The position numbers and the translations under genes are program-made. Of a stretch of 64,000 bases of DNA, positions 1-64,000 are shown piece after piece. The DNA is from Bacillus thermozeamaize (GTDB lineage Bacteria > Bacillota > Bacilli > ZCTH02-B2). Below the pieces are notes generated by a model. It worked only from the letters and a program-made list of their open reading frames with translations, was not told the origin of the DNA and ran no database searches. The stretch is taken from contig LZRT01000085.1 in assembly GCA_002159075.1 (NCBI GenBank), forward strand, positions 6,177 to 70,176, given 5' to 3'. Each line of letters starts with the position of its first letter. Within the stretch, counting starts at the first letter, position 1.

Positions 1-350
1 GGAATCGGATTTTGACGGATGGAAAGGGATTGGTCCCGTACCGTACGTTTTATTTGAGCCGAAAGGAATATGTGGACCAACATCCAGACGTGATCAAACA
101 AGTGGTTGAAGAACTGCAAAAGGCGGGCAAACAGATTAACGAGAACCCGCGCGAGGCTGCTGATTTGCTGTCGAAAGCGACAAAAATACCTGTTTCGGTG
201 TGGGAGAAGGTGTTGCATAAAAAGCGGTCGGATGCGAATTTTATGGATCAACAAGCGGTGGATGATTTAGAGGTGCAGGCGGATGATTTTTTGAACATAG
301 GCTTGATAGACAAAAAAGTTCAAGTGGCGGATGCGGTATGGAGACCGTGA
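1..350 (+). CDS. ABC transporter substrate-binding protein, NitT/TauT (SsuA/TauA-like) family; C-terminal fragment, 5' end outside the window
   Basis: ORF runs off the window's left edge. C-terminal sequence pattern is typical of sulfonate/nitrate/taurine-family binding proteins. A NitT/TauT ATPase and permease lie downstream. Confidence 0.45.
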   Translation, partial: NRILTDGKGLVPYRTFYLSRKEYVDQHPDVIKQVVEELQKAGKQINENPREAADLLSKATKIPVSVWEKVLHKKRSDANFMDQQAVDDLEVQADDFLNIGLIDKKVQVADAVWRP

Positions 351-424
351 ATGGTGAATCCGTTCTCCGAAATCATGCGTTCTCCAGTTAAAGAATGATA
401 GTTCCGCTTCGGAGGGAAGACTTC

Positions 425-1612
425 ATGACAAGTTTGAAAGAAGATGCGCCGCTTGTGGGCCTCAAGGTGATTGAATTGGGGCAAATTGCCGCGGGTCCTT
501 TTGCGGGAATGTTGTTGGCCGATCTGGGGGCGGACGTCGTCAAAGTGGAGCGTCCTGATGGAGGCGATGGCATGCGGGGATGGCCGCCATTGATGGAGAA
601 TGAGGATGGGGAGGTATTTAGCGGAAACTTTGCTTCCCTCAATCGAAACAAGCGGAGCATCGCCATTGACCTGAAAGACCCCAATCAGGTGGCCGACTTG
701 AAGGCATTGTGCGCACAAGCGGATGTCTTGATCGAAAATTACAGGCCGGGGGTGTTGCGCCGGCTGGGGCTGGGATATGAAGACTTAAAACACATCAATC
801 CCCGGTTAGTGTATTGTTCCATATCCGGATATGGGCAAACCGGACCATATGCGGGAAAAGGCGCTTTCGACGTGACGGTTCAAGCGATGAGCGGCCTGAT
901 GAGCGTCACGGGCGAAGAAAAGGGATTGCCCGTAAAGTGCGGGGTACCGGTCGGCGACTTTGTCGCTGGGTTGTATGCGGCATACACCATCTTAGCCGCC
1001 TTGAGCAGGGTAAACAGAGACGGGCAAGGGACCTATATTGACTGTTCGATGTTAGGCGGGTTGCTTGGCATCTCTGCATTGCAAACAAGTGAATATTATG
1101 GAACGGGCCAGCCGCCCAGGCGCTTGGGCACGGCTCATCCGCGAAATGCGCCGTATCAAGGGTATGAGGCGAAAGACCGGATGTTCGTCATCGCTGCGGG
1201 AAACGACAAGTTATGGCGCAGTGTCTGCCAAGTGATTGGGAGGCCCGAATTGGCGGACGACGAACGGTTTGCGACCCAGGTGCTGCGCGCCAAGAACCAA
1301 AAGGAATTGACAGCCATCCTCCAGCCCATTTTTGCCACGCGGACGGCAGAGGAGTGGATGGCTGAATTGGAACGCCTTGGCGTTCCTTGCGCGCCTGTGA
1401 ATGATTACCATGAGATTCTGCACGATCCGCATGTTCAAAGCATGGGCATCATTGGGGAACTACACTTGCCGAATGGTGTGGCCACCAAATACGTGGGCTT
1501 TCCAGTCTTGATGAACAACTATACATTTTCGGTATACCGGAACCCGCCCAAACTGGGTGAACATCAGGAAGAAGTATTTCGGGAATGGCTGAAAAAAGCA
1601 GAGCATTCCTGA
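425..1612 (+). CDS. CoA-transferase family III (CaiB/BaiF/formyl-CoA transferase-like)
   Basis: N-terminal motif LKVIELGQIAAGPFAGMLLADLGADVVKVERP is typical of family III CoA transferases. ATG at 425 sits 8 nt after GGAGGG. Length about 395 aa. Confidence 0.8.
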   Translation: MTSLKEDAPLVGLKVIELGQIAAGPFAGMLLADLGADVVKVERPDGGDGMRGWPPLMENEDGEVFSGNFASLNRNKRSIAIDLKDPNQVADLKALCAQADVLIENYRPGVLRRLGLGYEDLKHINPRLVYCSISGYGQTGPYAGKGAFDVTVQAMSGLMSVTGEEKGLPVKCGVPVGDFVAGLYAAYTILAALSRVNRDGQGTYIDCSMLGGLLGISALQTSEYYGTGQPPRRLGTAHPRNAPYQGYEAKDRMFVIAAGNDKLWRSVCQVIGRPELADDERFATQVLRAKNQKELTAILQPIFATRTAEEWMAELERLGVPCAPVNDYHEILHDPHVQSMGIIGELHLPNGVATKYVGFPVLMNNYTFSVYRNPPKLGEHQEEVFREWLKKAEHS

Positions 1613-1726
1613 ATTTATCGTTCTGAATGGGTTGACGGAGAGAGAGGAATCATTTAAGATTCACTATAAACATAGTAATTAAATCGGAATAGTGATATGA
1701 CCGGCAGCGCTGACCGGAAAACCGGA

Positions 1727-1768
1727 GGCCAAATCTTGCTTCATTCGTAAGATTTGGCCGTTTTTATT
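1727..1768 (+). terminator. Rho-independent terminator after the CoA-transferase gene
   Basis: Hairpin ggccaaatctt...aagatttggcc followed by a T-run (gtttttattt). Confidence 0.5.
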
Positions 1769-1817
1769 TCAATTTACGGATGTGAATGGATGATGAACAA
1801 AAAGGGGTGAAGCATGG

Positions 1818-2675
1818 GTGGCGATCGTCTTGCATGAAAAAAGGTTGTCACAGGAAAGGTTGTCACGGGAGAAAATATTGGCCTCAAACTTGACGTTTAC
1901 ATACGGCCAACAGGACATTTTACGAGATATCAGCCTGACTGTACGGGAAGGGGAATTTCTCGTCGTGATGGGACCGAGTGGATGCGGGAAGAGCACCTTG
2001 CTGCGTCTGTTTTCGGGACTCTCGCGGCCACACAAGGGGAAGTTGCTGATTGACGGCCAGCCTGTTACGAGTCCTTCCATAGACAGGGCGATCGTTTTTC
2101 AAGATTATTCTTTGTTTCCCTGGCTGACTGCAAGGGAAAACATTGTGGTTTCACTCAAACAGGTGGTACGGCATGCGAGAAAGAAAAGGGAACTGGCAGC
2201 CTTGGCCGAGGAATATCTTGAACTGGTGCAACTTGGCCACGCGGCCGATCAATATCCTGGACAGCTGTCAGGTGGAATGAAGCAGCGTGTAGCCATTGCA
2301 CGCGCCCTGTCCCAACAACCGGACATCCTGCTCATGGATGAGCCGTTCGGAGCCTTGGATCCGATGACGAGGGTTCATTTGCAGGATTTGCTATGCCGGA
2401 TCTGGGAAGAACGGCGTCAAACCATTGTTTTTGTGACGCATGATGTGGAAGAAGCGATTTACCTGGCCGATCGCATTGTTTTGTTCACGCCAGGCCCTCC
2501 CGGCGAAATTGCTGCGGTTTTGGACATTCCGTTTCCTCGGCCGAGAAACCGGAAAAAGTTGTACCTGACATCCGAATTCGGGAAACTTCGTGACCAGCTT
2601 CTTTCGATGATGAATGAGGCACTATTCTCCAAGCTGGAAGAACCGCCATCGGTTTCCGGGGAGGAATCCATATAA
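1818..2675 (+). CDS. ABC transporter ATP-binding protein (NitT/TauT family, SsuB/TauB-like)
   Basis: Walker [10 protein letters not shown], signature [15 protein letters not shown] and Walker B LLMDEP are present. GTG start sits after GGGGTG. Confidence 0.85.
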
Positions 2676-2696
2676 AAATCCTGAAAGGCAGGAGTG

Positions 2697-3836
2697 ATGG
2701 CATTGAAAGGCAGAATCCTCGTTGCATGGTTTGTCTTGTCACTGATTGGCTTTGTTTTAACAGGATGTGGAGGCAACACGGAACGCACAACGACGGGCGA
2801 AGAGACGCCGGCAGGTCATGAACATGCCGCGCATCCGTCCGACTCCGGTGACCAGGGAGAAAAGAACGGCGCGCCGTATCAATTGCGAGTGGGTTATGCC
2901 ACATCGTTGGGTACACAGCTGGGCTTTATTGCCGAACATGAAGGTTTTTTCAAAGAGGAAAATCTGCAAGTTGATTTTATCCCTTTTCAGACGACGGCAG
3001 ATGGGCTGAATGCCTTGCAGGCAGGCAAGATTGATATCGGCATATCCTTCGGCACGGCCGGGCCTTTGACGTTTATTTCCAAAGGAGCTGATTTCGTCAT
3101 TTTCGGCGGGCACTTGGAAGGCGGAAGTCCGATATTTTCACGTCCTGAAGATCAGGAAAAATATAAAGATATTCAATCTTTCAAGGGGAAAAAGATCGGA
3201 ACCATTCGTTTATATACTGGTGACATCGTGTTCCGTGCGGCGCTGGCTGATGCCGGAATTGACTGGAAAAAGGATGTGGAAATCATCGAATTTAAAAATC
3301 CGTCGATGTTGATTGAAGCGATCAAAGCGCGAAAAGTGGATGTGGGGGTCGGGGCTCCGTCTAATCTGGGGATGGCCGAAGAGGCTGGCTTGGTTGCGGT
3401 GAACTGGAGCAACAATCTCTCCCCCGGACATGTATGTTGCCGTGTCGTGACGCGGGGATCGGAATTAAACGAAAAACAGGAGGCGTACAAACGGTTTGTC
3501 AAGGCGCTGATTAAGGCAGAGCGGGCAAAGGAACTGCAGCCTGAGGTTACGGTGACCGCAAGCCAACCGTATCTGAAAATGGATGAGGACAAGATCAGGG
3601 ACATCGTCTTAGAGCCCCACCAAAACAATGATTCCGATCCAAACAAAAAAGAAGTGGAAAAAATGTGGAGCGCGATGCGACAGATCGGTTATATTCCGGC
3701 GGATGTGTCTGTGCAGCTGGAAAACCACATCAATACCGACTTGTACGCAAAAGCTTTGGATGAATTGCTGAAAGAAAATCCCGGCGATCCTTTCTACCAA
3801 AAGGCAAAAGAACGCTTTGAAAAACAGAATTTGTGA
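2697..3836 (+). CDS. ABC transporter substrate-binding lipoprotein (NitT/TauT family)
   Basis: Signal peptide with lipobox LTGCGG. Periplasmic-binding-protein-like sequence. ATG sits 6 nt after AGGAG. Gene lies between the ATPase and the permease. Confidence 0.75.
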   Translation: MALKGRILVAWFVLSLIGFVLTGCGGNTERTTTGEETPAGHEHAAHPSDSGDQGEKNGAPYQLRVGYATSLGTQLGFIAEHEGFFKEENLQVDFIPFQTTADGLNALQAGKIDIGISFGTAGPLTFISKGADFVIFGGHLEGGSPIFSRPEDQEKYKDIQSFKGKKIGTIRLYTGDIVFRAALADAGIDWKKDVEIIEFKNPSMLIEAIKARKVDVGVGAPSNLGMAEEAGLVAVNWSNNLSPGHVCCRVVTRGSELNEKQEAYKRFVKALIKAERAKELQPEVTVTASQPYLKMDEDKIRDIVLEPHQNNDSDPNKKEVEKMWSAMRQIGYIPADVSVQLENHINTDLYAKALDELLKENPGDPFYQKAKERFEKQNL

Positions 3837-3850
3837 CGGGGGCAAGTGTT

Positions 3851-4612
3851 ATGGCACAGGCTATGGGGAGATATACATGGACTGGCTTGATCATTGTGCT
3901 TTTGTTTGTATTGTGGGAGGTCATGACGCATTTCGGCAAAATTCTAAATCCTGTTCTTTTTCCACGGCCGGTGGAAGTGTTTCGCGCGTTATGGGACAGC
4001 CGGATAGATTTGATGTCTGGTTTTTTGAGCTCGATGAAACTTTTTTTGCCCGCTTTTCTGCTCGCGCTGCTGCTAGGCGTTGCCGGAGGATTATATTTCG
4101 GGATGCACGATAAGGTCAGAGAGATTTTCATGCCGTTTTTTCATACGCTGAGCCCGATTCCTCCAACTATGTACATTCCGTACGCCATCGTATTGCTGCC
4201 CACATTCCAGACGGCATCCATTTTTCTGATCTTTGTCGGGGCTTTTTGGCCCATCTTTTTGGGAACGATTCAAGGGGTCCTGGTTATTGATGGGCGGTAC
4301 CTGGACAATGCGCGCGCTTTGGAATTGCGCGGGAAAGAACTGATCCGGACAGTGGTCTTGCCGGCAAGTATGCCTTTCATTTTGAATGGCACAGGGATTG
4401 CGTTGGGATTCGCGTTCATCGTTCTGACCATCGCAGAAATGTTTGGGGCGAAAGAAGGGATGGGGTACTTCATTCAATATTATTCCGATTTCTCGGATTA
4501 CAAAAATGTAATAGCCGGAATTTTTTTCAACTGCGCTGTGATTCTGTCCATCATGCTTTTGTTTGATCGGATCAAGAGACGATTGCTTTTTTGGACCGGC
4601 GATAAATCCTAA
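3851..4612 (+). CDS. ABC transporter permease (NitT/TauT family, SsuC-like)
   Basis: Six predicted TM helices. BPD-transporter EAA-like region (ELRGKELIRTVVLPASMPFI). Confidence 0.8.
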   Translation: MAQAMGRYTWTGLIIVLLFVLWEVMTHFGKILNPVLFPRPVEVFRALWDSRIDLMSGFLSSMKLFLPAFLLALLLGVAGGLYFGMHDKVREIFMPFFHTLSPIPPTMYIPYAIVLLPTFQTASIFLIFVGAFWPIFLGTIQGVLVIDGRYLDNARALELRGKELIRTVVLPASMPFILNGTGIALGFAFIVLTIAEMFGAKEGMGYFIQYYSDFSDYKNVIAGIFFNCAVILSIMLLFDRIKRRLLFWTGDKS

Positions 4613-4640
4613 CTATCTCAAACAATGGAGGGTGATGCAC

Positions 4641-5225
4641 ATGTCAGGCCATGATGCGTTCCGTGAATTTGATCAATCCTTGCGGGAAGTGCTCCGGAAC
4701 GCAACGGAGGATAAGGAGAGGATTGAAGGCGTGCGGCCTTTGTTGCAGAAATTGCTGTCTGTTCCCGGATTGCTGCCGCCTGCGTACCGTCGGCCTCATG
4801 CCGACAAATATGCCCAATATCTGCTATACAAACCGGAGGATGAAGCTTTTTCCGTCATTGCGTTTGTCTGGGGGCCGGGGCAGCAATCGCCGGTTCATGA
4901 TCACTTGGTCTGGGGACTGGTCGGGATGTATGAAGGCGCGATTGTAGAAAAACGGTTCCGGAGAGTGGATGATGGTTCGGATGCAAGCCGGGCCGTGTTG
5001 GAAGAAATTGAAACGGTGACGGCCAGCGTTGGGGATATTTCTTTTGTTTATCCCCGGCAAGCCGACATTCATCAAGTATTTAATCCGTTTGATGAGGTGG
5101 CCGTTTCGATCCATGTGTACGGCACAGATATCGGCAAGCAGAAACGACACATCTACGATTTGGAGACAGGCTCGATTCGGGAGGTGATTACCCGGCATGA
5201 CAACACGCGGGCCATTTACGCCTGA
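4641..5225 (+). CDS. Cysteine dioxygenase type I-like cupin (thiol dioxygenase; CDO/3-mercaptopropionate dioxygenase family)
   Basis: About 194 aa. HxH (SPVHDH) plus a later His (IHVYG) form the 3-His cupin iron site typical of bacterial CDO homologs. ATG sits 8 nt after GGAGGG. Confidence 0.55.
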   Translation: MSGHDAFREFDQSLREVLRNATEDKERIEGVRPLLQKLLSVPGLLPPAYRRPHADKYAQYLLYKPEDEAFSVIAFVWGPGQQSPVHDHLVWGLVGMYEGAIVEKRFRRVDDGSDASRAVLEEIETVTASVGDISFVYPRQADIHQVFNPFDEVAVSIHVYGTDIGKQKRHIYDLETGSIREVITRHDNTRAIYA

Positions 5226-5282
5226 ACAGAAAGGGTGAAACGATTTCGCCGAAGAATTTTCTGTTGCGAAAGGTGTGTGAAA

Positions 5283-6452
5283 ATGGAGACAATCGTTTCG
5301 TCAACAGATGCATACACAGAGAAAGTGAAACAGTTGGCGAGCGCGTTTGCCCGCACAGCGGCCGAACGGGATCGGCTGGGAGACACCCCTAAGGCAGAAC
5401 GGGATCAACTGCGCGCAAGCGGTTTGCTCAAGTTAATCATTCCTTCACAGTATGGGGGAATGGGAGCGAAATGGCCGGAAGCCCTGTGGGCCGTTCGGGA
5501 AATTGCCAAGGCGGATAGCTCGCTGGCGCATGTTTTCGGTTATCATCATTTGCAATTGGCAACGCCTCATTTCTATGGCACGCCGGCACAGAGGGCGCAT
5601 TATTACAGGGAAACGGCTGCAAAGAACTGGTTTTGGGGGAATGCCATCAATCCGAAAGACACGCGTCTCATTGTGTCCCGTGATGGCGATGGCTACGTCT
5701 TAAACGGCACGAAATATTTTTGTTCAGGCGCGAAAGATTCGGACGTTTTGGTGGTTAGCGCTGTGTCTGACGGAGACAGGAGGCCGCATCTATTTGTCCT
5801 GCCCTCAAATCGCACGGGGATTATTTTTCACGACGACTGGAACGGCATGGGCCAGCGCCAGACGGACAGTGGCAGCGTCAGCTTTCATAGTGTCCGCGTT
5901 CAACCGGACGAACACTTATGCCAGCTGGGGACCAATGGTTCCCCTTTTGCGACGCTGCGTACCGTCCTGACGCAGCTCATCATGACCCATATTTTTGTCG
6001 GCATTGCGGAAGGGGCTTTGGAAGAAGCGAAAAAGTATACGCATCAAACGGCGCATGTGCGAAAAGGAGATGTGCTGGAAGATCCGTATATATTGCGTCA
6101 TTATGGGGAGTTATGGTCCCGGTGCCATGCTGCCGGACAAATCACGAATCATGCTGCGGAGGTTTTCCAGTGGGCCTGGGAACAGCAGTTTGATTTGACA
6201 GATGAACAGAGAGGAAAGGCCGCCGTCACGGTTTATGCCGCCAAAGTCACGGCGATAGAGGTGGCGCTTCATGTGACGAACCGCATGTTTGACGTGATGG
6301 GAGCCCGGGCCGCCGATGAGAAATACCGTTTTGACCGTTATTGGCGAAATATCCGGACGTTTTCATTGCACGACTCCATTGATGTAAAGTTGCGCGAACT
6401 TGGAGCTTATTTTTTAAATGACACGTATCCGGTCAGCGGGTTTTATTCATGA
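5283..6452 (+). CDS. Acyl-CoA dehydrogenase-fold flavin oxidoreductase, SfnB/DszC-like (sulfur-acquisition family) or possibly an acyl-CoA desulfinase
   Basis: N-terminal pattern ERDRLGD...GLLKLIIPSQYGGMG...AVREIAKADSSLAHVFGYHHL matches the SfnB/DszC ACAD-type-2 family. About 389 aa. Embedded in a sulfonate-type ABC locus. Confidence 0.55.
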   Translation: METIVSSTDAYTEKVKQLASAFARTAAERDRLGDTPKAERDQLRASGLLKLIIPSQYGGMGAKWPEALWAVREIAKADSSLAHVFGYHHLQLATPHFYGTPAQRAHYYRETAAKNWFWGNAINPKDTRLIVSRDGDGYVLNGTKYFCSGAKDSDVLVVSAVSDGDRRPHLFVLPSNRTGIIFHDDWNGMGQRQTDSGSVSFHSVRVQPDEHLCQLGTNGSPFATLRTVLTQLIMTHIFVGIAEGALEEAKKYTHQTAHVRKGDVLEDPYILRHYGELWSRCHAAGQITNHAAEVFQWAWEQQFDLTDEQRGKAAVTVYAAKVTAIEVALHVTNRMFDVMGARAADEKYRFDRYWRNIRTFSLHDSIDVKLRELGAYFLNDTYPVSGFYS

Positions 6453-6498
6453 CCTTGTCAGGCGAGGAAATCGTGACTGAGGCGAGGAGGTGCGAGCA

Positions 6499-7284
6499 TT
6501 GAAATCATCTGGTTATGGTGTGCATATAAAAGTGAGGGGAGTAAAGAAAGACTTCGGGAGCCAGCAGGTGCTTCGGGGCATCGAACTCGAGATCCGGCCG
6601 GGAGAGTTTGTGGCGATCATCGGACGGAGCGGGTGCGGAAAAAGCACGTTGTTGCGCCTGATCGCCGGATTGGAAGAGCCGACGGCGGGGGAAATGATGA
6701 TCAACGATGTGCCGGTTCGCGGACTGAATCCGGAAGTGCGCATCATGTTCCAGGATGCCAGGCTCTTGCCCTGGCGGCGGGTGATTGACAATGTGGCCAT
6801 TGGACTGAAAAAAGGAGAGGGCGTGAAAGCGGAGTTGGCTTTGCGGCAGGTTGGCCTTCATGAGCGGGCGAAAGATTGGCCCTCGGTTCTCTCCGGTGGA
6901 CAAAAGCAAAGAGTGGCATTGGCAAGGGCGCTGGCGAGTCAGCCGCGGCTGCTTTTATTGGATGAACCGTTGGGCGCCTTGGACGCGCTGACCCGTATCG
7001 AAATGCAGCGCCTGATCGAGTCGCTCTGGCTGGAGCACAAATTTACAACCGTCCTGATTACGCATGACGTGGAAGAAGCGGTTGTCATGGCTGACCGGGT
7101 GGTTTTAATTGAGCAGGGACGCATCGCGATGGATTTATCGGTTCCATTTTCCCGCCCCCGGCAACGAGGTCATGCGGCGTTTGCGGCGCTTGTCGACAAG
7201 GTGCTCAGGCGCGTGATGGGTGAAGAAGATCAGATGGAAGAAGAGGGGAAAGTGTTGCCAGCCGCTTATGTGGCACAGAAGTAA
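6499..7284 (+). CDS. ABC transporter ATP-binding protein (NitT/TauT family), second copy
   Basis: Walker [10 protein letters not shown], signature [24 protein letters not shown] at 6499 sits 9 nt after GAGGAGG. An in-frame GTG at 6490 is an alternative start. Confidence 0.8.
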
Positions 7285-7363
7285 TGCCAGTTCCTTGGCT
7301 TTTATAATCGAGAACGAAAGATGCAGGAAGTCTATATAACGGTAACATTTACCCGGGTAGCAT

Positions 7364-9553
7364 TTACCCGCTGTGGAAACGCACTTCACCCTGAATCTTG
7401 TATTTTTTGAGCTTTTGGTATAGGGCCGTGCGGCTGATGCCGAGTTTTTGCGCCGCGAGGCTCCGGTTGCCGCCTGCCTGCTCAAGCGCCTGCAGGATGG
7501 CCTGCTTTTCTACATGCGCGAGCAAGTCGCGATGATTGATCGTATGCTGGATGGACGGCTGCAATGGTTCAAAAGATGCCGGTTTGGGCAATCCAGGACT
7601 TTGGATCATTTCCTCAGTCCTTTTTTCTTTTTTTGAGGATCTGGAGAAAGAGGGGGAATGGAGTTCCTGTGGAAGGTGACGGGGTTCAATCCAGGAGCCG
7701 GAACCAAGATGCATGGCCCGTTCCAGGACGTTTTCCAGTTCACGGACATTTCCAGGCCAGGAATGCGCCTGCAGCAGCTGCAGCGTTTCCGGCGTGATGC
7801 CGATGACTTTTTTGTTCATTTTTTGATTTAATTTTTTAATGAAATGCTCGCATAACAGCGGGATATCATCGAGGCGTTCACGCAGCGGCGGAATGGTGAT
7901 TTGGATGACGTTGATCCGGTAGTAGAGATCCTCCCGAAATTTCCCCTCCTTGACCAACTGCCGCAGGTTTTGATTGGTCGCCGCCACAATCCGCACGTCC
8001 ACCGCCCTGGTTTTGGTATCCCCGATCCGCTCAAATTCCTGCTCCTGCAAGACACGAAGCAGTTTGGCCTGTAAAGCCGGTGGCATGTCGCCGATTTCGT
8101 CGAGAAAAAGCGTGCCCCGGTCGGCCAGTTCAAATTTCCCCGGTTTTCCCCCTTTTCGGGCGCCGGTAAAGGCTCCCTCGACGTAACCAAAAAATTCTGC
8201 CTCCAACAATTCGGAAGGAATGGCCGCGCAATTGACCTTAATAAATTTTCCTGTGCGGCCTGATGCCTCGTGAATGGCCTCTGCGAACAGTTCTTTTCCC
8301 GTCCCGCTTTCGCCGCAGATGAGGATGGTAGAGAAGCCTTTGGCGGCGAGGTATGCCTCTTTTTTGACGGAATTCATTTGGCCGTTTTGTGAAACGATCC
8401 GATCAAAAGCGTTTTCCTTTGTAATCCGGTTCAGTTCTCCCCGATAATACGTGAGTTCGCTTTCCAGTTGTTCCAGCCTGCGGAACACATCTTTCCATTG
8501 ATCCAGGCGATGAAAAATCAGTTTCGCAATGACCCCTTCCGATCGCCCTGACTGAACGATCGGGTGCAGGGTGATCACGCATTTCTTCCCCGCGATATCG
8601 CGGATTTCTCCTTCGATCCGCTCTTTTGCAGCCAGCACTTGTTGAACCGGCAGTTCCGGCGCGATGACAGCGGCAGGCCGGCCAACCACTGCTTCGTATT
8701 CAAGTCCATAGAGTTCCAAAAAAGCTGCGTTGACCATCGTGACGATCCCTTGTTCGTCCGTGATCAACACGCCGTCATAGGAGAGGCCCAATGCGCTCTG
8801 CAGGGTCCGTTCCAGTTTTTTTGTCGTTTCCAATTCTTTGGCTACCTGTTCAAAACTGGTGATGTCTTTCAGAACAGCCATGGCCCCCGTGATGTTTCCC
8901 CATTCCCGCAAAGGGATAAAGGATCCAATGACAGTGGCGTTTTTCAGCAGGATCTTTTTGGATTCCCGAACCTCTCCTTGTTCGATGGTAAGGGAAAAAT
9001 CCGCATTTAATTCCGGCAAAATCGCTCCGAGCCAGTTGCCGATCACTTCCTCCCGCGGAATGCCGAACAGCGACTCAGCCGCTTGGTTATACGTGATGAC
9101 CTTGTGTTCCAGGTCTACAGAGAGGACAGCATCCTGCAGGTGTTCCACCAACATGCTGTGCCGAGTGAGGAGCAATTCGGTTTTGTTGAGAAAGCCGCGA
9201 ATGATGTCTGCTTTCCCCAAAACCCCGACCGCACGTTGCTGTTCATCCAGTACGACACCGTGCGCGACGTTGTTTTCGGTGAGAATTTCCCTTGCTCTTT
9301 CGATGGTGGTTTCTTGTGAAAAGCTGACCACTTGTTTCCGAATGGCAGGGGTTACCGGGGAGTCGATGGGCGCTCCGGATAGCAGCGAACGGTAAATCGT
9401 ATATTTGGTCACGATTCCTTCCAATTTTCCTTCGGAATTGACGACGCAGGCAACGTCCGAGCGGTGTTTCAGAAAGGCTTTCAGACAATCGCGCATCGTA
9501 TGACGAGGCGTGATGGAGATAAAGTTGGCCGATAAAAAATCTTTTGTTTTCAT
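7364..9553 (-). CDS. Sigma-54-dependent transcriptional activator (EBP) with N-terminal CBS pair, PAS domains, AAA+ sigma-54 interaction domain and C-terminal Fis-type HTH
   Basis: AAA+ motifs [15 protein letters not shown] and GAFTGA (sigma-54 contact). C-terminal [24 protein letters not shown] start sits 6 nt after GGGAGGTG on the minus strand. Confidence 0.85.
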
Positions 9554-9586
9554 CGTCAACACCTCCCGGATCAGTGTGTTTCTTGG

Positions 9587-9600
9587 TTTACAAATGTAAA
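9587..9600. promoter_or_regulatory. Candidate upstream activator sequence (TTTACAAATGTAAA) for the sigma-54 promoter at 9696
   Basis: TACA-N2-TGTA inverted repeat about 100 bp upstream of the -24/-12 element. The same motif recurs upstream of three other sigma-54 promoters in the window. Confidence 0.4.
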
Positions 9601-9695
9601 TATAAAATCACTATGTTATCTATTATAAACAGATAGAATAATAATACAAGTAATAAATAACCTATATTAACAGTGTTTTGTATCTTGAGACAAAT

Positions 9696-9711
9696 TGGCA
9701 TGGCGATTGCT
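9696..9711 (+). promoter_or_regulatory. Sigma-54 (-24/-12) promoter, TGGCATGGCGATTGCT
   Basis: GG-N10-GC spacing matches the TGGCAC-N5-TTGCW consensus. Lies in the divergent intergenic region between the EBP gene and the ACAD operon. Confidence 0.6.
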
Positions 9712-9774
9712 AAGAAAAAGTGACGAAATGTTGGGGTTGATCAGAACGATTGCCGGAAAGGAGTGGAGGACAGC

Positions 9775-10932
9775 ATGCCTTATCCACCTTACTTTACAGA
9801 GGAACATGATGCGTTTCGGGAAGAGATCCGTCATTTTTTTGCGACAGAGGTGGCTCCATATGCGCCGCAGTGGGAGGAACAAGGGTATTTTCCGCTATCC
9901 ATCCTCCGAAGGATGGGAGAGTTAGGGTACTTGGGCTTGAGTTATCCCGTTGAGGTAGGGGGACGTGGCGGAGATTATTTCATGAGCGTCGTGATGGCAG
10001 AGGAAAAGGCGCGATGTGGCGCAGGAGGATTCGGCATGGCGATCGCCGTCCAGACCGACATGGCCACCCCGCCGATTTACCAATTTGGCACGCCTGAGCA
10101 GATCGAACGCTTTTTGAAACCGGCCATCCGTGGTGAAAAGCTGGCCTGCCTGGGCATTACCGAACCAAACCACGGTTCTGACGTGCAGTCGATCGAGACG
10201 CGTGCCTACCGCGACGGGGATGAGTGGGTGATCAACGGCAGCAAGCTGTACATCACAAATGGCCCCCGGGCCGATTTCATTACGTTGGTGGCCCGCACAT
10301 CCGATGCCCCCGGGTACAAGGGAATCAGCCTGTTTCTTGTCGAACTGGACCGGCCAGGCGTCTCGGTGGCCAAAGTGCTGGACAAGGTGGGAATGCGTTC
10401 CTCCGACACGGCGGAATTGGTGTTCGACAATGTGAGAGTTCCGCATGAAAATTTGCTCGGGGAAGAGGGCAAGGGGTTTTACCAGATTATGTGGGAACTG
10501 CAGGGAGAGCGGGTGATCAGCGCGGCCGGGTCGGTCGGTTCCGCGCAGTATGCCTTTGAGCTGGCCTGCTCATATGCCCAAGGGAGAGCGGTGGCTGGCA
10601 AACCGCTGATCCGGAATCAGGTGATCAGACACATGTTGGCAGAGATGGCGACTGAAATTGAGGCGGTCCGGCAAATGGTGTATGCCACGGCTTACCGGTT
10701 TGCACGGAAAGAAGCCACCCCTTGGGAGATTTCGATGGCCAAGCTGGCCGCTTCGCAACTGGCCCACAAGGTGATCGATCAAACGCTGCAAATCCACGGC
10801 GGAAACGGCTACACCATGGATTATCCGGTGGAGCGGATGTGGCGCGATTCCCGCCTGCCCCGGATTGGCGCCGGAACAGATGAAATCATGAAAGAGATCA
10901 TCGCCAAAGGATTGCACATCATTGAAAGATAG
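9775..10932 (+). CDS. Acyl-CoA dehydrogenase
   Basis: Canonical ACAD N-terminus PYFTEEHDAFREEIRHF. Length 385 aa. Paralog of the ACAD at 40578. ATG follows AAAGGAGTGGAGG. Confidence 0.9.
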   Translation: MPYPPYFTEEHDAFREEIRHFFATEVAPYAPQWEEQGYFPLSILRRMGELGYLGLSYPVEVGGRGGDYFMSVVMAEEKARCGAGGFGMAIAVQTDMATPPIYQFGTPEQIERFLKPAIRGEKLACLGITEPNHGSDVQSIETRAYRDGDEWVINGSKLYITNGPRADFITLVARTSDAPGYKGISLFLVELDRPGVSVAKVLDKVGMRSSDTAELVFDNVRVPHENLLGEEGKGFYQIMWELQGERVISAAGSVGSAQYAFELACSYAQGRAVAGKPLIRNQVIRHMLAEMATEIEAVRQMVYATAYRFARKEATPWEISMAKLAASQLAHKVIDQTLQIHGGNGYTMDYPVERMWRDSRLPRIGAGTDEIMKEIIAKGLHIIER

Positions 10933-10979
10933 TCCTTTGTTGAAAGCGAAACTGCCGAAGATGATTGGAGTTGAGAAGC

Positions 10980-12125
10980 ATGTTTGAGTGGCTGTTTAGG
11001 GAAGAACATCAGATTTTTCGCAAAAGCGTCCGGCGGTTCCTGGAGAAGGAAATCGCGCCCCACGTCGCGGAATGGGAGCGCCAGCGCGCCTTGCCTCGTT
11101 CCGTGTTCAGGCGCTTTGGGGAAATGGGGTTTCTCGGTTTGGCTGTACCCGAACCGGCAGGCGGTGCTGGTGCCGACCCTGTGGCGGAAGCCATTTTTTA
11201 CGAAGAGCTGGGGCGTTACGGGACAGGAGGGGTGGCAGGATCTGTCGGTTATCACGCCGGCTGCGCCCTGCCATTGGTGGCTTCATATGGCGGCACGGAG
11301 CTAAAGGAGCGGTACCTGCAACCGTCCCTTCTCGGTGAGCAGCTTGGCGGACTGGCTCTGAGTGAACCGGAAAGCGGGTCCGAGCCCGGGAAAATCCGGA
11401 CGGTTGCCCGGCGGGATGGCGAGGGGTATCGCATCACTGGCGTCAAGAAATTTGTGACCAATGGCGATAGGGCAGATTGGCTGTGCGTCTCAGCGCGGAT
11501 CGAAGGCCAGGATGAGGTGAGCCTTTTTCTCGTCGACACCCGGGCTGCGGGGGTTGGTCCGAAGCGAAGCTTGCGCACGCTGGGGTGGCGTGCGGCGGGG
11601 CTGGCAGAGGTGGAGATGCATGATGTCGCAGTGCCTGCCAGCCATCTGTTAGGCGGAGAGGGCCAGGGCGAAGCGATCCTCGGCCAGTTCGCTCCGCGGG
11701 AGCAATTGATGCTGGCGCTTTTCTGCATCGGACTGGCCGACGCGGCGCTGGAGGAAACGATTGCCTACAGCAAGCAGAGAAAGCAGTTCAACCGGACCCT
11801 GAACCAGTTTCAGGTCCTGCAGCACAAGATGGTGGATATGGCCGTGGAGAGGGAAAAGGCGCGCCATTTGGCTTACCGGGCTGTCTATCTGCTGCAACAG
11901 GGGCAGGAGGCGGTGACCGTAATTTCCATGGCCAAGGCTTACGCCGGCGAAATGATCAAACAGGTGACCGATGCCGGCGTGCAAATCCATGGCGGGATGG
12001 GATATATGATGGAAACACCGATTCAAAGATATTGGCGGGATGCCCGGGCGCTGTCCATTGCCGGGGGGACGACACAGTCGGTGAGGGAGAAGCTCGCAGA
12101 GAGGCTTCAATTGACAGGGAATTGA
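10980..12125 (+). CDS. Acyl-CoA dehydrogenase (second of a tandem pair)
   Basis: N-terminus MFEWLFREEHQIFRKSVRRFLEKEI. Length 381 aa. Paralog of the ACAD at 41751. Confidence 0.9.
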   Translation: MFEWLFREEHQIFRKSVRRFLEKEIAPHVAEWERQRALPRSVFRRFGEMGFLGLAVPEPAGGAGADPVAEAIFYEELGRYGTGGVAGSVGYHAGCALPLVASYGGTELKERYLQPSLLGEQLGGLALSEPESGSEPGKIRTVARRDGEGYRITGVKKFVTNGDRADWLCVSARIEGQDEVSLFLVDTRAAGVGPKRSLRTLGWRAAGLAEVEMHDVAVPASHLLGGEGQGEAILGQFAPREQLMLALFCIGLADAALEETIAYSKQRKQFNRTLNQFQVLQHKMVDMAVEREKARHLAYRAVYLLQQGQEAVTVISMAKAYAGEMIKQVTDAGVQIHGGMGYMMETPIQRYWRDARALSIAGGTTQSVREKLAERLQLTGN

Positions 12126-12189
12126 TGACAGGGGATGAACCAATGGCCGGATGATGGAACGGAGGCCAACCAGAGAAGGAGGTAGCGGG

Positions 12190-13791
12190 ATGGTTCGCGA
12201 CGATGAGCAACGTGCGAGGAGACGGACGGCAACAGAAGATGCAGCAGATATGACCATTGGAAGCCTGGTCGCTGAACTGGAGGAGAAAAAGGAGCGGATC
12301 CGCCGGGAGATGGGAGGGGCGGCCGCCATCGAACGGCAGCATCAACGGGGCAAGCTGACCGCCCGGGAGCGGATATCGTTGTTGTTTGATCCGGGAACTT
12401 TTGAGGAAATGGGGATTTTGGATTATCAATTGGGGGGCGACCCGGCGAAAACGGCGGCAGACGGTGTGATCACGGGAACCGGGAAGATCCAGGGCCGTCC
12501 TGCCTGTGTGGTGGCGTATGATTTTACGGTGATGGCCGGTTCGATGGGCCGCAGTGGAGGCGTCAAGGCGGCGCGGATGCGGGAGTGGGCGATGAAACAC
12601 CGGATTCCTCTCATCTGGCTGATCGACTCAGCGGGTGCCCGCATCCAGGAGTCGGCGAATTCCCTCTTTGCCCAAACGGGAGACATCTTTTTTGAACAGG
12701 TGATGATGTCCGGCGTGATTCCCCAGGTCTGTGCGGTGATGGGTCCCGGGTTTGCCGGCACCGCGTATATTCCGGCCCTCTCCGACTTCGTGCCGATGGT
12801 CAAGGGAACCAGCTTTTTGGGGCTGGGCGGCCCGCCTTTGGTCAAGGCGGCGATTGGAGAGGAGATCAGTGAGGAAGAGCTGGGAGGGAGCCGGATCCAC
12901 TGCGAGATTTCGGGAGTCGGAGATCTGGAGGTGGAGGATGATGCGGCCTGCATCCAGGCGGTGCGGGATTACCTGAGTTACTTTCCCCTGAATTGTCAGG
13001 AGCTGCCGCCTGTCCTCCCCACAGATGATCCGATTGACCGGTCCTGTGAGCGGATCAGTGAATTAGTGCCGTTGGCCACCAACAAGCCGTTCGACATGTT
13101 GGAACTTATCCGGGAGATCGTGGATCATGGCCAGGTGTTTGAAATCAAGCCGAAGTGGGCGCGCAACATGATCACAGCGCTCGCCCGGATTGGCGGCCAT
13201 TCGGTGGGGATCGTCGCCAACCAGCCGAAATGGATGGGAGGAGCCATCGATGTCAACGCTTCGGACAAGGCGGCGAGGTTCATCAATCTCTGTGACGCGT
13301 TCAACATTCCGTTGCTGTTTCTGGTCGACACGCCTGCCTTTTTGATCGGATCGGCGGTGGAGAAGGCCGGGATCATCCGGCACGGGGCCAAATTTTTGCA
13401 CGCCACTGCCTCCGCCACGGTGCCCAAGTTTACGGTCGTCGTGCGCAAGGCGTTTGGCGCCGGATATTACGTGATGAACGGCAGGGCCTATGAGCCGGAC
13501 CTGTTTGTCGCCTATCCCAACGCCCAAATCAGTTTGATGGGTGCCGAAGGAGCGGTAAACATCATTTTTCGCCGCGAAATCGCGCAGGCAGAAGATCCGG
13601 AGGCCCGCCGCAGGGAATTGATCGAAGAGTATCGGCGCCGGATCTCGACAGATATGGTGGCCGGTGCGGCACTTGTGGATGAGATCATCAACCCGGCGGA
13701 TACCCGTCGCATCCTGGCTTCTGCCCTGGAAAGAACGCGGGGCAAACATGTGGAACGCCCCTGGAAAAGGCGCCCTGTCCTGCCGGTCTAG
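12190..13791 (+). CDS. Acyl-CoA carboxylase carboxyltransferase subunit (propionyl-CoA/methylcrotonyl-CoA carboxylase beta-like)
   Basis: PccB-like N-terminus (ELEEKKERIRREMGGAAAIERQHQRGKLTARERISLLFD). Length about 530 aa. ATG at 12190 sits 7 nt after AGGAGG; the N-terminus could alternatively start at 12250. Confidence 0.8.
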   Translation: MVRDDEQRARRRTATEDAADMTIGSLVAELEEKKERIRREMGGAAAIERQHQRGKLTARERISLLFDPGTFEEMGILDYQLGGDPAKTAADGVITGTGKIQGRPACVVAYDFTVMAGSMGRSGGVKAARMREWAMKHRIPLIWLIDSAGARIQESANSLFAQTGDIFFEQVMMSGVIPQVCAVMGPGFAGTAYIPALSDFVPMVKGTSFLGLGGPPLVKAAIGEEISEEELGGSRIHCEISGVGDLEVEDDAACIQAVRDYLSYFPLNCQELPPVLPTDDPIDRSCERISELVPLATNKPFDMLELIREIVDHGQVFEIKPKWARNMITALARIGGHSVGIVANQPKWMGGAIDVNASDKAARFINLCDAFNIPLLFLVDTPAFLIGSAVEKAGIIRHGAKFLHATASATVPKFTVVVRKAFGAGYYVMNGRAYEPDLFVAYPNAQISLMGAEGAVNIIFRREIAQAEDPEARRRELIEEYRRRISTDMVAGAALVDEIINPADTRRILASALERTRGKHVERPWKRRPVLPV

Positions 13792-13825
13792 CTTTCAGTG
13801 CAGTCTGAGCGAAAGGAGGGAGCGG

Positions 13826-15421
13826 ATGGTGGTGTCAAATGCAGCATTGGAAAAGAACTTGATTCAGCGCGTCTGCGTGGGGGATATCCCTGCACGTTCC
13901 GCCAACCATTTTCCGGATAAGGTGGCGATCATCGACGAAGGGCAGCGATTCACCTATCGGAAGTTTAATGATCTTGTCAATTGCCTGGGAAATGTCTTGC
14001 TCCAGCTGGGCGCCAGGCATCAGGACGTGGTGGCTGTCATGTGCCCGAATACCTGGGAGATGCTGGTGAGTTACTTTGCCTGCGCGAAGGCCGGACTGGT
14101 CGCCATGCCTGTCAACCTCGGGCTGAAGGCGCATGAGGTGGCCTACTGCTTCCACGATTCGCAGGCGAAAATCCTGATTGCGGATGGTGCCTTTGCGGAG
14201 ATGATGTCCCGTGTCATTCCGGAGTTGCCGCATTTGCAACACGTGATCTGGACCAGGGTGGAAGGTGAGCTTCCCGCTGTCGGAAAAGCGTCCCACCGGA
14301 TGGAAACGTTGCTTTCATCCGGTCAGTCCCGGGAAGTGGAAACGTTGATTGATGATCGGGATATCGTCCAGTTGCTGTACACCAGCGGAACCACTTCAAA
14401 TCCCAAAGGGGTGCTGACAAGCCATGTGGCCGTGACCATTGCGGCGCTTTCATCTGCCTTGCAAAACAAGACGGATCACACCCATGTCACCCTGTCGGTC
14501 TTGCCGCTGTTTCATTGTGCGATGCTGAACGCAGGAGCCATTCCCTTGCTGCTCGTCGGCGGCACCCTGGTCCTTGTGAAAAAGTTTGACCCGCTTCGGG
14601 TGGCTGAGCTGATTGAGCGGGAACAGGTGACCCATGTGGGATTGCTGCCGATGATGTACCAGGCGATGCTGGATCATCCTGCCACTCGTTCCCGCGTTTT
14701 TCCCTCTGTCAAGATGGCGCGGTATGCGATGACGCCCCTTCCGGAGAAGACGTTGCACGAATTGAAAAAGATGTTTCCCAACGCGGATCTGCTGCTGGGT
14801 TCCGGGCAGACCGAATTCACCCCGCCGACCACGTACCAGCGGCCGGAACACCAGTTTGTCAAGTCAGCCTCTTGGGGAGTGGCGACCCCGATGGTGCAGA
14901 TTGAGATCATGGACGAGGAAGGAAATTTGTTGCCCAGGGGTCAAATCGGCGAGATTGTCTATCGCGGGCCGCACGTGATGGAAGGCTACTTGAATCTTCC
15001 CGAGCAGACGGCTGAATCGTTCCGTTATGGATGGTTTCATAGCGGCGATTTGGCCTGGATGGACGAAGAGGGGGTGGTGTGGTTCGCGGATCGCAAGAAG
15101 GACATGATCAAGACCGGAGGGGAAAATGTGGCCTCCATTGAAGTGGAACGGTTGTTGATGGGACATCCCGCTGTGCAAGAGGCTGCCGTCATCGGCTTGC
15201 CGCATCCCTACTGGGGGGAAGCGGTGACCGCCATCGTCATGCGCAAACCGGGAGAAGAAGTGACGGAAGAAGCGCTGATCGCCTATGCCAAGGAACATTT
15301 GGCGGGGTTTAAGGTTCCGAAAAGGGTCATCTTCACTGACGAGCTTCCGAAGACCGGCACCGGAAAAATCCAGAAGCATCTGCTGAGGCAGAAATTCCAA
15401 GATCTGTACCACGAGACATGA
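13826..15421 (+). CDS. AMP-dependent acyl-CoA synthetase/ligase (FadD/LcfB-like)
   Basis: AMP-binding motif YTSGTTSNPKGV. ATG follows AAAGGAGGGAG. The upstream in-frame extension in the ORF track is only an artifact of no in-frame stop. Confidence 0.85.
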   Translation: MVVSNAALEKNLIQRVCVGDIPARSANHFPDKVAIIDEGQRFTYRKFNDLVNCLGNVLLQLGARHQDVVAVMCPNTWEMLVSYFACAKAGLVAMPVNLGLKAHEVAYCFHDSQAKILIADGAFAEMMSRVIPELPHLQHVIWTRVEGELPAVGKASHRMETLLSSGQSREVETLIDDRDIVQLLYTSGTTSNPKGVLTSHVAVTIAALSSALQNKTDHTHVTLSVLPLFHCAMLNAGAIPLLLVGGTLVLVKKFDPLRVAELIEREQVTHVGLLPMMYQAMLDHPATRSRVFPSVKMARYAMTPLPEKTLHELKKMFPNADLLLGSGQTEFTPPTTYQRPEHQFVKSASWGVATPMVQIEIMDEEGNLLPRGQIGEIVYRGPHVMEGYLNLPEQTAESFRYGWFHSGDLAWMDEEGVVWFADRKKDMIKTGGENVASIEVERLLMGHPAVQEAAVIGLPHPYWGEAVTAIVMRKPGEEVTEEALIAYAKEHLAGFKVPKRVIFTDELPKTGTGKIQKHLLRQKFQDLYHET

Positions 15422-15494
15422 CGCCATCGACGGGTTTTCCATCAGATGTTGCAAGAAATGACGAAGACAGAGCGGAAGAAGGGGGAGTGAAAAG

Positions 15495-16634
15495 ATGAGA
15501 GGAAGGCAAATCATCGCCAAAATTGGATTATTACTCTGTCTGTTATCGCTTTTATGGGTGAGTGCATGCGGAGGCGGCGGGGAACCTGCCAGTTCCCAGG
15601 ATAATTCGGGGAAGGATGATAAAAATTCCAACGGACAAGACGGCAATACGTATCGCCTGACGTATAACCTGACTTTTCCGCCCGCGGCCAACGATTGGGA
15701 GCCCAAGTATTGGGCGGCAGAGGAATACGCCCGGTTGGTCAAGGAACGGACCAACGGCCGGGTGCAAATTGACGTCTTTTACAGTAACCAGCTGGTTCCG
15801 CAAAACGAACTGCTGGACGCCCTCGCTTCCGGCACGGTGGACATGGGAGGCGCTTCTGCCTACTATGGACAGCTGGTTCCGGAGATTGACGCTATCTGGC
15901 TGCCCTTCTGGAACAAGGGAGAAGAGCACGCGATGCATGTCATGCGTGAAACCGAGGTCGGGAAAATATTTGAAAAGAGCCTGGAAGATTACGGGGCCAA
16001 GGTTTTGTTCTACTGGCCTACTGGGATGTATGCTTTGATGACCAAAGAACCTGTCCAAAGCCTGAAAGACTTGAAAGGAATAAAGATGCGCCTCGCCTTT
16101 GGCATTTGGAAGCAGTGGTATGAACAAATGGGCGTGGCCCCTGCCAATGTCGCCGCTGCTGAACAGTATGAAGCGCTGTTGAGAGGGACGATTGACGGCG
16201 TGATTTACCCGACCTACACCATTGAAACCTACAAGTTTCACGAAGTGATCGACTATCTGACGGTGCCCGGGTTCATCGATCCCACCTTGTGCTTCACGAT
16301 GATCAGCAAAGCCAAATGGGATCAACTTCCTTCGGACATCCAGCAGATTTTGCTGGAAGTGGGCCGTGAGATGGAACAGAAAGCTGCCGAAGCTTCCAAG
16401 AAATACACCGAAAATGCGATTCAGCTGGCAGAAGAAAAAGGGGTCAAGGTGAATCGCTTAAAGCCTGAGGAGTTTGAAGAATTTAGAAGGTCGGCTGAAG
16501 TGGTTTGGGAAGAATTTGCGAAACGTAATTCGAATACGCAGCGAATCGTGGAGATTCTGAAAAAAGATTTGGAGGATTGGGCGAGGGAGAATCCTGCCGC
16601 CAAGGAATGGGAGAAACGCTGGTTGGAGCAATGA
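15495..16634 (+). CDS. TRAP transporter substrate-binding protein (DctP family), lipoprotein
   Basis: Signal peptide with lipobox VSACGG. DctP-like sequence. Followed directly by DctQ and DctM genes. Confidence 0.85.
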   Translation: MRGRQIIAKIGLLLCLLSLLWVSACGGGGEPASSQDNSGKDDKNSNGQDGNTYRLTYNLTFPPAANDWEPKYWAAEEYARLVKERTNGRVQIDVFYSNQLVPQNELLDALASGTVDMGGASAYYGQLVPEIDAIWLPFWNKGEEHAMHVMRETEVGKIFEKSLEDYGAKVLFYWPTGMYALMTKEPVQSLKDLKGIKMRLAFGIWKQWYEQMGVAPANVAAAEQYEALLRGTIDGVIYPTYTIETYKFHEVIDYLTVPGFIDPTLCFTMISKAKWDQLPSDIQQILLEVGREMEQKAAEASKKYTENAIQLAEEKGVKVNRLKPEEFEEFRRSAEVVWEEFAKRNSNTQRIVEILKKDLEDWARENPAAKEWEKRWLEQ

Positions 16635-16719
16635 GGGATCACTGAGAACCCTGATCATGCACGTGAATGGGGAGAATAAGTGGCTGACCAGGTAAGCTGC
16701 AAACCGGTTTAGGAGGAAA

Positions 16720-17244
16720 ATGATGAGAACATTCGCTCTGATTATCCGACGGCTCAATGAAGCGATGATGTGGGTGGTTGGTATATTGATTCTGATCATG
16801 GGGTTGACGCTTTTCTATGACGTAATGATGCGTTATTTTTTCAAGGCGCCAACGGCCTGGTCTTTTGATTTGGCAGGCTGGTTTACCGGGTTGTCCGCTT
16901 TTTTGGCGGGTGGCTACGCGTTGTTGAAAAAGGCTCATATCCGCGTCGATATTTTTTACCAGAAGTTTTCTCCGAGGGTACAGGGGGGGCTGGACGCTCT
17001 GACCTCTGTATTCCTCTTTCTCATCGTACTGATCCTGGTTTGGAAAGGCGGGGAGCGAACCCTGCACAACTTGAATATCGGCGCCGTAGCCAACACCGGG
17101 CTGAACATCTACATCTGGATCAAGTGGCTGATGGTACCTCTTGGAGGGGTGTTGTTGGGCTTGCAGGCCATCGTGAACCTGGTAGATGATGTATACCTCT
17201 TTATCACTGGCAGACATCTCATCGATGTGGCGGAGGATGGTTGA
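16720..17244 (+). CDS. TRAP transporter small permease (DctQ)
   Basis: About 174 aa with four TM helices. ATG follows AGGAGG. Positioned between the DctP and DctM genes. Confidence 0.8.
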   Translation: MMRTFALIIRRLNEAMMWVVGILILIMGLTLFYDVMMRYFFKAPTAWSFDLAGWFTGLSAFLAGGYALLKKAHIRVDIFYQKFSPRVQGGLDALTSVFLFLIVLILVWKGGERTLHNLNIGAVANTGLNIYIWIKWLMVPLGGVLLGLQAIVNLVDDVYLFITGRHLIDVAEDG

Positions 17245-17246
17245 TC

Positions 17247-18563
17247 ATGACAGAAGCATGGATGATTGCGCTGATCATGTTTGGTTCACTGCTTTTGTTC
17301 CTCGCTTTGGGGGTGCCCATCGCTTTTACGATGGGCGGGCTTTCTCTGATTATCGGCTTTCTTTACTGGGGAGGATTGCCCAGCGTAGAAGCCTTTGTGC
17401 TCGGTTCTTTTGGGAAGGTGACCGAGTTTACGCTCACTGCGTTGCCCTTATATATCTTCATGGCTGCCATTCTCCAGTACAGCGACCTGGCGGATGACAT
17501 GTATGAGGCGGTTTACCGCTGGCTTGGCGGGATACGCGGCGGATTGGCGGCCGGGACGACTTTCATCTCTTCGATTTTTGCCGCGATGGTGGGGATTGCC
17601 ACCGTGGCGACAGCCACGCTGGGCATGACCGCCCGACCCTCGATGATCAAACGGGGGTATGATGAGAAGATGACCTTGGGCGTGATCATGGCTGGAGGTG
17701 CGCTAGGCATTCTCATTCCACCCAGCATCATCATGATCATTTATGCCACGGAGGCGAACGTCTCGGCAGGAGCCATGTTTATAGGCGGCATTCTCCCTGG
17801 TATTCTGGCGGCGGTGATCTTTATATTGTACGTGCTGATTCTTTGTTTTCTGAAGCCGGAAAAAGGACCCGCTTTAAGGAAGGAAGAGCGTTACACACTT
17901 AAGGAGAAAATCGCTTCACTCAAGTCGGTCATCCTGCCGCTGTTTGTCATTGTGCTGGTTCTCGGAAGCATTTACCTGGGCGTCGCCACGCCGACCGAAG
18001 CGGCCGCTGTCGGTGTGGTCGGTGCCCTGATCAGCGCGGCCATCAAGAGGAAGCTGTCCTTGGACAATTTCAAGAAAATGATTGAGATGACGGTCCGGAT
18101 CAATGCCATGGTGTTCTGGATCATTATCGGGGCGGTTGCTTACTCCCGGATAGTCACAGTCACGGGTGTAGGTGAGTGGTTCGCTTCCTTGATTACAGGC
18201 TTGGAGATCAACCGCTGGGTGATTTTGATCGGCATGCAGCTCATCTTCTTCATCTTGGGCATGCTGGTGGATCCGGCCGGGATCATCCTGATGACCGGTC
18301 CGCTCTTTTTGCCGGTGGTCACTGAGCTAGGGTTCGATCCGGTATGGTATGGCGTGATGTTCGTCATCAATATGTGCATGGCCTACATGACGCCGCCTTT
18401 TGGATTCAATCTGTTTGTCATGCGGGGCGTGGCGCCCGAAGTGCCGATCGGAACCATTTATGCTTCGGTCTGGCCGTTTGTCGGGTTGTATATCTTGGTC
18501 TTGGCGTTAGTGATGATTTTTCCGCAACTGGTGTTATGGTTGCCTTCCTTGATGCTGAAATAA
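17247..18563 (+). CDS. TRAP transporter large permease (DctM)
   Basis: About 438 aa polytopic membrane protein with a DctM-like sequence. Start overlaps the dctQ stop codon. Confidence 0.9.
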   Translation: MTEAWMIALIMFGSLLLFLALGVPIAFTMGGLSLIIGFLYWGGLPSVEAFVLGSFGKVTEFTLTALPLYIFMAAILQYSDLADDMYEAVYRWLGGIRGGLAAGTTFISSIFAAMVGIATVATATLGMTARPSMIKRGYDEKMTLGVIMAGGALGILIPPSIIMIIYATEANVSAGAMFIGGILPGILAAVIFILYVLILCFLKPEKGPALRKEERYTLKEKIASLKSVILPLFVIVLVLGSIYLGVATPTEAAAVGVVGALISAAIKRKLSLDNFKKMIEMTVRINAMVFWIIIGAVAYSRIVTVTGVGEWFASLITGLEINRWVILIGMQLIFFILGMLVDPAGIILMTGPLFLPVVTELGFDPVWYGVMFVINMCMAYMTPPFGFNLFVMRGVAPEVPIGTIYASVWPFVGLYILVLALVMIFPQLVLWLPSLMLK

Positions 18564-18700
18564 GCCTGCGCCGATACCGGGCGTCAAATGGTTTCTGGAA
18601 GCAGCATTGGCGACGAAGGACGGAACCCAGCTTTTATCAATACGGATGATGGATGGGGAGGGATGGGCCTGTGTTGGATCTGGGAGGGATTGGCCAATGG

Positions 18701-20233
18701 ATGACAAGGCGGACGGAATTGTCATCCGATAAGGTGGCGTTGATCTTTCATGGCAGTACGTTGACTTATGCGCAATTCAACCGGCGGATAAACCGGCTCG
18801 CACACGCCCTGATGAAGAGGGGTGTGAGAAAAGGGGACCGTGTGGCCTGTCTTTTGCACAATTGTCCGGAGTTTCTGGAGACCCTCTTCGCCTGTGCCAA
18901 GATCGGGACCATGTTGGTCCCCATCAACTACCGCTTGAGCCCGGAGGAAGTGAAGTTTATCTTGCAGGATTCCGGTTCCCATGTGGTGATATACCACACG
19001 ACGTTGTCCGGTTTGCTGAAGCCGATCATCCATGACACGGAAGTTCTCCATAAGATTTATCTTCCTTTTCCGCCACAGGAGGCAGTTGCAGATCTTTCGA
19101 ATGACTTGCCCGCCGCTGAGTCGTATGAAGTCATTCTCCAGTCGGAAGGGGAGAGAGAGCCTTCGCTGCCTGTATCCGAGCATGATCCTCTATTGATCAT
19201 GTACACCTCAGGCACCACGGGCTTGCCCAAGGGAGCGTTGCTCACCCATCGCAATATCACTTGGAACGCCATCAACAGTTTTCTCAATAAGGATTCCATA
19301 CAGTCAGACGATGTGATTCTGACTGTCGCTCCTCTCTTTCACATCGGCGGGCTGAGCATTCATACCCTGCCCGCTCTCTACAAAGGAGCGACAGTGGTTC
19401 TCCTGGACAAGTTCGATCCCCAAGTCGTGTTGGAAACAGTGCAGGAGTACAAAGTGTCCGTGTTGTTCCTTGTCCCTGCGATGTGGCAGGCGCTGATGAA
19501 AGTTCCGGATTTTTCCCGCTACAATCTGTCATCTCTGCGTGATTTGGTTTCGGGAGGGGCGCCGTGTCCGTTGACGGTAATCCAGTTTTTCCAGGAACGC
19601 GGGTTCCGATTTTTGGAGGGGTTCGGGATGACCGAAACGGCACCCGGCGTCATGATCCTCACCAGTGAAGATGCGGTCCGCAAAAACGGTTCGGTAGGCC
19701 GCCCGTTGATGCACGTGAGGGCGCGTATCGTGGATGAAGAGGACAGGGATGTGCCCCCGGGCGAGGTGGGGGAACTGGTCCTTCAGGGTCCCAACATCTG
19801 CGCCGGCTATTGGCACAGGCCGGAAGCCAATGAGGAAGCATTTCGTAACGGCTGGTTTCATACGGGAGATCTGGCCCGGCAGGATGAAGAGGGCTATTTC
19901 TACATCGTCGACCGGAAGAAGGACATGCTGATCTCCGGCGGGGAAAACATTTATTCCACAGAGGTGGAACAGGTGCTGTTCCGGCATCCGAAAGTGGCGG
20001 ATGTGGCGGTCATCGGCATTCCGGATGAGAAGTGGGGTGAGGTGCCGGCGGCCATTGTCGTCCTGAAACCGGGTGCGGGGCAGTTGACGATTGAAGAACT
20101 GGCCGCCCACTGTGAAGGGAAGTTGGCCAGATACAAAATTCCGAAAATGTTGAGGATTATTGAAGAGCTGCCCAGAAATGCGACGGGCAAAGTGCTCAAG
20201 CGCAAGTTGCGGGAAGAGTTGCAAACGGGATAA
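18701..20233 (+). CDS. AMP-dependent acyl-CoA synthetase/ligase
   Basis: AMP-binding motif YTSGTTGLPKGA. The start is uncertain between ATG 18653 and ATG 18701, which has GGGAGGG 13 nt upstream. Confidence 0.8.
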   Translation: MTRRTELSSDKVALIFHGSTLTYAQFNRRINRLAHALMKRGVRKGDRVACLLHNCPEFLETLFACAKIGTMLVPINYRLSPEEVKFILQDSGSHVVIYHTTLSGLLKPIIHDTEVLHKIYLPFPPQEAVADLSNDLPAAESYEVILQSEGEREPSLPVSEHDPLLIMYTSGTTGLPKGALLTHRNITWNAINSFLNKDSIQSDDVILTVAPLFHIGGLSIHTLPALYKGATVVLLDKFDPQVVLETVQEYKVSVLFLVPAMWQALMKVPDFSRYNLSSLRDLVSGGAPCPLTVIQFFQERGFRFLEGFGMTETAPGVMILTSEDAVRKNGSVGRPLMHVRARIVDEEDRDVPPGEVGELVLQGPNICAGYWHRPEANEEAFRNGWFHTGDLARQDEEGYFYIVDRKKDMLISGGENIYSTEVEQVLFRHPKVADVAVIGIPDEKWGEVPAAIVVLKPGAGQLTIEELAAHCEGKLARYKIPKMLRIIEELPRNATGKVLKRKLREELQTG

Positions 20234-20247
20234 AGGAGGATGGCAGA

Positions 20248-21012
20248 TTGTCGATCCTGTTTGAAAAACGTGACGGCATTGCCTATATCACAATCAACCG
20301 CCCGGAGGCGATGAATGCCTTGGATCCGGATACCCACCGGCAACTGATGGAGGCTTTTGACGAATACAACCAGGATGACGAGATGCTGGTGGCCATTTTT
20401 ACCGGAGCGGGAGAGCAGGCCTTTTGCAGCGGTGCCGATCTGAAGAGGTTGATCCCCCGCTTCACGGAAGGGGAGCAGAGGCTGGAGCCCAGCGAAGAGC
20501 GGTTTTTTTCCCACATTTACAAGCCGATCATTGCGGCGGTGAACGGGTATTGCCTGGCTGGCGGGTTTGAGATGCTCCTTGGAACCGATATCCGCATCGC
20601 GGCGGAGCATGCCACGTTCGGACTGCCGGAAGTGAAGTGGGGCATTGTCCCCTTCGCCGGCGCACATGCCAGGCTGGCCAGGCAAATTCCCTGGGCGTGG
20701 GCCATGGAACTGCTGCTGACCGGAAGGCACATTACCGCCAAGGAGGCGCTGGCCATCGGGCTGGTCAACCGCGTGGTGCCAATGGACGACTTGATGCGTA
20801 CGGCGGAAGAGGTGGCCGAGCGGATCAAGAAAAACGGGCCGCTGGCGGTCCGAACCTGCAAGGAGGCCGTGGTCCGCACATCCGGCATGCCTTTCCAGAT
20901 GGCTTTTTACCTGGACAGCTACATGTCTGCCCGGGTCCTTTCGTCAGAGGATGCGCGGGAAGGGCCGCGGGCCTTTGCGGAAAAGCGCCCGCCCCGTTTC
21001 AAGGGGAGGTAA
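20248..21012 (+). CDS. Enoyl-CoA hydratase/isomerase (crotonase family)
   Basis: Crotonase N-terminus ...GIAYITINRPEAMNAL. TTG start sits 8 nt after AGGAGG. Confidence 0.85.
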   Translation: MSILFEKRDGIAYITINRPEAMNALDPDTHRQLMEAFDEYNQDDEMLVAIFTGAGEQAFCSGADLKRLIPRFTEGEQRLEPSEERFFSHIYKPIIAAVNGYCLAGGFEMLLGTDIRIAAEHATFGLPEVKWGIVPFAGAHARLARQIPWAWAMELLLTGRHITAKEALAIGLVNRVVPMDDLMRTAEEVAERIKKNGPLAVRTCKEAVVRTSGMPFQMAFYLDSYMSARVLSSEDAREGPRAFAEKRPPRFKGR

Positions 21013-21104
21013 ACAGCCGGCGGGCGGACAGTTGGATATACGATGTACAAAAGATGTACGAAAAAGGATGGTGGCGTTGGCAATGGGCTGGCGGGGGAGA
21101 GGGC

Positions 21105-21137
21105 ATGAAAAACATGAAACATGAAAAACATGAAATG
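21105..21137. repeat. Short tandem repeat (CATGAAA/CATGAAAAA)x4
   Basis: gcatgaaaaacatgaaacatgaaaaacatgaaatg lies immediately upstream of the ACAD start. Confidence 0.5.
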
Positions 21138-21162
21138 CGTGCGAGAGAAGGGAGGTTCTGGA

Positions 21163-22344
21163 GTGAATTTTCGTCTTACAAAGGAACAGGAGGCTTTCCG
21201 GGAAGAGGTGCGCGCCTTTCTGGCGGAGGCCTGGCCAGAAGGGAAGCGCTCATTTTTTCCTGACAATCGCCCGGAAGCGTATCAGGAAGAGGTGCGGTTT
21301 CGCAGGCAGATGGGGGAACGGGGATATCTGTCCCTGGCCTGGCCCAAAAAATACGGCGGACAGGAACGGACGCCGATGGAGCAGTTCCTGTTTCACTGGG
21401 AGATCGCGTATGCGGGGGCGCCCTTTCCTTCCACCGCCGTCGGTATCGTCGCGCCGACACTGATGCGTTACGGCAGCGAAGAACAGAAGCGCACGTATTT
21501 GCCGAAAATTTCCTCAGGCGAGATCGATTTTTGTCTCGGCTACACGGAACCGGAAGCCGGTTCCGATCTGGCTGCGCTCCAGACGCGGGCGGTTCGGGAA
21601 GGCGATCATTATGTGGTCAGCGGACAGAAGATCTTCACCAGCGGCGCCCATGAGGCCGAGTATTGCTGGCTGGCGGTCCGCACCGATCCGGATGCGCCGA
21701 AGCATCAGGGGATCAGTTTGCTGATCGCTGACATGTCGGCTCCGGGCATTGAGGTCCAACCGCTTTGGACGATGGGGAATCTGCGCACCAACATTGTCTT
21801 CTGGGATGAGGTCCGGATTCCTGTCAGCCAGCGGGTAGGAGAGGAAAACAAGGGCTGGTACTACTTGGCCACAGCACTGGACTACGAACGGATTAACCTG
21901 TTTCCCGGGCCGGTATCATCCGTTGTCCGGCAATTTGAGCGGTTTGTCCAGGTTTGCACTCAGACGCGCAGAGGCCAACAGCTTCTGAGCCAGGATCCTG
22001 GGGTGCGGCGCAGGCTGGTCCGGCTGTCCGCCGAACTGCAGGCGCTGATCCTGCTCAATTTCAAAAACGCCTGGATTGTGGACACAGGCAAGGTGCCCAA
22101 TGTGGAGGCGTCGGTGTTGAAAGTGTACAACGCCGAATTCCGCCAGAAACTGGCTGATGCGGCGATGGAGGTGCTGGGACCGTATGCCCAGCTGGAGGCC
22201 TCTTCCCCATATGCCCTGTCGGAGGGGCTGTGGGAATGGTTGCCCCGGTTCAATGTGTTCATGAGCATTGGCGGCGGTGCCGACGAGATCCAACGGAACA
22301 TCATCGCCCAGCGGGGTCTGGGATTGCCGAGAAGAGAGGGATAG
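21163..22344 (+). CDS. Acyl-CoA dehydrogenase
   Basis: GTG start sits 7 nt after GGGAGG and gives the canonical N-terminus VNFRLTKEQEAFREEVRAF. Length about 393 aa. Confidence 0.85.
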   Translation: MNFRLTKEQEAFREEVRAFLAEAWPEGKRSFFPDNRPEAYQEEVRFRRQMGERGYLSLAWPKKYGGQERTPMEQFLFHWEIAYAGAPFPSTAVGIVAPTLMRYGSEEQKRTYLPKISSGEIDFCLGYTEPEAGSDLAALQTRAVREGDHYVVSGQKIFTSGAHEAEYCWLAVRTDPDAPKHQGISLLIADMSAPGIEVQPLWTMGNLRTNIVFWDEVRIPVSQRVGEENKGWYYLATALDYERINLFPGPVSSVVRQFERFVQVCTQTRRGQQLLSQDPGVRRRLVRLSAELQALILLNFKNAWIVDTGKVPNVEASVLKVYNAEFRQKLADAAMEVLGPYAQLEASSPYALSEGLWEWLPRFNVFMSIGGGADEIQRNIIAQRGLGLPRREG

Positions 22345-22374
22345 GCGAGAGGAGTCACAAGGAGGTGGAAAGGG

Positions 22375-23634
22375 ATGGACTTTTCTTTCAGCCAGGACCA
22401 GAAGATGCTGCGTTCTGCGGTCCGCCAATGGCTGCAGCAGATCCATTCGCCGGAACAGACGCGGCGGTTGCGGGAGAACCCGGCTGGTTTTGATGAGAAG
22501 AGATGGCAAGAGATTGGTTCATTGGGCTGGCTGGGGCTGAACGTGGCGGAGGTGCAGGGTGGTACTGGTGGTTCGACGGTGGATGCGATGATCCTGTTTG
22601 AAGAGATGGGGCGGGCTCTTTTTCCCAGTCCATTTTTGTCCCAATGGTTGTCCCTCACCGTGTTGGGTCGTTTCTGTGAGGAACCAAGAAAATCGCCACT
22701 TTGGGAGCGTCTGCTAAACGGAGAGGAAATTGTCGCATTTGCCGATTGGGAAGGCGGCAACCTGTGGGACGGGGAGTCCGGGGCATATCGAACCACCATC
22801 CATTCCCGGGGTTCGGAGTGGATTCTGACCGGAGAAAAACATTGGGTCCTGGACGGGGCTGTTGCCGATCATCTGTTGGTCACCGCCCGGGGGGATGACG
22901 GCCATCCTTGCCTGGTCTTGGTGCCCAATAACGCAGGCGGCGTCGAGGTGATTCCGCTGCAGGATGCCGCGCGGCGCAGGATGGCGGCCATCCGGTTTCA
23001 TGATGTCGTCCTGAATCAGGAAGCCATGCTCACGACGGGAAAGATGTCCGATCTCATGACGGGAACGATGTCCAATCCGGCTGAGAGCGGGGAGCAGATT
23101 TCCTGGGCGCGACTCTGGGGAGAATTCGTGCATCTGGGGGCGCTGGCTGTTTGTGCCGAACTGGTGGGTGCGGGCGCCTTCGTCCTGGAGCAAGCGGTGG
23201 AACATGCCAAAAAACGGCACCAGTTTGGGCGGCCCATCGGCAGTTTCCAGGCGATACAGCACAAGTGTGCCGACATGTGGATTCATCTGGAGGCCTCGCG
23301 GAACCTGTTGTATTTTGCGGCGGCCAGGTGGGATGAACGGCATCAGGACGCATCGCTGGCGGTGGCACAGGCCAAGATCCTGGTGACGGAGTCGGTTCAG
23401 CGTGTGATCCGGGAAGGACATCAGATCTTTGGCGGCCTCGGATACACGGAAGAGCACTGGATGCCGCTGTACTTTCGTTTTGCCAAGGAGGGACGGGCCC
23501 TGTTCGGGATGCCGGATGAGTGGGACCGCCGGGCAGCCGAATGCCTCCTGGATGGCCGGTGTTTTCCCGGAAGTTTGTCCTCGAGTTTGTGCTCGGGCAA
23601 CCATTCAGTGCAGGCCGGCCCGCATGCGATGTGA
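22375..23634 (+). CDS. Acyl-CoA dehydrogenase family protein (with C-terminal extension)
   Basis: N-terminus MDFSFSQDQKMLRSAVRQWL. Length 419 aa. ATG follows AAGGAGGTGG. Confidence 0.8.
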   Translation: MDFSFSQDQKMLRSAVRQWLQQIHSPEQTRRLRENPAGFDEKRWQEIGSLGWLGLNVAEVQGGTGGSTVDAMILFEEMGRALFPSPFLSQWLSLTVLGRFCEEPRKSPLWERLLNGEEIVAFADWEGGNLWDGESGAYRTTIHSRGSEWILTGEKHWVLDGAVADHLLVTARGDDGHPCLVLVPNNAGGVEVIPLQDAARRRMAAIRFHDVVLNQEAMLTTGKMSDLMTGTMSNPAESGEQISWARLWGEFVHLGALAVCAELVGAGAFVLEQAVEHAKKRHQFGRPIGSFQAIQHKCADMWIHLEASRNLLYFAAARWDERHQDASLAVAQAKILVTESVQRVIREGHQIFGGLGYTEEHWMPLYFRFAKEGRALFGMPDEWDRRAAECLLDGRCFPGSLSSSLCSGNHSVQAGPHAM

Positions 23635-23666
23635 TTGTCGACAAAACCGTGGAGAGGGGAGAAAAC

Positions 23667-24452
23667 ATGGCCTACGAGGCAATTCTGGTGGAAACGTCGG
23701 AACAGATTACAACGATTACACTGAACCAACCGGAAATGCGCAACCCCCTGACCGCGCAGATGGTCGGAGAACTGGTCCAGGCCATCCGGGAGGCCGATCA
23801 GGACCCTGATGTGCGCGTCATCGTGATCACAGGCAGTGGCGACGCATTTTGTGCCGGAGGCAATCTGAATGAATTCCGGCGGACCATGGAGAAAAGTGCC
23901 CCCACCCTTTATGACGAGGGGCATCGTTCCAGTCAGCTCTTCAAGCTGGGAGAGGAGGTGCGAACGCCGCTCATTGCCTCGGTGAACGGACCGGCTCTTG
24001 GTGGCGGTTGCGGGCTTGCCGCGATGTGCCACATCACCATCGCTTCGGATCGCGCCAAACTGGGCACAACGGAATTCCGCCTCGGGTTGGTGCCGTTTGT
24101 GATTTTACCTTGGATCCGGCGGGCAGTCGGCCACAAAAACGCCCTGGAGATGATGCTGACGGCCAAGATCATGACGGCCGAAGAGGCCAGAGAGATCGGC
24201 CTGGTACAACGCGTCGTGCCGCATGACCAGTTACAGGAAGAGACGAGAAAACTGGCGCGGCATGTGGCTTCCTTCAGCCCGCTGGCGGTAAAGCTGGGGC
24301 TGGACGCATTTTATACGACAGAGCAGATGGACCTGAAAAAATCTGTTGACTATCTCAGCACGTTGCGCATTGTCTCGTTTCTCAGCGAGGATTTGCGGGA
24401 AGGTGCGACCGCCTTTTTGGAAAAACGCCCCCCCGTATGGAAGGGTCGTTAG
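23667..24452 (+). CDS. Enoyl-CoA hydratase/isomerase
   Basis: N-terminus MAYEAILVETSEQITTITLNQPEMRNPL. Length 261 aa. ATG follows GGAGAGGGGAG. Confidence 0.85.
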   Translation: MAYEAILVETSEQITTITLNQPEMRNPLTAQMVGELVQAIREADQDPDVRVIVITGSGDAFCAGGNLNEFRRTMEKSAPTLYDEGHRSSQLFKLGEEVRTPLIASVNGPALGGGCGLAAMCHITIASDRAKLGTTEFRLGLVPFVILPWIRRAVGHKNALEMMLTAKIMTAEEAREIGLVQRVVPHDQLQEETRKLARHVASFSPLAVKLGLDAFYTTEQMDLKKSVDYLSTLRIVSFLSEDLREGATAFLEKRPPVWKGR

Positions 24453-24518
24453 AAACGGTTTGTCCCGGCTTCGGCCGGCCTATAAGCACATGAACTTGAA
24501 ATGGGAGGGAGTATCCAG

Positions 24519-25883
24519 ATGCGGAAGGTACGAATTGGGGCAGCGGAAGGGTTCTATGGGGATGCAGTGGATCCGGCTGTAGACATCGCCCAACATGGCG
24601 ATGTCCAGTACCTCTGTTTTGATTGCCTGGCTGAATTGACGATGGCCATTCTTCTGAAAGACCAGAAGCGGGATCCGAGCAAAGGTTACTGTCTCGATGT
24701 CACTGCCTACATGAAGGCCTTGTTGCCCTACGTCAAGGAAAAGGGAATCAAAATCCTCACCAATGCCGGCGGGATTAATCCGGAAGGGGCGCAGCAGGAA
24801 GTCATGCGGGTGGCCCGGGAGATGGGGATCAGCGGTTTGAAGGTGGCCGTCGTCACCGGCGACAACATCCTCGATCGGATCGACCGGCTGATGCAGCAGG
24901 GCGTCACCTTCCAGCACATGGAGACCGGAGAATCCCTGGAGACTGTTCGCGACCGGCTGCTGTTCGCCAATGTGTATCTGGGCGTGGGGCCGATTGTGGA
25001 GGCGTTGCGCCAGGGCGCCGATATTGTGGTGACGGGGCGGACGACGGATACGGCGCAGTTTTTGGCGCCACTGGTCTATGAGTTCGGCTGGCGGGAAGAT
25101 GAATGGGATAAACTGGCACAAGGGATTTTGATGGGACACCTAATGGAGTGTTCCGCCCAGTCCACAGGGGGGAATTTCAGCGGGAATTGGTGGGACGTGC
25201 CGGATATGGACCGGATCGGCTACCCGATTGCCGAGATCCAGGAGGACGGCAGCTTTATCCTGACCAAAACGCCGACCAGCGGCGGCCTGGTGACGGTGAA
25301 TACCGTCAAGGAGCAAATGCTTTATGAAATTCACGACCCTGCCGCGTATGTCACCCCGGATGTGGTGGCCGACTTTACGACGGCCGTGCTGGAGAATGTG
25401 GGGCCAGACCGTGTCTTGATCCGAGGTGCGACAGGCAAGCCCCGCCCTGATCGCCTCAAGGCGGTGATGGGTTATCAAAATGGGTATATGGGGCAGGCCA
25501 TCATCGGCTATTCCTGGCCGGACGCTTTGAAAAAGGCCCGCAAGGCGGACGAAATCATCCGCAAGCAACTGGCCCGCAAGGGGATGCATTATGACGAGAT
25601 CCATACCTCCTTTCTCGGGTATAACTCCCTTCATGGCCCGACGGTGGAAGAACCGAAAGAAGAGTTAAACGAAGTGTATCTGCGGATTGCCGTCCGTGCC
25701 AGGACAAAACAGGAGGCAGTGGCTTTCAGCCGCCTGTTTCCGCCTTTGGGATTGGACGGACCGCCTTCTGTGACCGGACTTGGGGGGAGATTGCAGCCGC
25801 GGGAACTGCTCGGGATGTGGGCCAGTCTGGTGCCGCGGGATTTGATTGAGAAAGATGTGCACATTCGCATCCAGGAGGTGTGA
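24519..25883 (+). CDS. AtuA-like protein, DUF1446 domain (acyclic terpene utilization protein A N-terminal part)
   Basis: N-terminus MRKVRIGAAEGFYGDAVDPAVDI matches the RIGxxxGFxGD signature of the DUF1446/AtuA family. ATG follows GGGAGGGAG. Confidence 0.65.
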   Translation: MRKVRIGAAEGFYGDAVDPAVDIAQHGDVQYLCFDCLAELTMAILLKDQKRDPSKGYCLDVTAYMKALLPYVKEKGIKILTNAGGINPEGAQQEVMRVAREMGISGLKVAVVTGDNILDRIDRLMQQGVTFQHMETGESLETVRDRLLFANVYLGVGPIVEALRQGADIVVTGRTTDTAQFLAPLVYEFGWREDEWDKLAQGILMGHLMECSAQSTGGNFSGNWWDVPDMDRIGYPIAEIQEDGSFILTKTPTSGGLVTVNTVKEQMLYEIHDPAAYVTPDVVADFTTAVLENVGPDRVLIRGATGKPRPDRLKAVMGYQNGYMGQAIIGYSWPDALKKARKADEIIRKQLARKGMHYDEIHTSFLGYNSLHGPTVEEPKEELNEVYLRIAVRARTKQEAVAFSRLFPPLGLDGPPSVTGLGGRLQPRELLGMWASLVPRDLIEKDVHIRIQEV

Positions 25884-25885
25884 GG

Positions 25886-26230
25886 ATGGCTCTGGTGCAA
25901 TTGCGCAAGATTTCACAGGTGCGCAGCGGTGACAAAGGGAATACGGTGAATATTGCCCTGTTTGCCCCCAATGAAGCGCTTTACCAGGTTTTTTTGCGGG
26001 AGGTGACTCCCGAGAAAGTGAAGCGTCATTTTCGGGGATTGATCGAAGGCGAAGTGATCCGGTATGAGGTTCCCAACTTGCTGGCGTTAAATTTTGTCTG
26101 CAAAGAGGCGTTGAATGGAGGAGGCTCGGCCTCCATCCATGTCGACAACCTCGGCAAGTGTTTCAGTTCCAATTTGCAGCGCATGGTGATTGAGGTGGAA
26201 GATGAGCTATTGATTTATTCAACTTTTTAA
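25886..26230 (+). CDS. DUF4387-like small protein (AtuA C-terminal domain encoded as a separate gene)
   Basis: 115 aa ORF translationally coupled to the DUF1446 gene (stop and start are adjacent). Such split arrangements are typical for AtuA homologs. Confidence 0.55.
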   Translation: MALVQLRKISQVRSGDKGNTVNIALFAPNEALYQVFLREVTPEKVKRHFRGLIEGEVIRYEVPNLLALNFVCKEALNGGGSASIHVDNLGKCFSSNLQRMVIEVEDELLIYSTF

Positions 26231-26496
26231 ACCATAGATTTTTGTAAAACAATAAAGGAGATCGCTAAGTGGAAAAACAGTGAAAAGTACCGAAGAATTT
26301 CTCAGCGACGAGAGAGATGCGTTTTATTAGCAAAAAATTGATATTCTAGGAGGTCAAATGAGCCTCTTTTTTTATTTTCTTTTTCCAAAATGTTTCTTCA
26401 TTTTAAGAGTCAATTGACAAAACAAAACATCTTATTTTTTCCAGGATGGGCAGACGAGACTTCTGTAATATTCATTAAATAGATGTAAAATTTTTA

Positions 26497-26510
26497 ATAC
26501 ATTTGTAAAA
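26497..26510. promoter_or_regulatory. Candidate UAS (ATACATTTGTAAAA, reverse complement of TTTTACAAATGTAT)
   Basis: Same TACA-N2-TGTA motif as at 9587 and 36457. Lies about 105 bp upstream of the sigma-54 promoter at 26611. Confidence 0.35.
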
Positions 26511-26610
26511 AGACATATTCGCGCTTTTTGCTGATTGATTTTATATGACTGTCATTTATAGCTATGATATCGCGCCTGTATTTTACAGTTTAAGATCCTC
26601 TTGTCCCGAT

Positions 26611-26626
26611 TGGCATCAATTTTGCT
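26611..26626 (+). promoter_or_regulatory. Sigma-54 (-24/-12) promoter, TGGCATCAATTTTGCT
   Basis: GG-N10-GC element lies upstream of the small ORF and amidase operon, inside an AT-rich region. Confidence 0.55.
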
Positions 26627-26864
26627 AAACATTAAGATAAGAAACAAAAGAATGATTACTGGAAGAACTGCTCTCTTTTGCTGGATAACAGCAAGGAAGG
26701 GAGATGAAATGCATAAGGATGGAGAAGAATTGCCTTCGGGGTTTTGAATAGCTGTCAAAGATTGTGCGAGCTTGATGGAATCCTGACGCAAAGAACGGTG
26801 AAATCCAGTAGACATTCGTATGGTCATCGAATGAATCGTTTTTGTAAAAGGGAGGCGAGCAGCT

Positions 26865-27053
26865 TTGGAACAAATGATTCGAGCCATTTTACAAGCGAAA
26901 GGCGTTCAGGCGCCGGAGCAAGATTATCCTATACTTATAGCACAATGGGAATCGATCTTGGCTATGAAACAGCATGCAATGAAGGCAAAGTTAAGGGATT
27001 TCGATATCGCATTGTGCCATACACTGAAAGGAGGAATGCCGAATGAAGAGTGA
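26865..27053 (+). CDS. Small protein (62 aa), possible GatC/AtzG-like partner subunit for the downstream amidase
   Basis: TTG start sits 9 nt after GGGAGG. Its 3' end overlaps the amidase start by 11 nt and contains the amidase RBS AAAGGAGG. Weak GatC-like pattern (..EQ..P.L.AQWESIL..). Confidence 0.4.
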   Translation: MEQMIRAILQAKGVQAPEQDYPILIAQWESILAMKQHAMKAKLRDFDIALCHTLKGGMPNEE

Positions 27054-28452
27054 ACTCGCGGCTAAGTCAATCGAAGAACTGGCTCCGCTCCTTCGCGATC
27101 GGAAAGTTTCTCCCGTAGAAGTTACGGAAGCCGTCATTCATCAAACGGAAGCCCATAACAAAAAAATTAATGCATACATTCAGATGGATGCAGATGCAGC
27201 GATGGAGGCGGCCAAAAATGCGGAGAAGGAAATCATGAATGGTAATTATCGCGGTCCTCTGCACGGCGTTCCGATGGCACTTAAAGATAATCTTTATTTT
27301 AAAAATGAAGTTGTCACAATGGGTTCAAAAATTCACAGACATTTCATTCCTTCCTATGATGCAACTGTTGTTTCCAAGTTAAAGGAAGCGGGGGTTATTT
27401 TTACAGGAAGGTTAAACATGCATGAATATGCTTGGGGAGCGACAACGAACAATCCGCATTTTGGTCCATGCCGCAATCCCTGGAATTTGGAAAAAATACC
27501 GGGTGGTTCAAGCGGGGGTTCAGGTGCGGCTGTAGCAGCTGATATGACAATCGCATCCCTTGGTACCGATACGGGAGGATCGATTCGCATTCCCGCTTCC
27601 GCGTGTGGCATCGTAGGACTTAAACCCACACATGGACGGGTCAGCAAATATGGTTGTTTCCCATTAGCATGGTCATTGGATCATATTGGCCCGATGACAA
27701 AAACGGTGAAAGACGCAGCCATTTTGTTGGAGGTAATTGCGGGATATGACGATAAGGATCCGACATGCATCAATGTTCCCGTTTCTGCTTATCGTTCGGC
27801 AATAACTGGAGATGTGAACGAACTGGTTATTGGCATCAATGAAAGCTACTTTTTTCGTGATGTCGATTCAGGTGTTGAAAAAAATGTTCGCAATGGAATT
27901 AGATTGCTAGAAGAAATGGGAGCGAGGGTGACATCTGTTGACATACCTTCCATCGAATTTGCGCCATTTGCAGAAATGATAACCATTATTTCTGAAGCCA
28001 GCGCAATTCACCATCAAAATTTAATTGAGCGCCGACAAGACTTCGGAGATGATGTGCGCATTTTACTTGAACTAGGAGAACTTGTCACAGCTGTAGACTA
28101 TCTGCAAGCGCAGCAAATCCGATATCAGTTGAATCATGATTTCAGGAAGGTATTCCAAAGCGTCGATGTCTTGATCACGCCTACACTTCCGTTTACACCT
28201 CCACTGATTGGGCAGGATACAGTGCTGCTAAACGGAAAAGAAGTGAACTTTTTAGACCATGTGATTCGTTTTACAGGACCAGAAAATATTACCGGATTGC
28301 CTGCGATAAGTGTCCCATGCGGGTTTAGTGAGGAGATGCCGGTTGGACTGCAGATTATTGGCCCCCCATTTAAAGAAGAAATCATCTTAAATGTAGCTTA
28401 TGCCATTGAACAAACCAATCCGTTGAAAGGAAAGAAACCTAATTTAAGTTAA
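27043..28452 (+). CDS. Amidase signature family enzyme (GatA/AtzE-like amidase)
   Basis: Amidase signature motif GGSSGGSGAAVAADMTIASLGTDTGGSIRIPAS. Length 469 aa. ATG sits 8 nt after AAAGGAGG. Confidence 0.85.
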   Translation: MKSELAAKSIEELAPLLRDRKVSPVEVTEAVIHQTEAHNKKINAYIQMDADAAMEAAKNAEKEIMNGNYRGPLHGVPMALKDNLYFKNEVVTMGSKIHRHFIPSYDATVVSKLKEAGVIFTGRLNMHEYAWGATTNNPHFGPCRNPWNLEKIPGGSSGGSGAAVAADMTIASLGTDTGGSIRIPASACGIVGLKPTHGRVSKYGCFPLAWSLDHIGPMTKTVKDAAILLEVIAGYDDKDPTCINVPVSAYRSAITGDVNELVIGINESYFFRDVDSGVEKNVRNGIRLLEEMGARVTSVDIPSIEFAPFAEMITIISEASAIHHQNLIERRQDFGDDVRILLELGELVTAVDYLQAQQIRYQLNHDFRKVFQSVDVLITPTLPFTPPLIGQDTVLLNGKEVNFLDHVIRFTGPENITGLPAISVPCGFSEEMPVGLQIIGPPFKEEIILNVAYAIEQTNPLKGKKPNLS

Positions 28453-28512
28453 AACCTAATTTGAGTAAATAATGAAACGTTTTCCCTTATTCACTGCCAT
28501 CACCGTTCAATC

Positions 28513-30687
28513 CTATCTGTCTCCGCTGCGGAAGCGAATTTCGCTTTGGATGTTGTGTTTCTTCATTTTCTGGTAGAGGGTGGCACGGCTGATGCCAAGA
28601 CGCTGTGCCGCCTGGCTCCTGTTGCCCCCCGATTGTTCAAGAGCTTGGAGGATGGCTTGCTTTTCCACGTGGGCCAACAAGGTTTGGTGATTGTCTGGTG
28701 TGATTGCCGGAAACGCTTCCGGTTCCTCGGACCGATCAGTGGTTGCTGGTGAAGGAGGCATTTTCGACAGTGAAATGGATGGCGTTTTCCGTTGCAGTTC
28801 ATCTGGCAAGTGATGAGGCTCAATCCAGACCCCTTCGGCGAGGTGCATGGCCCTTTCCAGGACGTTTTCCAGTTCCCGCACGTTTCCTGGCCAGTCATGC
28901 CGCTGGAGAAGTTCCAGTGTCTGCGGTGTGATGCCGATCACCTGTTTTTTCATCTTTTGATTGAGCTTTTTAATCAGGTGTTCAGCTAGGATGGGGATGT
29001 CATCCAAGCGTTCCCGCAATGGGGGGATGTGGATGTGAATGACATGGATCCGGTAGTACAGGTCCTCACGGAAGGTGCCCTGGCGCACCATCTGCCGAAG
29101 ATCTTTGTTGGTGGCGGCGATGATCCGTACATCCACCTGTCTGGTTTGGGTGTCGCCCACGCGCTCAAACTTTTGTTCTTGCAGGACCCGTAGCAGTTTG
29201 GCCTGCAAGGCCAGCGGCATGTCGCCAATTTCGTCAAGGAAGAGGGTGCCCCGATCGGCCAGTTCGAACTTGCCCGGCTTACCTCCTTTTCGCGCACCGG
29301 TAAAGGCGCCCTCGGCATATCCGAAAAACTCCGATTCCAACAATTCAGCGGGAATGGCGGCACAGTTGACCTTCACGAAGTTGCCGGGCCGGCCCGATTC
29401 CTCGTGGATGGCTTCTGCAAAAAGTTCTTTGCCCGTCCCGCTTTCTCCGGTAATGAGGACAGTGGAGGATCCTTCCGACGCGAGATACGCCTCATTTTTT
29501 ATTTTTGTTATTTTTTCATCTTTTGAGACGATCCGATCAAAGGCGCTTTTCTGGGTCATCCGATTCAATTCGCCACGATAATAGCTGAGTTCGCTCTCCA
29601 GTTGCTCCAGCCTGCGGAAGACGTCTTTCCATTGGTCCAATTTGTGAAAAATGATTTTGGCGATCGCGCCTTCGCACTTCCCGCTACGGATAATCGGTTG
29701 CAAGGTGACGACGCATTTTTTGCCGCGGATTTCTCTAATTTCCCCTTCGATGCGTCGTTTATGGGACAGAATTTCCTGGATTGGCAGCTCGGGTGTGACC
29801 ACCGCGGCCGGGTATCCCACCACCTCGTTGTGATCCAGTTGGTAGATGTCCAGGAAAGCAGGGTTGACCTTCGTGATCTTGCCGTGTTCGTCCGTGATCA
29901 TCACGCCGTCGTACGAAAGCTGCAGGGCGCTGTCAAGCGTGCGTTCCAGTTTCTTTGTCGTCTCCAGTTCTTTTGCCACATTTTCATATGAAGTGATGTC
30001 TTTCAGAACGGCTACCGCTCCGGTGATGTTCCCCCAGTCGAGAAGAGGGACAAAGGACCCGATGACGGTGACGGAGGCGAGGCGGATGCGGCATGGCTCC
30101 CGCCGTTCGCCTTTTTCCAGAGCGAGATAGAAATACTCATACAACTCGGGGAAGATGCTGTCAACCGGCTGCCCCAAAACCTTGTGGCGGGGGTAGCCGA
30201 ACAACTCTTCGGCTGCATGGTTATAGGTGACCACCTGATATTGCAGATTGACGGATATGACGGCGTCCTGAAGTTGTTCGACGAGGGCGCGGGTCTGATT
30301 CAGAAGCAACTCCGTCTCGCTGAGAAAGCCGCGGATGATATCTGCCTGTCCCATGACGCCGACGACGCGGTCTTGCTCATCCAGAACCACGCCATGCGCC
30401 ACGTTGTTCTCGATAAAGGTGTCCTTGGCAAATTCGAGCGTATCATCTTGGTAAAAGCTGACCACGTTGCGCCGAATCGCGGGAGCGATCGGGGCGTCCA
30501 GGGAGTGTCCGGCCAGGAGCAAACGGTATAGCGTGTATTTTGTGACAATGCCTTCCAGGTGGCCTTCGGAGTCGGTGACGCAGGCGATGCCGATCCGATG
30601 TTCAAGGAAAGCTTTCAGACAATCCCGTATCGTGTGCTCAGGCGTGATGGAGATGAATTCACGCGTCGAAAACTCCCGGACTAACAC
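28513..30687 (-). CDS. Sigma-54-dependent transcriptional activator (CBS-PAS-AAA+-HTH), paralog of the EBP at 7364-9553
   Basis: Same domain order as the first EBP and roughly 70 percent identical to it. Motifs [22 protein letters not shown] and C-terminal HTH. GTG start sits 6 nt after AGGAGGG. Confidence 0.85.
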
Positions 30688-30713
30688 AAATTTCCCTCCT
30701 GTATAAAAAAATA

Positions 30714-30727
30714 GACAAATGTATGAT
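30714..30727. promoter_or_regulatory. Possible UAS-like site (AGACAAATGTATGA)
   Basis: Partial match (GACAAATGTAT) to the TTACAAATGTA motif, about 130 bp upstream of the sigma-54 promoter at 30851. Confidence 0.25.
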
Positions 30728-30850
30728 TTTAATCTACTTGTTTATCCTATCATCCATTTGGGTGTTCTGCAAATCAAATGATTACCAAGAATCAAGACAT
30801 TTTTATGAAGAATTTTTTACCCGAGAAATGATGGCGTGTTTTTTTGACGT

Positions 30851-30866
30851 TGGCATACTTTTTGCT
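30851..30866 (+). promoter_or_regulatory. Sigma-54 (-24/-12) promoter, TGGCATACTTTTTGCT
   Basis: GG-N10-GC element lies in the divergent region between EBP2 and the Acs-like gene. Confidence 0.55.
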
Positions 30867-30947
30867 GATTTTAGATGGGTGAAATACTTCTTTTATTTCA
30901 TTCATCCGAGAATTTTGGAATAAACATGCAGAAGAGAGGGGAGTGCA

Positions 30948-32912
30948 ATGGAAATTTACGGACACGAAGAATCTTTGAAGATGATTCAGCAAGCGCGCTT
31001 GATCGAACCTTCTGAGTCGATTCGCAGTGTCTCCTACGTCCGCAGTATGAATGAGTATCAACAAAAGTATGAAAAGACAAAGGCGTCTCCCGAATTGTTC
31101 TGGGAAGAGGTGGCCAAAGAGCTCCGTTGGATGGCGCCTTGGAAGGAGGTGCTTACGGGCAGTTTGCCTGATTTCCAGTTTTTTCGCGGGGGCATGATCA
31201 ATATTTGCGACAACTGCGTGGATCGACACCTGGAGACGCACCGGCGAAACAAGGCGGCCATTATTTGGGAAGGAGAAGACGGAAGTTCCAAAGTTCTTAC
31301 TTACCAGATGCTGCACGACGAAGTGTGCCGTTTCGCCAATGTTTTGAAAAGGCACGGCGTGAAAAAAGGGGATGTCATTTCGGTTTACATGCAAAATTTG
31401 CCTGAGACGTTCATCGCGTTGTTGGCCTGTTTCCGCATCGGGGCGGTGTACAATACGGTGTTTGCCGGGTTTTCGCCGGAGGCGCTGCGTGAGCGGATCA
31501 ATGATTCCAAAGCCAAGATCCTGATCACCGCTGATGTCAGTTACCGCCGCGGGCGGGTGATTCCCCTGAAAGAAAACGCCGATAAGGCGATCGCAGAGGC
31601 GCCGACCATTGAAAAGGTGATTGTTTTTCGCAGGGGCGGCGTCGAGGTGCCGATGACCCCCGGCAGGGATCTCGACTGGTCCGAGGAAATGCAAGGAGCG
31701 GGCCGGGATTATCCATGCGAACCTGTGGAAGCGAACGAACCGGGCTTGTTGATTTATACCAGCGGCACAAGCGGGAAGCCGAAAGGGATTGTTCACGCAC
31801 ACGGCGGGTTTTTAGTGGGAACCTATGCCTATACCAAGTATTCCCTGGATCTGCAGGAGCGGGACATCTATTGGAATACCGCCGATATCGGCTGGTTGAC
31901 GTCGCACATTTTCGTCCTGGTGGGCGGACTGGCTTTGGGCGCGACGGTGATCTTGTATGAAGGGGCGTTGGATCATCCCCATCCGGGCCGTGTCTACGAA
32001 ATGATCGAACGCTACCGGGTAAACAAATTGTTTTCGGCACCCACCGCTTACCGGATGTTGGTCAAATTCGGCAAGGAGTTGCCGCAACAGTACGATCTGA
32101 GCAGCTTAGAGCTGTTCGCTTCCGTCGGTGAGCCGTTCAACCCCGAAGCCTGGGAGTGGGTGTACCGGCATCTGGGTGGGGGAAAAGCGGTCATTTCCAA
32201 TACCTGGGGGCAGACGGAAACGGGCGGCACGCCGTTGTGCGGCTTGCCCGGGGCGGTGCCGATGAAACCCGGTTCTTGCGGCGTGCCGCTTTTCGGCCAT
32301 GTATTGGACATTGTGGATGAAAAGGGAGAGTCCTGTCCCGATGGAGTGCCGGGAAACTTGATCATCCGCCGGCCGTTTCCCTCGTTGGCAAGGGATGTGT
32401 ATGGCGATCGGGAACGTTATCTCAACACCTACTTTTCACAGGTGCCTGGGGCCTATTTCACAGGGGACGCGGCAGTGCGGGATGCGGATGGGCACTATTG
32501 GGTGCTCGGGAGGACGGATGATGTGATCAATGTGTCCGGCCACCGCATTTCGACGATGGAAATGGAAAGCGCTCTCGTCGCCTATCCCAATGTCGTGGAG
32601 GCGGCTGTGGTGGAAAAACCTGATCCGATTAAAGGAGCGGTTCCCGTTGCCTTTGTCCTGCTTGAACCGGGTACGGAGAAGTCCAAGGAACTGGAAGAGG
32701 CGCTGATGAACCAAGTGGTTCAGGAAATTGGCGCCTTTGCCCGGCCGGCACGCATCTACCTCGTCGACGCCCTGCCGCGGACACGGAGTGGAAAAATCAT
32801 TCGCCGCATGCTGCGGGAGTTGGTGACGGAAGGACAAGTGAAGGGGGACAGGACTGGGCTTGAGGATGCCGACGCTTTGGAGCAGCTGATGAAAGATATC
32901 GGGAATGTGTGA
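30948..32912 (+). CDS. Acetyl/propionyl-CoA synthetase-like (Acs family, AMP-forming)
   Basis: 654 aa. Acs-type N-terminal region ...FFRGGMINICDNCVDRHLE. AMP-binding motif YTSGTSGKPKGI. ATG follows AGGGGAG. Confidence 0.85.
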   Translation: MEIYGHEESLKMIQQARLIEPSESIRSVSYVRSMNEYQQKYEKTKASPELFWEEVAKELRWMAPWKEVLTGSLPDFQFFRGGMINICDNCVDRHLETHRRNKAAIIWEGEDGSSKVLTYQMLHDEVCRFANVLKRHGVKKGDVISVYMQNLPETFIALLACFRIGAVYNTVFAGFSPEALRERINDSKAKILITADVSYRRGRVIPLKENADKAIAEAPTIEKVIVFRRGGVEVPMTPGRDLDWSEEMQGAGRDYPCEPVEANEPGLLIYTSGTSGKPKGIVHAHGGFLVGTYAYTKYSLDLQERDIYWNTADIGWLTSHIFVLVGGLALGATVILYEGALDHPHPGRVYEMIERYRVNKLFSAPTAYRMLVKFGKELPQQYDLSSLELFASVGEPFNPEAWEWVYRHLGGGKAVISNTWGQTETGGTPLCGLPGAVPMKPGSCGVPLFGHVLDIVDEKGESCPDGVPGNLIIRRPFPSLARDVYGDRERYLNTYFSQVPGAYFTGDAAVRDADGHYWVLGRTDDVINVSGHRISTMEMESALVAYPNVVEAAVVEKPDPIKGAVPVAFVLLEPGTEKSKELEEALMNQVVQEIGAFARPARIYLVDALPRTRSGKIIRRMLRELVTEGQVKGDRTGLEDADALEQLMKDIGNV

Positions 32913-32941
32913 AGCCAAAAGGGAAAGGAGGAAGGGAAGGC

Positions 32942-33316
32942 ATGGAGAACCGCGATCAACGCGCGATGATCGGCATGTTGTTTATCGTTTGTGTCTTGAT
33001 TGCCGGCATGTTGCTCAACCAATGGGCGGTGGTTCTGTATGCGGGCCTGGCGTTAATCGGAGTGAGTCTTGTCGCCGGCATGCGAACCACTCTCTTGCCG
33101 GCGATGGTCGCCCTCATCTATGCATTGTTGTTTTCTCTCACGGTCTGGCTGAGCTTTTTGCAACCCGACGCTTACATCTTGGGCTGGCGGCCCGCAACGT
33201 TTATCGTCGTTTACCTCATCTGGCCGCTCGGTTCCATCCTCGGGGTCTTTTACGCGGTGCTGTTCTCCAAGGAACAGCGAACATTGTCCAACCGGGCCAG
33301 GGGATTGGAAGGATAG
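32942..33316 (+). CDS. Small membrane protein (3-4 TM), unknown function
   Basis: 124 aa hydrophobic protein. Strong RBS AAAGGAGGAAGGGAAGG. Lies between the Acs-like gene and the SSS transporter. Confidence 0.5.
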   Translation: MENRDQRAMIGMLFIVCVLIAGMLLNQWAVVLYAGLALIGVSLVAGMRTTLLPAMVALIYALLFSLTVWLSFLQPDAYILGWRPATFIVVYLIWPLGSILGVFYAVLFSKEQRTLSNRARGLEG

Positions 33317-33343
33317 GCTGAGCATGGGAAGGGGGATATCTAG

Positions 33344-34813
33344 ATGAACAGTATCATTCTGGTGATTGCCATCCTTTATTTGCTTATAACGATGGGGATT
33401 GGAATTTGGGCGGTCAAGCGCACCAAGAGCAGCGGGGATTTCTTTATTGCGGGCCGCAATATCGGGATGTTGACGATGGCCATCGCCGCCTTCGCTTCGA
33501 TTCAAAGCGGCTTTGGTGTCGTCGGCGGGGTTTCGCAAACCTTCAGCAACGGATTGGGATTTGTGGTGGGAGTGATGTTTGCCGCGCCGCTCGGGTTTGC
33601 CCTGACGTGGTTTCTTGTGGGAAGAAAAATTTGGCGGCTCGGGGGTTTGGGCGAGATTTACACGTTAGGGGATCTGGTGGCCAAGCGTTACAATAGCGAA
33701 TCCGTGCGCTTTTGGCTTTCCGTCGCCATTTTTCTCGGTGTGATCGGGTATTTGGGCACTCAGGTGCAGGCAATGGGTGTGGTGATGCAGGCTATCTTCG
33801 GGGGGCCGCTGTTGCTCGGTTCTTTCATTGGTTTGGCGATCATGGCCATTTATAGTGCCATCGGCGGCATGGTGGCGGGAGTTTACACCGATTTGTTCCA
33901 GGGAATTCTGATGGTGCTCGCGGCGGTCGTCGTTTTTTTCTCCGCGTTGCGGGCAGGCGGAGGGGTGCTTGAGATCAACCAGACGCTGCATGCAGAAAAT
34001 CCGGACTTGACGTCGCCGTTCGGGATGATGCCGCTCATCACCATCTTTTGCTGGTTTGTGTTATTCAGCCTCGGTGCGGCCGGACAACCGCATTTTTTGA
34101 CCAAGTTCTTGATGGTGAAAAACGAAAAGGAGTTGAAATGGGGCGCTTTTACATCATCGTTCGCCTACATGCTTTCGACCTTGATCGCGATCGGGATTGG
34201 GTTGGCCGCCTTGTCGCTGTCGATCAAAGGGGAATTTCCGAAGATTTCTTCCCCGGATCAGACATTGACCACCTTTTTGCTGGAATACGCTTCGCCTGTC
34301 GTGGCGGGCCTGGTGATGGCCGGTCTGATGGCGGCGATCATGTCGACGGGCAGCAGTTTTGTCAATTTGGGAGCGGCTTGCATTGTCAGGGATATTCCGA
34401 AAGCACTGGGGATTCAGGTGAAGAATGAGCTGTTCTGGAGCCGGATGGTGACATTGTTGTTGTTTGTGCTCTCATTTCTCTTTGCCGTGTATATGGATAC
34501 GCTGGTGGCGCTTTTAGGCGTGTTTGGTTGGGGAACCTTCGCCACCACCATTTTTCCTGCGGTGGTGCTGGGGCTGTTATGGGAGGGCGCGACGGCCGCG
34601 GGGGCCGTGAGCAGCATTGTGGTTGGATTGGTGCTGAGTTTTGTTTTGGAGGTCGGCGGAAAGTATGGACTCAAGGTGCTTCCTCCGGGCGTGATCAATG
34701 GTGCCTTTACGTTTGCCGTTTCGATTGCGGTGTTTATCGCTGTCTCCATGTTGACGCAGCAGCGGCAAGCGGAACTGGATCATGAGGTGCGCAAGATTGT
34801 CAATGAGGCGTGA
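33344..34813 (+). CDS. Sodium:solute symporter family transporter (SSS; ActP/monocarboxylate permease-like)
   Basis: 489 aa polytopic protein. SSS-family N-terminal pattern ...GDFFIAGRNIG.... Confidence 0.85.
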   Translation: MNSIILVIAILYLLITMGIGIWAVKRTKSSGDFFIAGRNIGMLTMAIAAFASIQSGFGVVGGVSQTFSNGLGFVVGVMFAAPLGFALTWFLVGRKIWRLGGLGEIYTLGDLVAKRYNSESVRFWLSVAIFLGVIGYLGTQVQAMGVVMQAIFGGPLLLGSFIGLAIMAIYSAIGGMVAGVYTDLFQGILMVLAAVVVFFSALRAGGGVLEINQTLHAENPDLTSPFGMMPLITIFCWFVLFSLGAAGQPHFLTKFLMVKNEKELKWGAFTSSFAYMLSTLIAIGIGLAALSLSIKGEFPKISSPDQTLTTFLLEYASPVVAGLVMAGLMAAIMSTGSSFVNLGAACIVRDIPKALGIQVKNELFWSRMVTLLLFVLSFLFAVYMDTLVALLGVFGWGTFATTIFPAVVLGLLWEGATAAGAVSSIVVGLVLSFVLEVGGKYGLKVLPPGVINGAFTFAVSIAVFIAVSMLTQQRQAELDHEVRKIVNEA

Positions 34814-34851
34814 CCGTGATGAAGTCATCTGGGATGAGAGGGGAATGAGGC

Positions 34852-36411
34852 ATGGATGTGGGTTACCTGTTGCGGCGAATCACTGGCGAGACATGCGGCA
34901 TTGATGCGCAACAAGTGGCCTTGCAGTTGGAGGATGGCCCGCGCTGGACGTATCAGGAGCTGCATGAGGTGAGTAACCGGTATGCCAATGCGTTTTTAAG
35001 CATGGGTGTGCAAAAAGGGGACCGGATAGGGATCCTGTTATACAACTGTTTGGAGTACTGGGCCGTTTACTTCGCCGCCGCAAAAATCGGGGCGATTGCG
35101 GTGCGGCTCAACTTCCGCCTTGTCAGTGAAGAGCTGGAGTACGCGTTAAACGACTCGGGGACGAAGATCTTGTGTTTGGAGCCGGCTTTCGTGGAACGGA
35201 TTGAGCCGATTCGCGACCTGGTGCCCGTGACGAAATACATCTGTTTGTGCAGAGAAGGGGAATCTTGCCCGGACTGGTGCGAACCTTGGGAAGTGTTGAT
35301 GGAAGGGGAGCCCGTTGTAAGCGCTTCGATTCCGATCGATGCACAGGATCCGGTGATGTTGATGTATACCTCGGGAACGACCGGAAGACCCAAGGGAGCT
35401 CTGTGGACCCACGCCAACACGCTCTGGTTTTCTTCGATGCAGGTGATGAAATGGGGACTGTGCGCGACCGATGTCAGCATGACGACGGGACCGTTGTATC
35501 ACGTCGGTGCAATGGAGGACTTGGCGCTGCCGACGTTGCTGGCAGGCGGGCGGGTGATCATCACCAAGAGCGGCGGGTTTGACATCCGGCGTGTCTTGAG
35601 GGTCATGGAAAAAGAGAAGGTGACCTATGCGTTGTTGTTTCCCTTCATGATATACGACATGTTGAATCTGGAGGATTTGGCTGCCTATTCGTTGCCCGGG
35701 ATGAAAGCCATCCTCTCCGGCGGCGATCCGGTGATGCCCTGGGCGATTGAGCGGTTAAATGAGCAATTTCCGCATGTCGGCTTGATCCAGATCTACGGTC
35801 TGACAGAAGGCACGCCCATTGCGGCTTCCCTAGACCCGCAGGATGCGGCTGTCAAAGGGCACACCGTCGGCAAACCGTTGCCATTGGTGGAGATCAAGAT
35901 CGCAGATGATTCTGGGCGCACGCTGAAGCGGGGTGAGATTGGCGAAATCTGGATCAAGAGTCCCGCTGTCGCCAGGGAATACTGGGGCAAGCCGGAGGCG
36001 ACGCGGGATACTTTTGTTGACGGCTGGTGCAAGACGGGCGATCTGGGCCGGATCGACGAAGAGGGGTACCTGATCATTTCAGGACGGAAAAAGGATATGA
36101 TCCGCAGCGGGGGAGAAAATATCTATCCGGCGGAACTGGAGGATGTGCTGATCCGTCATCCGGGAATCAAAGATGTGGCCATCATCGGAGTTCCCGATCC
36201 AAAATATTTGGAAGCGGTCTGCGCCGTGATTGTCCCCAAGCCCGAAGCTGAATTGACGGAAGAGGAAGTGATCCGCTACAGCCGGGAGCATCTGGCTGGA
36301 TATAAAACGCCCCGGCATGTGGTATTCGTGGAGGAATTGCCCCGAACGCCATCCGGAAAGATTACCAAGTACAAGTTGCGGGAAGCGTATCGCCATCTAG
36401 GCGAACGGTGA
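34852..36411 (+). CDS. AMP-dependent acyl-CoA synthetase/ligase
   Basis: AMP-binding motif YTSGTTGRPKGA. Length 519 aa. Confidence 0.85.
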   Translation: MDVGYLLRRITGETCGIDAQQVALQLEDGPRWTYQELHEVSNRYANAFLSMGVQKGDRIGILLYNCLEYWAVYFAAAKIGAIAVRLNFRLVSEELEYALNDSGTKILCLEPAFVERIEPIRDLVPVTKYICLCREGESCPDWCEPWEVLMEGEPVVSASIPIDAQDPVMLMYTSGTTGRPKGALWTHANTLWFSSMQVMKWGLCATDVSMTTGPLYHVGAMEDLALPTLLAGGRVIITKSGGFDIRRVLRVMEKEKVTYALLFPFMIYDMLNLEDLAAYSLPGMKAILSGGDPVMPWAIERLNEQFPHVGLIQIYGLTEGTPIAASLDPQDAAVKGHTVGKPLPLVEIKIADDSGRTLKRGEIGEIWIKSPAVAREYWGKPEATRDTFVDGWCKTGDLGRIDEEGYLIISGRKKDMIRSGGENIYPAELEDVLIRHPGIKDVAIIGVPDPKYLEAVCAVIVPKPEAELTEEEVIRYSREHLAGYKTPRHVVFVEELPRTPSGKITKYKLREAYRHLGER

Positions 36412-36456
36412 GTATCGCCGGGCAAGATGTTTGACGGTAAACAAGTGTATATTTTT

Positions 36457-36470
36457 GCTTACAAATGTAT
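36457..36470. promoter_or_regulatory. Candidate UAS (CTTACAAATGTATA)
   Basis: Same TTACAAATGTA motif, about 75 bp upstream of the sigma-54 promoter at 36537. Confidence 0.35.
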
Positions 36471-36536
36471 AGTTCTCTTGCTGGTTTTCATCACGTCGAT
36501 TCCCGTGTTTAACGTCAGAAAATGGAATGAAAGTAT

Positions 36537-36552
36537 TGGCACGGAATTTGCT
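36537..36552 (+). promoter_or_regulatory. Sigma-54 (-24/-12) promoter, TGGCACGGAATTTGCT
   Basis: Near-consensus TGGCAC-N5-TTGCT element upstream of the carboxyltransferase gene. Confidence 0.6.
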
Positions 36553-36658
36553 TCTTAAACATCAATGAATGGCACAAGCGATCTTTGGCGAGAAGCTGCC
36601 ATGATTCGATGGATGTTCATGCAACAAGCGCTACGGGCTAGAACGAGGAGGACAGTGA

Positions 36659-38188
36659 ATGGCTCAGACGAATGAAAAACTGCTTGCCGAAAAAGAGCGG
36701 ATACTGCGTGGAGGTGCGCAGAAATATCACGAAAAAAACGCGGAACAGGGCAAACTGTTTGTCCGCAAGCGCCTGGAACTGCTGTTTGATCCCGGATCGA
36801 TCGTGGAAGATGGACTGTTTGCCAATAACGAGGATCCCGATTTGCCTGCCGACGCCACGGTGACAGGCATCGGAACCATCGGGGGGCGGCCGGTCTGCTT
36901 TTTTGCCGCTGATTCAACCGTGAAGGCCGGTTCCTGGGGAGCCAAATCGGTCGAAAAGAACATCCGGATTCAAGAGAAGGCCATGGCTTTGAAAATCCCG
37001 ATTCTCTATCTGATTGACTCAGCCGGTGCCCGGATTACCGATCAGATTGAAATGTTTCCTGGCCGCCGTCATGCTGGAAGAATTTTTTACAACCAGGTGC
37101 AACTGTCCGGAGTGGTGCCGCAGATCGCGATTCTGTTCGGTCCATCGCCGGCCGGCGCCGCTTATGTGCCCGCCTTTTGCGACTTGGTGATCATGGTGGA
37201 ACACAATGCCAGCGCCTATCTCGGTTCGCCGCGGATGGTCGAGGTGGCGATCGGGGAAAAGGTGAGCATGGAAAAGATGGGCGGCGCCAGGATGCATTGT
37301 ACCGTGAGCGGTCTGGGGGATGTGCTGGTGCAAACGGAGGAAGAGGCCATCGAGGTGTGCAAACAATACCTTTCTTACATGCCCCAGAACTTTCGTGAAA
37401 AACCGGCTGTCGTCGAGGCCCGGCCGCCGGCAGAAGGGCGCCGGATTGGCGAGATCATCCCGGAGAACCAGAATGCGCCGTTTGACATGTACGAGTTGAT
37501 CGATCGGATCATCGACCGGGACAGCTGGTTCGAAATCAAGAAATTGTATGCCCCCGAGATCATTACCGGCTTGGCGCGGATGGATGGCAAGGTGGTCGGT
37601 ATCGTCGCCAACCAGCCCAAGGTGAAAGGCGGCACGCTGTTTATCGATTCGTCGGACAAGGCGGCACGGTTTATCTGGTTGTGCAACGCTTTTTCCATTC
37701 CGCTGTTGTTTTTGGCGGACGTGCCCGGTTTCATGATCGGCTCGCAGGTGGAGCGGGCGGGGATCATCCGCCATGGCGCGAAAATGATTTCTGCCGTCTC
37801 CGAGGCGACGGTGCCCAAACTCTCGGTGATCGTCCGCAAGTGTTATGGCGCCGGTCTGTATGCCATGGCAGGGCCAGCCTTTGAACCGGACGCTTGTATC
37901 GCTTTGCCGTCTGCCTCCATTGCCGTCATGGGCCCGGAGGCGGCAGTCAACGCGGTGTACTACAACAAAATACAGGAACTTCCCGAGGAGGAGCGGGCGG
38001 AATTTATTGCCCGGAAACGCCAGGAATACGCGGCAGATATTGATATTTACCGCGTTGCTTCCGAGCTGATTGTGGATGAGATTATTCCTTTTGACCATTT
38101 GCGCCAGGAAGTCATTCGCCGTTTCCGCCTGTACGAGAGCAAAAGCGTGACCCTGCCTGAAAAACGCAATCCGGTTCATCCCGTTTAG
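36659..38188 (+). CDS. Acyl-CoA carboxylase carboxyltransferase subunit (paralog of 12190-13791)
   Basis: 509 aa. N-terminus ...EKERILRGGAQKYHEKNAEQGKLFVRKRLELLFDP. C-terminus is the same as in the first copy (..KR.PV.PV). ATG follows GAGGAGG. Confidence 0.85.
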   Translation: MAQTNEKLLAEKERILRGGAQKYHEKNAEQGKLFVRKRLELLFDPGSIVEDGLFANNEDPDLPADATVTGIGTIGGRPVCFFAADSTVKAGSWGAKSVEKNIRIQEKAMALKIPILYLIDSAGARITDQIEMFPGRRHAGRIFYNQVQLSGVVPQIAILFGPSPAGAAYVPAFCDLVIMVEHNASAYLGSPRMVEVAIGEKVSMEKMGGARMHCTVSGLGDVLVQTEEEAIEVCKQYLSYMPQNFREKPAVVEARPPAEGRRIGEIIPENQNAPFDMYELIDRIIDRDSWFEIKKLYAPEIITGLARMDGKVVGIVANQPKVKGGTLFIDSSDKAARFIWLCNAFSIPLLFLADVPGFMIGSQVERAGIIRHGAKMISAVSEATVPKLSVIVRKCYGAGLYAMAGPAFEPDACIALPSASIAVMGPEAAVNAVYYNKIQELPEEERAEFIARKRQEYAADIDIYRVASELIVDEIIPFDHLRQEVIRRFRLYESKSVTLPEKRNPVHPV

Positions 38189-38329
38189 ATGATCTTGCCG
38201 GTTCCTTTGCTACATGCGATTTGGCTTGCGAGTTTTGTGATTTAAAGATAAATGCACAGATAAATTCTTGTGATGCCATGCTTTCAACTAAAATACTCTA
38301 AACTTATCCGATAAGGGAGATGTGTTCGC

Positions 38330-38539
38330 ATGAATGTGACATCCAGCATGAGTGGGACTGTGTTTCGGATTCTGGTTCAGCCGGGGGATCAGGTAAACCC
38401 GGGTGACGAGGTGATGATTTTGGAATCAATGAAAATGGAAATCCCGATTGTCGCTGAGGAGGGCGGTACTGTAAAAGAAGTCCGGGTCGCGGAGGGAGAG
38501 TTTGTCCAGGAAGGTGATGTGGTGGTCGTGCTCGGGTAA
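38330..38539 (+). CDS. Biotin carboxyl carrier protein (free-standing biotinyl domain, 69 aa)
   Basis: Biotinyl-lysine motif context ILESMKMEIP (variant of EAMKM). ATG follows AAGGGAG. Confidence 0.8.
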   Translation: MNVTSSMSGTVFRILVQPGDQVNPGDEVMILESMKMEIPIVAEEGGTVKEVRVAEGEFVQEGDVVVVLG

Positions 38540-38658
38540 CGAGCGGGCATGGGCTCGGATTGGGGCTGAAGGCGCAGGGGAAGAGTCTATGGTGAAACAC
38601 GTGCTGCGGACACCGACAAGTGACTGTGTTCGGGAAGTGGGGGAAGGAGTGGAAAGAG

Positions 38659-39996
38659 ATGTCATACTTTAAGAAAATTTTGATTGCCAATCGCGGTGAG
38701 ATTGCCCGCCGTGTCATCAAAACGTGCCGAAAGCTGGGCATTCAAACGGTGGCCGTTTATTCGGAAGCGGACAAAGAGATGCCCTTTGTCAGGGAGGCGG
38801 ATGAGTCGGTCCTGCTGGGACCGGCCCCGGCCGCCAAAAGTTACATGGACATTGAGAAAGTCCTGGATGCCGCCATCGCTACGGGTGCCGAAGCGATCCA
38901 CCCGGGTTACGGATTTTTGTCGGAAAATCCGGCGTTTGCCCGCCGCTGTCTGGAAAAAGGGCTGGTCTTTATTGGGCCTCGTCCGGAAGTGATTCAAGCG
39001 ATGGGCAGCAAGATAGCATCGCGCCGCAAGATGCGGCAGGCCGGGGTTCCGGTCGTCCCCGGATGGGATGAGGACATTCCTACGGTAGAGGAAGCGAAAC
39101 GCATCGCGGCGGAGATTGGGTATCCCTTGATGCTGAAAGCCAGCGCCGGCGGCGGCGGGATCGGCATGCAAGTGGTCCGTACGCCGGAGGAGTTGGAGAG
39201 GGCATTTGTTTCCACCAGGCAGCGGGCGCAAACCTATTTCGGCAGCGGGGAAGTGTTTCTTGAAAAATGGATCACCCAGCCGCGGCACATTGAGGTGCAG
39301 GTGGCGAGGGATGCGCATGGTCAAGGCATTCATCTGTTCGAGCGTGAATGTTCCATTCAGCGCCGGCACCAGAAAGTGCTGGAGGAAACCCCTTCCCCCT
39401 TCCTGGACGAGAGGATGCGGGAGGCGCTGTTTGCAGCGGCGCTCCGGGGCATGGAGGCGATTGATTACACCAATCTGGGCACGATGGAATTCATTTTTGA
39501 CGGTGAGGGCAATTTTTATTTCCTCGAAATGAACACCCGCCTCCAGGTGGAACACCCGGTCACCGAAGAGACGACCGGGTTGGACCTGGTGGAGTTGCAG
39601 CTGCGGATTGCGGCGGGCGAGCCCCTTGGCTTGGCGCAGGAGGCGATCAGACAAACGGGCCATGCCCTGGAATGCCGGATTTACGCAGAAGATCCGAAAA
39701 CCTTTCTTCCTTCTCCGGGCAAGGTGGAGCGATTGGTATTGCCGGAAGGCGCGCGGTATGATTTCGCGGTAGAGGAAGGAAACCAGGTGACGCCGTTTTA
39801 CGATCCGATGATCGGGAAGGTGATTACCTCCGGTGCGACGCGGAAAGAAACGATTGAGAAGATGATCCGTGTGCTTTCAGAGATGATGGTGGAAGGTTTG
39901 AAGACCAATCTGCCATTATTGCTTGAGGTGTGCCGGAATGAAGCGTTTCAGGAAGGACGGTTTGACACCGGTTTTTTGGCGCACATGGGAAAATAA
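38659..39996 (+). CDS. Biotin carboxylase (AccC-like subunit of acyl-CoA carboxylase)
   Basis: N-terminus FKKILIANRGEIARRVIKT. ATP-grasp motifs. Length about 445 aa. ATG follows GGAAGGAGTGG. Confidence 0.9.
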   Translation: MSYFKKILIANRGEIARRVIKTCRKLGIQTVAVYSEADKEMPFVREADESVLLGPAPAAKSYMDIEKVLDAAIATGAEAIHPGYGFLSENPAFARRCLEKGLVFIGPRPEVIQAMGSKIASRRKMRQAGVPVVPGWDEDIPTVEEAKRIAAEIGYPLMLKASAGGGGIGMQVVRTPEELERAFVSTRQRAQTYFGSGEVFLEKWITQPRHIEVQVARDAHGQGIHLFERECSIQRRHQKVLEETPSPFLDERMREALFAAALRGMEAIDYTNLGTMEFIFDGEGNFYFLEMNTRLQVEHPVTEETTGLDLVELQLRIAAGEPLGLAQEAIRQTGHALECRIYAEDPKTFLPSPGKVERLVLPEGARYDFAVEEGNQVTPFYDPMIGKVITSGATRKETIEKMIRVLSEMMVEGLKTNLPLLLEVCRNEAFQEGRFDTGFLAHMGK

Positions 39997-40056
39997 CCTG
40001 TAACTTGACGGTAGACGATGCCCAAGCGAGGCTGGTTGGAGAAAGGGGAGACGAAG

Positions 40057-40500
40057 GTGAACATCGACAAATACTTTGAGGAATATGAAATTGGGGAGCG
40101 TTTCGTATCGCGCGGCCGGACGATCACGGAAGCCGATCTGGTCAACTTCTCCGGCATTTCGGGAGATTGGTATCCGTTGCACACCGATGTGGAATATGTG
40201 AAGACGACACCTTTCAAACAGCGGATTGCACATGGCATGTTGGTCCTGTCTATCGGCACGGGCCTATGCAATTTGCAACCAGGATATCTCATCGCCTTTT
40301 ACGGGATGGATCGGGTGCGCTTTGTCAATCCCACTTTTATCGGCGACACCATTCATGTTGAGTCCGAGGTGACGGAGAAGACAGATAAAGGAGAGCGGGG
40401 CGGCGTACTGACCTTTCGTCAGGAGATTAAGAAGCAGACCGGTGAAGTGGTGGTCAGCGCGATGAAGAAAATCCTGGTGGCCAAAAAACCGGCTTGCTAA
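40057..40500 (+). CDS. MaoC-like (R)-specific enoyl-CoA hydratase/dehydratase
   Basis: Hot-dog fold pattern ...ADLVNFSGISGDWYPLHTD. GTG start sits 7 nt after GGGGAG. Length about 147 aa. Confidence 0.8.
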   Translation: MNIDKYFEEYEIGERFVSRGRTITEADLVNFSGISGDWYPLHTDVEYVKTTPFKQRIAHGMLVLSIGTGLCNLQPGYLIAFYGMDRVRFVNPTFIGDTIHVESEVTEKTDKGERGGVLTFRQEIKKQTGEVVVSAMKKILVAKKPAC

Positions 40501-40577
40501 TTGATCGTTCCATGACGGACAGATTTGTCTGAAGGCGGGCCGGACGGTCATGAAGCCAGAGAAATGGGGGGTCAGAG

Positions 40578-41726
40578 GTGCGTTATCCGCCGTATTTTCA
40601 AGAGGAGCACGAAGCGTTGCGGAAAGTGATCCGCAGGTTTGTCGCAAATGAGGTGACGCCTTACATCGAAGAGTGGGAGGAGAAAGGAGAGTTTCCGCGG
40701 GAGATTGTCAAACGGATGGGAGAGTTGGGCTTTTTAGGCTTGCGCTATCCGGAAGAGGTGGGCGGACAAGGGGGAGATTATTTTTCCGTTATTGTCTTGG
40801 CAGAAGAGATGGCCCGTTGCGGAGCCGGAGGGTTCCCGATGGCGATTGCGGTGCAGACCGACATGGCAACGCCGCCGATCCTGGAATTTGGCACGCCGGA
40901 TCAGATCGAGCGTTTTCTGAAGCCGGCGATCCGCGGGGAGAAATTGGCGGCCATCGGGATTACCGAGCCCAACCACGGGTCTGATGTGGCGGGTATCCAA
41001 ACGCGGGCCGTGCGTGACGGGGATGACTGGGTGATCAATGGCAGCAAAACGTTTATCACCAATGGCCCGCGGGCTGATTTTATCACGATGGTGGTCCGCA
41101 CATCGGATAAACCGGGATACGAGGGGCTGAGCCTTTTTCTCGTGGAACTGGATCGTCCCGGTGTCTCGGTCAGCCGGAAGCTGGATAAAGTAGGCATGCG
41201 TTCTTCGGATACGGCTGAGATCGTTTTTGACAATGTACGGGTGCCGCAGGAAAACCTCCTTGGCGAAGAGGGGAAGGGATTTTACCAGATCATGTGGCAA
41301 TTGCAGGGAGAACGCCTCATCGGGGCGGCCGGTTCAGTCGGCATGGCACAGTACGCCTATGAACTGGCCCGCGATTACGCCAAAGAGCGGAAGGCGTTTC
41401 AACGGCCGCTCAGCCAATTTCAGGTGATCGCCCACTTGCTGGCTGAGATGGCGACCGAAATCGAGGCGGCGCGTCATCTGACGTATGCGGCAGCCTATCG
41501 TTTTGCACGTGGCGAGGTGCCGACGAAAGAGATTTCCATGGCGAAACTGGTTGCCGCCCAAGTGGCCCATTGGGTGGCGGATCGGGCGCTGCAGATTTTC
41601 GGCGGGTATGGTTATATGATGGAATATCCGATCCAGCGTATCTGGCGTGATACGCGCTTGTATCGGATTGGCGGCGGGACGGATGAGATCATGAAAGAAA
41701 TCATCGCCAAGCAAATGAACATCTGA
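40578..41726 (+). CDS. Acyl-CoA dehydrogenase (paralog of 9775-10932)
   Basis: N-terminus VRYPPYFQEEHEALRKVIRRF is highly similar to the ACAD at 9775. Confidence 0.9.
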   Translation: MRYPPYFQEEHEALRKVIRRFVANEVTPYIEEWEEKGEFPREIVKRMGELGFLGLRYPEEVGGQGGDYFSVIVLAEEMARCGAGGFPMAIAVQTDMATPPILEFGTPDQIERFLKPAIRGEKLAAIGITEPNHGSDVAGIQTRAVRDGDDWVINGSKTFITNGPRADFITMVVRTSDKPGYEGLSLFLVELDRPGVSVSRKLDKVGMRSSDTAEIVFDNVRVPQENLLGEEGKGFYQIMWQLQGERLIGAAGSVGMAQYAYELARDYAKERKAFQRPLSQFQVIAHLLAEMATEIEAARHLTYAAAYRFARGEVPTKEISMAKLVAAQVAHWVADRALQIFGGYGYMMEYPIQRIWRDTRLYRIGGGTDEIMKEIIAKQMNI

Positions 41727-41750
41727 GGCTGGTTGAAAGGGGGGATGTAG

Positions 41751-42908
41751 GTGTCTCACTGGATTTTTACGGAAGAGCATCAGATGTTTCGGAAAAGTGT
41801 CCAGAAATTTGTGGAAAAAGAGATCCTGCCTCATGTAGAGGAATGGGAACGGGCCGGCGAGGTGCCGCGCCAGCTTTTCCGCCGATGCGGTGAATTGGGT
41901 TACCTGGGCCTGAAGTTTCCGAAGGAGTATGGGGGAGCGGGGGCAGATCTCGTCACAGAGGCGGTCTTTATTGAGGAACTTTCCAAGTGCGGCGCAGGTG
42001 GCGTGGCTGCGGCCATCGGCGCACATGCCAATATTGCCATGACGCCTGTCTGGAAATACGGCAACGAGCAGCAGAAACGCAAGTACCTGGAACCGGCGAT
42101 TCGGGGCGAGATGATCGCCGCGCTGGGCATCACCGAACCCAATACGGGATCCGATGTGGCCGCCATTGCCACAACAGCCAGAAGAGAAGGAGACCACTAT
42201 GTTCTCAACGGCAGCAAAATGTTCATCACCAACGGTGTCCATGCCGATTACGTGTGCGTCGCGGCGAAAACCGATCCATCACGCGGGTACCGCGGCATCA
42301 GCCTGTTCATCGTCGAGAGCAAGTGGCCGGGGTTTCGAGTCGGAAAGAGTTTGCGGAAGCTGGGGTGGCGTTCATCGGACACCGCTGAGCTGGTTTTTGA
42401 AGATGTGCGCGTACCGGCAGAAAACCTGCTGGGGGAAGAGAACCAGGGCTTCTACTATATCATGAAGAACTTTCAGTGGGAGCGCATCTGGCTTGCCCTG
42501 TCCAGTGTGGCCCTTGCGGAAAAGGCCCTGGAAGATGCGATCCGCTACAGCCAGGAACGCACGCAATTTGGCCGGACGCTCAGCCAGTTTCAGGCGCTGC
42601 GGCACAAAATGGTGGATATGGCGGTCGATTTGGAAAAGGCGCGTCACTTGACCTATTACGCCCTTTATAAATACGCGCAAGGGGAAGACGCGGTGATCGA
42701 GACGACGATGGCCAAAGCTTACGCCGGCGAGATGGTCAGCCGGGTCACGGATATGGCTCTGCAAATTCACGGTGGGAACGGATACATGATGGAGTATCCG
42801 GTTCAACGTTATTGGCGGGATGCCCGTATCCAGTCGATTGGCGGCGGCACAACCCAGATCATGAATGAGATCCTGGTAAAGCGATTGGGAATCGTTGAGA
42901 ACCAGTGA
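41751..42908 (+). CDS. Acyl-CoA dehydrogenase (paralog of 10980-12125)
   Basis: N-terminus VSHWIFTEEHQMFRKSVQKFVEKEI is highly similar to the ACAD at 10980. Confidence 0.9.
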   Translation: MSHWIFTEEHQMFRKSVQKFVEKEILPHVEEWERAGEVPRQLFRRCGELGYLGLKFPKEYGGAGADLVTEAVFIEELSKCGAGGVAAAIGAHANIAMTPVWKYGNEQQKRKYLEPAIRGEMIAALGITEPNTGSDVAAIATTARREGDHYVLNGSKMFITNGVHADYVCVAAKTDPSRGYRGISLFIVESKWPGFRVGKSLRKLGWRSSDTAELVFEDVRVPAENLLGEENQGFYYIMKNFQWERIWLALSSVALAEKALEDAIRYSQERTQFGRTLSQFQALRHKMVDMAVDLEKARHLTYYALYKYAQGEDAVIETTMAKAYAGEMVSRVTDMALQIHGGNGYMMEYPVQRYWRDARIQSIGGGTTQIMNEILVKRLGIVENQ

Positions 42909-42961
42909 GAAAGGGTTGCGGGCAAACGTGACGACGAGAAGGCTGATCCTTGAACAGATGA

Positions 42962-43004
42962 GCGCACCTGTCTGACACGGCAGTCAGGATGCGCTTTATT
43001 ATTT
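42962..43004 (+). terminator. Probable Rho-independent terminator after the ACAD pair
   Basis: Hairpin gcgcacctgtctgacacggcagtcaggatgcgc followed by tttattattt. Confidence 0.4.
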
Positions 43005-43118
43005 TGGAAAAAATAATTAAAAAATTATTTCAAGAAAATACTTTAAGATATTCACTAAATATATTATGATATAATTATGAATTTTATCCTGTATATCCTG
43101 TATAGAGGAGGGGTCGTT

Positions 43119-44693
43119 GTGAATTCCGTGACGTTGATTAACCGGGTTGCCATTGGCGACATTATCCGTCGCAGCGCGAGGAGGTATCCCAGCAAAACCG
43201 CCATCGTGGATGGAAAGCGGCGAATGACCTTTCAAGAATTGGAGGGACAATCCAACCAATTTGCCCACTATCTGCTCAGCCAGGGATTTCGGAAGGGGGA
43301 CAAGATTGCGACCATCTGTCAAAATTCTGCAGACTTTGTTGTCGCAATGTTCGGAATCCATAAGGCGGGAATGGTGTGGGTCCCCATTAACCCGGGGCTT
43401 GCTCCTGCGGATATCCAGTATATTCTTACCCATTCCGAAGCCCGGTTGGTGATCGTGGATGATCAATTATTCGCCAATCCTTCCCTGCGGAATCTGCTGA
43501 TGGAGACCGTGGACAAGATGGTGATCATCCCGTATGCGGGTCTGCCGTCTGAGGATGGTCTGCCAATTATTGAAAGCGCTTTAGCGCTTCAGCCGACGGA
43601 AGAGCCTCTCCTGGAAATCGCGGAACGGGACGTGGCGCAGATCATGTACACCAGCGGGACCACCGGACGGCCAAAGGGCGTGATGCAGAGCCATCTTGCC
43701 GTCTACATTGCGTCATTGGGGAACATTATCGAAATGAATCTGAGAGCGGACGATGTTGCGACTGCGATGATGCCCCTTTTTCACTGTGCGCAGCACAGCA
43801 TGCTCACCTCGTTTCTTCACATTGGCGCGACCAACGTGATTCTTCGCGGCTTTGATCCGGTAACGCTGATGGCAACTATCGAACGGGAGAAGATCACGTG
43901 GGTGTTTGCCTTGCCGATGATGTACCGCGTGCTGCTGGATCACCCGGAACGTGCGAGCTACGATTTGTCCAGTCTGAAATTTTGCCTTTATGCGATGGCA
44001 CCCATGGACGAGAACACCTTGCGGCGCGCGATTGCGGAGCTGTGCCCCAATTTTGCGCTGGGCAGCGGACAGACGGAGATGTATCCGGGCACCACGTTTT
44101 TCAAGCCGGAAGAACAGTTGCGCCGTTTCGGATCTTACTGGGGAAGCCCTTCAATTATCAATGACACCGCGATCATGGATGAGGAAGGAAACTTGCTTCC
44201 GCCCGGACAGGTCGGAGAAATTGTCCACCGCGGTCCCAATGTGATGGAGGGATACTACAAAAATCCGGAGGCCACTGCCGAGAGTCGCCTGCACGGTTGG
44301 CATCACACGGGTGATCTGGGGATGTTTGATGCCGATGGGCAACTTCTTTTTGTCGATCGGAAGAAAGACATGATCAAAACCGGCGGTGAGAATGTCCCCT
44401 CGATCAAGGTGGAGCAGGTATTGCTCAGCCATCCTGCGGTGGCCAATGCGGCGGCGGTCGGCCTGCCCCATCCCCGGTGGTCCGAGGCGGTCACCGCATT
44501 TGTCACCCTTAAGCCCGGCGCTCGGGCAAGCGGGGAAGAACTGATCCAATTCTGCAAAGGACATTTGGGGGGCTTTGAAGTTCCGAAAGCGGTTCAAATC
44601 ATTGAACAGTTCCCGATGACAACAACGGGGAAAATCCAGAAACACGTATTGCGCGACACGTACCGTGATTTCTATGCGAAGGAATCTGTCTGA
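43119..44693 (+). CDS. AMP-dependent acyl-CoA synthetase/ligase (first of four in tandem)
   Basis: GTG start follows AGAGGAGGGG. AMP-binding motif YTSGTTGRPKGV. Confidence 0.85.
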   Translation: MNSVTLINRVAIGDIIRRSARRYPSKTAIVDGKRRMTFQELEGQSNQFAHYLLSQGFRKGDKIATICQNSADFVVAMFGIHKAGMVWVPINPGLAPADIQYILTHSEARLVIVDDQLFANPSLRNLLMETVDKMVIIPYAGLPSEDGLPIIESALALQPTEEPLLEIAERDVAQIMYTSGTTGRPKGVMQSHLAVYIASLGNIIEMNLRADDVATAMMPLFHCAQHSMLTSFLHIGATNVILRGFDPVTLMATIEREKITWVFALPMMYRVLLDHPERASYDLSSLKFCLYAMAPMDENTLRRAIAELCPNFALGSGQTEMYPGTTFFKPEEQLRRFGSYWGSPSIINDTAIMDEEGNLLPPGQVGEIVHRGPNVMEGYYKNPEATAESRLHGWHHTGDLGMFDADGQLLFVDRKKDMIKTGGENVPSIKVEQVLLSHPAVANAAAVGLPHPRWSEAVTAFVTLKPGARASGEELIQFCKGHLGGFEVPKAVQIIEQFPMTTTGKIQKHVLRDTYRDFYAKESV

Positions 44694-44731
44694 ATCATCA
44701 AAAACCATGATCGGATGGAGGCGACAGAAGG

Positions 44732-46306
44732 ATGAAGCAGCGTACTGTCAGCGAAGCGCTGCGGGATGCCGCCCGCCGGGCGCCCGGCAAACCCTTTTTC
44801 TACTACCGGAATCAGAAGTTCAGCTACAGAGAACTGGACGAACACTCGGATCGCCTGGCTACTGCGTTGATGGAACAAGGGATACGAAGGGGGGACAAGA
44901 TCGCCATCCTGGCCCTGAATCAACCGGAGTGGCTGATTGCCTTTTTTGCCGCGGCCAAGATCGGCGCCGGCGTGGTGGCTTTAAATGCTCGCTATCGTGA
45001 GACGGAACTGGAATACATGCTCAATCGATCAGCGGTCAAGTTGCTGATCAGTGTGGATGAAACACCGGAGTTCAATTTTCGCGACTTTTTCTATGCCTTT
45101 CGCGAGAAAATCCCGACGGTGGAGCGGTTTGTCTTTATCGGCGAAGGGTTTCCCGGAAGTTTGTCATTTGAGGAATTGCTGGCATCCGACGCGCGTACCG
45201 ACCTCCTGGCAAGTGCCGGCCAGGAGGTGGCCGAAGATGACACCATGATCATCATTTACACTTCGGGTACCACAGGCCGGCCTAAGGGGGCGATGCTGAC
45301 GCACAAAAGCATGCTGGCTTCCGCCAGGGCGCAAGCGGAACACCTTCGGATCACGGAAGAGGATATCGGTACAGGGCATCTGCCCCTCAACCATGTCGGA
45401 GGGATTACCTGTGCCGTGATGGTCGCGCTCGTCAGCAACAGTTCGGTGGTCCTGATTCCCCATTTTCGTCCCGATCTGGTTCTGCAGGCCGTTGAGAAGC
45501 ACCGGATCACGATCTTGGGCGGCGTTCCGACCATGTTTGTGATGATGTTCAACGTGCCTCAGTTCGATAAGTACGACATTTCTTCGGTCCGCCTGTGCGT
45601 CGCCGGCGGTTCCAACGTCGAACCGCAGTTGTGCCGATTGATCAACGAGCGATTTCCCGGTGCGAAACTGGTCAATCTGTACGGTGCCAGTGAAACATCA
45701 GGGGCATGTGTGATATCGCGGCTGGATGACACACCGGAAAAGGTGGCCCAGAGTATTGGGGTGATCATCGGCGATTTCCAGATGAAGGTGGTAGGGCCAG
45801 GGAAGGAGGAATTGCCGTTAGGCGAGATCGGAGAGCTGGCCATCAAGGGAGATTGCGTGGCCAAAGGGTATGACGGTTTGGAGGCAGAGACGAAAGAGGC
45901 GTTTTCTGCGGACGGCTGGCTGTACACCGGTGATTTGGCCTATCTGGATGAAGAAGGATACATCTACCTGAAAGGCCGGAAAAAAGAGATGTACATCCAA
46001 GGGGGATTCAACGTCTATCCCGCTGAGATTGAGAATCTCCTGATAACGCATCCGAAAGTGGCCATTGCCGCCGGAATCGGCATTCCGGATCCGGTGTTTG
46101 GAGAGGTGGGGAGGTTTTATATCCTGCCCAGACCGGGGTGCGAGGTGACGGAAGAGGAGTTGAAGGCGTTTTGCCGGAAACACCTGGCCGATTACAAAGT
46201 GCCGAGGGAATTTGTCATTGTGAATGAGCTGCCATTGACACCGGCTGGAAAGGTGCAAAAATCGGTGCTGAAGCAGCAGTATGAAGCAAGCAAAAAAACA
46301 CTCTAA
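44732..46306 (+). CDS. AMP-dependent acyl-CoA synthetase/ligase (second of four in tandem)
   Basis: AMP-binding motif YTSGTTGRPKGA. Length 524 aa. Confidence 0.85.
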   Translation: MKQRTVSEALRDAARRAPGKPFFYYRNQKFSYRELDEHSDRLATALMEQGIRRGDKIAILALNQPEWLIAFFAAAKIGAGVVALNARYRETELEYMLNRSAVKLLISVDETPEFNFRDFFYAFREKIPTVERFVFIGEGFPGSLSFEELLASDARTDLLASAGQEVAEDDTMIIIYTSGTTGRPKGAMLTHKSMLASARAQAEHLRITEEDIGTGHLPLNHVGGITCAVMVALVSNSSVVLIPHFRPDLVLQAVEKHRITILGGVPTMFVMMFNVPQFDKYDISSVRLCVAGGSNVEPQLCRLINERFPGAKLVNLYGASETSGACVISRLDDTPEKVAQSIGVIIGDFQMKVVGPGKEELPLGEIGELAIKGDCVAKGYDGLEAETKEAFSADGWLYTGDLAYLDEEGYIYLKGRKKEMYIQGGFNVYPAEIENLLITHPKVAIAAGIGIPDPVFGEVGRFYILPRPGCEVTEEELKAFCRKHLADYKVPREFVIVNELPLTPAGKVQKSVLKQQYEASKKTL

Positions 46307-46426
46307 AATATTTTGTGAAAAATGGATCTTTAAATTACAATCCGAACATTGTATGATAATCATTGTGAAAGCGCTATCCTTTTGGGCGGGCGATTTCTTA
46401 CAGCGATATTCATGGAGGTGTCGGCA

Positions 46427-47965
46427 GTGAACATTGGGAAAACGCTTTCAATCAATGCCATCAGGATTCCTGATCACGAGGCCCTGGTCTGCGAGGGAAG
46501 GCGGTACACTTACCGGCAGCTGAACGAACAGGTGAACCGGCTGGCCAACGGTTTGCTGAAACTCGGAATCCGGAAAGGGGACAAAATCTCCCTTGTGATG
46601 ACCAATTCCGATCATTTCGTGATCAGTTATTATGCGATTCTCAAGGTGGGTGGCGTCGTCGTGCCCATCAACTTCCGCCTCACGGCACCCGAAATCCAGT
46701 ACATTCTGGACCACTCCGACAGCATTCTGGCGATTGCCGATGGGGCGCTGGCTGAAACGGTTCTGACAGCGGCCAGGGAGGTCCCGGCTATCCGGTCAGT
46801 CTATGTCGTCGGTGATCAGCCGCCGGAGGGAAGCCTGCCATGGACCAGCCTGCTGGATGAGTCGGCGGCTGAGCCAGAGGTGGAAGTAGAGGAATCGGAT
46901 GACTGTGAGATCCTGTACACCTCGGGGACGACCGGCCGGCCGAAAGGGGCGCTGTTTGATCATCACCGGATTCTGTACGTGGGGATGAACATCATCGCCA
47001 GTATGAGCGTCAATCCGCGAGACCGGTTGTTGCATGTGGCGCCGCTGTTCCACAGCGCACAATTAAACCTTTTTCTGGTATCCGGAACATACGTGGGGGC
47101 TACCCATGTGGTGATGCGCGAATTTCATCCGGTGGAAGTGATGAAAACCATCCAGGAGGAAAAAATCACTCTCTTTTTCGGGGTGCCGACGATGTATTCC
47201 TATATGCTGCAAGTGCCCGCAGGCACATTTGACCTGACTTCGGTGCAGCGTTGCGCCTACGGTGCGGCGCCGATGGCGCCCGAGGTGGTCAAGCAGAGCA
47301 TGGAGATGTTTCAGACCGACCAATTTTACAACTTATGCGGTTTGACGGAGGGAGGGCCAGGAGGCGTATACCTGCCGCCTGAACGGCATTTGGACAAACT
47401 GGGTGCCGGTGGTATTCCGGTCATCAACACGGAAGTGCGCGTGGTGGATGACGCCGGAAACGATGTGCCGACTGGCGTAGTTGGGGAGATGATCATTCGC
47501 GGCGAGACGGTGATGAAAGAGTATTACAAGAATCCCCAGGCCACGGCGGAGGCCATCCGCGACGGCTGGCTGTACACCGGGGATCTGGCCGTGCTGGATG
47601 AAGACGGCTACCTCACGCTGGTTGACCGGAAGAAAGACATGATCATCTCCGGCGGGGAGAACGTGTACTCCACAGAGGTGGAACAAGTGTTGTATGCCCA
47701 TCCGCATGTGTTGGAGGCGGCTGTGATTGGATTGCCGCACCCGGTCTGGGGGGAGGTGGTCACGGCGGTGGTGGTTCCAAAACCGGGCCATGGGATCAAT
47801 GTGGACGAGTTGCAGGATTTCTGCCGGAAATCCCTGGCAGGATATAAAATACCGCGGAAGATTTTCTTTGTCGAGCAGCTGCCGCGAAATGCGTCAGGAA
47901 AGGTTTTGAAATATCAATTGCGCCAGACTTACAAGCATGCCGCTCAACAAGATCAATCCGTATAA
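46427..47965 (+). CDS. AMP-dependent acyl-CoA synthetase/ligase (third of four in tandem)
   Basis: AMP-binding motif YTSGTTGRPKGA. GTG at 46427 sits 8 nt after GGAGGTG. An in-frame ATG at 46412 is an alternative start. Confidence 0.8.
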   Translation: MNIGKTLSINAIRIPDHEALVCEGRRYTYRQLNEQVNRLANGLLKLGIRKGDKISLVMTNSDHFVISYYAILKVGGVVVPINFRLTAPEIQYILDHSDSILAIADGALAETVLTAAREVPAIRSVYVVGDQPPEGSLPWTSLLDESAAEPEVEVEESDDCEILYTSGTTGRPKGALFDHHRILYVGMNIIASMSVNPRDRLLHVAPLFHSAQLNLFLVSGTYVGATHVVMREFHPVEVMKTIQEEKITLFFGVPTMYSYMLQVPAGTFDLTSVQRCAYGAAPMAPEVVKQSMEMFQTDQFYNLCGLTEGGPGGVYLPPERHLDKLGAGGIPVINTEVRVVDDAGNDVPTGVVGEMIIRGETVMKEYYKNPQATAEAIRDGWLYTGDLAVLDEDGYLTLVDRKKDMIISGGENVYSTEVEQVLYAHPHVLEAAVIGLPHPVWGEVVTAVVVPKPGHGINVDELQDFCRKSLAGYKIPRKIFFVEQLPRNASGKVLKYQLRQTYKHAAQQDQSV

Positions 47966-48022
47966 CCATAACAAAGAATAAAAAACGACTCTGAAGGAGG
48001 GAAGCCTTCAAGGCGGCAAACG

Positions 48023-49645
48023 ATGATGATGGTCGTTCCTTTGACGATGCGTTCCATTCTGGAGAGGGCCAATCGCTTCTTTCCGAAAAAAGAAATTGTC
48101 ACCCGCACAGAAAATGGACTGTTTCGCTACACGTATCGTGATTTTTACCAGCGGACGGTTCGTTTGGCCAGCGCGTTGCAACGTCTGGGGATCAAAAAGG
48201 GGGAGAGAGTGGCCACCTTTGCCTGGAATCATTACCGTCATCTGGAAGCCTACTTTGCCATCCCTTGCATGGGGGCCGTCCTGCATACGGTGAACATCCG
48301 GTTGTCGGGGGAGCATATCGTTTACATTCTCAATCATGCGGAAGATCAGCTTCTCCTGGTGGATGAGTCCCTGGTGCCGCTCATTGAGGCGATTCAGGAT
48401 CAGCTCAAGACGGTGAAAGGGTATATCATCATGACGGACAAGGAGGAGTTGCCTGCGACCAAGCTCCAGCCAGCATACCATTATGAACGCCTGCTGGCGG
48501 AGGCCGATCCCGATTACCGTTTTCCCGATGACATCGATGAAAACGATCCGATGGGGATGTGCTACACTTCCGCCACCACCGGCAATCCCAAAGGGGTGGT
48601 CTACACGCACCGGGCCATCTATTTGCACAGCTTGGCCGTCGGTTTGGCCGACACCATCGGACTTTCCGAACGAGATACCATTTTACCGATAGTGCCGATG
48701 TTCCACGCCAATGCCTGGGGGATGCCGTTTGCCGCGACGCTGTTCGGCACGAAACAAGTCTATCCGGGTGTCGGGCCAACCCCGAAAGATTTTATCCAGC
48801 TCATTCAGGATGAGAAGGTGACGATTTCTGCGGGCGTGCCGACCATCTGGATCGGAGTATTGCAGGAGCTGGAAAAGGGAGATTATGACATTTCCCATCT
48901 GAAAACGGCGTTATGCGGCGGTTCTGCGGCTCCGAAGTCACTCATCCGGACGTTTGAGGAGAAATATAACGTGATCATGATGCATGCCTACGGAATGACA
49001 GAAACCTCTCCTTTGGCCACCGTTGCCCGGCTGAAAAGTTATCAGGAGGAACTGCCGTTTGAGGAGCGTCTCAATATCCGGGCGTCACAGGGGATTCTCG
49101 TGCCTGGCCTTGAAATTCGGGTGGTGGGTGAAAACGGCGATGTCGCCTGGAACGGAAAAGAGATGGGTGAAATATACCTGCGAGGGAACTGGATCGCCAG
49201 CGAATATTATCAAGATGAGCGAACGAAGGATACTTTTGTCGACGGCTGGCTGCATACCGGCGATGTGGCCACCATTGACGAGGAAGGGTACATCCGTCTG
49301 GTGGACCGGACCAAGGATTTGGTGAAAAGCGGCGGGGAGTGGATCTCCTCGGTCGACCTGGAAAATGCCCTCATGGCCCATCCTGCCGTCCTTGAGGCGG
49401 CGGTTATCGCGGTGCCTCATCCCAAGTGGCATGAGCGGCCGCTCGCCTGTGTCGTTTTGAAGCCCGGCCATGAGGGAAAGGTGAGCAAGGAGGAGCTGCT
49501 GGATTTCCTGCGGCCGCAGTTTGCCAAATGGTGGATTCCGGATGACGTGGTCTTCTTGAAGGAAATTCCTAAAACCAGTGTCGGCAAATTCTTAAAGCGG
49601 GGGTTGCGCGAACAATTCAGCCAGCATTATCAATCTGCCACGTAA
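48023..49645 (+). CDS. AMP-dependent acyl-CoA synthetase/ligase (fourth of four in tandem; long-chain/medium-chain type)
   Basis: AMP-binding motif YTSATTGNPKGV. Length 540 aa. Confidence 0.85.
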   Translation: MMMVVPLTMRSILERANRFFPKKEIVTRTENGLFRYTYRDFYQRTVRLASALQRLGIKKGERVATFAWNHYRHLEAYFAIPCMGAVLHTVNIRLSGEHIVYILNHAEDQLLLVDESLVPLIEAIQDQLKTVKGYIIMTDKEELPATKLQPAYHYERLLAEADPDYRFPDDIDENDPMGMCYTSATTGNPKGVVYTHRAIYLHSLAVGLADTIGLSERDTILPIVPMFHANAWGMPFAATLFGTKQVYPGVGPTPKDFIQLIQDEKVTISAGVPTIWIGVLQELEKGDYDISHLKTALCGGSAAPKSLIRTFEEKYNVIMMHAYGMTETSPLATVARLKSYQEELPFEERLNIRASQGILVPGLEIRVVGENGDVAWNGKEMGEIYLRGNWIASEYYQDERTKDTFVDGWLHTGDVATIDEEGYIRLVDRTKDLVKSGGEWISSVDLENALMAHPAVLEAAVIAVPHPKWHERPLACVVLKPGHEGKVSKEELLDFLRPQFAKWWIPDDVVFLKEIPKTSVGKFLKRGLREQFSQHYQSAT

Positions 49646-49693
49646 CGGACGTTTAGGTTTGGTGGATGGCTTCTTGGCCTTTGCCGTTTTTGG

Positions 49694-49727
49694 GGCGGCC
49701 TGCTTGATGGCGGGCCGCCTTTTCATT
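49694..49727 (+). terminator. Rho-independent terminator ending the ligase array
   Basis: Hairpin ggcggcctgcttgatggcgggccgcc followed by ttttcatt. Confidence 0.45.
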
Positions 49728-49844
49728 CTTGAAAAGGATGCCGGAAGCTCTTTGGAAAAATCATGTTTGCAGTTGCAAAACCGGGATAGTCAGGTAAGAT
49801 GGATATTATAGAAGAAAAAATCGCCTGTTGAGGAAGGTATTGGT

Positions 49845-50504
49845 ATGGAGAGTCTCAACCGGTTGGAAGGGTGGTTTTCACCTGTCAGCATGTTGCAGTC
49901 GGGAGCGCTGACAGCCACCTCCATGTACAACCTGGCCCAGTTCAAACAGCTCTTGATGAAGCAACTGGCTGCACAGCTCGTTGAAGCACAGGATATTGAC
50001 ATGGTGCAAAACAGCGGAAACGCCTCCGCACCCGTTTCAGGATTGTCAGCGGCAGATTGGCTCGGAATGAGACGCCTGTTGGAGAACGCTGCAGCCTCAG
50101 CTGACCCCGGAAAGGATGTGCCTGCACCATCTGCCTTTTCTGGGATCATTGCTGCCGCATCCAAGCGCTACGGCGTACCTGCTCGCCTGATCGAGGCGGT
50201 CATTCGGCAGGAGTCCGGCTTCAACCCGTGGGCCGTATCACCTGCGGGAGCCCAGGGGCTGATGCAACTGATGCCAAAAACGGCAGCCTCCCTTGGTGTG
50301 ACCAATCCCTTTGACCCGGTACAAAATATCGATGCGGGCACCCGATACCTGAGACAGTTGTTGGACCGCTATGGCGGCAATGTGAGGCTGGCGCTGGCGG
50401 CATACAATGCGGGGATGGGCAATGTGGATCGGTATGGCGGGATTCCTCCGTTTCGCGAGACGCAACAATATGTTGACCGGATTATGAGGATGCTGGGCGC
50501 TTGA
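49845..50504 (+). CDS. Lytic transglycosylase (SLT domain) protein, YjbJ-like
   Basis: SLT catalytic region [29 protein letters not shown]...AYNAG. Confidence 0.75.
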
Positions 50505-50715
50505 AACCAAACATACTTGTTGATTTAATCTCTTTTTTGGTCCATAATTAAATATGTGGGAAGTATGGGTTCATTCCCCAGATGAGAAAATAGATGCCAG
50601 AGGACGGCTTTCATGAAGGAAAGAACGCTTTGTGGAGAATGGACAGCCTTCTGGTTGGTTTGACATGAATGTTTGTTGGAAGACGTCCTTCCAAAAAACA
50701 GAGGAGGTATGGGAG

Positions 50716-51330
50716 ATGGCAAAACACGAACTTCCTGCATTGCCATACGCATTTGATGCGTTGGAGCCGCACATTGACGCGCAAACAATGGAAATTCACC
50801 ATGGCCGCCATCATGCGACCTATGTGAATAACCTCAATGCGGCGCTGGAAGGACATCCGGAGCTGCAGCAGAAGTCCGTTGAAGAACTGATCAGCGATTT
50901 GAACAGCATTCCTGAGTCGATTCGCACGGCTGTACGAAACAATGGCGGTGGACACGCAAACCATTCCCTGTTCTGGGAAATCATGAGTCCCCAGGGTGGC
51001 GGCGCGCCGACGGGAGCTTTGGCTGAGGATATCAACAAGACGTTCGGGAGCTTTGAAAAATTCAAGGAAGAATTTACAAAGGCTGCAACCGGCCGCTTTG
51101 GAAGCGGTTGGGCCTGGCTGGTGGTAGATGGCGGAAAGCTGGCCGTCATGAGCACCCCCAATCAGGATAACCCGCTGATGGAGGGCAAAACGCCCATTCT
51201 CGGTCTGGATGTCTGGGAGCACGCCTATTATCTGAAGTACCAGAACCGCCGTCCGGATTACATCGCCGCTTGGTGGAATGTGGTCAACTGGGATGCTGTC
51301 AATGAGCGTTACGCGAAGGCCAAATCGTAA
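50716..51330 (+). CDS. sodA: Superoxide dismutase (Mn/Fe)
   Basis: N-terminus [38 protein letters not shown]-terminal metal-ligand region [11 protein letters not shown] follows GAGGAGG. Confidence 0.95.
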
Positions 51331-51370
51331 TGGCCCTCATACAAGACAAGCAGCGAAAGAGGGAATCTGC

Positions 51371-51400
51371 GCAAGCAGGTTCCCTTTTCTGATCGTGCGT
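51371..51400 (+). terminator. Rho-independent terminator after sodA
   Basis: Hairpin gggaatctgcgcaagcaggttccc followed by ttttct. Confidence 0.45.
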
Positions 51401-51565
51401 GCCCATGTGACACATGCTCATACGGGATTGCCGGTTTCGGGCAAGCTTGCTGCCGCGTTTGCCGTTGCAGTTGTCTTTTTCAGTCAGGGTATGATATGTT
51501 CATTTCGTATGGAAACGTGAGTTAAATGTGTCTTGTGATGTGGATTCTTAGAAGGAGGATAAGGA

Positions 51566-52696
51566 TTGTTCCGGACGATTTTATTTGATGTGGACGGGGT
51601 GCTCTTGAGCGAAGAGAGGTATTTTGACGCCTCTGCTTTAACGGTATGGGAATTGCTGAGCAGTCCTTTATACCTCAACCAGCTCGTGACGCCGTCGTTT
51701 CGCCCTGATCCGGAGGAGCCGGTGATTCGATTGTTGCGGAAAACCGTGTTTGATGAGGACAGGGTGCTTGACTTCATCAAGGAACGCGGGATTAATGCGA
51801 ACTGGGATATGGTATATTTGGTTTTCAGCTATCAATTCATTCGTTTTTTGGAAGCAGCTCAACCCGGCTATCGGGAACAAGTGGCGGACTTGCTGTCCCG
51901 GCCGCTAACCGCGGAATCACTGGCTATCTGCCGCACCTGGCAGGTGAGCTATTCTCCACAATGGGACGCCTTTGTGGCGGATTTTTCCCGGGGAACGGCG
52001 GAAAAGCAGGCCTTGCTTTTGGATCTCAACCGCATCGCAGAAGAACGGCTGGGGATGCGCTGTGACGTTTTTTCCCGCCACTCGCCGTTGTGGGATCTTT
52101 GTCAGGAGGCGTTCCAGGAGTGGTATATGGGTGAGGAGAAGTTCAGAGAGTCAACCGGTAAGCCGCCTAAGCAACCTGGCAAGCCGGGTTTCTTGCATGA
52201 CGAGATCCCGATTGTGCCGCCAGAGAAAATGCGCGCATTCTTTGCCCGCTTACAGGAGATGGGGATCGAGCTGGGCATCGGGACAGGCCGGCCTACTGTG
52301 GAGACGATCGAACCGCTTACGGCATTGGGCATCCTTCCGTACTTTAATCATGACCGAATCGTCACCGCAAGCGATGTGCTGGAAACCGAGCGGCGGTACC
52401 CGGAGCGCGCGCCGCTGGCCAAGCCGCAACCCTTTACCTATCTCAAAGGGTGGCTGGGGAAAGAGACGCCGGATGAAGTGGTATTTTCCTTGCCGTTGCC
52501 GATTCAGGAAGGGGACCGTTTATTAGTTGTCGGAGACTCCATTGCCGACCTGATGGCTGCGAAGACGATCGGTTGCCGTTTTTGCGCGACATTGACCGGC
52601 TTGTCCGGGAAAGCCGCCAGGGAGTCTTTTGAGAGACTGGGTGCGGATTACATCGTCGATGATGTGTTGCAAGTGGTGGATCTGCTAGAAAAATAG
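51566..52696 (+). CDS. HAD-superfamily hydrolase-like protein
   Basis: HAD motif I FDVDGVL at the N-terminus. TTG start follows GAAGGAGG. Length 376 aa. Confidence 0.5.
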
Positions 52697-52739
52697 TATA
52701 TTTAAAAGTGTGACAAGTTCGGAGAAGGAGGAAAATGAT

Positions 52740-54410
52740 TTGCGCAGCGACAAGATAAAAAAGGGGATTGATCGCGCGCCCCATCGGGCGCTCTTAAAAG
52801 CGACCGGCTTAACAGACGAAGATATGAACAAGCCGTTTATCGGCATTTGCAACTCGTATGTAGACATCGTGCCGGGGCATGTCCATTTGCAGGAGTTTGG
52901 GCGGATCATCAAGGAGGCGGTGCGCGAGGCAGGCGGCGTGCCTTTTGAGTTCAATACGATTGGCGTCGATGACGGCATTGCCATGGGACATATCGGGATG
53001 AGATATTCCTTGCCCAGCCGGGAGATCATTGCTGACGCGCTGGAGACCATGGTGATGGCCCATTGGTTTGATGCCCTGATCTGCATTCCCAATTGCGACA
53101 AGATCACGCCCGGAATGATGATGGGTGCCATGCGTGTCAACGTGCCGACCATTTTTATCAGCGGCGGTCCGATGGCTGCCGGGAGGACGGATGATGGCCA
53201 ACCCGTCGACCTCATTTCGGTGTTTGAAGGGGTAGGGGCTTACCAGGCGGGCAAGATTGACGAAGCGCGGCTCAAGCATATCGAAGATATGGCGTGCCCG
53301 TCTTGTGGTTCCTGTTCCGGGATGTTTACCGCCAACTCGATGAACTGCCTGGCAGAGGCATTGGGTCTGGCGCTTCCCGGCAACGGAACCATCCTGGCCC
53401 GGACGCCGGAACGGGAGGAACTGGCCCGCCAGGCGGCCCGCAAGATCATGGAACTGATCGAAAAGGACATCAAGCCGCGGGATATTGTGACCGTAGAGTC
53501 GATGGATAATGCCCTGATCCTGGATATGGCGATGGGCGGGTCCACCAACACCGTGTTGCATGCGATGGCGATCGCCAATGAAGCCGGGATCGATTATCCC
53601 TTGTCGCGGATCAACGAATTGTCGAAGCGGGTGCCGCATATTTGTAAAGTATCACCCGCATCCCATTATCACATCGAAGATGTGCACCGGGCGGGAGGGG
53701 TTTCGGCGATTCTGAAAGAGGTGAGCAAGATTGAGGGGCTGCTCAATCTGGACTGCATTACTGTGACCGGCAAAACGCTGGGAGAGAACATTCAAGACGC
53801 AGAGGTTTTGGATCCGGAAGTGATTCGGCCGATTGATAACCCCTACAGCCCGACCGGCGGACTGACCATCCTTTACGGAAACCTGGCCCCGGATGGTGCG
53901 GTTATCAAGTCTGCGGCCGTGGATGAATCGGTGCAGCGTTTTTCTGGCCCGGCTGTGATTTTTGAATCCCAGGACGAGGCGTTGGCCGGCATTGCCCTGG
54001 GTAAGGTGAAAGCCGGTGATGTGGTCGTGATCCGCTATGAAGGCCCGCGCGGCGGTCCGGGAATGCCGGAGATGCTGGCGCCCACCTCGGCCATCCAGGG
54101 AATGGGGCTGGGCAAGGAGGTCGCCTTGATTACGGACGGCCGTTTTTCTGGCGGGACGCGGGGCATTTGTATCGGCCATATTTCACCCGAAGCGGCAGAA
54201 GGGGGTCCCATTGCGGTCCTGAGGAATGGGGATATTGTGACCATCGACATTCCCAATGGCATTTTGCGCGTGGAACTGTCGGATGAAGAGCTGGCTGCCA
54301 GGCTGGCAGAATGGAAGGAACCGGAACCGAAGATTAAGCACGGGTATCTGAAACGGTATGCAAAGATGGTGACATCAGCCAGCACCGGGGCAATCCTAAA
54401 GGTGGATTGA
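52740..54410 (+). CDS. ilvD: Dihydroxy-acid dehydratase
   Basis: Near-identical to Bacillus IlvD along its whole length ([19 protein letters not shown]...[18 protein letters not shown]...[16 protein letters not shown]...). TTG start sits 8 nt after AAGGAGG. Confidence 0.93.
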
Positions 54411-54427
54411 CCGGAGCAATAGGGAAC

Positions 54428-54452
54428 GGGGGCGTCATGCCCCTTTTTTCTT
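54428..54452 (+). terminator. Rho-independent terminator after ilvD
   Basis: Hairpin gggggcgtcatgcccc followed by tttttt. Confidence 0.4.
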
Positions 54453-54491
54453 TTCCTTCCTGGAATGAAACTCTTCTTGAGGAGGGAACGC

Positions 54492-56297
54492 ATGGGTCAC
54501 GTTAATCTGACTTCGCTCATGGTTGTGGTCTTGGTCGCTTTTCTGGTGCCGATTCTCATCCATCGCACGCGCCTTGCGATGCCTGTCGTCGTAGCCGAAA
54601 TTCTCGCAGGCATGCTTATCGGGCAGACGGGCTTCAACCTGATCAAACCGGATGCTTGGTTAGAGTTGTTGTCATTGCTGGGGTTTATTTATTTGATGTT
54701 CCTCAGTGGCTTAGAGATTGATTTTTCGATGATCACGGCATCCGGCCGAAAAAAGGGAAAGGTCAATCCGCTCGTTGCAGGGAGCGGCGTGTTTATCCTG
54801 ATCCTTCTATTGTCTTTTGTCCTGGCATTGGGTTTAGCGAAGATCGGTCTTGTGGATGATTTCTTTTTGATGACAATCATCATTGCCACGATTTCTTTGG
54901 GTGTCGTATTGCCCACGTTAAAGGAAAAAGGGATCGAGCGAACTGAAATCGGCCAGATATTCTTGATCATCGCCGTGCTTTCAGACTTTGTAACCATGAT
55001 CCTGCTGGCTGTGTATGTCTCCTTTCATGGAAGAGGCAGCGGAGGGAAAGTGGTTTTTCTCTTATTTTTGTTTTTGGCCGTCTTTTTGGCGTACCGGATC
55101 GCCAAAATGTTGATGCATGGGCGGGGATTTGAAGGACTAGAAAAGGCCACCAGTCAGATTGGCGTGCGCGGAGCGTTTGCGCTGATCCTGTTTTTTGTCG
55201 CTTTGGCTGAGTCGGTGGGCGCGGAGGGGATTCTGGGCGCCTTCCTGGCTGGTGCGACGCTTTCCTTGCTTTCTCCGCGTCGGGAATTTGTCCACAAGCT
55301 GGATTCATTTGGCTACGGATTTTTGATCCCGATTTTTTTTGTGATGGTCGGGGTGCGGCTGGATCTGCACGGAATGCTTCAGGAACCGCATCTTTTGTTG
55401 TTGGTTCCGTTGTTGTTGCTGATCCTCTTTCTTTCCAAGATGTTGCCCATGTTATTGTTGAGGATATGGTTTCCCGGCCGGATCGTGCTGGCGGGTGGCG
55501 TTTTTTTGACGGCCACCTTGAGCCTGGTCATTGCTGCCGGCGAAATTGGCATGCAGCTCGGGTTGCTGACTTCGGCCACCCATACCGCTTTGGTTTTGAC
55601 TGCGGTGGTTTCTTCCATCGTTTCGCCCATATTGTTTGACCGGATCTTTCCGAAACAGGAAAGCCGGCCCATGTCTGTTCACATTTTAGGGGCCAGCACG
55701 GTGACGTTGCCGCTCGTCAATGACCTGGTAAATCGAGGGGTTCTTGTCAAGGTGTTTACCACCGAAGCCACACAGGATGGAGATTATCCTTTTGTGCGAT
55801 TGGAGCAGCTGGAAAAAGAAACATTGCGACAGACAGGTTTCTTTCACGCAGATGTGGTCGTATGCGGTACGGGTAACGGGAAACTGAACCTGGAAATCGC
55901 ACTGGCGGCAAAGGAATTGGGGATGGAACATGTGGTATGCATTTTGGAGGATCCGCTGCTTCAGGAAGAAGCCCGCAAGCATGAGATCCACCTTTTCTCC
56001 TCGGCATTGGCGGGCAAAGCCTACCTGAAGGCGATGGTTCTTTTTCCGCGCCTTTTGGATTGGATTACGTTGCAGGATGAAGCGTCCACACTGGTCGAGG
56101 TGAGGATGCAAAATCCGATGTATGAAGGCCGAAAGCTGAGGGAGATTCCGTTTTTGGGCGACGCGCTCATCCTCCGAATCTACCGGGACGATGAAAGCAT
56201 CACGCCTCATGGTGATACGGTGCTGCAGCTAGGCGATACACTGCTGGTCAGTGGCGGGCTGGAGCATGTCACGGTGTTGCGGGAACATTTTTCGTGA
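54492..56297 (+). CDS. Cation:proton antiporter (CPA family Na+/H+ or K+/H+ exchanger) with C-terminal regulatory (TrkA-C-like) domain
   Basis: About 600 aa. N-terminal 11-12 TM helix Na_H_Exchanger-like region. Soluble C-terminal domain. ATG follows GAGGAGGG. Confidence 0.8.
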   Translation: MGHVNLTSLMVVVLVAFLVPILIHRTRLAMPVVVAEILAGMLIGQTGFNLIKPDAWLELLSLLGFIYLMFLSGLEIDFSMITASGRKKGKVNPLVAGSGVFILILLLSFVLALGLAKIGLVDDFFLMTIIIATISLGVVLPTLKEKGIERTEIGQIFLIIAVLSDFVTMILLAVYVSFHGRGSGGKVVFLLFLFLAVFLAYRIAKMLMHGRGFEGLEKATSQIGVRGAFALILFFVALAESVGAEGILGAFLAGATLSLLSPRREFVHKLDSFGYGFLIPIFFVMVGVRLDLHGMLQEPHLLLLVPLLLLILFLSKMLPMLLLRIWFPGRIVLAGGVFLTATLSLVIAAGEIGMQLGLLTSATHTALVLTAVVSSIVSPILFDRIFPKQESRPMSVHILGASTVTLPLVNDLVNRGVLVKVFTTEATQDGDYPFVRLEQLEKETLRQTGFFHADVVVCGTGNGKLNLEIALAAKELGMEHVVCILEDPLLQEEARKHEIHLFSSALAGKAYLKAMVLFPRLLDWITLQDEASTLVEVRMQNPMYEGRKLREIPFLGDALILRIYRDDESITPHGDTVLQLGDTLLVSGGLEHVTVLREHFS

Positions 56298-56307
56298 GCC
56301 TAAAAAA

Positions 56308-56342
56308 CCCCTATTCGAACCGGTACCGGGTTCGGATAGGGG
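56308..56342 (-). terminator. Terminator hairpin between convergent antiporter and ddl genes (T-run on minus strand)
   Basis: 35-nt hairpin cccctattcgaaccggtaccgggttcggatagggg flanked by an A-run on the plus strand (T-run for minus-strand ddl). Confidence 0.5.
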
Positions 56343-56399
56343 TTGGCAGGATAGGGCATTTCATCATTTGGAATTTTGTGGGGCATCTTATTCTTTGAC

Positions 56400-57563
56400 T
56401 TATGTCTTTTTTGTGGAAGAGACTGGGGAGCTGGACAGGGAATCAGGGAAGATCTGAGTCTTTTTCTTTTCCTCATGTCTCTCCAGGGCGAGTTGAATCA
56501 ACCGATCAATCAGTTGCGGGTAGGAGATGCCGCTGTGCTGCCATAACAAGGGATACATGCTATACTGGGTAAAACCGGGCATCGTGTTGATTTCGTTGAT
56601 CAAAACCCGTCCGTCGGAACGGCAGAGGAAGAAATCGACGCGTGACAGGCCGGAGGCATCAATGGCTTTGAAAGCTTCAATGGCCATCTCCTGGATTTGC
56701 CGTACCGTGCTTTCCGGCAGTTCGGCCGGGATGATGAGGGCGGATTGGCCATCAAGGTATTTGGCCTCATAATCGTAGAATTCCTTTGACGGAATAATTT
56801 CCCCGGGAATGGAGGCCAGCGGTTCATCGTTGCCGAGGATGGCCACCTCAATCTCGCGCGCATCGACGTAGGCTTCGACAATGATTTTCCGGTCGAACCG
56901 GGACGCGGTGTCCATGGCGGTGAGCAGTTCTTCTTTTGTTTTTGGCTTGGAAATGCCCACGCTGCTCCCCAGGTTGGCGGGTTTGACAAAGCAGGGAAGG
57001 CCCAGCCTGTCGATAATTTCTTCTAAGACGCCGGAGCGGTTTTTTTCCCAGTGGTTCCGCGTGTACACTAGGTAATCCACTTGCGGCAGCCCCCGTGAGG
57101 CGAAGACGGTTTTCATCATCGCCTTGTCCATACCGACGGCCGAGGCGAGGACACCGGATCCGACGTAGGGGATATCCGCCAGCTCCAGCAGTCCCTGGAC
57201 GGTCCCATCTTCACCGTTCGGGCCGTGCAGGAGGGGGAAGACCACATCCACATCTTGTGGAGAGCCTTTGGGTTGCCCCGGTGGGGCCACTGACCGGCAG
57301 GCCGGAAAAATGCCTGAAAGCCCTTGGACAGCGAGGCGGCAGGAACCGTTTTGTCCGTCCAGCCGCAACTGCTCGGGTGAAGCGGGCGGCCGGGTGATAG
57401 TTTCTCCCTGGATCCACGTGCCATCCAGCGTGATGTATGTTGGGATGGGCTCATACCGAGAAAGATCCAATGCGTTCAATACGGAAAAGGCGGTCTGGAT
57501 GGACACTTCGTGTTCACCCGATTTCCCGCCGTAGAGTAGGGCCAAGCGAATTTTCTCAGTCAT
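56400..57563 (-). CDS. ddl: D-alanine--D-alanine ligase
   Basis: N-terminus MTEKIRLALLYGGKSGEHEVSIQTA. ATP-grasp Ddl family. ATG sits 7 nt after AAAGGAGG on the minus strand. Confidence 0.9.
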   Translation of the reverse strand: MTEKIRLALLYGGKSGEHEVSIQTAFSVLNALDLSRYEPIPTYITLDGTWIQGETITRPPASPEQLRLDGQNGSCRLAVQGLSGIFPACRSVAPPGQPKGSPQDVDVVFPLLHGPNGEDGTVQGLLELADIPYVGSGVLASAVGMDKAMMKTVFASRGLPQVDYLVYTRNHWEKNRSGVLEEIIDRLGLPCFVKPANLGSSVGISKPKTKEELLTAMDTASRFDRKIIVEAYVDAREIEVAILGNDEPLASIPGEIIPSKEFYDYEAKYLDGQSALIIPAELPESTVRQIQEMAIEAFKAIDASGLSRVDFFLCRSDGRVLINEINTMPGFTQYSMYPLLWQHSGISYPQLIDRLIQLALERHEEKKKTQIFPDSLSSSPVSSTKKT

Positions 57564-57703
57564 AAAAAACCTCCTTTGCTCCTTCTCCATTATATCGGAT
57601 CATCGCCTATTGGTGAGCAGAAAGTGAGACGGCGGCCATCTTGACAACTATCATTCATTTGCGAAATGTTATTCTTATGTAGAGAAAAGGAGCGGTCAAT
57701 GAG

Positions 57704-58555
57704 ATGGAGCGAGCAGATTTGCATACACACACTCGGGCATCCGACGGATGGCATTCAGCCGAAGAGCTTTTGCTGATGGCCCGCAAGGCAGGCCTTCGAG
57801 CGATTGCCGTCACGGATCATGACACGGTAGGCGGCTTGCAAGAGGCATTGGACATCGGACAACGGCTGGGGATTGAGGTTGTCCCTGGGATTGAGATCAG
57901 CACCTTATATGAGGGAATCGACGTTCATGTTCTGGGTTACTATGTCGATTTTACTGATCCATGGTTTCTCCGCCGGCTCGAGGAACTTCGCGACACGCGC
58001 GATTTGAGGAACCGAATGATTGTGGAACGATTGCGGGAGCTGGGAATAGAGATTGACCTCCAAGAAGTTTATGCGAAGCAGGAGCGAGGGGGGAATGTCG
58101 GAAGGCCGCATATTGCCGCTGTCTTGGTCGACAAGGGAGTGGTGGGTTCGGTGGAGGAGGCCTTTGAACAGTACCTGGGAACAGGGAGAAAAGCCTATGT
58201 CGTGCCGCCGCGGATCAGCCCGCTTGAGGCGCTGGAGTTGATTCACCAGGCGGGCGGTGCATGTGTATTGGCGCATCCCGGTTTGTACGGAAAAGATGAT
58301 CTCATCGAACAAATGATCGCAAAAGGGATGGATGGGTTGGAAGTTTACCATCCGGATCACGCTTCGGATGAAGAGGCCCGTTATTCGAGGATGGCCGAGG
58401 AAAAGGGGTTGATTATCACAGGGGGATCCGATTTTCATGGCGTCAGAGACGGCCGGGCATTTCATGGCCCGATCGGAGCGAAGACGGTCGATATGTCTGC
58501 CGTCCACGCATTAAGGGAGCAAGCGATGGCTTGGAGGAAGAAAACGCAATCATAA
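57704..58555 (+). CDS. PHP-domain phosphoesterase (TrpH/YcdX-like)
   Basis: N-terminus ADLHTHTRASDGWHSAEELLLMARKAGLRAIAVTDHD matches the PHP family His/Asp motifs. Confidence 0.75.
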   Translation: MERADLHTHTRASDGWHSAEELLLMARKAGLRAIAVTDHDTVGGLQEALDIGQRLGIEVVPGIEISTLYEGIDVHVLGYYVDFTDPWFLRRLEELRDTRDLRNRMIVERLRELGIEIDLQEVYAKQERGGNVGRPHIAAVLVDKGVVGSVEEAFEQYLGTGRKAYVVPPRISPLEALELIHQAGGACVLAHPGLYGKDDLIEQMIAKGMDGLEVYHPDHASDEEARYSRMAEEKGLIITGGSDFHGVRDGRAFHGPIGAKTVDMSAVHALREQAMAWRKKTQS

Positions 58556-58668
58556 TTAAGCACAATCTTAAATCAAAAGACCTCTCCTTTGTTCATCATG
58601 GAAGCCTGCCTCACTCTTTGTGTCTCAATGTGATGGCAGGTTTTTTCTTTCCGTGGTGGATTCTTTTA

Positions 58669-58697
58669 TTGCAAGATCAAGCCACTTCAGTTATAAT
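58669..58697 (+). promoter_or_regulatory. Sigma-A-type promoter for the tRNA cluster (TTGCAA-17-TATAAT)
   Basis: -35 TTGCAA at 58669-58674 and -10 TATAAT at 58692-58697, 17-bp spacer, about 16 bp upstream of tRNA-Asp. Confidence 0.45.
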
Positions 58698-58713
58698 GGT
58701 TCGTGTCATACAG

Positions 58714-58790
58714 GGAGCCGTGGTGAAGCTGGAGTTCACGCCTGCCTGTCACGCAGGAGGTCGCGGGTTCGAATCCCGTCGGCTCCGCCA
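58714..58790 (+). tRNA. tRNA-Asp (anticodon GTC)
   Basis: Cloverleaf built manually: acceptor GGAGCCG/CGGCTCC, anticodon loop CTGTCAC, T-loop TTCGAAT, encoded CCA. Anticodon and T arms match Bacillus tRNA-Asp. Confidence 0.85.
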
Positions 58791-58818
58791 TCCTCAAGGA
58801 AATTCTGGTGCACTAGGA

Positions 58819-58850
58819 TTGACAGCGGCGAGAATTTGGCTTATGATAAT
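58819..58850 (+). promoter_or_regulatory. Internal sigma-A-type promoter (TTGACA-17-TATGAT) before the second tRNA
   Basis: Consensus -35 TTGACA at 58819-58824, followed by tatgataat. Confidence 0.4.
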
Positions 58851-58867
58851 TCTTGTCTCTGACACAT

Positions 58868-58943
<76 letters not shown>

Positions 58944-58982
58944 GTACCCCTTTTTCAAGAATTAAGGGATAAACGGCATGTT

Positions 58983-59071
58983 GCCGGGGTGGCGGAATAG
59001 GCAGACGCACAGGACTTAAAATCCTGGGGTGGGTGACCACCGTACCGGTTCGATTCCGGTCCTCGGCACCA
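58983..59071 (+). tRNA. tRNA-Leu (anticodon TAA), long variable arm
   Basis: Acceptor GCCGGGG/CCTCGGC (one G-U pair), anticodon stem-loop CAGGA-CTTAAAA-TCCTG, long variable arm, encoded CCA. Confidence 0.85.
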
Positions 59072-59132
59072 TTTCATAACGAACTGGCAATGAAATTTGC
59101 TTGTAAGGATGGTTCCAGTCATCATATTATAT

Positions 59133-59207
59133 GGGCAGTTAGCTCAGTGGGAGAGCGCCACCTTGACACGGTGGAGGTCGGAGGTTCGATCCCTCTACTG
59201 CCCACCA
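59133..59207 (+). tRNA. tRNA-Val (anticodon GAC)
   Basis: Acceptor GGGCAGT/ACTGCCC, anticodon stem-loop CCACC-TTGACAC-GGTGG, T-loop TTCGATC, encoded CCA. Confidence 0.85.
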
Positions 59208-59220
59208 TAACAGCGCAACG

Positions 59221-59247
59221 AAACCCTTGAAAATCAAGGGTTTTTTC
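59221..59247 (+). terminator. Rho-independent terminator after the tRNA cluster
   Basis: Hairpin aaacccttgaaaatcaaggg followed by tttttt. Confidence 0.6.
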
Positions 59248-59770
59248 TATTTAGGGCAGTAAATAAGATCACGTAATATCATATAATACAGATGCTGTTC
59301 AAGCAATTGGTGATAAATTGATGCCAAATGAAACTACATGCTTTTTTCCTTGAAAAAAGCGCATCGAGTTTGGTTGCCGCTTCGCGATCAGCAGATTGCA
59401 AGGCATGGCCAAAAGTGTCCATTGTGATGCGTATGTCGACATGTTCAAGTGGTGCAGAAATGATTTTTGCAATATTGCACCATATTGCAGAAAAGAAATT
59501 GGCGTTCCTTCTCTTTCCAAAGGTCAATGTTCTTTAGTTTTTGTCCCGCTTTTCAATTGCTACAATTTATCATGCAAATGGTAGTTTCGATGTTACACCG
59601 CAGTAAAACAATGATAAAATAACTAAATTAAGAGGATATCTTGATGATGCAGGAAAGATTGAAGGTGATAACTTGGCTTTTCACTTCTCAAATTTTATAA
59701 TCACAATGCTGTTTTTATTAATCATATTTTTGTTTTTTATAGGATGCTTGTATTTTTTGGGAAAATTTTT

Positions 59771-59889
59771 GAGATGGATCATTCATAAGTAAATAAATGA
59801 ATTAGACTGGCTATATCTTATAGACAAGATTTTAAGATGGATCATCCTTAAGTAAATATTAATTTTAGGCTGGCGTTTATTTTGCCAGC
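59771..59889. repeat. Two imperfect direct repeats (~40 nt, AGATGGATCATnCnTAAGTAAATA...CTGGC) followed by a hairpin
   Basis: Copy 1 at 59772-59811 and copy 2 at 59836-59875, about 80 percent identical. Copy 2 runs into the hairpin ggctggcgtttattttgccagc followed by a T-run. Confidence 0.4.
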
Positions 59890-60125
59890 TTTTTTATATA
59901 GTAAAGGTGAAAAAATTGGCCACCTGGCTATGGAAGTCAGGTGGCTCGAAGGGCTGGTATTTATTTTTTCGCTCTAAATCGATACAAAAACACCTGATTT
60001 CCGTTTACTGGTTGTTAACGCCGACGTATAATTGACCCGGGATCGCCAAAAAAGAATTGACCCACCCCTCAACAAAAGGTACCCTTCGATATGTCGGAAA
60101 AAACAAACATCGGAGGGGAAACCAA

Positions 60126-61349
60126 ATGTCAAGGAGTGGGACAGTGATATCATTACATGAAATGAAGGCATCTGGCAAGAGTATTCGCGCCATCACCAGA
60201 GAAACCGGTTATTCACGAAACACCATTCGGCGATATCTAAGATCAAAAGGGGTCTTTGAAAGAAAGCCACGCGCAAAACGGCCTTCGAAATTGGATCCAT
60301 ATAAACCTCTTCTGGATGAGTTGATGGCCCAAGGAATCTACAACTGCGAGGTCCTTTTCGAACGCATTCGGGAACAGGGATACCAAGGCGGCCGGACCAT
60401 TCTCAAGGACTATGTGAAAGCCTTCCGTCCCCCAAAACAAACACCAGCGATTCAGCGTTATGAAACCAAGCCCGGTGAATATGCTCAAGTGGATTGGGGA
60501 ATGTGTGAGTATGTTGACCCTGAGGGGCAGGTACATAAAGTTCCGGTGTTTGTGATGGTCTTAGGTTATTCCAGAGCCATGTACATCGAGTTTACGAAAC
60601 GCTGTGATACCCACAGTTTCCTTCGGTGTCTGATTCACGCGTTCGAGTATTTCGGGGGCATTCCTAAGATCATGCTCACGGACCAGATGAAAACCGTTGT
60701 GCTTGGGATGGGAGAGGATCGCAAGCCACGCTGGCATCCCCTGTTTGCCGACTTTGCTGCAGCCATGGGTCTTGTGCCAAAGGTGTGTCAAGTCAGGCGA
60801 CCACAAACCAAGGGGAAGGTGGAGCGAGGTGTCCGCTTTGTTAAAGAGAACTTTATTCCAGGCAGGCAGTTTGTCGATCTGGGGGATCTCAACCGGCAAG
60901 CCCTGCAGTGGTGCGATGCGAAAAACAAACGGATTCACGGGACAACTGGAGAACGGCCAAGTGAGCGCTTGCTTCAGGAAAAGTTGCAGCTCCTGCCACC
61001 AAAAGAAAGGTGGGCGAAATATCTTCACGAGCCGCGCCGGGTCAGTCGAGACCGGTTTGTCAGCTACGATGGGGTGCGTTACGGGGTTCCCTGGCAATAT
61101 AGTGGTCGTGAGGTGATGGTGCGGGAAGTCAATGGGATGCTCGAGATCATGGTTGATGGGATACCGGTTGCCAAGCATGAGAAAGTTCACCGATCACGAG
61201 CGATTGTCCTTTGTCCAGGTCAATACGCTGGTTTAAAAGCGGCCAACGGTTACACCCACCCACGCCCTCAGGCGAAGCAGATACTGGCTCAGGATGTGGA
61301 AATTCGTTCGCTTGAGGTCTATGAACGCCTGATGGAGGTGGGAACATGA
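60126..61349 (+). CDS. istA: IS21-family transposase IstA
   Basis: N-terminal HTH (GKSIRAITRETGYSRNTIRRYL). Integrase catalytic core with DDE (..YAQVDWG..). Length 407 aa. ATG follows GGAGGGG. Confidence 0.9.
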   Translation: MSRSGTVISLHEMKASGKSIRAITRETGYSRNTIRRYLRSKGVFERKPRAKRPSKLDPYKPLLDELMAQGIYNCEVLFERIREQGYQGGRTILKDYVKAFRPPKQTPAIQRYETKPGEYAQVDWGMCEYVDPEGQVHKVPVFVMVLGYSRAMYIEFTKRCDTHSFLRCLIHAFEYFGGIPKIMLTDQMKTVVLGMGEDRKPRWHPLFADFAAAMGLVPKVCQVRRPQTKGKVERGVRFVKENFIPGRQFVDLGDLNRQALQWCDAKNKRIHGTTGERPSERLLQEKLQLLPPKERWAKYLHEPRRVSRDRFVSYDGVRYGVPWQYSGREVMVREVNGMLEIMVDGIPVAKHEKVHRSRAIVLCPGQYAGLKAANGYTHPRPQAKQILAQDVEIRSLEVYERLMEVGT

Positions 61350-62119
61350 TTGAACTGGAACAAGCCCGCGCCCGGTTGCACGAATTGGGACTGGAACAGG
61401 CAGCCCTTCAATTGGATGCACAGCTGGAAGCCGCAAGTCGTGAGCAAAGCACATACCTTGCTTTTCTCAACCATCTCTTGGATGTTGAGACCTCCGAACG
61501 GCAAAAGCGAAATCTGGAGGTTCGGACCAAACTGGCCCATTTGCCCTACCGGAAAACGCTCGATGAATTTGATTTTGCCTTCCAGCCCAGTATTGATGAG
61601 CGCCTGATTCGTGAATTAGCTACGATGAGCTTCATTAGTCGCAATGAGAATGTCCTGTTTCTCGGTCCTCCTGGGGTAGGCAAAAGCCATTTGGCAGTGG
61701 CCTTGGCCAATGAGGCGATCCATCAAGGCGTCTCCGTTTACTTTGTCAGCATGTCGTACATGATGGAAGACTTGCGTAAGGCGTACACAGAGAACCGGTT
61801 GGACAAGCGGTTGCGGGTGTATCTCAGACCCCGCATGCTTGTGGTTGATGAGGTCGGATATTTGCCTCTGGACAACATTGCAGCCAATCTCTTTTTCCAG
61901 GTGGTGAGTGCCCGTTACGAGCGAGGGAGTATCTTGCTGACAAGCAACAAAAGTTTTGGAGAGTGGGGAGAGTTGGTAGGGGATCCGATCTTGGCAACAG
62001 CAATCCTGGATCGCCTCCTCCACCATTGCCATGTCATCAACATCCGTGGAAACAGCTATCGCTTGAAAGAAAAAGTGAGGGCTGGGATCTACGGAACACC
62101 GCCATCAATGACACGATGA
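61346..62119 (+). CDS. istB: IS21-family helper ATPase IstB
   Basis: Walker A GPPGVGKSHLAVALA and Walker B LLVVDEVGY. Length 257 aa. Start overlaps the istA stop. Confidence 0.9.
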   Translation: MIELEQARARLHELGLEQAALQLDAQLEAASREQSTYLAFLNHLLDVETSERQKRNLEVRTKLAHLPYRKTLDEFDFAFQPSIDERLIRELATMSFISRNENVLFLGPPGVGKSHLAVALANEAIHQGVSVYFVSMSYMMEDLRKAYTENRLDKRLRVYLRPRMLVVDEVGYLPLDNIAANLFFQVVSARYERGSILLTSNKSFGEWGELVGDPILATAILDRLLHHCHVINIRGNSYRLKEKVRAGIYGTPPSMTR

Positions 62120-62199
62120 ATCACCCGTGGTGGGTCAATTTTAAACTGGCCAAAGTGGGTCAAATATAATCCGGCCTTGACACTGGTGGATGAAACAAA

Positions 62200-62259
62200 G
62201 GTGTTTGTCATCAATCTGAGACCTGGCAAGTGCCAGATCTCAGATTGATGACAAACACC
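62200..62259. repeat. 60-bp near-perfect palindrome (22-bp perfect arms plus a further near-perfect inner stem) immediately outside the IS21 right end
   Basis: ggtgtttgtcatcaatctgaga-cctggcaagtgccaga-tctcagattgatgacaaacacc. The arms are exact reverse complements. Confidence 0.7.
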
Positions 62260-62511
62260 ATTGCTCCGTCTACCAAAAAGGGGAAACCTGTTCAATATGA
62301 AGTGAATCGGATTTTTTCCAATTTCACTTTTGCATTACCTCATGTTGTGATGCAAACACATCTACTGGAACAAAAAAGGATTTAATGCAAAAGGTTCATA
62401 AAAATAAATGAATGATCATTTTCTTTTAATGTTGTATAATTGTGATGTATTACAGAAGTAGTATTTAAAAATGTCAGATTTAGCAATTGGCGTAAGGAGG
62501 GAATAAGAAGC

Positions 62512-62712
62512 GTGATTATAATTAAACTTTTATGGTTGGTTTTGTTTTTCGGGATATTATCAGCGGTTATTGTATTTTTAAGGAGAAGCAGATCACAGGA
62601 AGAAATGACAATTAAAAGTCTTCTTTTTTTAATCTTCGATGCAGTTTTGTTTTTTTTTGCTGCGATGGTTCTGTCCATCTTAATTGGTATAGCAGATATA
62701 GTTTTTCAATAA
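62512..62712 (+). CDS. Small hydrophobic peptide (66 aa, 2 TM), unknown function
   Basis: GTG start follows AAGGAGGG. Two predicted TM helices. AT-rich context. Confidence 0.3.
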   Translation: MIIIKLLWLVLFFGILSAVIVFLRRSRSQEEMTIKSLLFLIFDAVLFFFAAMVLSILIGIADIVFQ

Positions 62713-63113
62713 ATAGAGCTTGTTGAATAAATCAATGGAGAAAAACACCTGCTCTCTGTCGAGTTTTGCTGTAACGACTGACTTTAGTTTCTATTTTGAT
62801 GTTTATCTGTTCCACGGAGCCTTGCAGATTTCACCCCATGGGATAAGTCTACCAACCAGTCACAGAAATAAGAAAAGATTACCCACATCACATGTCGGCG
62901 GTAGCAATTTTGACAAAAAGTCGCGGATTCTCCAAGTGATACCTCACTTTGAGAATTGAAAAGAATCGTTCCATCTAAGCATGCATCTCCATGTCGAAAA
63001 TTGACGAAAAAGTGATATACTATTTATTATTGACAAAATTAAACATTTGCTTTAAACTTCAATATACCATCTTCTCTTTGCCAAAAAATATATTAAGGAA
63101 AGGGATGATAGTA

Positions 63114-63872
63114 ATGAAGAAGTTTTTCCTTATCATGTTGTCTGCTATTTTTGTAATTGTTAGCTCTATTTTAGGTGGAATTGAAGTCAATGCAGAAACA
63201 AATGCAACTTCTTTAGAGGACATTAGTAAGATTGAACTTGATTCAAAATTGAAAAGCGATGAGCCAATTATAACTTTGGAAGCATATAATCAGCTTCTGA
63301 AAAAGAATGGTTTACCAACCGTCACACATGAAGTAAAAATTCCAACCTTCAGGGAAATCAATGAAGCTTTAGCAAAAATGAATGTTTCTCAAGATAATCC
63401 GTATGAGCAAGTATATTTGGGTGACGGTTTCTATATTGAAGCCATAGTTTCCGAAAGAACTCCTTCGAATGATAATTTATCCGTGTCAGGTACTTCAGAT
63501 GTTAAACCAATGGCTGTGTATTCTACAACAGCAAAAGGGACAATTCACTTAAAAGGATTTTTTGGGTTGATAAGAGTTGCATCTCTAACAATGTCGGTAA
63601 ACTATTCTTATGACCCTAATCCTCCTGCAAAAATTGTCAGTTACCAAAACACGCCAACTGTAGCGCCATGGGCTCTCCCTCCTGGCACATATAAAGTATT
63701 AATGGCAAAAAATCTTCGTATTGACCCTGCAGGCGCAGTCATGGATGCAATAACAGATGTTGAATATGATTCCGTACCGGATTATAACGTCAAGTTCATA
63801 GGACATATGGAACTTCGTTACACAGCAACAGGGACATATTACATTCATGATAGTTGGTTCATCGCTCCCTAG
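63114..63872 (+). CDS. Secreted protein of unknown function (signal peptide)
   Basis: N-terminal signal peptide MKKFFLIMLSAIFVIVSSILGGIEVNA. ATG sits 9 nt after AAGGAAAGGG. Low-GC region; no recognisable domain. Confidence 0.45.
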   Translation: MKKFFLIMLSAIFVIVSSILGGIEVNAETNATSLEDISKIELDSKLKSDEPIITLEAYNQLLKKNGLPTVTHEVKIPTFREINEALAKMNVSQDNPYEQVYLGDGFYIEAIVSERTPSNDNLSVSGTSDVKPMAVYSTTAKGTIHLKGFFGLIRVASLTMSVNYSYDPNPPAKIVSYQNTPTVAPWALPPGTYKVLMAKNLRIDPAGAVMDAITDVEYDSVPDYNVKFIGHMELRYTATGTYYIHDSWFIAP

Positions 63873-64000
63873 GAATCAAACAGAGGTAAAAAGGTTAACC
63901 GACACTCTCGAGAATCTACAACCCATGATGGATTGCAGTTTATGATTTCGACAAAAAAGCCTGTAGACAAAGCTCCAAACGGAGCCAGGTCTACATGCTT

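Follow-up and report, generated by a model that had tools for sequence, protein, structure and literature searches.

Gene content and organization of the locus

The first 7,284 nucleotides of the DNA stretch analyzed here (the window; 64,000 nucleotides in all) make up the 3' two-thirds of a gene cluster of about 12.6 kb. The genome, labelled 'Bacillus thermozeamaize', is a MAG of a thermophilic member of the Bacillaceae. The window edge cuts the locus short, and a further 5.4 kb upstream can be read from another assembly of this organism (L001), which differed at 6 of 15,000 overlapping bases compared. This upstream part carries an OscA-like DUF2292 gene and genes for an SsuE FMN reductase, SsuC, a glutaredoxin-like protein, an SsuD-like monooxygenase, and full-length SsuA. 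All eight open reading frames named in an earlier note on this DNA exist, their positions agreeing with that note exactly or to within a few codons, and have strong family matches. The features of the window are as follows.

3..350, + strand: 3' end of ssuA, aliphatic-sulfonate ABC substrate-binding protein (TIGR01728, NF008588; full gene at 4706-5710 of L001)
425..1612, + strand: class III (CaiB/BaiF) CoA-transferase, dicarboxylate type (PF02515, 434 bits, full length)
1629..1660, + strand: promoter-like site of the second transcription unit (GGGTTGACG as -35, 17 nt, TAAGAT as -10)
1705..1735, + strand: conserved leader hairpin, GCUGA-CCGG-AAAA-CCGG-AGGC (covariance model R1, 34.9 bits, E 1.7e-7)
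1727..1769, + strand: intrinsic terminator or attenuator (13-bp stem at 1727-1759, then T-run GTTTTTATTT)
1878..2675 (alternative GTG start 1818), + strand: ABC ATPase of the module importer, NitT/TauT family (PF00005)
2703..3836 (alternative start 2694), + strand: lipoprotein substrate-binding protein (SBP) of the module importer, NMT1/SsuA-like, divergent (PF09084, PF13379, lipobox LTGC)
3851..4612 (alternative start 3833), + strand: permease of the module importer (PF00528)
4641..5225, + strand: Gln-type thiol dioxygenase, 3-mercaptopropionate dioxygenase-like (MDO; PF05995, PDB matches, residues)
5283..6452, + strand: MsuC-like ACAD-fold flavin monooxygenase, candidate sulfinate-to-sulfonate monooxygenase (MsuC 6U76 match)
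6499..7284 (alternative start 6490), + strand: ssuB, canonical sulfonate importer ATPase, last gene of the operon (NF008420)

The genes fall into two transcription units; the CoA-transferase and the first ATPase are 265 bp apart, and this spacer contains the promoter-like site and the terminator. Unit 1 reads oscA-like, ssuE, ssuC, grx-like, ssuD-like LLM, ssuA, and class III CoA-transferase; after the promoter and attenuator, unit 2 reads ABC ATPase, lipoprotein SBP, permease, MDO, MsuC-like gene, and ssuB, followed by a weak terminator-like site (7286-7299) and a convergent gene. The cluster is a mosaic: among the canonical ssu genes lies a recurrent set, here called the MDO module, which comprises MDO, the CoA-transferase, the MsuC-like enzyme, Grx, and a divergent SsuD-like LLM and brings an ABC importer of its own.

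Among the ssu-type proteins, full-length SsuA (238.7 bits, cutoff 163.5) and SsuE (217 bits, cutoff 164) exceed their model cutoffs, SsuB scores 347 bits against NF008420 (cutoff 395), and the OscA-like 'sulfur starvation response' protein gave 42 bits (E 7e-11). The NitT/TauT-type parts recognized in the earlier note, namely two ATPases, a lipoprotein SBP, a permease, and an SBP fragment, are all present with family matches. The module ATPase, whose start at 1878 follows the L001 gene call and is preceded by a GGGAG ribosome-binding site, scores exactly at the TIGR01184 cutoff (291.8 bits), and the permease resembles TauC, NtrB, and SaoP, each below cutoff. The module SBP falls under the SsuA_fam cutoff (95.7 bits, cutoff 163.5), and a search for solved relatives returned no informative one from which its ligand could be inferred. 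The SsuD-like LLM reaches 347 bits (cutoff 518), with E. coli SsuD and MsuD as best PDB matches. Scores below the NCBIfam curated cutoffs suggest that the MsuC-like, SsuD-like, and SBP proteins may act on substrates differing from those of the named families.

A consensus scan placed the promoter-like site of unit 2 as TTGACG-17-TAAGAT at 1632-1660; the -35 box is invariant relative to the ssuE promoters of L001 and of a related Bacillaceae locus (L084). The leader hairpin model found 18 matches in Bacillales loci, with 96.6% of cells paired and compensatory changes in 6 of 7 pairs, and has no match in Rfam. The terminator architecture of unit 2 recurs upstream of ssuE in L001, L084, and another relative (L087), and the hairpin-plus-terminator leader RNA lies upstream of both transcription units as well as other Bacillales sulfur operons. 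Because promoter, hairpin, and terminator of the same type precede both units, joint control is implied. Furthermore, the 3' strand of the extended hairpin stem (1727-1729) overlaps the terminator base, making the hairpin a candidate antiterminator or regulator-binding element.

Enzymes and conservation of the MDO module

The proposal that the cupin is a thiol dioxygenase was borne out. It matches the CDO family (PF05995, 26.4 bits, cutoff 23), and its best PDB matches (6XB9, 4QMA, and 4TLF; E 1e-33 to 5e-31) include its best solved relatives, the 3-mercaptopropionate dioxygenases of Azotobacter (6XB9, E 1e-33) and Pseudomonas (4TLF, E 5e-31). The three histidines (His86, His88, and His144) and the Ser156-His158-Tyr160 set are present, and Arg169 aligns with the carboxylate-binding Arg168. 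Gln59 occupies the Gln/Arg discriminator position; the enzyme is Gln-type and 3MDO-like. Except for Ser156, these key residues are invariant across a 29-sequence alignment.

The ACAD-fold protein had been proposed to be a 3-sulfinopropionyl-CoA desulfinase (Acd), a role that we reject. It reaches only 82 bits against the 3-sulfinopropanoyl-CoA desulfinase model NF042439 (cutoff 600), whereas it matches MsuC (6U76) over its full length with 399 bits and 50.1% identity over 377 residues. Model scores for DszC (340 bits) and SfnB (259 bits) place it likewise with the flavin monooxygenases acting on non-CoA substrates, a grouping that the earlier note itself had set against an Acd role. None of the other ACADs of the window reaches the 600-bit cutoff, the best scoring 267 bits. 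MsuC converts sulfinate to sulfonate using FMNH2 supplied by a shared FMN reductase; the Acinetobacter baylyi enzyme has a very low kcat and is dispensable (PMC13352529).

The CoA-transferase scores best among NCBIfam models with succinate--glutarate CoA-transferase (379 bits, under the cutoff of 750) and among PDB entries with SUGCT (9BR6 and 4ED9), and it has an Asp at 178 within a GVPVGD motif. Its suspected link to mdo is upheld by other genomes, where homologs with 50-67% identity adjoin mdo in 24 of 67 loci. With at least 45% identity required, a homolog lies no more than 300 bp from mdo in seven of the nine Bacillales genomes (within 2 kb in all nine) and in 17/58 non-Bacillales genomes, mostly Proteobacteria. 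The CoA-transferase is mdo's most conserved partner, with the tightest linkage across phyla. It falls within the mdo-linked clade and is a candidate Act-like sulfino-/sulfo-propionate CoA-transferase.

In relatives, the FMN reductase, Grx, LLM, CoA-transferase, ABC importer, MDO, and MsuC-like genes are kept as one operon, the module SBP (56-75% identity) co-occurring with the MDO and MsuC-like genes. L087 represents a minimal version (FMN reductase, Grx, LLM, CoA-transferase, ATPase, SBP, permease, MDO, and MsuC-like gene, without SsuABC). L084, from Bacillaceae G1, adds to the same set a canonical SsuD (621 bits, cutoff 518) and has a CoA-transferase-to-ATPase gap of 40 bp. In Paenibacillus and Bacillus loci, LLM, MDO, and CoA-transferase recur with or without the importer and the MsuC-like gene, and SsuD-type genes stand beside mdo in 8 of 58 non-Bacillales loci (e.g., Pseudomonas).

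Proposed function and alternatives

These genes form the closing part of a larger sulfur-starvation (Ssu-type) operon, whose probable role is to release sulfur from mercapto-acids, 3-mercaptopropionate being one example, by oxidizing them step by step. We favor, with some reservation, sulfur scavenging from thiol to sulfinate to sulfonate to sulfite, plus a possible CoA-transferase branch. Under sulfur limitation, the module importer would bring in a mercapto-carboxylate, for instance 3-mercaptopropionate; if the disulfide were taken up instead, its reduction would fall to the glutaredoxin-like protein. MDO, whose family and active-site residues are evident, would dioxygenate the thiol to the sulfinate (presumably 3-sulfinopropionate), and the MsuC-like monooxygenase, given its identity to MsuC, would use FMNH2 from SsuE to convert the sulfinate to a sulfonate. 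The SsuD-like monooxygenase, also with FMNH2, would then cut the C-S bond and free sulfite for assimilation. The CoA-transferase would most likely activate a succinate-like sulfino- or sulfo-acid with CoA, as Act does, which would open either a CoA-dependent branch running in parallel or a route for carbon salvage; the locus holds no downstream partner for it. Several observations count against this reading: a CoA-transferase, although mdo's most conserved partner, is superfluous to a purely FMNH2-dependent route, and in 17 of 58 non-Bacillales loci it accompanies mdo with neither an LLM nor an MsuC-like gene; in four Paenibacillus loci that have MDO and CoA-transferase, a close SsuD-like gene is missing within 10 kb; the MsuC-like, SsuD-like, and SBP proteins score below the curated cutoffs; and A. 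baylyi MsuC has a low kcat and is dispensable.

In a second explanation, which we consider rather unlikely, scavenging runs through CoA: 3-sulfinopropionyl-CoA would be formed by MDO and the CoA-transferase, a desulfinase or lyase encoded elsewhere would free sulfite, and the MsuC-like, SsuD-like, and importer proteins would handle other generic sulfinates and sulfonates, merely co-regulated. MDO and CoA-transferase do form the invariant core, present in 9 of 9 Bacillales loci and 17 of 58 others, the LLM and MsuC-like genes occurring less consistently. The pathway genes of Variovorax TBEA6 (act, VPARA_05450; acdA, VPARA_05440; mdo, VPARA_05600) and of Advenella, where CoA activation proceeds via SucCD, are likewise not all adjacent (PMC6370202, PMC5373536). 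However, neither the 64 kb downstream nor the 5 kb upstream yielded a desulfinase candidate, and the thermophilic clade interleaves LLM, MsuC-like gene, and importer with mdo and CoA-transferase in one tight operon, which argues for a shared substrate.

Alternatively, the locus could serve thiol detoxification or homeostasis, removing toxic endogenous or environmental 3-mercaptopropionate with sulfur recovery as a by-product. A Pseudomonas protegens 3mdo mutant over-accumulates endogenous 3-MPA (PMC12947264), 3MP and mercaptosuccinate stress Advenella (PMC5373536), and redox proteins (Grx-like, Redoxin) accompany the module. We nevertheless regard this as improbable, since the module has a high-affinity ABC importer dedicated to it and is tightly integrated with ssuE, ssuD-like, ssuABC, and OscA-like genes, features that point to acquisition rather than removal.

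The main proposal of the earlier note, carbon- and energy-yielding catabolism in which Mdo forms 3-sulfinopropionate, Act its CoA thioester, and the ACAD-fold enzyme propionyl-CoA and sulfite for downstream carboxylases, fares worst and appears very improbable: its dioxygenase type and its mdo-linked CoA-transferase of the succinate/glutarate class stood, and the Mdo/Act/AcdA logic is well known from Variovorax and Advenella (PMC6370202, PMC5373536), but the desulfinase did not hold and the propionyl-CoA feed finds no support. Downstream, the acyl-CoA and carboxylase genes belong to an Atu/Liu-like cluster (AtuA, carboxyltransferase, ligases, and TRAP transporter) that begins beside a divergent sigma-54 activator gene separating it from the MDO locus, and in the closest relative unrelated genes follow the locus. 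This cluster is sigma-54-controlled and unrelated to the MDO locus. FMNH2-consuming oxygenases, moreover, typify sulfur assimilation rather than the use of growth substrates. With no Acd-type desulfinase in the window and the genes set among ssuE, ssuD-like, and ssuABC, we reject carbon catabolism; the sulfur-acquisition locus that the same note had offered as its alternative fits better.

Comparison with known systems

Two features are shared with 3MP/DTDP/TDP catabolism in Variovorax paradoxus TBEA6 and Advenella mimigardefordensis DPN7: the thiol dioxygenase is Gln-type and 3MDO-like, and mdo is genetically linked to a CoA-transferase of class III, dicarboxylate type. The locus differs in having an MsuC-like ACAD-fold protein in place of the AcdA/Acd desulfinase, an ssu and FMN-reductase context instead of propionyl-CoA or methylcitrate genes, an ABC importer where TTT or TRAP systems were proposed for Variovorax, and a Gram-positive host. 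With the dimethylsulfone pathway of Pseudomonas and Acinetobacter baylyi (SfnG, MsuC, MsuD/SsuD, and MsuE reductase) it has in common an MsuC-type monooxygenase (50% identity), an SsuD/MsuD-type desulfonating LLM, a single shared FMN reductase, and a role in sulfur assimilation. Here, however, the sulfinate would come from a thiol via an iron dioxygenase and not from a sulfone via SfnG, the LLM is a divergent paralog, and a CoA-transferase and dedicated importer are added.

A leader terminator is also present in the Bacillus subtilis ssu operon. The conserved 5'-leader hairpin overlapping the base of an intrinsic terminator recalls RAT/terminator antitermination of the BglG/LicT/SacY type, although the element is unrelated in sequence, the hairpin is much smaller, and no PRD-type antiterminator gene lies nearby. 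Finally, as in ssuEADCB of E. coli and ssuBACD of B. subtilis, homologs of SsuE, SsuA, SsuB, and SsuC accompany an SsuD-family monooxygenase, but six extra genes are interleaved with the canonical ones, and the module paralog stands in for canonical SsuD, while the relative G1 retains both.

Gene content of the sulfur locus and its relatives

Each gene that the earlier note had described was recovered by six-frame ORF listing and by Pfam and NCBIfam scans. Intergenic spacing is 14-57 bp from the first ATPase through ssuB, and the 265-bp gap between the CoA-transferase and that ATPase holds a promoter-like site and an intrinsic terminator with a 13-bp stem.

Genes of the sulfur locus (window coordinates)
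3-350: SsuA-type substrate-binding protein (SBP) fragment, matching TIGR01728 and NF008588
425-1612: class III CoA-transferase (PF02515, 434 bits)
1818 or 1878-2675: NitT/TauT-type ABC ATPase (PF00005)
2694 or 2703-3836: lipoprotein SBP, NMT1/SsuA-like
3833 or 3851-4612: permease (PF00528)
4641-5225: cysteine dioxygenase (CDO)-family cupin (PF05995)
5283-6452: ACAD-fold protein, MsuC-like
6490 or 6499-7284: SsuB-like ATPase (NF008420, 347 bits against a cutoff of 395)

A second assembly of the same organism (L001), with 6 differences in the 15,000 overlapping bases compared, reaches 5,360 bp further upstream. The ssu genes found there make the window locus the 3' two-thirds of an ssu-type cluster.

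Genes in the 5,360-bp upstream stretch (L001 coordinates where listed)
Upstream stretch: MFS transporter
1263-1454: OscA-like small DUF2292 protein (42 bits, E 7e-11, below the OscA-model cutoff of 85)
1710-2267: SsuE FMN reductase (TIGR03567, 217 bits, cutoff 164)
Upstream stretch: SsuC-like permease
Upstream stretch: glutaredoxin-like protein (Grx)
Upstream stretch: SsuD-family luciferase-like monooxygenase (LLM; 347 bits, cutoff 518; closest PDB entries E. coli SsuD and MsuD)
Upstream stretch: full-length SsuA (239 bits against 163.5)

SsuE, SsuA, SsuB, SsuC and an SsuD-family monooxygenase thus lie together in one cluster; SsuE and SsuA pass their curated cutoffs, and SsuB and the LLM are best matches to their families yet score below cutoff.

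Related loci separate two sets of genes. In a metagenomic relative (L087), whose dioxygenase is 72% identical to that of the window, a compact operon carries an FMN reductase, Grx, LLM, CoA-transferase, ATPase, SBP, permease, dioxygenase and MsuC-like gene, and no SsuABC was found in it. Bacillaceae bacterium G1 (L084; dioxygenase 71% identical) has the same gene set interleaved with SsuC, SsuB and SsuA, and just 40 bp separate its CoA-transferase from the ATPase. This locus also encodes a canonical SsuD (2456-3595; 621 bits, cutoff 518) alongside a divergent LLM (4669-5799) that is 81% identical to the LLM of the window organism (~347 bits). This makes the module LLM a separate paralog, probably with a sulfonate substrate of its own. 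Paenibacillus naphthalenovorans (L086) shows the order LysR, SsuA, glutaconate-type CoA-transferase subunits A and B, LLM, dioxygenase, class III CoA-transferase, ATPase, SBP, permease, MsuC-like protein, Redoxin, β-hydroxyacid dehydrogenase and Grx, and two Bacillus loci (L007 and L010) have an operon of CoA-transferase, enoyl-CoA hydratase (ECH)-like gene and ssuBDAC divergent from mdo, the dioxygenase gene. From these gene orders, the window locus is a mosaic in which canonical ssu genes are combined with a recurrent "MDO module." No informative solved homolog of the module SBP was found from which to infer its ligand.

The thiol dioxygenase, the MsuC-like protein and a proposed oxidation chain

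The cupin, which has an identical counterpart in the MAG "Bacillus thermozeamaize" (Bacillaceae), has as its nearest solved structures the 3-mercaptopropionate dioxygenase (3MDO) of Azotobacter (6XB9, 1e-33), the Gln-type enzyme of Ralstonia (4QMA, 1e-32) and Pseudomonas 3MDO (4TLF, 5e-31), against 1e-12 for mercaptosuccinate dioxygenase (MSDO; 8VNI) and 1e-4 or weaker for true CDOs. By alignment, its 3-His iron site comprises His86 and His88 (HDH) and His144, corresponding to His89/91/142 of Pa3MDO, and its outer-sphere motif is Ser156-Ile-His158-Val-Tyr160, corresponding to Ser155-His157-Tyr159. The earlier note had pointed to a Gln-versus-Arg residue as the discriminator between enzyme types, and here it reads Gln: Gln59 (YAQYLL) occupies the Gln62/63 position, replacing the Arg found at CDO Arg60, and Arg169 (KRHIY) aligns with the relocated carboxylate-binding Arg168. 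The 3-His site, Ser-His-Tyr motif, Gln-type marker and Arg168 have all been described for Av3MDO and Pa3MDO (PMC8050391). Across an alignment of 29 homologs, the three His ligands, His158, Tyr160, Gln59 and Arg169 are invariant and Ser156 alone varies. On every sequence criterion, then, the cupin is a 3MDO-type enzyme (hereafter MDO).

The ACAD-fold protein had been read in the earlier note as an Acd-type desulfinase releasing sulfite from 3-sulfinopropionyl-CoA. Its best PDB match is MsuC of Pseudomonas fluorescens (6U76; 50.1% identity over 377/389 residues, 399 bits, E 1.5e-118), followed by DszC and TdsC (307-313 bits), with genuine acyl-CoA dehydrogenases at 81 bits or less; CoA-thioester-binding ACADs are thus not its nearest relatives among PDB entries. 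NCBIfam models for DszC (NF043015, 340 bits against 850) and SfnB (TIGR04022, 259 against 430.9) fall short of their cutoffs, as does that for 3-sulfinopropanoyl-CoA desulfinase (NF042439, 81.8 bits against 600). We assign the protein to the MsuC/SfnB/DszC group, as neither an SfnB nor a DszC equivalog, and a partner NAD(P)H:FMN reductase, SsuE, is encoded in the same locus. Grouping with MsuC at so low a desulfinase score is the outcome that the earlier note itself had named as refuting a desulfinase, and that assignment is withdrawn. Other ACADs in the window, considered as the missing desulfinase, scored 183-267 bits against 600, fit other ACAD families better and were rejected. The ACAD-fold proteins adjoining mdo in Variovorax and Pseudomonas ssu contexts (L059, L041) are uninformative because the desulfinase and SfnB models score them equally weakly (both 100-115 bits). 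MsuC catalyzes an FMNH2-dependent sulfinate-to-sulfonate step, and in Pseudomonas and Acinetobacter a single reductase serves both MsuC and the desulfonating enzyme; the authors of that work suspect that methanesulfinate is not the preferred organosulfur substrate of MsuC (PMC13352529).

Drawing on family assignments, active-site residues, operon structure and gene linkage, all observed directly, we favor with moderate confidence a sulfur-scavenging oxidation chain from thiol through sulfinate and sulfonate to sulfite. Under sulfur limitation, the module importer would take up a mercapto-carboxylate such as 3-mercaptopropionate, or its disulfide, which the Grx-like protein would reduce; MDO would oxidize the thiol to the sulfinate, the MsuC-like enzyme would convert the sulfinate to the sulfonate with FMNH2 from SsuE, and the SsuD-like LLM would release sulfite. 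Each of these enzyme families is known. In the open-access literature searched, we found no description of their combination or of its setting in a Gram-positive with an ABC importer, and nothing relevant on MDO in Gram-positives or on a thiol dioxygenase together with SsuD, MsuC or SfnB. To our knowledge, 3MDO-type thiol dioxygenases have been studied chiefly as enzymes, and their sole established physiological role is in a few Betaproteobacteria that use xenobiotic thioethers and disulfides as carbon sources. Here, such an enzyme is predicted to sit in a sulfur-starvation operon beside a sulfinate monooxygenase and a desulfonating monooxygenase, which yields a simple route, open to testing, by which sulfur could be recovered from natural thiols such as 3-mercaptopropionate. 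If true, the chain would also offer a plausible native substrate class for MsuC-type enzymes, of interest because activity on methanesulfinate is poor.

A leader RNA in Bacillales sulfur-scavenging operons

The same three features, a -35 box (GGGTTGACG), a -10 box and a leader, mark the ssuE promoter regions in L001, in G1 and in L087 as well as window positions 1625-1780. The presence of the same control region on both transcription units argues for one regulon. The leader ends in a small hairpin of ~31 nt (consensus GCYGA-CNNG-N4-CNNG-AGGC) that abuts a strong intrinsic terminator (window 1705-1769). Searching 15 Bacillales sources (14 loci and the window; 328 kb) first by regex and then with a covariance model gave 18 copies at E<0.01; across 15 mdo loci from Proteobacteria, the model had no match at E<0.1.

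Leader copies
L001 (second assembly): 1472-1502, 1628-1700, 7065-7135
L084 (Bacillaceae bacterium G1): 1597, 1740
L087 (metagenomic relative): 2032, 2200
L009 (Paenibacillus): 1480
L010 (Bacillus sp. SA1-12): 2112, 6093, 9799, 11676, 19189 (minus strand)
L007 (Bacillus): 9744 (minus strand)
L086 (P. naphthalenovorans): 4939, 6081
L088 (Paenibacillus): 5624

Copies precede ssuE, the module ATPase (window, L009), ssuB and the MsuC-like gene (L010), the CoA-transferase operon (L007, L010) and Paenibacillus operons, and they also directly follow the OscA-like gene. In the alignment of the 18 copies, which was fitted to the model and drawn partly from a regex requiring the inner stem, 96.6% of cells are paired, 6/7 pairs show compensatory changes and the covariation score was reached by 0/500 shuffles. 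The 3' strand of the extended hairpin stem (window 1727-1729) is also the base of the terminator stem beside the U-tract; stabilization of the hairpin should therefore impair termination, by a RAT-like logic. A known riboswitch in the 1613-1877 gap was considered and rejected: Rfam gave no match there at gathering thresholds, and the four weak family matches that appeared when E was relaxed to 10 (E 1.8-4.5, far under gathering scores) were taken as chance. In seven related loci, Rfam found no leader family; the lone match was an unrelated SAM riboswitch (RF00162, 81 bits) at L010 10886-10976, directly downstream of mdo, which sets that mdo in a methionine/sulfur neighborhood.

In Bacillaceae and Paenibacillaceae sulfur-scavenging operons, the leader appears to be an antitermination or attenuation element not described before, and we know of no explanation so far for ssu operon antitermination in Bacillales. 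Together with the OscA-like gene, this common element is an indirect hint that the cluster may be derepressed under sulfate or cysteine limitation. Homologs of the OscA-like gene lie at L084 1309-1566 and around L087 1832-1999. The gene has its own promoter. Immediately after it comes one leader hairpin with terminator, and beyond this the promoter and leader of ssuE, an order reminiscent of an antiterminator gene that sits in front of the target it controls; that the OscA-like protein might act in trans is pure speculation.

A possible CoA-transferase branch and alternative readings

The class III CoA-transferase covers PF02515 from position 1 to 366 of 366 and has a GVPVGD motif with Asp at 178, which we take to be the counterpart of catalytic Asp169 of Frc. 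It is dicarboxylate-type: its best model is succinate--glutarate CoA-transferase (379 bits, under the 750 cutoff), and its best structures are SUGCT and 4ED9. Linkage to mdo was counted in 80 loci, one genome per species, fetched with an mdo profile and annotated by tblastn, with counts limited to the 67 having at least 1.6 kb on each side of mdo (9 Bacillales; 58 others, mostly Proteobacteria). A CoA-transferase homolog with at least 45% identity lay no more than 300 bp from mdo in 24/67 loci, and class III paralogs unlinked to mdo in the same loci were just 32-43% identical.

Genes linked to mdo (Bacillales; others)
CoA-transferase homolog, at least 45% identity, within 300 bp: 7/9 (9 within 2 kb); 17/58
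SsuD-like, at least 35% identity, within 5 kb: 5/9; 8/58
MsuC-like, at least 40% identity, within 10 kb: 3/9; 0/58

An ECH-family gene comes next in 16/17 of the non-Bacillales loci where a CoA-transferase adjoins mdo. The conserved linkage makes mdo and the CoA-transferase a real two-gene module. Because the gene accompanies mdo even without an LLM or MsuC-like gene, the enzyme most likely acts on the MDO product, a succinate analogue. It would be a candidate for an Act-like role giving a CoA branch, with the sulfite-releasing partner absent from this locus. The Mdo-to-Act logic of the earlier note accordingly holds as far as the gene coupling goes and breaks at the Acd step, the ACAD-fold protein being MsuC-like. 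Sulfur scavenging chiefly through the CoA branch, which has this coupling behind it and lacks that partner here, we consider unlikely, and thiol detoxification by the same genes improbable.

Least probable of all, and very doubtful, is the carbon-catabolic reading of the earlier note, in which Mdo, Act and Acd would degrade 3-mercaptopropionate and propionyl-CoA would feed the downstream carboxylases: we found no evidence of such flow, and the downstream genes are Atu/Liu-like. The locus is followed on the minus strand (7364-9562) by a CBS-PAS sigma-54 activator gene, PrdR-like by NCBIfam although below cutoff. Beside this divergently transcribed gene begins a cluster (9763-25883) of ACADs, a carboxyltransferase, two acyl-CoA ligases, a TRAP transporter, enoyl-CoA hydratases and AtuA, which is an Atu/Liu-like branched-acid catabolic cluster unrelated to the sulfur locus. 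Downstream of the G1 locus, unlike in the window, are isocitrate/isopropylmalate-dehydrogenase-family and fumarase genes. Elsewhere in the window, four tRNA genes cluster at 58714-59204, and segments 26001-28000 (0.42) and 62001-64000 (0.37) are low in G+C against a typical window range of ~0.50-0.59.

Returning to the oxidation chain, we tentatively suggest a joint reading in which the MDO module is an undescribed Gram-positive sulfur assimilation route with an Acd-independent CoA branch and a new leader-RNA switch. Mercapto-acids or their disulfides would be its source compounds, handled by the importer, Grx, thiol dioxygenase, MsuC-like enzyme, divergent SsuD-like desulfonase and CoA-transferase; the widespread mdo/CoA-transferase pair would mark the CoA branch; and a leader RNA whose hairpin overlaps the terminator, specific to sulfur-scavenging operons of Bacillales, would switch the whole regulon. 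The value of the finding would rise with confirmation of the thiol-to-sulfite chain, of the mdo/CoA-transferase branch, whose gene pair occurs in about a third of mdo loci and in two phyla, or of the recurrent leader RNA, a further handle on Bacillales sulfur regulation.

Two further arrangements of the pair were observed. In Paenibacillus (L086 7300-11797, L088 7210-11839, and L002, L003, L005, L006, L008 and L009), two different CoA-transferases flank mdo: subunits A and B of a glutaconate-type family I enzyme lie upstream, and the class III enzyme lies on the downstream side, whether or not an SsuD-like LLM is present. A widespread betaproteobacterial operon (L011, L016, L047 and others) comprises the class III CoA-transferase, mdo and an ECH-family gene, sometimes with an AhpD-like gene, and in many cases an IclR regulator and TctC genes accompany it; in Variovorax (L082 8833-11717, L083 8792-11819), CoA-transferase, mdo, ECH and an AhpD-like gene stand behind an IclR regulator. 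No Acd-type desulfinase or LLM was found near this operon. It differs from the published arrangement in strain TBEA6, where act and acdA (VPARA_05450, 05440) do not adjoin mdo (VPARA_05600) (PMC6370202); in Advenella, SucCD takes the place of Act (PMC5373536).

Follow-up and report, generated by a model that had tools for sequence, protein, structure and literature searches.

The window, the whole 64-kb stretch of Bacillus thermozeamaize DNA analysed here, contains two genes for sigma-54 activators (EBP1 and EBP2) and four operons on the opposite strand:

7364..9553, minus strand: EBP1, one-component sigma-54 activator with CBS pair, PAS, PAS, AAA+ (GAFTGA) and HTH_8 (Pfam)
9776..26230, plus strand: operon 1, 14 genes (Pfam; NCBIfam gives generic names only)
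26372..26646, plus strand: promoter module of 274-275 bp with upstream sites and promoter 2 (alignment A2; absent from the sister genome)
26865..28452, plus strand: operon 2, a low-GC cassette of a 62-aa ORF (26865-27053) and an amidase gene (27043-28452)
28513..30687, minus strand: EBP2, paralogue of EBP1 with the same architecture (Pfam; 69% identity)
30948..36411, plus strand: operon 3, AcsA, small membrane ORF (32909-33316), sodium:solute symporter and acyl-CoA ligase (Pfam)
36659..49645, plus strand: operon 4, 10 genes (Pfam; the same gene set adjoins the activator in other genera)

The original prediction had placed two minus-strand paralogues, about 70% identical, at these positions; we measured 69% identity over the full length, and Pfam recognizes a Sigma54_activat AAA+ domain with GAFTGA in both. 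Domain by domain, identity is 64% for CBS, 62% for PAS1, 78% for AAA+ and 78% for HTH, i.e., the sensors (62-64%) have diverged more than the AAA+ and HTH portions (78%). Single-copy orthologues are equally distant from EBP1 and from EBP2, and the EBP1 orthologue in the sister MAG is 97% identical. EBP1 starts at the ATG at 9553, preceded by the ribosome-binding site GGGAGGTG; its mechanical ORF extends three codons beyond, to 9562.

Operon 1 encodes two acyl-CoA dehydrogenases, a carboxyltransferase, two acyl-CoA ligases, listed before and after a TRAP transporter (DctPQM), an enoyl-CoA hydratase, PimC/PimD-like dehydrogenases, a further enoyl-CoA hydratase, AtuA and an AtuA ferredoxin-like protein; a hairpin with a T-run lies 3' of it (26348-26368). 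The acetate-CoA ligase (AcsA) of operon 3 scores above the TIGR02188 cut-off. Operon 4 encodes a carboxyltransferase, a biotin carrier protein with an SMKM motif (38330-38539), a biotin carboxylase, MaoC, two acyl-CoA dehydrogenases and four acyl-CoA ligases, and is followed by a hairpin with a 13-bp stem (49692-49721). Ahead of the amidase, we rejected an ORF at 26744-27046, whose translation looks non-coding. The true 62-aa ORF has a GGGAGG ribosome-binding site, overlaps the amidase start, and is also called in six other assemblies and in Aneurinibacillus.

Sigma-54 promoters and upstream palindromes

The -24/-12 consensus TGGCAYNNNNNTTGCT (TGGCAY-N5-TTGCT) has four exact matches in the window, all on the plus strand and at the positions originally predicted. 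They and the palindromic sites upstream of them (given without strand) are as follows:

9588..9599: upstream site 1, TTACAAATGTAA palindrome, exact; 108 bp ahead of promoter 1, and 35 bp away from the EBP1 start codon
9696..9711, plus strand: sigma-54 promoter 1, TGGCATGGCGATTGCT, exact match; orthologous element in L001, divergent elements in about 30 related loci
26457-26468, 26477-26488 and 26497-26508: upstream sites for promoter 2, within the 26372..26646 module
26611..26626, plus strand: sigma-54 promoter 2, TGGCATCAATTTTGCT, exact match
30713..30724: upstream site 3, AGACAAATGTAT; 138 bp before promoter 3; matrix score 14.2
30851..30866, plus strand: sigma-54 promoter 3, TGGCATACTTTTTGCT, exact match; identical in L002 and L043-L046
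36439..36470: upstream sites 4a, AAACAAGTGTAT, and 4b, TTACAAATGTAT; 98 and 78 bp before promoter 4; matrix scores 15.4 and 11.8
36537..36552, plus strand: sigma-54 promoter 4, TGGCACGGAATTTGCT, exact match; identical in L002

All four elements match perfectly at 11 specified bases, are intergenic and are correctly oriented. Shuffled sequences gave 0.06 expected matches, and none of 100 shuffles reached four. When we relaxed the scan to at most two mismatches with GG/GC fixed, a single extra intergenic match appeared (two mismatches, at 59871), and no gene starts closer to it than about 180 nt; the remaining extra matches all fell inside coding sequence. The sigma-54 gene itself is absent from the 64-kb window, and its presence in the genome is therefore assumed.

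The palindrome TACANNTGTA occurs exactly three times (9589, 26498 and 36460) against 0.11 expected. The 11-mer TTACAAATGTA is found at 9588 and 36459, with its reverse complement at 26497, and the fourth site, that of promoter 3, reads GACAAATGTA at 30715, a degenerate TACA-N2-TGTA. The prediction of such a repeat 75-130 bp upstream of each promoter thus holds for its presence, once in degenerate form; the distances for promoters 1-4 are 107, 113, 136 and 77 bp, so the range was slightly short for the third. Of 16 matches to a looser core, ACANNTGT, across the window, five are intergenic; these coincide one for one with the sites preceding the four promoters, a second copy at 36441 among them. 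All four promoters share the identical core ACAAATGTA, in the local palindrome form T/G-ACAAATGTA.

We scored these sites with a weight matrix built from other genera only, leaving out the window and the sister genome; the five window sites were all among the seven best-scoring positions in the 64 kb. At promoters 1 and 3 there is a single full palindrome each. Site 1 (score 11.4, top 0.01% of the window) is kept as TTACAAGTGTAA in L001, and its partner at -20 bp (9566) is weak (-3.7). Site 3 is conserved in L002 and in all conspecific haplotypes, and its weak half-site at -20 bp (30691, score 1.3) shares sequence with the EBP2 ribosome-binding site. The promoter 2 site has partners at -20 bp (score 8.6) and -40 bp (1.5). 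Promoter 4 has two full copies, at 36439 and 36459, exactly 20 bp apart; the pair is conserved in L002, where it lies about 100 bp farther from the promoter. The second copy at 36441 had not been listed in the original prediction.

The activator family and its motif in other genomes

Our comparison set comprised 38 related loci; in about 30 of these, a -24/-12 element lies divergent from the activator gene. In most Bacillales relatives a single activator of this kind is divergent from the -24/-12 promoter of a conserved operon, and orthologous operons stand in this arrangement with a single CBS-PAS activator in more than 25 other Bacillales loci. The conserved operon encodes a carboxyltransferase, enoyl-CoA hydratase, AtuA, AtuA_fd, two acyl-CoA dehydrogenases, ligases, MaoC and biotin carboxylase. 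CBS-domain activators had been described as rare, which fails for Bacillales: more than 100 clusters at 90% identity, across many genera, have the same CBS-PAS architecture. The family is modest globally, with 60 representatives at 50% identity reaching E<=1e-30. A switch of this type is real, yet ordinary among bacteria; the activator family is conserved in many Bacillales.

The palindrome core is common to the window and the related loci, where it likewise lies upstream of their -24/-12 elements. The -220..-40 windows contain ACA-N2-TGT at 5.81 per kb, vs 0.26 per kb over 773 kb, a 22-fold enrichment. Eleven of 14 adjacent exact ACA-N2-TGT pairs are spaced exactly 20 bp apart, and the only peaks in matrix score in the surroundings of 40 sites fall at offsets of +/-20 and +/-40. 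Judged by this comparison, the motif is not specific to the locus: it is an ACA-N2-TGT palindrome found throughout the family, usually in arrays that repeat every 20 bp exactly. Peptococcaceae-type homologues, with the helix GISRSW[LF]YEK, are without the motif, and the Bacillales helix reads GISR[STA][TA]LYQK. Domain architecture, promoters, site arrays and their phasing, activator-operon pairing, and co-variation of helix and motif are what the sequences and their comparison show directly. The motif may not be exclusive to CBS-PAS activators because an Aneurinibacillus operon adjoining an activator of another sensor type also has a strong ACA-N2-TGT site in front of it.

Extent and control of the probable regulon

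Taken together, the two duplicated sigma-54 activators and the four matching promoters with their palindromes most likely control a 40-kb block of acyl-CoA breakdown genes. We consider it probable that the block is a sigma-54-dependent catabolic regulon under two lineage-specific paralogues of a Bacillales-wide family of one-component activators (CBS pair-PAS-PAS-AAA+-HTH_8). The local regulon originally proposed is well supported by cross-genome operons, palindromes and matrix ranks for three of the four promoters (9696, 30851 and 36537), and it is the membership of the amidase that is uncertain.

The amidase operon had also been described as apparently horizontally acquired; the unit has 44% GC vs 52-59% in its flanks and is compositionally foreign. 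Its amidase is 86% identical in protein to that of Aneurinibacillus danicus, and amidase plus 62-aa ORF are 82% identical in DNA. The 26372..26646 segment is unique within the window, and the sister genome is without the entire 274-bp module although its flanks are 94-97% identical. Promoter 2 and its site are positionally homologous to those of an A. danicus nitrile hydratase/amidase operon (L040), which adjoins a different, AmiC-like activator. Moreover, promoter 2 reads TGGCATCAATTTTTCT in L044, L045, L047 and L048; this change of the essential -12 GC to TC, present in one of three conspecific haplotypes, is one of just two SNPs among haplotypes in the cassette of about 3 kb. The module looks imported and unstable, and regulon membership is uncertain on these three grounds of homology, deletion in the sister and -12 change.

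The module could be no working member at all, having come with the low-GC cassette from an Aneurinibacillus-like donor and being now a decaying relic or the target of another activator, which would leave the local regulon with three promoters instead of four. We give this somewhat less than an even chance. In A. danicus, close homologues of the 62-aa ORF and amidase head the nitrile hydratase operon, divergent from a Peripla_BP_6-AAA+-HTH activator, and the site, promoter and leader blocks of operon 2 align with it position for position. Against this, the promoter 2 site has a 10-mer, TACAAATGTA, identical to that at promoters 1 and 4, where A. danicus has TACAATTGTA, and its partners at exactly -20 and -40 bp are the signature of the CBS-PAS family. 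In three other AmiC-like activator loci, the promoters are preceded by no exact ACA-N2-TGT core, and matrix scores there do not exceed 5.6. The A. danicus activator has no close homologue among the matches, whose identity drops from 99% to 61%; the original activator was probably not co-transferred. Control of the amidase by EBP1/EBP2 is possible.

Alternatively, the paralogues might run separate regulons, EBP1 acting on promoter 1 and perhaps 2, and EBP2 on promoters 3 and 4, with discrimination by palindrome flanks or site geometry. Each of the two activators lies divergent from a single promoter, which is how activator and target are usually arranged in cis in the CBS-PAS family, and the recognition helices differ at two adjacent positions (SRTAL vs SRATL). 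Across the family these positions vary along with the bases flanking ACA/TGT, which in a small sample is only suggestive, and site 3 starts GACA where site 1 starts TACA. We nevertheless lean against such a division, which seems to us about one chance in three. The core does not vary among the four promoters, the 11-mer of site 1 (EBP1 side) recurs in site 4b (EBP2 side), the two HTH domains share 78% identity, and in other genomes single activators serve two promoters with the same motif (L020, L021 and L036). The site sequences do not distinguish which paralogue serves which promoter. With near-identical DNA-reading helices and more diverged sensors, the two paralogues probably pass on different signals to a common set of sites.

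It is very improbable that the palindromes have nothing to do with the sigma-54 activators and serve another regulator as operators, for example as a LexA-type GAAC-N4-GTTC box or as the target of a TetR/GntR repressor of fatty-acid genes. Some orthologous sites do read GAACAGTTGTTC, matching the Bacillus LexA box pattern GAAC-N4-GTTC, but the conserved core is ACA..TGT, with two flanking positions variable in the matrix, and the window sites (TTAC...GTAA) do not match GAAC...GTTC. The sites are found only upstream of -24/-12 elements adjoining the CBS-PAS family, with 20-bp phasing, they vanish where the recognition helix differs, and no other regulator gene is conserved in the related loci. 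Least probable of all are chance or non-functional -24/-12 matches with transcription from sigma-A promoters. Weak sigma-70-like matches do occur in the intergenic regions, at a frequency that does not exceed that in shuffles, but the four perfect elements far exceed expectation, are conserved in position across many genera and neighbour activator genes that can act only through sigma-54.

For a sigma-54 regulon under EBP1 and EBP2, we infer binding, activation, ligand and substrate along the following lines. Activator dimers would bind the ACA-N2-TGT palindromes via the C-terminal HTH, in arrays of 20-bp period 55-200 bp upstream of TGGCAY-N5-TTGCT promoters. A small-molecule signal at the N-terminal sensor modules would lead the AAA+ domains to assemble and contact RNA polymerase-sigma-54 at -24/-12 across an AT-rich spacer, and ATP hydrolysis would open the promoter. 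The predicted targets are about 28 genes in three operons (9776-26230, 30948-36411 and 36659-49645), which would encode an Atu-like carboxylic acid route of uptake, CoA activation, dehydrogenation, biotin-dependent carboxylation, hydration and AtuA; the imported amidase unit (26865-28452) may be a fourth target.

Comparison with known systems

The best-scoring named model for the two activators is PrdR (NCBIfam NF041552; 540 and 530 bits, residues ~250-720). Their PAS2, AAA+ and HTH portion aligns well, but the scores are under the 795-bit cut-off, and PrdR is without the CBS pair and first PAS domain and has different targets.

Among pathways, the Pseudomonas atu/liu clusters, which serve the utilisation of acyclic terpenes and leucine (review: PMC4097962), are close; they likewise have AtuA (PF07287), acyl-CoA carboxylase carboxyltransferase and biotin carboxylase, acyl-CoA dehydrogenase, enoyl-CoA hydratase and acyl-CoA ligase. 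In contrast to the TetR-type repressor AtuR of atu, the regulator here is a sigma-54 activator; AtuA is split from a separate ferredoxin-like ORF, and the window shows neither AtuB/AtuG-type dehydrogenases nor an HMG-CoA-lyase-type gene. Unlike in atu, the nearest solved structures for the carboxyltransferases are propionyl-CoA carboxylase beta chains, with geranyl-CoA carboxylase further away; for this reason, and because NCBIfam names are generic, substrate assignment is weak.

The A. danicus AmiC-like (Peripla_BP_6) activator/nitrile hydratase system has the 62-aa ORF and amidase in common with operon 2, and its sigma-54 promoter, the TAATACAxTTGTAAA site some 115 bp ahead of that promoter and the leader, about 230 nt long, are the positional homologues. 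Its adjacent activator differs in sensor and helix (GISRPTLYRKLKEY), and the window is without its nitrile hydratase and nitrilase genes.

BkdR, with the SigL-dependent bkd operon of Bacillus subtilis, offers a close regulatory parallel, and AcoR and RocR are related systems. Like BkdR, EBP1 and EBP2 are one-component sigma-54 activators of a Bacillus relative, with PAS sensors, AAA+ and Fis-type HTH, encoded beside the -24/-12 promoter of an acyl-CoA catabolic operon and predicted to act from upstream sites. BkdR, AcoR and RocR are among the B. thuringiensis activators, and none of the eight has a CBS pair (PMC4428206). EBP1 and EBP2 differ from BkdR in placing such a pair before two PAS domains, and in being duplicated and divergent from their targets. 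In place of a branched-chain keto-acid dehydrogenase, those targets are an AtuA and biotin carboxylase set, and the upstream sites are ACA-N2-TGT palindromes arrayed with a period of 20 bp.

Four sigma-54 promoters and their upstream palindromes

The original prediction joined two paralogous activators and four sigma-54 promoters with a shared upstream motif into one local regulon. The features concerned, in window positions, are:

7364-9553 (-): EBP1, a CBS-PAS-PAS-AAA+-HTH sigma-54 activator
9696 (+): promoter 1, a -24/-12 element
9776-26230 (+): operon 1, 14 genes behind promoter 1 and followed by a T-run hairpin (Pfam): two acyl-CoA dehydrogenases, carboxyltransferase, acyl-CoA ligase, TRAP transporter, second ligase, enoyl-CoA hydratase, two PimC/PimD-like dehydrogenases, second hydratase, AtuA and its ferredoxin-like partner
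26611 (+): promoter 2
26865-28452: operon 2 (the amidase unit), a 62-aa ORF (26865-27053) and an amidase behind promoter 2
28513-30687 (-): EBP2, paralogous to EBP1
30851 (+): promoter 3
30948-36411: operon 3, acetate-CoA ligase, small membrane ORF, sodium:solute symporter and ligase behind promoter 3
36537 (+): promoter 4
36659-49645: operon 4, second carboxyltransferase, 69-aa biotin carrier (SMKM motif), biotin carboxylase, MaoC, two dehydrogenases and four ligases behind promoter 4, with a strong terminal hairpin at 49692-49721

The four promoters were recovered exactly as read: TGGCAYNNNNNTTGCT occurs at 9696, 26611, 30851 and 36537, always on the plus strand, where shuffles expect 0.06 matches. 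Each has GG and GC 10 nt apart, as the -24/-12 consensus TGGCAC-N5-TTGCW requires, and they lie 65-239 nt before the first start codons. A relaxed scan added a single intergenic match, at 59871, with 2 mismatches and no gene start within about 180 nt. The sister genome retains promoters 1, 3 and 4; conservation does not extend to promoter 2. We then considered 38 loci obtained with the sensor region as query, one genome per species. A TGGCAY-N5-TTGCH element, divergent from the activator gene and 100-350 bp away from it, is present in about 30 related loci. Chance or a sigma-A origin of the promoters was rejected on the match statistics and this conservation.

The predicted palindromes are likewise present, as three copies of TACANNTGTA at 9589, 26498 and 36460 (0.11 expected) and as GACAAATGTA at 30715 in the fourth region. 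Of the 16 copies of a looser core, ACANNTGT, in the 64 kb, five are intergenic, and these are exactly the sites before the four promoters, an additional one at 36441 among them. Counts above expectation, together with this intergenic placement, confirm that the sites are not due to chance. Over all loci, the ACA-N2-TGT density is 5.81 per kb in the -220 to -40 promoter windows versus 0.26 per kb overall, a 22-fold difference. Adjacent exact pairs are spaced 20 bp apart in 11 of 14 cases, and a weight matrix scanned around 40 exact sites scores high only at +/-20 and, more weakly, at +/-40. When the matrix was built from 35 sites of other genera, all five window sites came out within the seven best 16-mers of the 64 kb, the other two of which fall inside ligase genes. 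A UAS is expected to consist of inverted repeats about 70-200 bp upstream, in at least two copies on the same helix face and conserved with the activator, and the predicted sites agree with this.

Within the window, promoter 4 is the only one with a full pair (sites 4a and 4b, at 36439 and 36459). At promoter 2 the site is accompanied by partners scoring 8.6 (at -20 bp) and 1.5 (at -40 bp). The -20 bp partner at promoter 3 is a half-site (1.3) overlapping the ribosome-binding site of EBP2, and promoter 1 has a weak partner only (-3.7). At the corresponding promoter of the sister genome (locus L002, promoter at 2612), sites 4a and 4b are conserved at -197/-177 versus -98/-78 in the window; lying some 100 bp farther away, they imply that the array can accommodate considerable shifts in distance.

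In homologues of the Peptococcaceae type, whose sensors are about 25% identical, the helix reads GISRSW[LF]YEK in place of GISR[STA][TA]LYQK, and no ACA-N2-TGT was found upstream of their promoters. This co-variation ties the motif, as a predicted target, to the HTH of the CBS-PAS family. The shared upstream motif TTACAAATGTA is therefore present as proposed, but its enrichment, phasing and co-variation with the HTH make it the local form of a family-wide site rather than a purely local one. A LexA-box reading of the palindromes fails on their variable flanks and genomic context. Which activator uses which site can be read either way from the sequence: the recognition helices of EBP1 and EBP2 differ at two adjacent residues, as would suit each paralogue serving its own sites, whereas the palindrome core is identical at all four promoters, as would suit both paralogues sharing them.

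Two further observations concern sites outside this arrangement. High-scoring ACA-N2-TGT matches lie within acyl-CoA ligase genes at 18843-18869 and 35038-35053, and a -24/-12 look-alike with one mismatch (TGGCCTGTCTTTTGCA, 18843) overlaps the match at 18854; both matches are probably chance, with an internal promoter as the alternative. For EBP2 itself, a weak sigma-70-like match (ATGATA-16-TAAAAT, 9 of 12 consensus positions) lies at 30726-30753 (-). The start would fall within site 3, so the activator might repress its own gene.

A CBS-PAS activator family and its sensor region

EBP1 and EBP2, predicted as paralogues at 7364-9553 and 28513-30687 (both minus strand), are indeed 69% identical over their full length. 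By Pfam, each comprises a CBS pair, two PAS domains, a sigma-54 interaction AAA+ domain with its lid (PF00158, 231 and 235 bits) and a C-terminal Fis-type HTH (HTH_8, E-values 4.6e-16 and 1.4e-17). The GAFTGA loop is kept in both, and R708, Y712 and K714 vary little or not at all among 116 homologues. The best curated model, PrdR (NF041552), scores 540 and 530 bits over the C-terminal two thirds only, below its 795-bit cut-off, and no curated NCBIfam model claims these CBS-PAS-PAS activators.

CBS-domain activators had been called rare, a description that holds only in part. An exhaustive search of 1.84 billion representatives returned 60 at E<=1e-30, a modest number globally, but within the clade the family is ordinary: the same architecture occurs in more than 100 clusters at 90% identity, in Neobacillus, Mesobacillus, Brevibacillus, Sporosarcina, Kyrpidia, Effusibacillus, Alkalihalobacterium, Pontibacillus and other genera. 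For Clostridiales activators, CBS has been mentioned as one of the N-terminal domains (PMC6615313), and acyl-CoA genes have been noted in predicted sigma-54 regulons of Bacilli (PMC12316311). Literature searches on the activator family, on AtuA with sigma-54 and on DUF1446 returned nothing specific on the family or on a link to AtuA. No sigL/rpoN gene was found in the Pfam-scanned parts of the window, that is, outside short ORFs, 58.6-60.0 kb and 62.1-63.0 kb. At a Paenibacillus locus (L052, 6932-8239), a sigma-54 gene adjoins an AmiC-like sigma-54 activator.

In their first 126 residues the activators are similar to stand-alone archaeal CBS-pair proteins, and in the module that follows to cytoplasmic PAS domains; no solved activator structure with a CBS pair was found. 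Across 116 full-length homologues, the first CBS motif keeps G46, K50 and R55 and never has the canonical ribose-binding Asp (position 52 is S, A or T). The second motif keeps G110, K114 and D116; at position 116, 76% of the homologues have D and another 18% have E or N. Judging from CBS domains in general, we suggest that the second site may bind an adenosine-type ligand, for which CoA or an acyl-CoA would be an attractive candidate given the regulon.

Identity between the paralogues is 64% in the CBS pair and 62% in PAS1 versus 78% in the AAA+ and HTH domains. The greater divergence of the sensors fits different signals that would feed into a common DNA code. Both activators are equally distant from single-copy orthologues, which makes the duplication lineage-specific. 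Both paralogues are carried on one contig of the sister MAG (loci L001 and L002), and other Bacillales have a single activator per locus.

A probably imported amidase unit with an unstable promoter module

The amidase operon had been predicted as a horizontally acquired member of the regulon. Its composition is foreign: the unit has a GC content of 44% versus 52-59% in the flanks. The window matches a metagenome contig in ENA, and its amidase is identical to one annotated from a 'Bacillus thermozeamaize' MAG; the nearest amidase outside the species, from Aneurinibacillus danicus, is 86% identical. In A. danicus a nitrile hydratase/nitrilase operon begins with the same 62-aa ORF and amidase; it diverges from the gene of a 961-aa AmiC-like sigma-54 activator and carries TGGCACAACTCTTGCT, with TAATACAATTGTAAAT 119 bp upstream. 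Site, promoter and leader blocks align position for position with the window; on this alignment, the promoter module probably travelled with the amidase cassette.

Several findings speak for instability of the module. The sister MAG is without window positions 26372-26646, i.e., the entire site array and promoter, and its flanks are 87-97% identical. The difference is a clean 274-275-bp indel relative to L002 (reverse strand, about 12480-13000). In the sister genome the T-run of the operon 1 terminator runs straight into AAAAGAATGATTACT, hence there is neither a site array nor a sigma-54 promoter before the amidase. The indel borders show neither an evident target-site duplication nor a repeat. 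An origin of the 274-bp module as a duplicate of another promoter region was rejected, as only the 12-bp motif is shared within the window.

Among assemblies with an identical amidase, the module is kept in all six that are independent, in three haplotypes. One haplotype (L044, L045, L047 and L048, from conspecific assemblies) reads TTTTTCT at -12, where a G>T change at window position 26624 destroys the essential GC. This change is one of only two SNPs among haplotypes in the roughly 3-kb amidase cassette, versus differences of about 1-2% in the flanking AtuA and EBP2 genes, a pattern that suggests recent spread of the cassette.

Membership of the regulon is the part of the prediction left in balance. 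Capture of the amidase by the resident activators and a decaying imported promoter are about equally probable. Two results point away from the instability evidence. A close homologue of the A. danicus AmiC-like activator was not found, a weak negative given that the genomes are incomplete. The idea that ACA-N2-TGT is a general site of AmiC-like activators was rejected at 3 further loci, which have no exact core and no matrix score above 5.6.

The coding and leader regions of the unit were also surveyed. Assignment of the amidase to the AtzE family failed (NF006631, 382 bits versus a cut-off of 461), and the 62-aa ORF has no Pfam match even at E=1. A 100-aa ORF at 26744-27046, tried as a GatC/AtzG-like partner, has a translation that looks non-coding; the real ORF is 26865-27053. 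Rfam returned only four tRNAs in the whole window, and no riboswitch in the long leader of operon 2. The 239-nt leader contains a 12-codon upstream ORF, MHKDGEELPSGF (26709-26747), with a strong GGAAGGGAG ribosome-binding site, and an aligned GAAAGGAGGTGAAAT block also occurs in the Aneurinibacillus leader, together with an ORF likewise starting MHK. The upstream ORF may be a leader peptide or a remnant.

Operon content and likeness to the Atu cluster

That the regulon would be a very large acyl-CoA one agrees with its content, the four promoters heading about 30 genes over 40 kb. The operon that recurs behind the divergent element in related loci comprises carboxyltransferase, ECH, AtuA, the AtuA ferredoxin-like protein, two dehydrogenases, at least one ligase and MaoC, frequently with biotin carboxylase as well. 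The window has this ancestral unit in two pieces, ECH-AtuA-AtuA_fd at the end of operon 1 and the remainder as operon 4. A second paralogous set (carboxyltransferase at 12151, ligase at 13664) is of a type found in Alicyclobacillus and another MAG. In operon 3 the AcsA assignment is solid (NCBIfam); an analogy to Acs-YjcH-ActP was considered but is not claimed here, the symporter matching only generic SSF models and the small ORF giving only a weak DUF4233 match.

Solved structures and NCBIfam gave only generic names for the substrate. The closest solved carboxyltransferases are propionyl-CoA carboxylase beta chains (372 bits); geranyl-CoA carboxylase is further off (238 bits), and sequence does not fix specificity. 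AtuA has no close homologue among solved structures.

Two neighbouring regions are recorded for completeness. Upstream of EBP1, a cluster at 395-7284 resembles organosulfur acquisition (family III CoA-transferase, an SsuA-family ABC transporter with binding protein, permease and two ATPases, a cysteine-dioxygenase-like cupin, and a DszC/SfnB-like flavin monooxygenase below curated cut-offs); neither a sigma-54 promoter nor an ACA-N2-TGT site accompanies it. At the other end, an IS21-type element (transposase with rve domain, 60057-61349; IstB ATPase, 61346-62119) comes after four tRNA genes (58714-59204), and GC is low (42%) over 58714-62119.

If the prediction holds, it names a regulator, a promoter type and a 20-bp-period ACA-N2-TGT code for an AtuA-containing operon conserved in many soil and compost Bacillales, AtuA being a family without known function. 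Inducers found via the regulator would then give a route to the pathway substrate. It would also provide a tractable CBS (Bateman) module as the sensor of a sigma-54 activator, and a natural case of a promoter module that is present, deleted or point-inactivated among close relatives. What makes the system moderately interesting is its activator family, together with the handle gained on AtuA and the instability of the amidase promoter module. A bolder reading, which we consider unlikely, is that the activators are the master switch of a Bacillales Atu-like pathway, sensing an adenosine-containing metabolite (CoA or acyl-CoA) through the Asp-keeping CBS site, and that imported promoter-site cassettes such as the amidase module plug into resident activators via the same ACA-N2-TGT code. 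Were it true, sensing by a Bateman module would be shown in sigma-54 activators for the first time, and regulon membership would be gained and lost between near-identical strains via small indels and single -12 mutations.

Compared with the Atu cluster, the window has PF07287 (AtuA, 515 bits) and PF23544, as well as Carboxyl_trans, Biotin_carb, Biotin_lipoyl, ACAD, ECH and AMP-binding domains. As to control, Atu has the AtuR repressor; no TetR gene is present here. An activator beside its own -24/-12 promoter with upstream palindromes is a textbook mechanism. On the sequence evidence the sigma-54 regulon is genuine and well conserved, with a clearly defined, predicted binding-site code, and it is an uncharacterised case within a familiar class of system.

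Follow-up and report, generated by a model that had tools for sequence, protein, structure and literature searches.

A small gene conserved upstream of an amidase gene in 'Bacillus thermozeamaize' encodes a putative GatC-like partner of the enzyme

The window analysed in this study is a 64,000-nt stretch of 'Bacillus thermozeamaize' DNA (contig LZRT01000085.1). Analysis of window composition revealed that the GC content is 0.30-0.51 over positions 26150-28550, and 0.52-0.65 in the flanks on either side. The region comprises the following features:

26348-26375, + strand: terminator-like hairpin with T-run (7-bp stem, 7-nt loop), closing the upstream AtuA operon (module A)
26498-26507, + strand: regulon UAS, near-palindrome TACATTTGTA, candidate site for CBS-PAS sigma-54 activators
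26611-26626, + strand: sigma-54 -24/-12 promoter TGGCATCAATTTTGCT, an exact match to TGGCAY-N5-TTGCW
26627-26864, + strand: 5' leader of 238 nt, with approx. 97% identity to a sister MAG (L003)
26806-28455 (about), + strand: horizontally acquired two-gene segment, as indicated by donor similarity and GC3
26850-26855, + strand: Shine-Dalgarno sequence GGGAGG of the mini-ORF, 9 nt 5' of its TTG
26865-27053, + strand: mini-ORF of 62 aa with a TTG start, representing a new small-protein family, a predicted GatC-N-terminal-like amidase partner
27030-27034, + strand: Shine-Dalgarno sequence GGAGG of the amidase, inside the mini-ORF (Gly56-Gly57 codons), 8 nt 5' of the ATG
27043-28452, + strand: amidase-signature amidase of 469 aa (PF01425, E=2.6e-127, full length)
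28513-30687, - strand: EBP2, an activator of CBS-PAS-sigma54 AAA+-HTH architecture, transcribed towards the amidase gene and a candidate regulator

The AtuA-ferredoxin-like gene ends at position 26230, and the terminator-like hairpin starts 118 nt downstream of it. The 3' end of the mini-ORF and the 5' end of the amidase gene share 11 nt. An earlier, sequence-only reading of this DNA had proposed a 62-aa ORF with such an overlap and with the amidase ribosome binding site inside it, and both ORFs, as well as the GGAGG motif, were located as claimed. An alternative overlapping ORF (26744-27046, 100 aa) was rejected as non-coding, with off-frame omega values of 0.35-2.4 and no counterpart in Aneurinibacillus danicus.

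The PF01425 match, the Ser-cisSer-Lys residues and the GGSS(G/S)GS motif place the enzyme in the amidase signature family. All of its catalytic motifs are present: MALK81D (Lys81), GGSSGGS (residues 154-160) and GTDTGGS179IRIP (Ser179). The top NCBIfam matches are GatA and AtzE, both under the respective cut-offs, i.e. 395 bits against the GatA model (cut-off 481), and 375.4 and 382.3 bits against the AtzE family models TIGR02715 (cut-off 425.75) and NF006631 (cut-off 461). The closest relatives in the PDB are six GatA chains, followed by AtzE (34% identity). In public records, amidases of this clade are often labelled as GatA. Recombinant amidase-signature urethanases have been reported from Lysinibacillus, and these may belong to the same clade and may be active alone; the name of the published Lysinibacillus fusiformis urethanase was found on no cluster member read.

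The window contains four exact matches to the sigma-54 consensus TGGCAY-N5-TTGCW, all on the + strand, against a chance expectation of 0.16, and this number was reached in none of 100 shuffles. Each of the four promoters is preceded, at a distance of 78-136 nt, by a near-palindromic UAS (TACAAATGTA / TACATTTGTA, a 10-11-mer; positions 9588, 26498, 30715 and 36459). The claim that the low-GC block has its own -24/-12 promoter, together with the UAS of the regulon, was thus borne out by the exact consensus at 26611 and the shared UAS at 26498. Equivalent sigma-54 promoters precede the mini-ORF in 11 other loci. EBP2 has a paralogue of identical domain architecture in the window, EBP1 (7364-9562, - strand). 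Judging from the promoter consensus, the shared UAS, the adjacent EBP2 and the nearby EBP1, the amidase cassette appears to be a sigma-54-dependent unit, and EBP1 and EBP2 are both candidates for the activator of the amidase promoter. The 5' leader gave an RNA fold z-score of -2.75 and matched no Rfam family.

A comparison of composition with the flanking genes, proposed by the earlier reading, separated the pair (GC3 of 0.38-0.43 for the mini-ORF and the amidase gene) from the host genes (0.60-0.71). Similarity to locus L002 (90%) begins at 26806, and similarity to the A. danicus locus L004 and to L001 (82%) is confined to 26848-28453. These three loci, the closest relatives of the cassette, are all situated in nitrile-hydratase clusters; no nitrile hydratase genes are present in the window. 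The AT-rich stretch 26231-26805 has a GC content of 0.35, other host sigma-54 intergenic regions have 0.32-0.43, and no similarity was found between this stretch and the donor-like loci. It is ordinary host intergenic DNA, which lies outside the acquired segment. The transferred DNA is exactly the mini-ORF and amidase pair, and the composition and junctions indicate its horizontal transfer from a nitrile-hydratase-type cluster. We therefore rejected the view that the entire low-GC block (26231-28460) is an insert: the similarity to donor loci does not begin before 26806, and other sigma-54 intergenic regions of the host match the block in AT-richness. Of the earlier proposal, the drop in GC content and the foreign GC3 of the genes stood, but the insert shrank to about 26806-28455, with the promoter excluded. 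Horizontal transfer into the acyl-CoA regulon is supported by the foreign GC3, the donor similarity junctions, and the regulon UAS and promoter.

For the sequence-only reading, a mini-ORF neither conserved next to amidases in related genomes nor GatC-like in fold would have been a refutation. An ORF of about 60 aa (56-63 aa) was present upstream of a related amidase gene in all 82 Bacillales loci, each time preceded by a Shine-Dalgarno sequence. With few exceptions, the stop of this ORF and the start of the amidase gene share 4, 8 or 11 nt. The neighbours of the pair vary (nitrile hydratase, AmiS/UreI, FmdA, PucR and sigma-54 activators), and the pair itself is constant. An exhaustive profile search revealed 129 clusters of the family (ca. 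130 at 50% identity), almost all of 57-65 aa, all from Bacillales and all annotated as "hypothetical"; no Pfam or NCBIfam model exists for them. Distances of the mini-ORF and of the amidase are correlated (r=0.90). The small protein is much faster-evolving, with a mean p-distance of 0.59, compared with 0.34 for the amidase.

It could be argued that the ORF is a mere coupling device, which brings ribosomes to the amidase start and whose peptide has no function. The 4-, 8- or 11-nt overlap, the amidase Shine-Dalgarno sequence located inside the ORF and the invariant GG, which is that very sequence, all fit this view. The C-terminal GG is spelled GGA-GGN or GGG-GGN in 74 of the 82 loci, 8-9 nt before the amidase start, and in the remaining eight a Shine-Dalgarno sequence is spelled with other codons. 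The GG, which is the best-conserved feature of the C-terminus, is thus accounted for by this embedded signal and not by the function of the protein. However, dN/dS values of the mini-ORF are 0.02-0.16 in its own frame and 0.35-2.4 in the other frames, i.e. purifying selection is confined to its own frame only. Moreover, its length is kept at 56-63 aa throughout the 82 loci, positions distant from the Shine-Dalgarno sequence (L9, G13, L24, W28 and a D-I-x-L motif) are conserved, and the structural models (see below) are confident. We consider a coupling device without a functional peptide very improbable. The 62-codon ORF is a genuine, conserved and unannotated gene, co-inherited with and translationally coupled to the amidase gene. 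The tight coupling implies near-stoichiometric synthesis of the two proteins.

The earlier reading had noted a GatC-like pattern in the small protein. At the level of sequence models this was not reproduced: PF02686 (GatC) was matched by none of 38 family members at E<=10 and by none of 116 at E<=1, and the same scans of 38 and 116 members gave no match to PF13318 (AtzG-like). No member of the family, the window protein included, matched the NCBIfam GatC and HpxX (NF033624) models. In control runs, S. aureus GatC was matched by PF02686 at 3.8e-23 and authentic AtzG by PF13318 at 7.9e-09. Searches of PDB sequences with the family profile (hmmsearch) and with phmmer found no GatC or AtzG chain.

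The predicted structure gave a different picture. Two independent AlphaFold models of the small protein (pLDDT of 74 and 84, helices up to 94) show a helix, a loop, a long helix and an extended tail. In a Foldseek comparison of the first model with 350,542 PDB chains, GatC chains occupied ranks 1-4, 11, 26 and 33 (rmsd of 1.1-2.2 A over 40-44 columns), and GatC was also at rank 1 for the second model. The E-values for GatC (1.5-3.2) are individually not significant, and a helix-loop-helix is a simple motif. GatC was the family already named ahead of the fold search. AtzG (PDB 6C62) was absent from the fold-search matches. Profile-profile comparison with hhalign aligned the family with GatC at P=0.0044 over 39 columns (residues 3-41 of the small protein, 7-45 of GatC), with AQWESIL set against TLESIL in the top register, which is the one put forward by the earlier reading, and gave P=0.19 against the AtzG alignment. 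The match to GatC is better than that of the accepted AtzG-GatC pair, used as a control, which reaches only P=0.15; such a comparison is low-powered here. The GatC-like pattern is supported by this register and by the leading place of GatC among the fold matches of both models. The fold of the small protein is thus predicted to resemble the N-terminal, amidase-binding part of GatC, the similarity being at fold level only.

The same searches also brought up candidates of a quite different kind, namely a RiPP/NHLP-type precursor or an unrelated protein, such as an SpxO-like anti-adapter, placed beside the amidase for other reasons. Four of 116 members weakly match the NHLP-clan model (E=0.017), two match SpxO, the RiPP precursor SonA was at rank 2 in the second fold search, and the family has a 'GG' motif, with some members in nitrile-hydratase contexts. 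However, the tail behind the GG is just 3-5 residues long and contains no Cys/Ser/Thr core, the GG itself is the ribosome binding site of the amidase gene, and maturation or export genes are absent from all the neighbourhoods examined. An hhalign comparison with nitrile hydratase alpha gave P=0.055 over 17 columns, and the NHLP and SpxO matches are far under the cut-offs (12.6 bits for SpxO, cut-off 107). The short tail after the GG, its identity with the ribosome binding site and the nitrile hydratase alpha result rule out an NHLP-type precursor, and the SpxO score rules out the anti-adapter; explanations of this kind are extremely improbable.

The arrangement resembles several known systems. 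As in the AtzG-AtzE pair of Pseudomonas sp. ADP (1-carboxybiuret hydrolase, PDB 6C62), a small gene lies directly upstream of the gene of an amidase-signature amidase that is itself similar to GatA. The AtzEG complex is a heterotetramer. AtzG (68 aa) and the protein described here (62 aa) have the same order of helix, loop, long helix and tail, and the C-terminal third of GatC has no counterpart in either. AtzE depends on AtzG as an obligate, non-catalytic partner, without which it is insoluble (PMC6219798). There are, however, several differences: the mini-ORF family has no detectable sequence relationship with AtzG (PF13318 unmatched, hhalign P=0.19), the amidase is under the AtzE family cut-off (375 vs 426 bits), an atzH/hpxZ gene is absent, and the two genes overlap, whereas atzG and atzE are 2 nt apart. 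The host group is Bacillales rather than Proteobacteria, and the context is general amide/nitrile catabolism rather than cyanuric acid or oxalurate.

GatC and GatA of the tRNA-dependent amidotransferase GatCAB (PF02686) provide the best fold and profile-profile match of the small protein and the best sequence match of the amidase, respectively. On the other hand, GatC has about 95 aa, and its C-terminal part, which contacts GatB in GatCAB structures, is missing here, as the alignment covers only GatC residues 7-45. Furthermore, gatB and a genuine gatC are absent from the window, the amidase fails to reach the cut-off of the GatA model (395 vs 481 bits) and its context is catabolic and sigma-54 regulated. 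The third similar system comprises amidases of nitrile-hydratase clusters, in which the closest relatives of the cassette are found. The amidase of Rhodococcus sp. N-771 (PDB 3A1K/3A1I) itself appeared, at ranks 13 and 34, when the fold of the small protein was searched. However, it is a single chain of 521 aa, and the window is devoid of nitrile hydratase genes.

As the conserved small protein accompanies the amidase and has a GatC-like predicted fold, the amidase is probably a two-subunit enzyme. By analogy with AtzG, the small protein is most likely its non-catalytic, structural subunit. Alternatively, it may be tied to amidase function without being a stable subunit, e.g. as a folding/assembly chaperone or a regulator of activity or stability, its likeness to GatC being convergent. 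Small accessory or activator proteins are a known component of nitrile-hydratase clusters, and the L001 cluster contains one. The undetectable sequence homology to GatC or AtzG, the lack of individual significance of the fold matches and the fast evolution of the small protein are consistent with such a role. Against it stand the near-stoichiometric synthesis implied by the translational coupling, the first place of GatC in two independent fold searches, and the fact that the nearest relatives of the amidase are precisely the two enzymes for which GatC-type subunits are known. A chaperone or regulator is therefore, in our opinion, unlikely.

We consider it probable that the small protein is an AtzG-like structural subunit of the amidase and that the pair was acquired and wired into the regulon. 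Physical binding, the dependence of the amidase on its partner, the substrate of the enzyme and the activator at work are points that we infer. The two proteins would be made together through translational coupling, and the small one would bind the amidase structurally, as GatC does on GatA and AtzG on AtzE, probably being needed for its folding, solubility or assembly. Across Bacillales the two genes form an inseparable module. 'B. thermozeamaize' probably took this module from a low-GC, Aneurinibacillus-like nitrile-hydratase cluster, without the hydratase genes, and it came to lie behind a host sigma-54 promoter bearing the regulon UAS. As a result, an amide would be hydrolysed to ammonia and a carboxylic acid, with the acid passing into the acyl-CoA synthetase and acyl-CoA catabolic operons nearby. 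The chances seem evenly balanced that the entire, widespread Bacillales clade of supposed stand-alone amidases consists of obligate two-subunit enzymes with a highly diverged, hitherto unrecognised GatC-derived partner. Many genes that wrongly bear the GatA label belong to this clade, as do the amidases found in nitrile-hydratase clusters.

In annotation, biocatalysis and metabolic reconstruction, an amidase-signature amidase is usually taken to be the product of a single gene. To our knowledge, AtzEG with its proteobacterial relatives is the sole exception published so far, tRNA transamidation apart. Our results suggest that small partners of a second family, without sequence relationship to the first, go with a whole amidase clade of Bacillales. 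The locus also illustrates clearly how two foreign genes can come under the control of a sigma-54 regulon that was already in place. Should binding be confirmed, the small-protein family would merit its own name and HMM, heterologous expression of these thermostable amidases should take in the small gene, and the 'GatA' mis-annotation of the clade, as well as gene calls running into the small ORF, would need correction. The inheritance of GatC-type subunits by GatA-like amidases would also gain generality. If the whole clade does consist of two-subunit enzymes, the 'vestigial transamidosome' architecture of AtzEG would no longer be limited to a few pathways of Proteobacteria but would reach into the general amide catabolism of Firmicutes, and GatC-type partners would be an ancestral and common trait of GatA-proximal amidases.

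The small ORF and the amidase gene lie on the forward strand behind a putative sigma-54 promoter, and the ORF listing and direct reading agree on the coordinates of both genes.

9588, 26498, 30715 and 36459: upstream activator site (UAS), a near-palindrome, TACAAATGTA or TACATTTGTA, 78-136 nt 5' of all four sigma-54 promoters
26348-26368: terminator-like hairpin ending the upstream AtuA operon
26611-26626, forward strand: sigma-54 promoter of the pair, TGGCATCAATTTTGCT, an exact match to TGGCAY-N5-TTGCW
26865-27053, forward strand: small ORF, 62 aa, TTG start, GGGAGG 9 nt 5'
27043-28452, forward strand: amidase ORF, 469 aa

As the hairpin closes the AtuA operon, the pair forms its own transcription unit. 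The motif TGGCAY-N5-TTGCW occurs four times in the window, always on the forward strand (9696, 26611, 30851, 36537; 0.16 expected from shuffles), and the exact consensus together with a UAS common to all four sites supports the predicted -24/-12 promoter and regulon UAS that the sequence-only reading had assigned to the insert. The four-promoter regulon shares a compact palindrome, TACA-WW-TGTA. The 238-nt leader between promoter and small ORF (26627-26880 region) folds better than shuffled sequences (z=-2.75; 2 of 200 shuffles equal). Two distant segments in it, 26645-26663 and 26804-26822, form an inverted repeat, and the leader matches no Rfam family. In L003, a sister MAG, the 274 bp at 26372-26645 with the UAS and promoter of the pair are exactly absent (5603/5604), with no evident direct repeats flanking the stretch; this could be a real deletion silencing the cassette or a MAG assembly artefact.

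The small protein alone had no matches among Pfam, NCBIfam or PDB sequences, and just two of 5.8 billion proteins were close relatives. Related loci were therefore collected via the amidase, which retrieved 80 genomic loci with amidase identities of 62-94%, spread over Bacillaceae, Planococcaceae, Brevibacillus and Aneurinibacillus; together with two metagenomic loci and the window the set was counted as 82. An ORF of 56-63 aa with its own Shine-Dalgarno sequence directly precedes the amidase in all 82, and in nearly every case its stop and the start of the amidase overlap by 4, 8 or 11 nt. A profile search with the family yielded about 240 clusters at 90% identity, all labelled 'hypothetical protein' and none with a Pfam domain, and scanning 1.84 billion representatives exhaustively with an HMM gave 129 clusters, almost all of 57-65 aa, with no GatC-sized members or amidase fusions among them. 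The dN/dS of the small ORF is 0.02-0.16 in its own frame versus 0.35-2.4 in the other two, and the pairwise divergences of small protein and amidase are correlated (r=0.90). It is nearly certain that the small ORF encodes a genuine protein, co-expressed with the amidase and linked to it in function. An overlapping 100-aa ORF in another frame (26744-27046), present in L003 and absent from Aneurinibacillus danicus, is probably not a gene, its off-frame substitutions showing no purifying selection.

In the window, the two ORFs overlap by 11 nt and the GGAGG of the amidase gene (27030-27034) sits within the small ORF, as had been noted from the sequence. The most conserved feature of the small-protein family is its C-terminal 'PGGD', and this conservation largely reflects nucleotide constraint: the GG codons read GGA-GGN or GGG-GGN in 74/82 loci, exactly 8-9 nt 5' of the amidase start, and the eight loci without GG build a Shine-Dalgarno sequence from other codons. 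That the GG codons serve as a Shine-Dalgarno sequence confirms the embedded ribosome-binding site and translational coupling, and the tail motif was consequently dropped as evidence of protein function. A double-glycine RiPP reading of the small protein was rejected, since these codons account for the GG, only 3-5 residues follow it, maturation genes are absent nearby, and profile-profile comparison with nitrile hydratase alpha gave P=0.055. In L003 (5823-6020) the small ORF has a minor indel close to its 3' end, which alters the C-terminus to …MPDEERTRG and lengthens the overlap to 23 nt; the extreme tail thus tolerates change.

The partner matches the amidase signature over its full length (PF01425, E=2.6e-127), and Lys81, GGSSGGS at 154-160 and Ser179 are intact. 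Among NCBIfam models it scores best against GatA (395 bits; the cut-off is 481) and AtzE (382 and 375 bits against cut-offs of 461 and 426), below threshold each time, so it belongs to neither family, yet is closest to both. Among solved structures its top relatives are six GatA chains followed by AtzE, which is 34% identical. Its nearest characterised relatives are thus the two amidase families that are known to depend on a subunit of GatC type; AtzE without AtzG is insoluble, and atzG-atzE clusters have been described in Proteobacteria only (PMC6219798). A 2024 amidase review does not mention small subunits. The sequence is identical to OUM86843.1 from a 'Bacillus thermozeamaize' MAG; this protein, like many members of the clade, is named GatA or glutamyl-tRNA amidotransferase subunit A in public records; some gene calls in the clade start 15 codons early, into the small ORF (487 instead of 472 aa).

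No family member matched the Pfam models PF02686 (GatC) and PF13318 (AtzG-like) or their NCBIfam counterparts for GatC and HpxX, whereas authentic GatC and AtzG (from pADP-1) each matched its own model as expected, and the family profile found no GatC or AtzG chain among PDB sequences. Profile-profile comparison with a five-sequence GatC alignment gave P=0.053 with a shallow profile and P=0.0044 with a 116-sequence profile, aligning residues 3-41 with GatC 7-45, the register originally proposed. This likeness points weakly in the right direction. The family scored P=0.19 against AtzG. As AtzG versus GatC itself reached only P=0.15 despite their accepted structural relationship, sequence methods are unable to decide the relationship to GatC.

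For the window protein, AlphaFold2 (with a 79-sequence alignment) gave a model of pLDDT 74 that has helices at 2-11 and 18-40 joined by a loop, and a low-confidence tail. Against 350,542 PDB chains, Foldseek placed GatC at ranks 1-4 (2f2a_C, 2dqn_C, 9a62_B, 2df4_C; rmsd 1.1-2.2 A over 40-44 columns, TMq about 0.6) and again at ranks 11, 26 and 33. A replicate model of the consensus-like member P0141 (121-sequence alignment, pLDDT 83.9; helices 5-11 and 18-40, extended tail) had the GatC chain 3h0l_C at rank 1. The E-values of the GatC matches (1.5-3.2) are individually not significant, but GatC had been named in advance and such chains make up about 1 in 10,000 of the library, so that rank 1 twice is very unlikely by chance. 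Both models favour the suggested GatC-like fold, although neither search recovered AtzG (6C62) itself. Rhodococcus sp. N-771 has an amidase, encoded in a nitrile hydratase cluster (3a1i, 3a1k), that ranked 13 and 34 with the window-protein model (m7098b891b29d), aligned over 44 columns with TMq 0.60; if the match is to its N-terminal helical region, that enzyme may carry a counterpart of the small subunit in fused form.

The GC content is 0.30-0.51 at about 26150-28550 and 0.52-0.65 on either side, a drop as sharp as first reported, and GC3 is lower in the small ORF (0.43) and the amidase (0.38) than in flanking genes (0.60-0.71). L003 is about 92% identical over the whole neighbourhood; A. 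danicus (L004) and locus L001 match (82%) over 26848-28453 only, and L002, in which the small ORF follows the nitrile hydratase accessory gene, matches (90%) from 26806. The foreign origin proposed for the low-GC insert (26231-28460) thus holds for the two genes, but not for the promoter and UAS: 26231-26864 (GC 0.35) is no more AT-rich than other sigma-54 intergenic regions of the host (0.32-0.43), which sets the acquired segment at about 26806-28455 and leaves the promoter and UAS host-type.

Only the pair is constant between genomes, and its neighbours differ. They comprise nitrile hydratase genes (beta, alpha and accessory) together with a cobalt transporter (A. danicus, L001, L002), an AmiS/UreI channel, an FmdA/AmdA acetamidase, in 14 Lysinibacillus loci a PucR regulator, and in 15 loci a divergent sigma-54 activator whose sensor is an AmiC-like periplasmic-binding domain. 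Such neighbours point to small-amide catabolism. The window contains no nitrile hydratase genes. A sigma-54 promoter precedes the small ORF in 12/82 loci, including A. danicus (-230). The 15 activators (L005, L007-L010, L012, L013, L015-L018, L023, L026, L051, L063; ~3200-5600, minus strand) carry a Peripla_BP_5/6 sensor of AmiC type, and 9 of the 15 genomes have a consensus -24/-12 promoter 97-156 nt 5' of the small ORF. This arrangement looks like an amide-sensing sigma-54 circuit, of which we know of no characterised example. In L001 (2158-10741), as in A. danicus, a complete nitrile-catabolic cluster joins the small ORF and the signature amidase to the nitrile hydratase genes (beta, alpha and accessory), a further amidase, which belongs to the nitrilase superfamily (CN_hydrolase), and a ClpB-like AAA protein. 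The cluster also encodes cobalt transport (CbiMNQO) and a PAS-sigma-54 activator, and a sigma-54 promoter lies at -230.

In the window, the surrounding 40 kb encode acyl-CoA dehydrogenases, a carboxyltransferase, a biotin carboxylase, several AMP-ligases, enoyl-CoA hydratases, AtuA, and TRAP and SSF transporters. This Atu/Liu-like acyl-CoA catabolic region has two paralogous CBS-PAS-AAA+-HTH sigma-54 activators (7364-9562 and 28513-30687) as its candidate controllers. The amidase might release a carboxylic acid that feeds the acyl-CoA synthetase operon beginning at 30948, which would fit the logic of the regulon.

With the mini-ORF conserved beside amidases and its predicted fold GatC-like, the initial interpretation survives both of these checks. 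We consider it fairly likely that the small protein is a structural subunit of the amidase, toward which it may, by analogy, work like AtzG, although the HMMs defining the AtzG-like and GatC families exclude it. The description that suits it best is a new family of amidase partners in Bacillales, so far unannotated, that resemble the N-terminal part of GatC.
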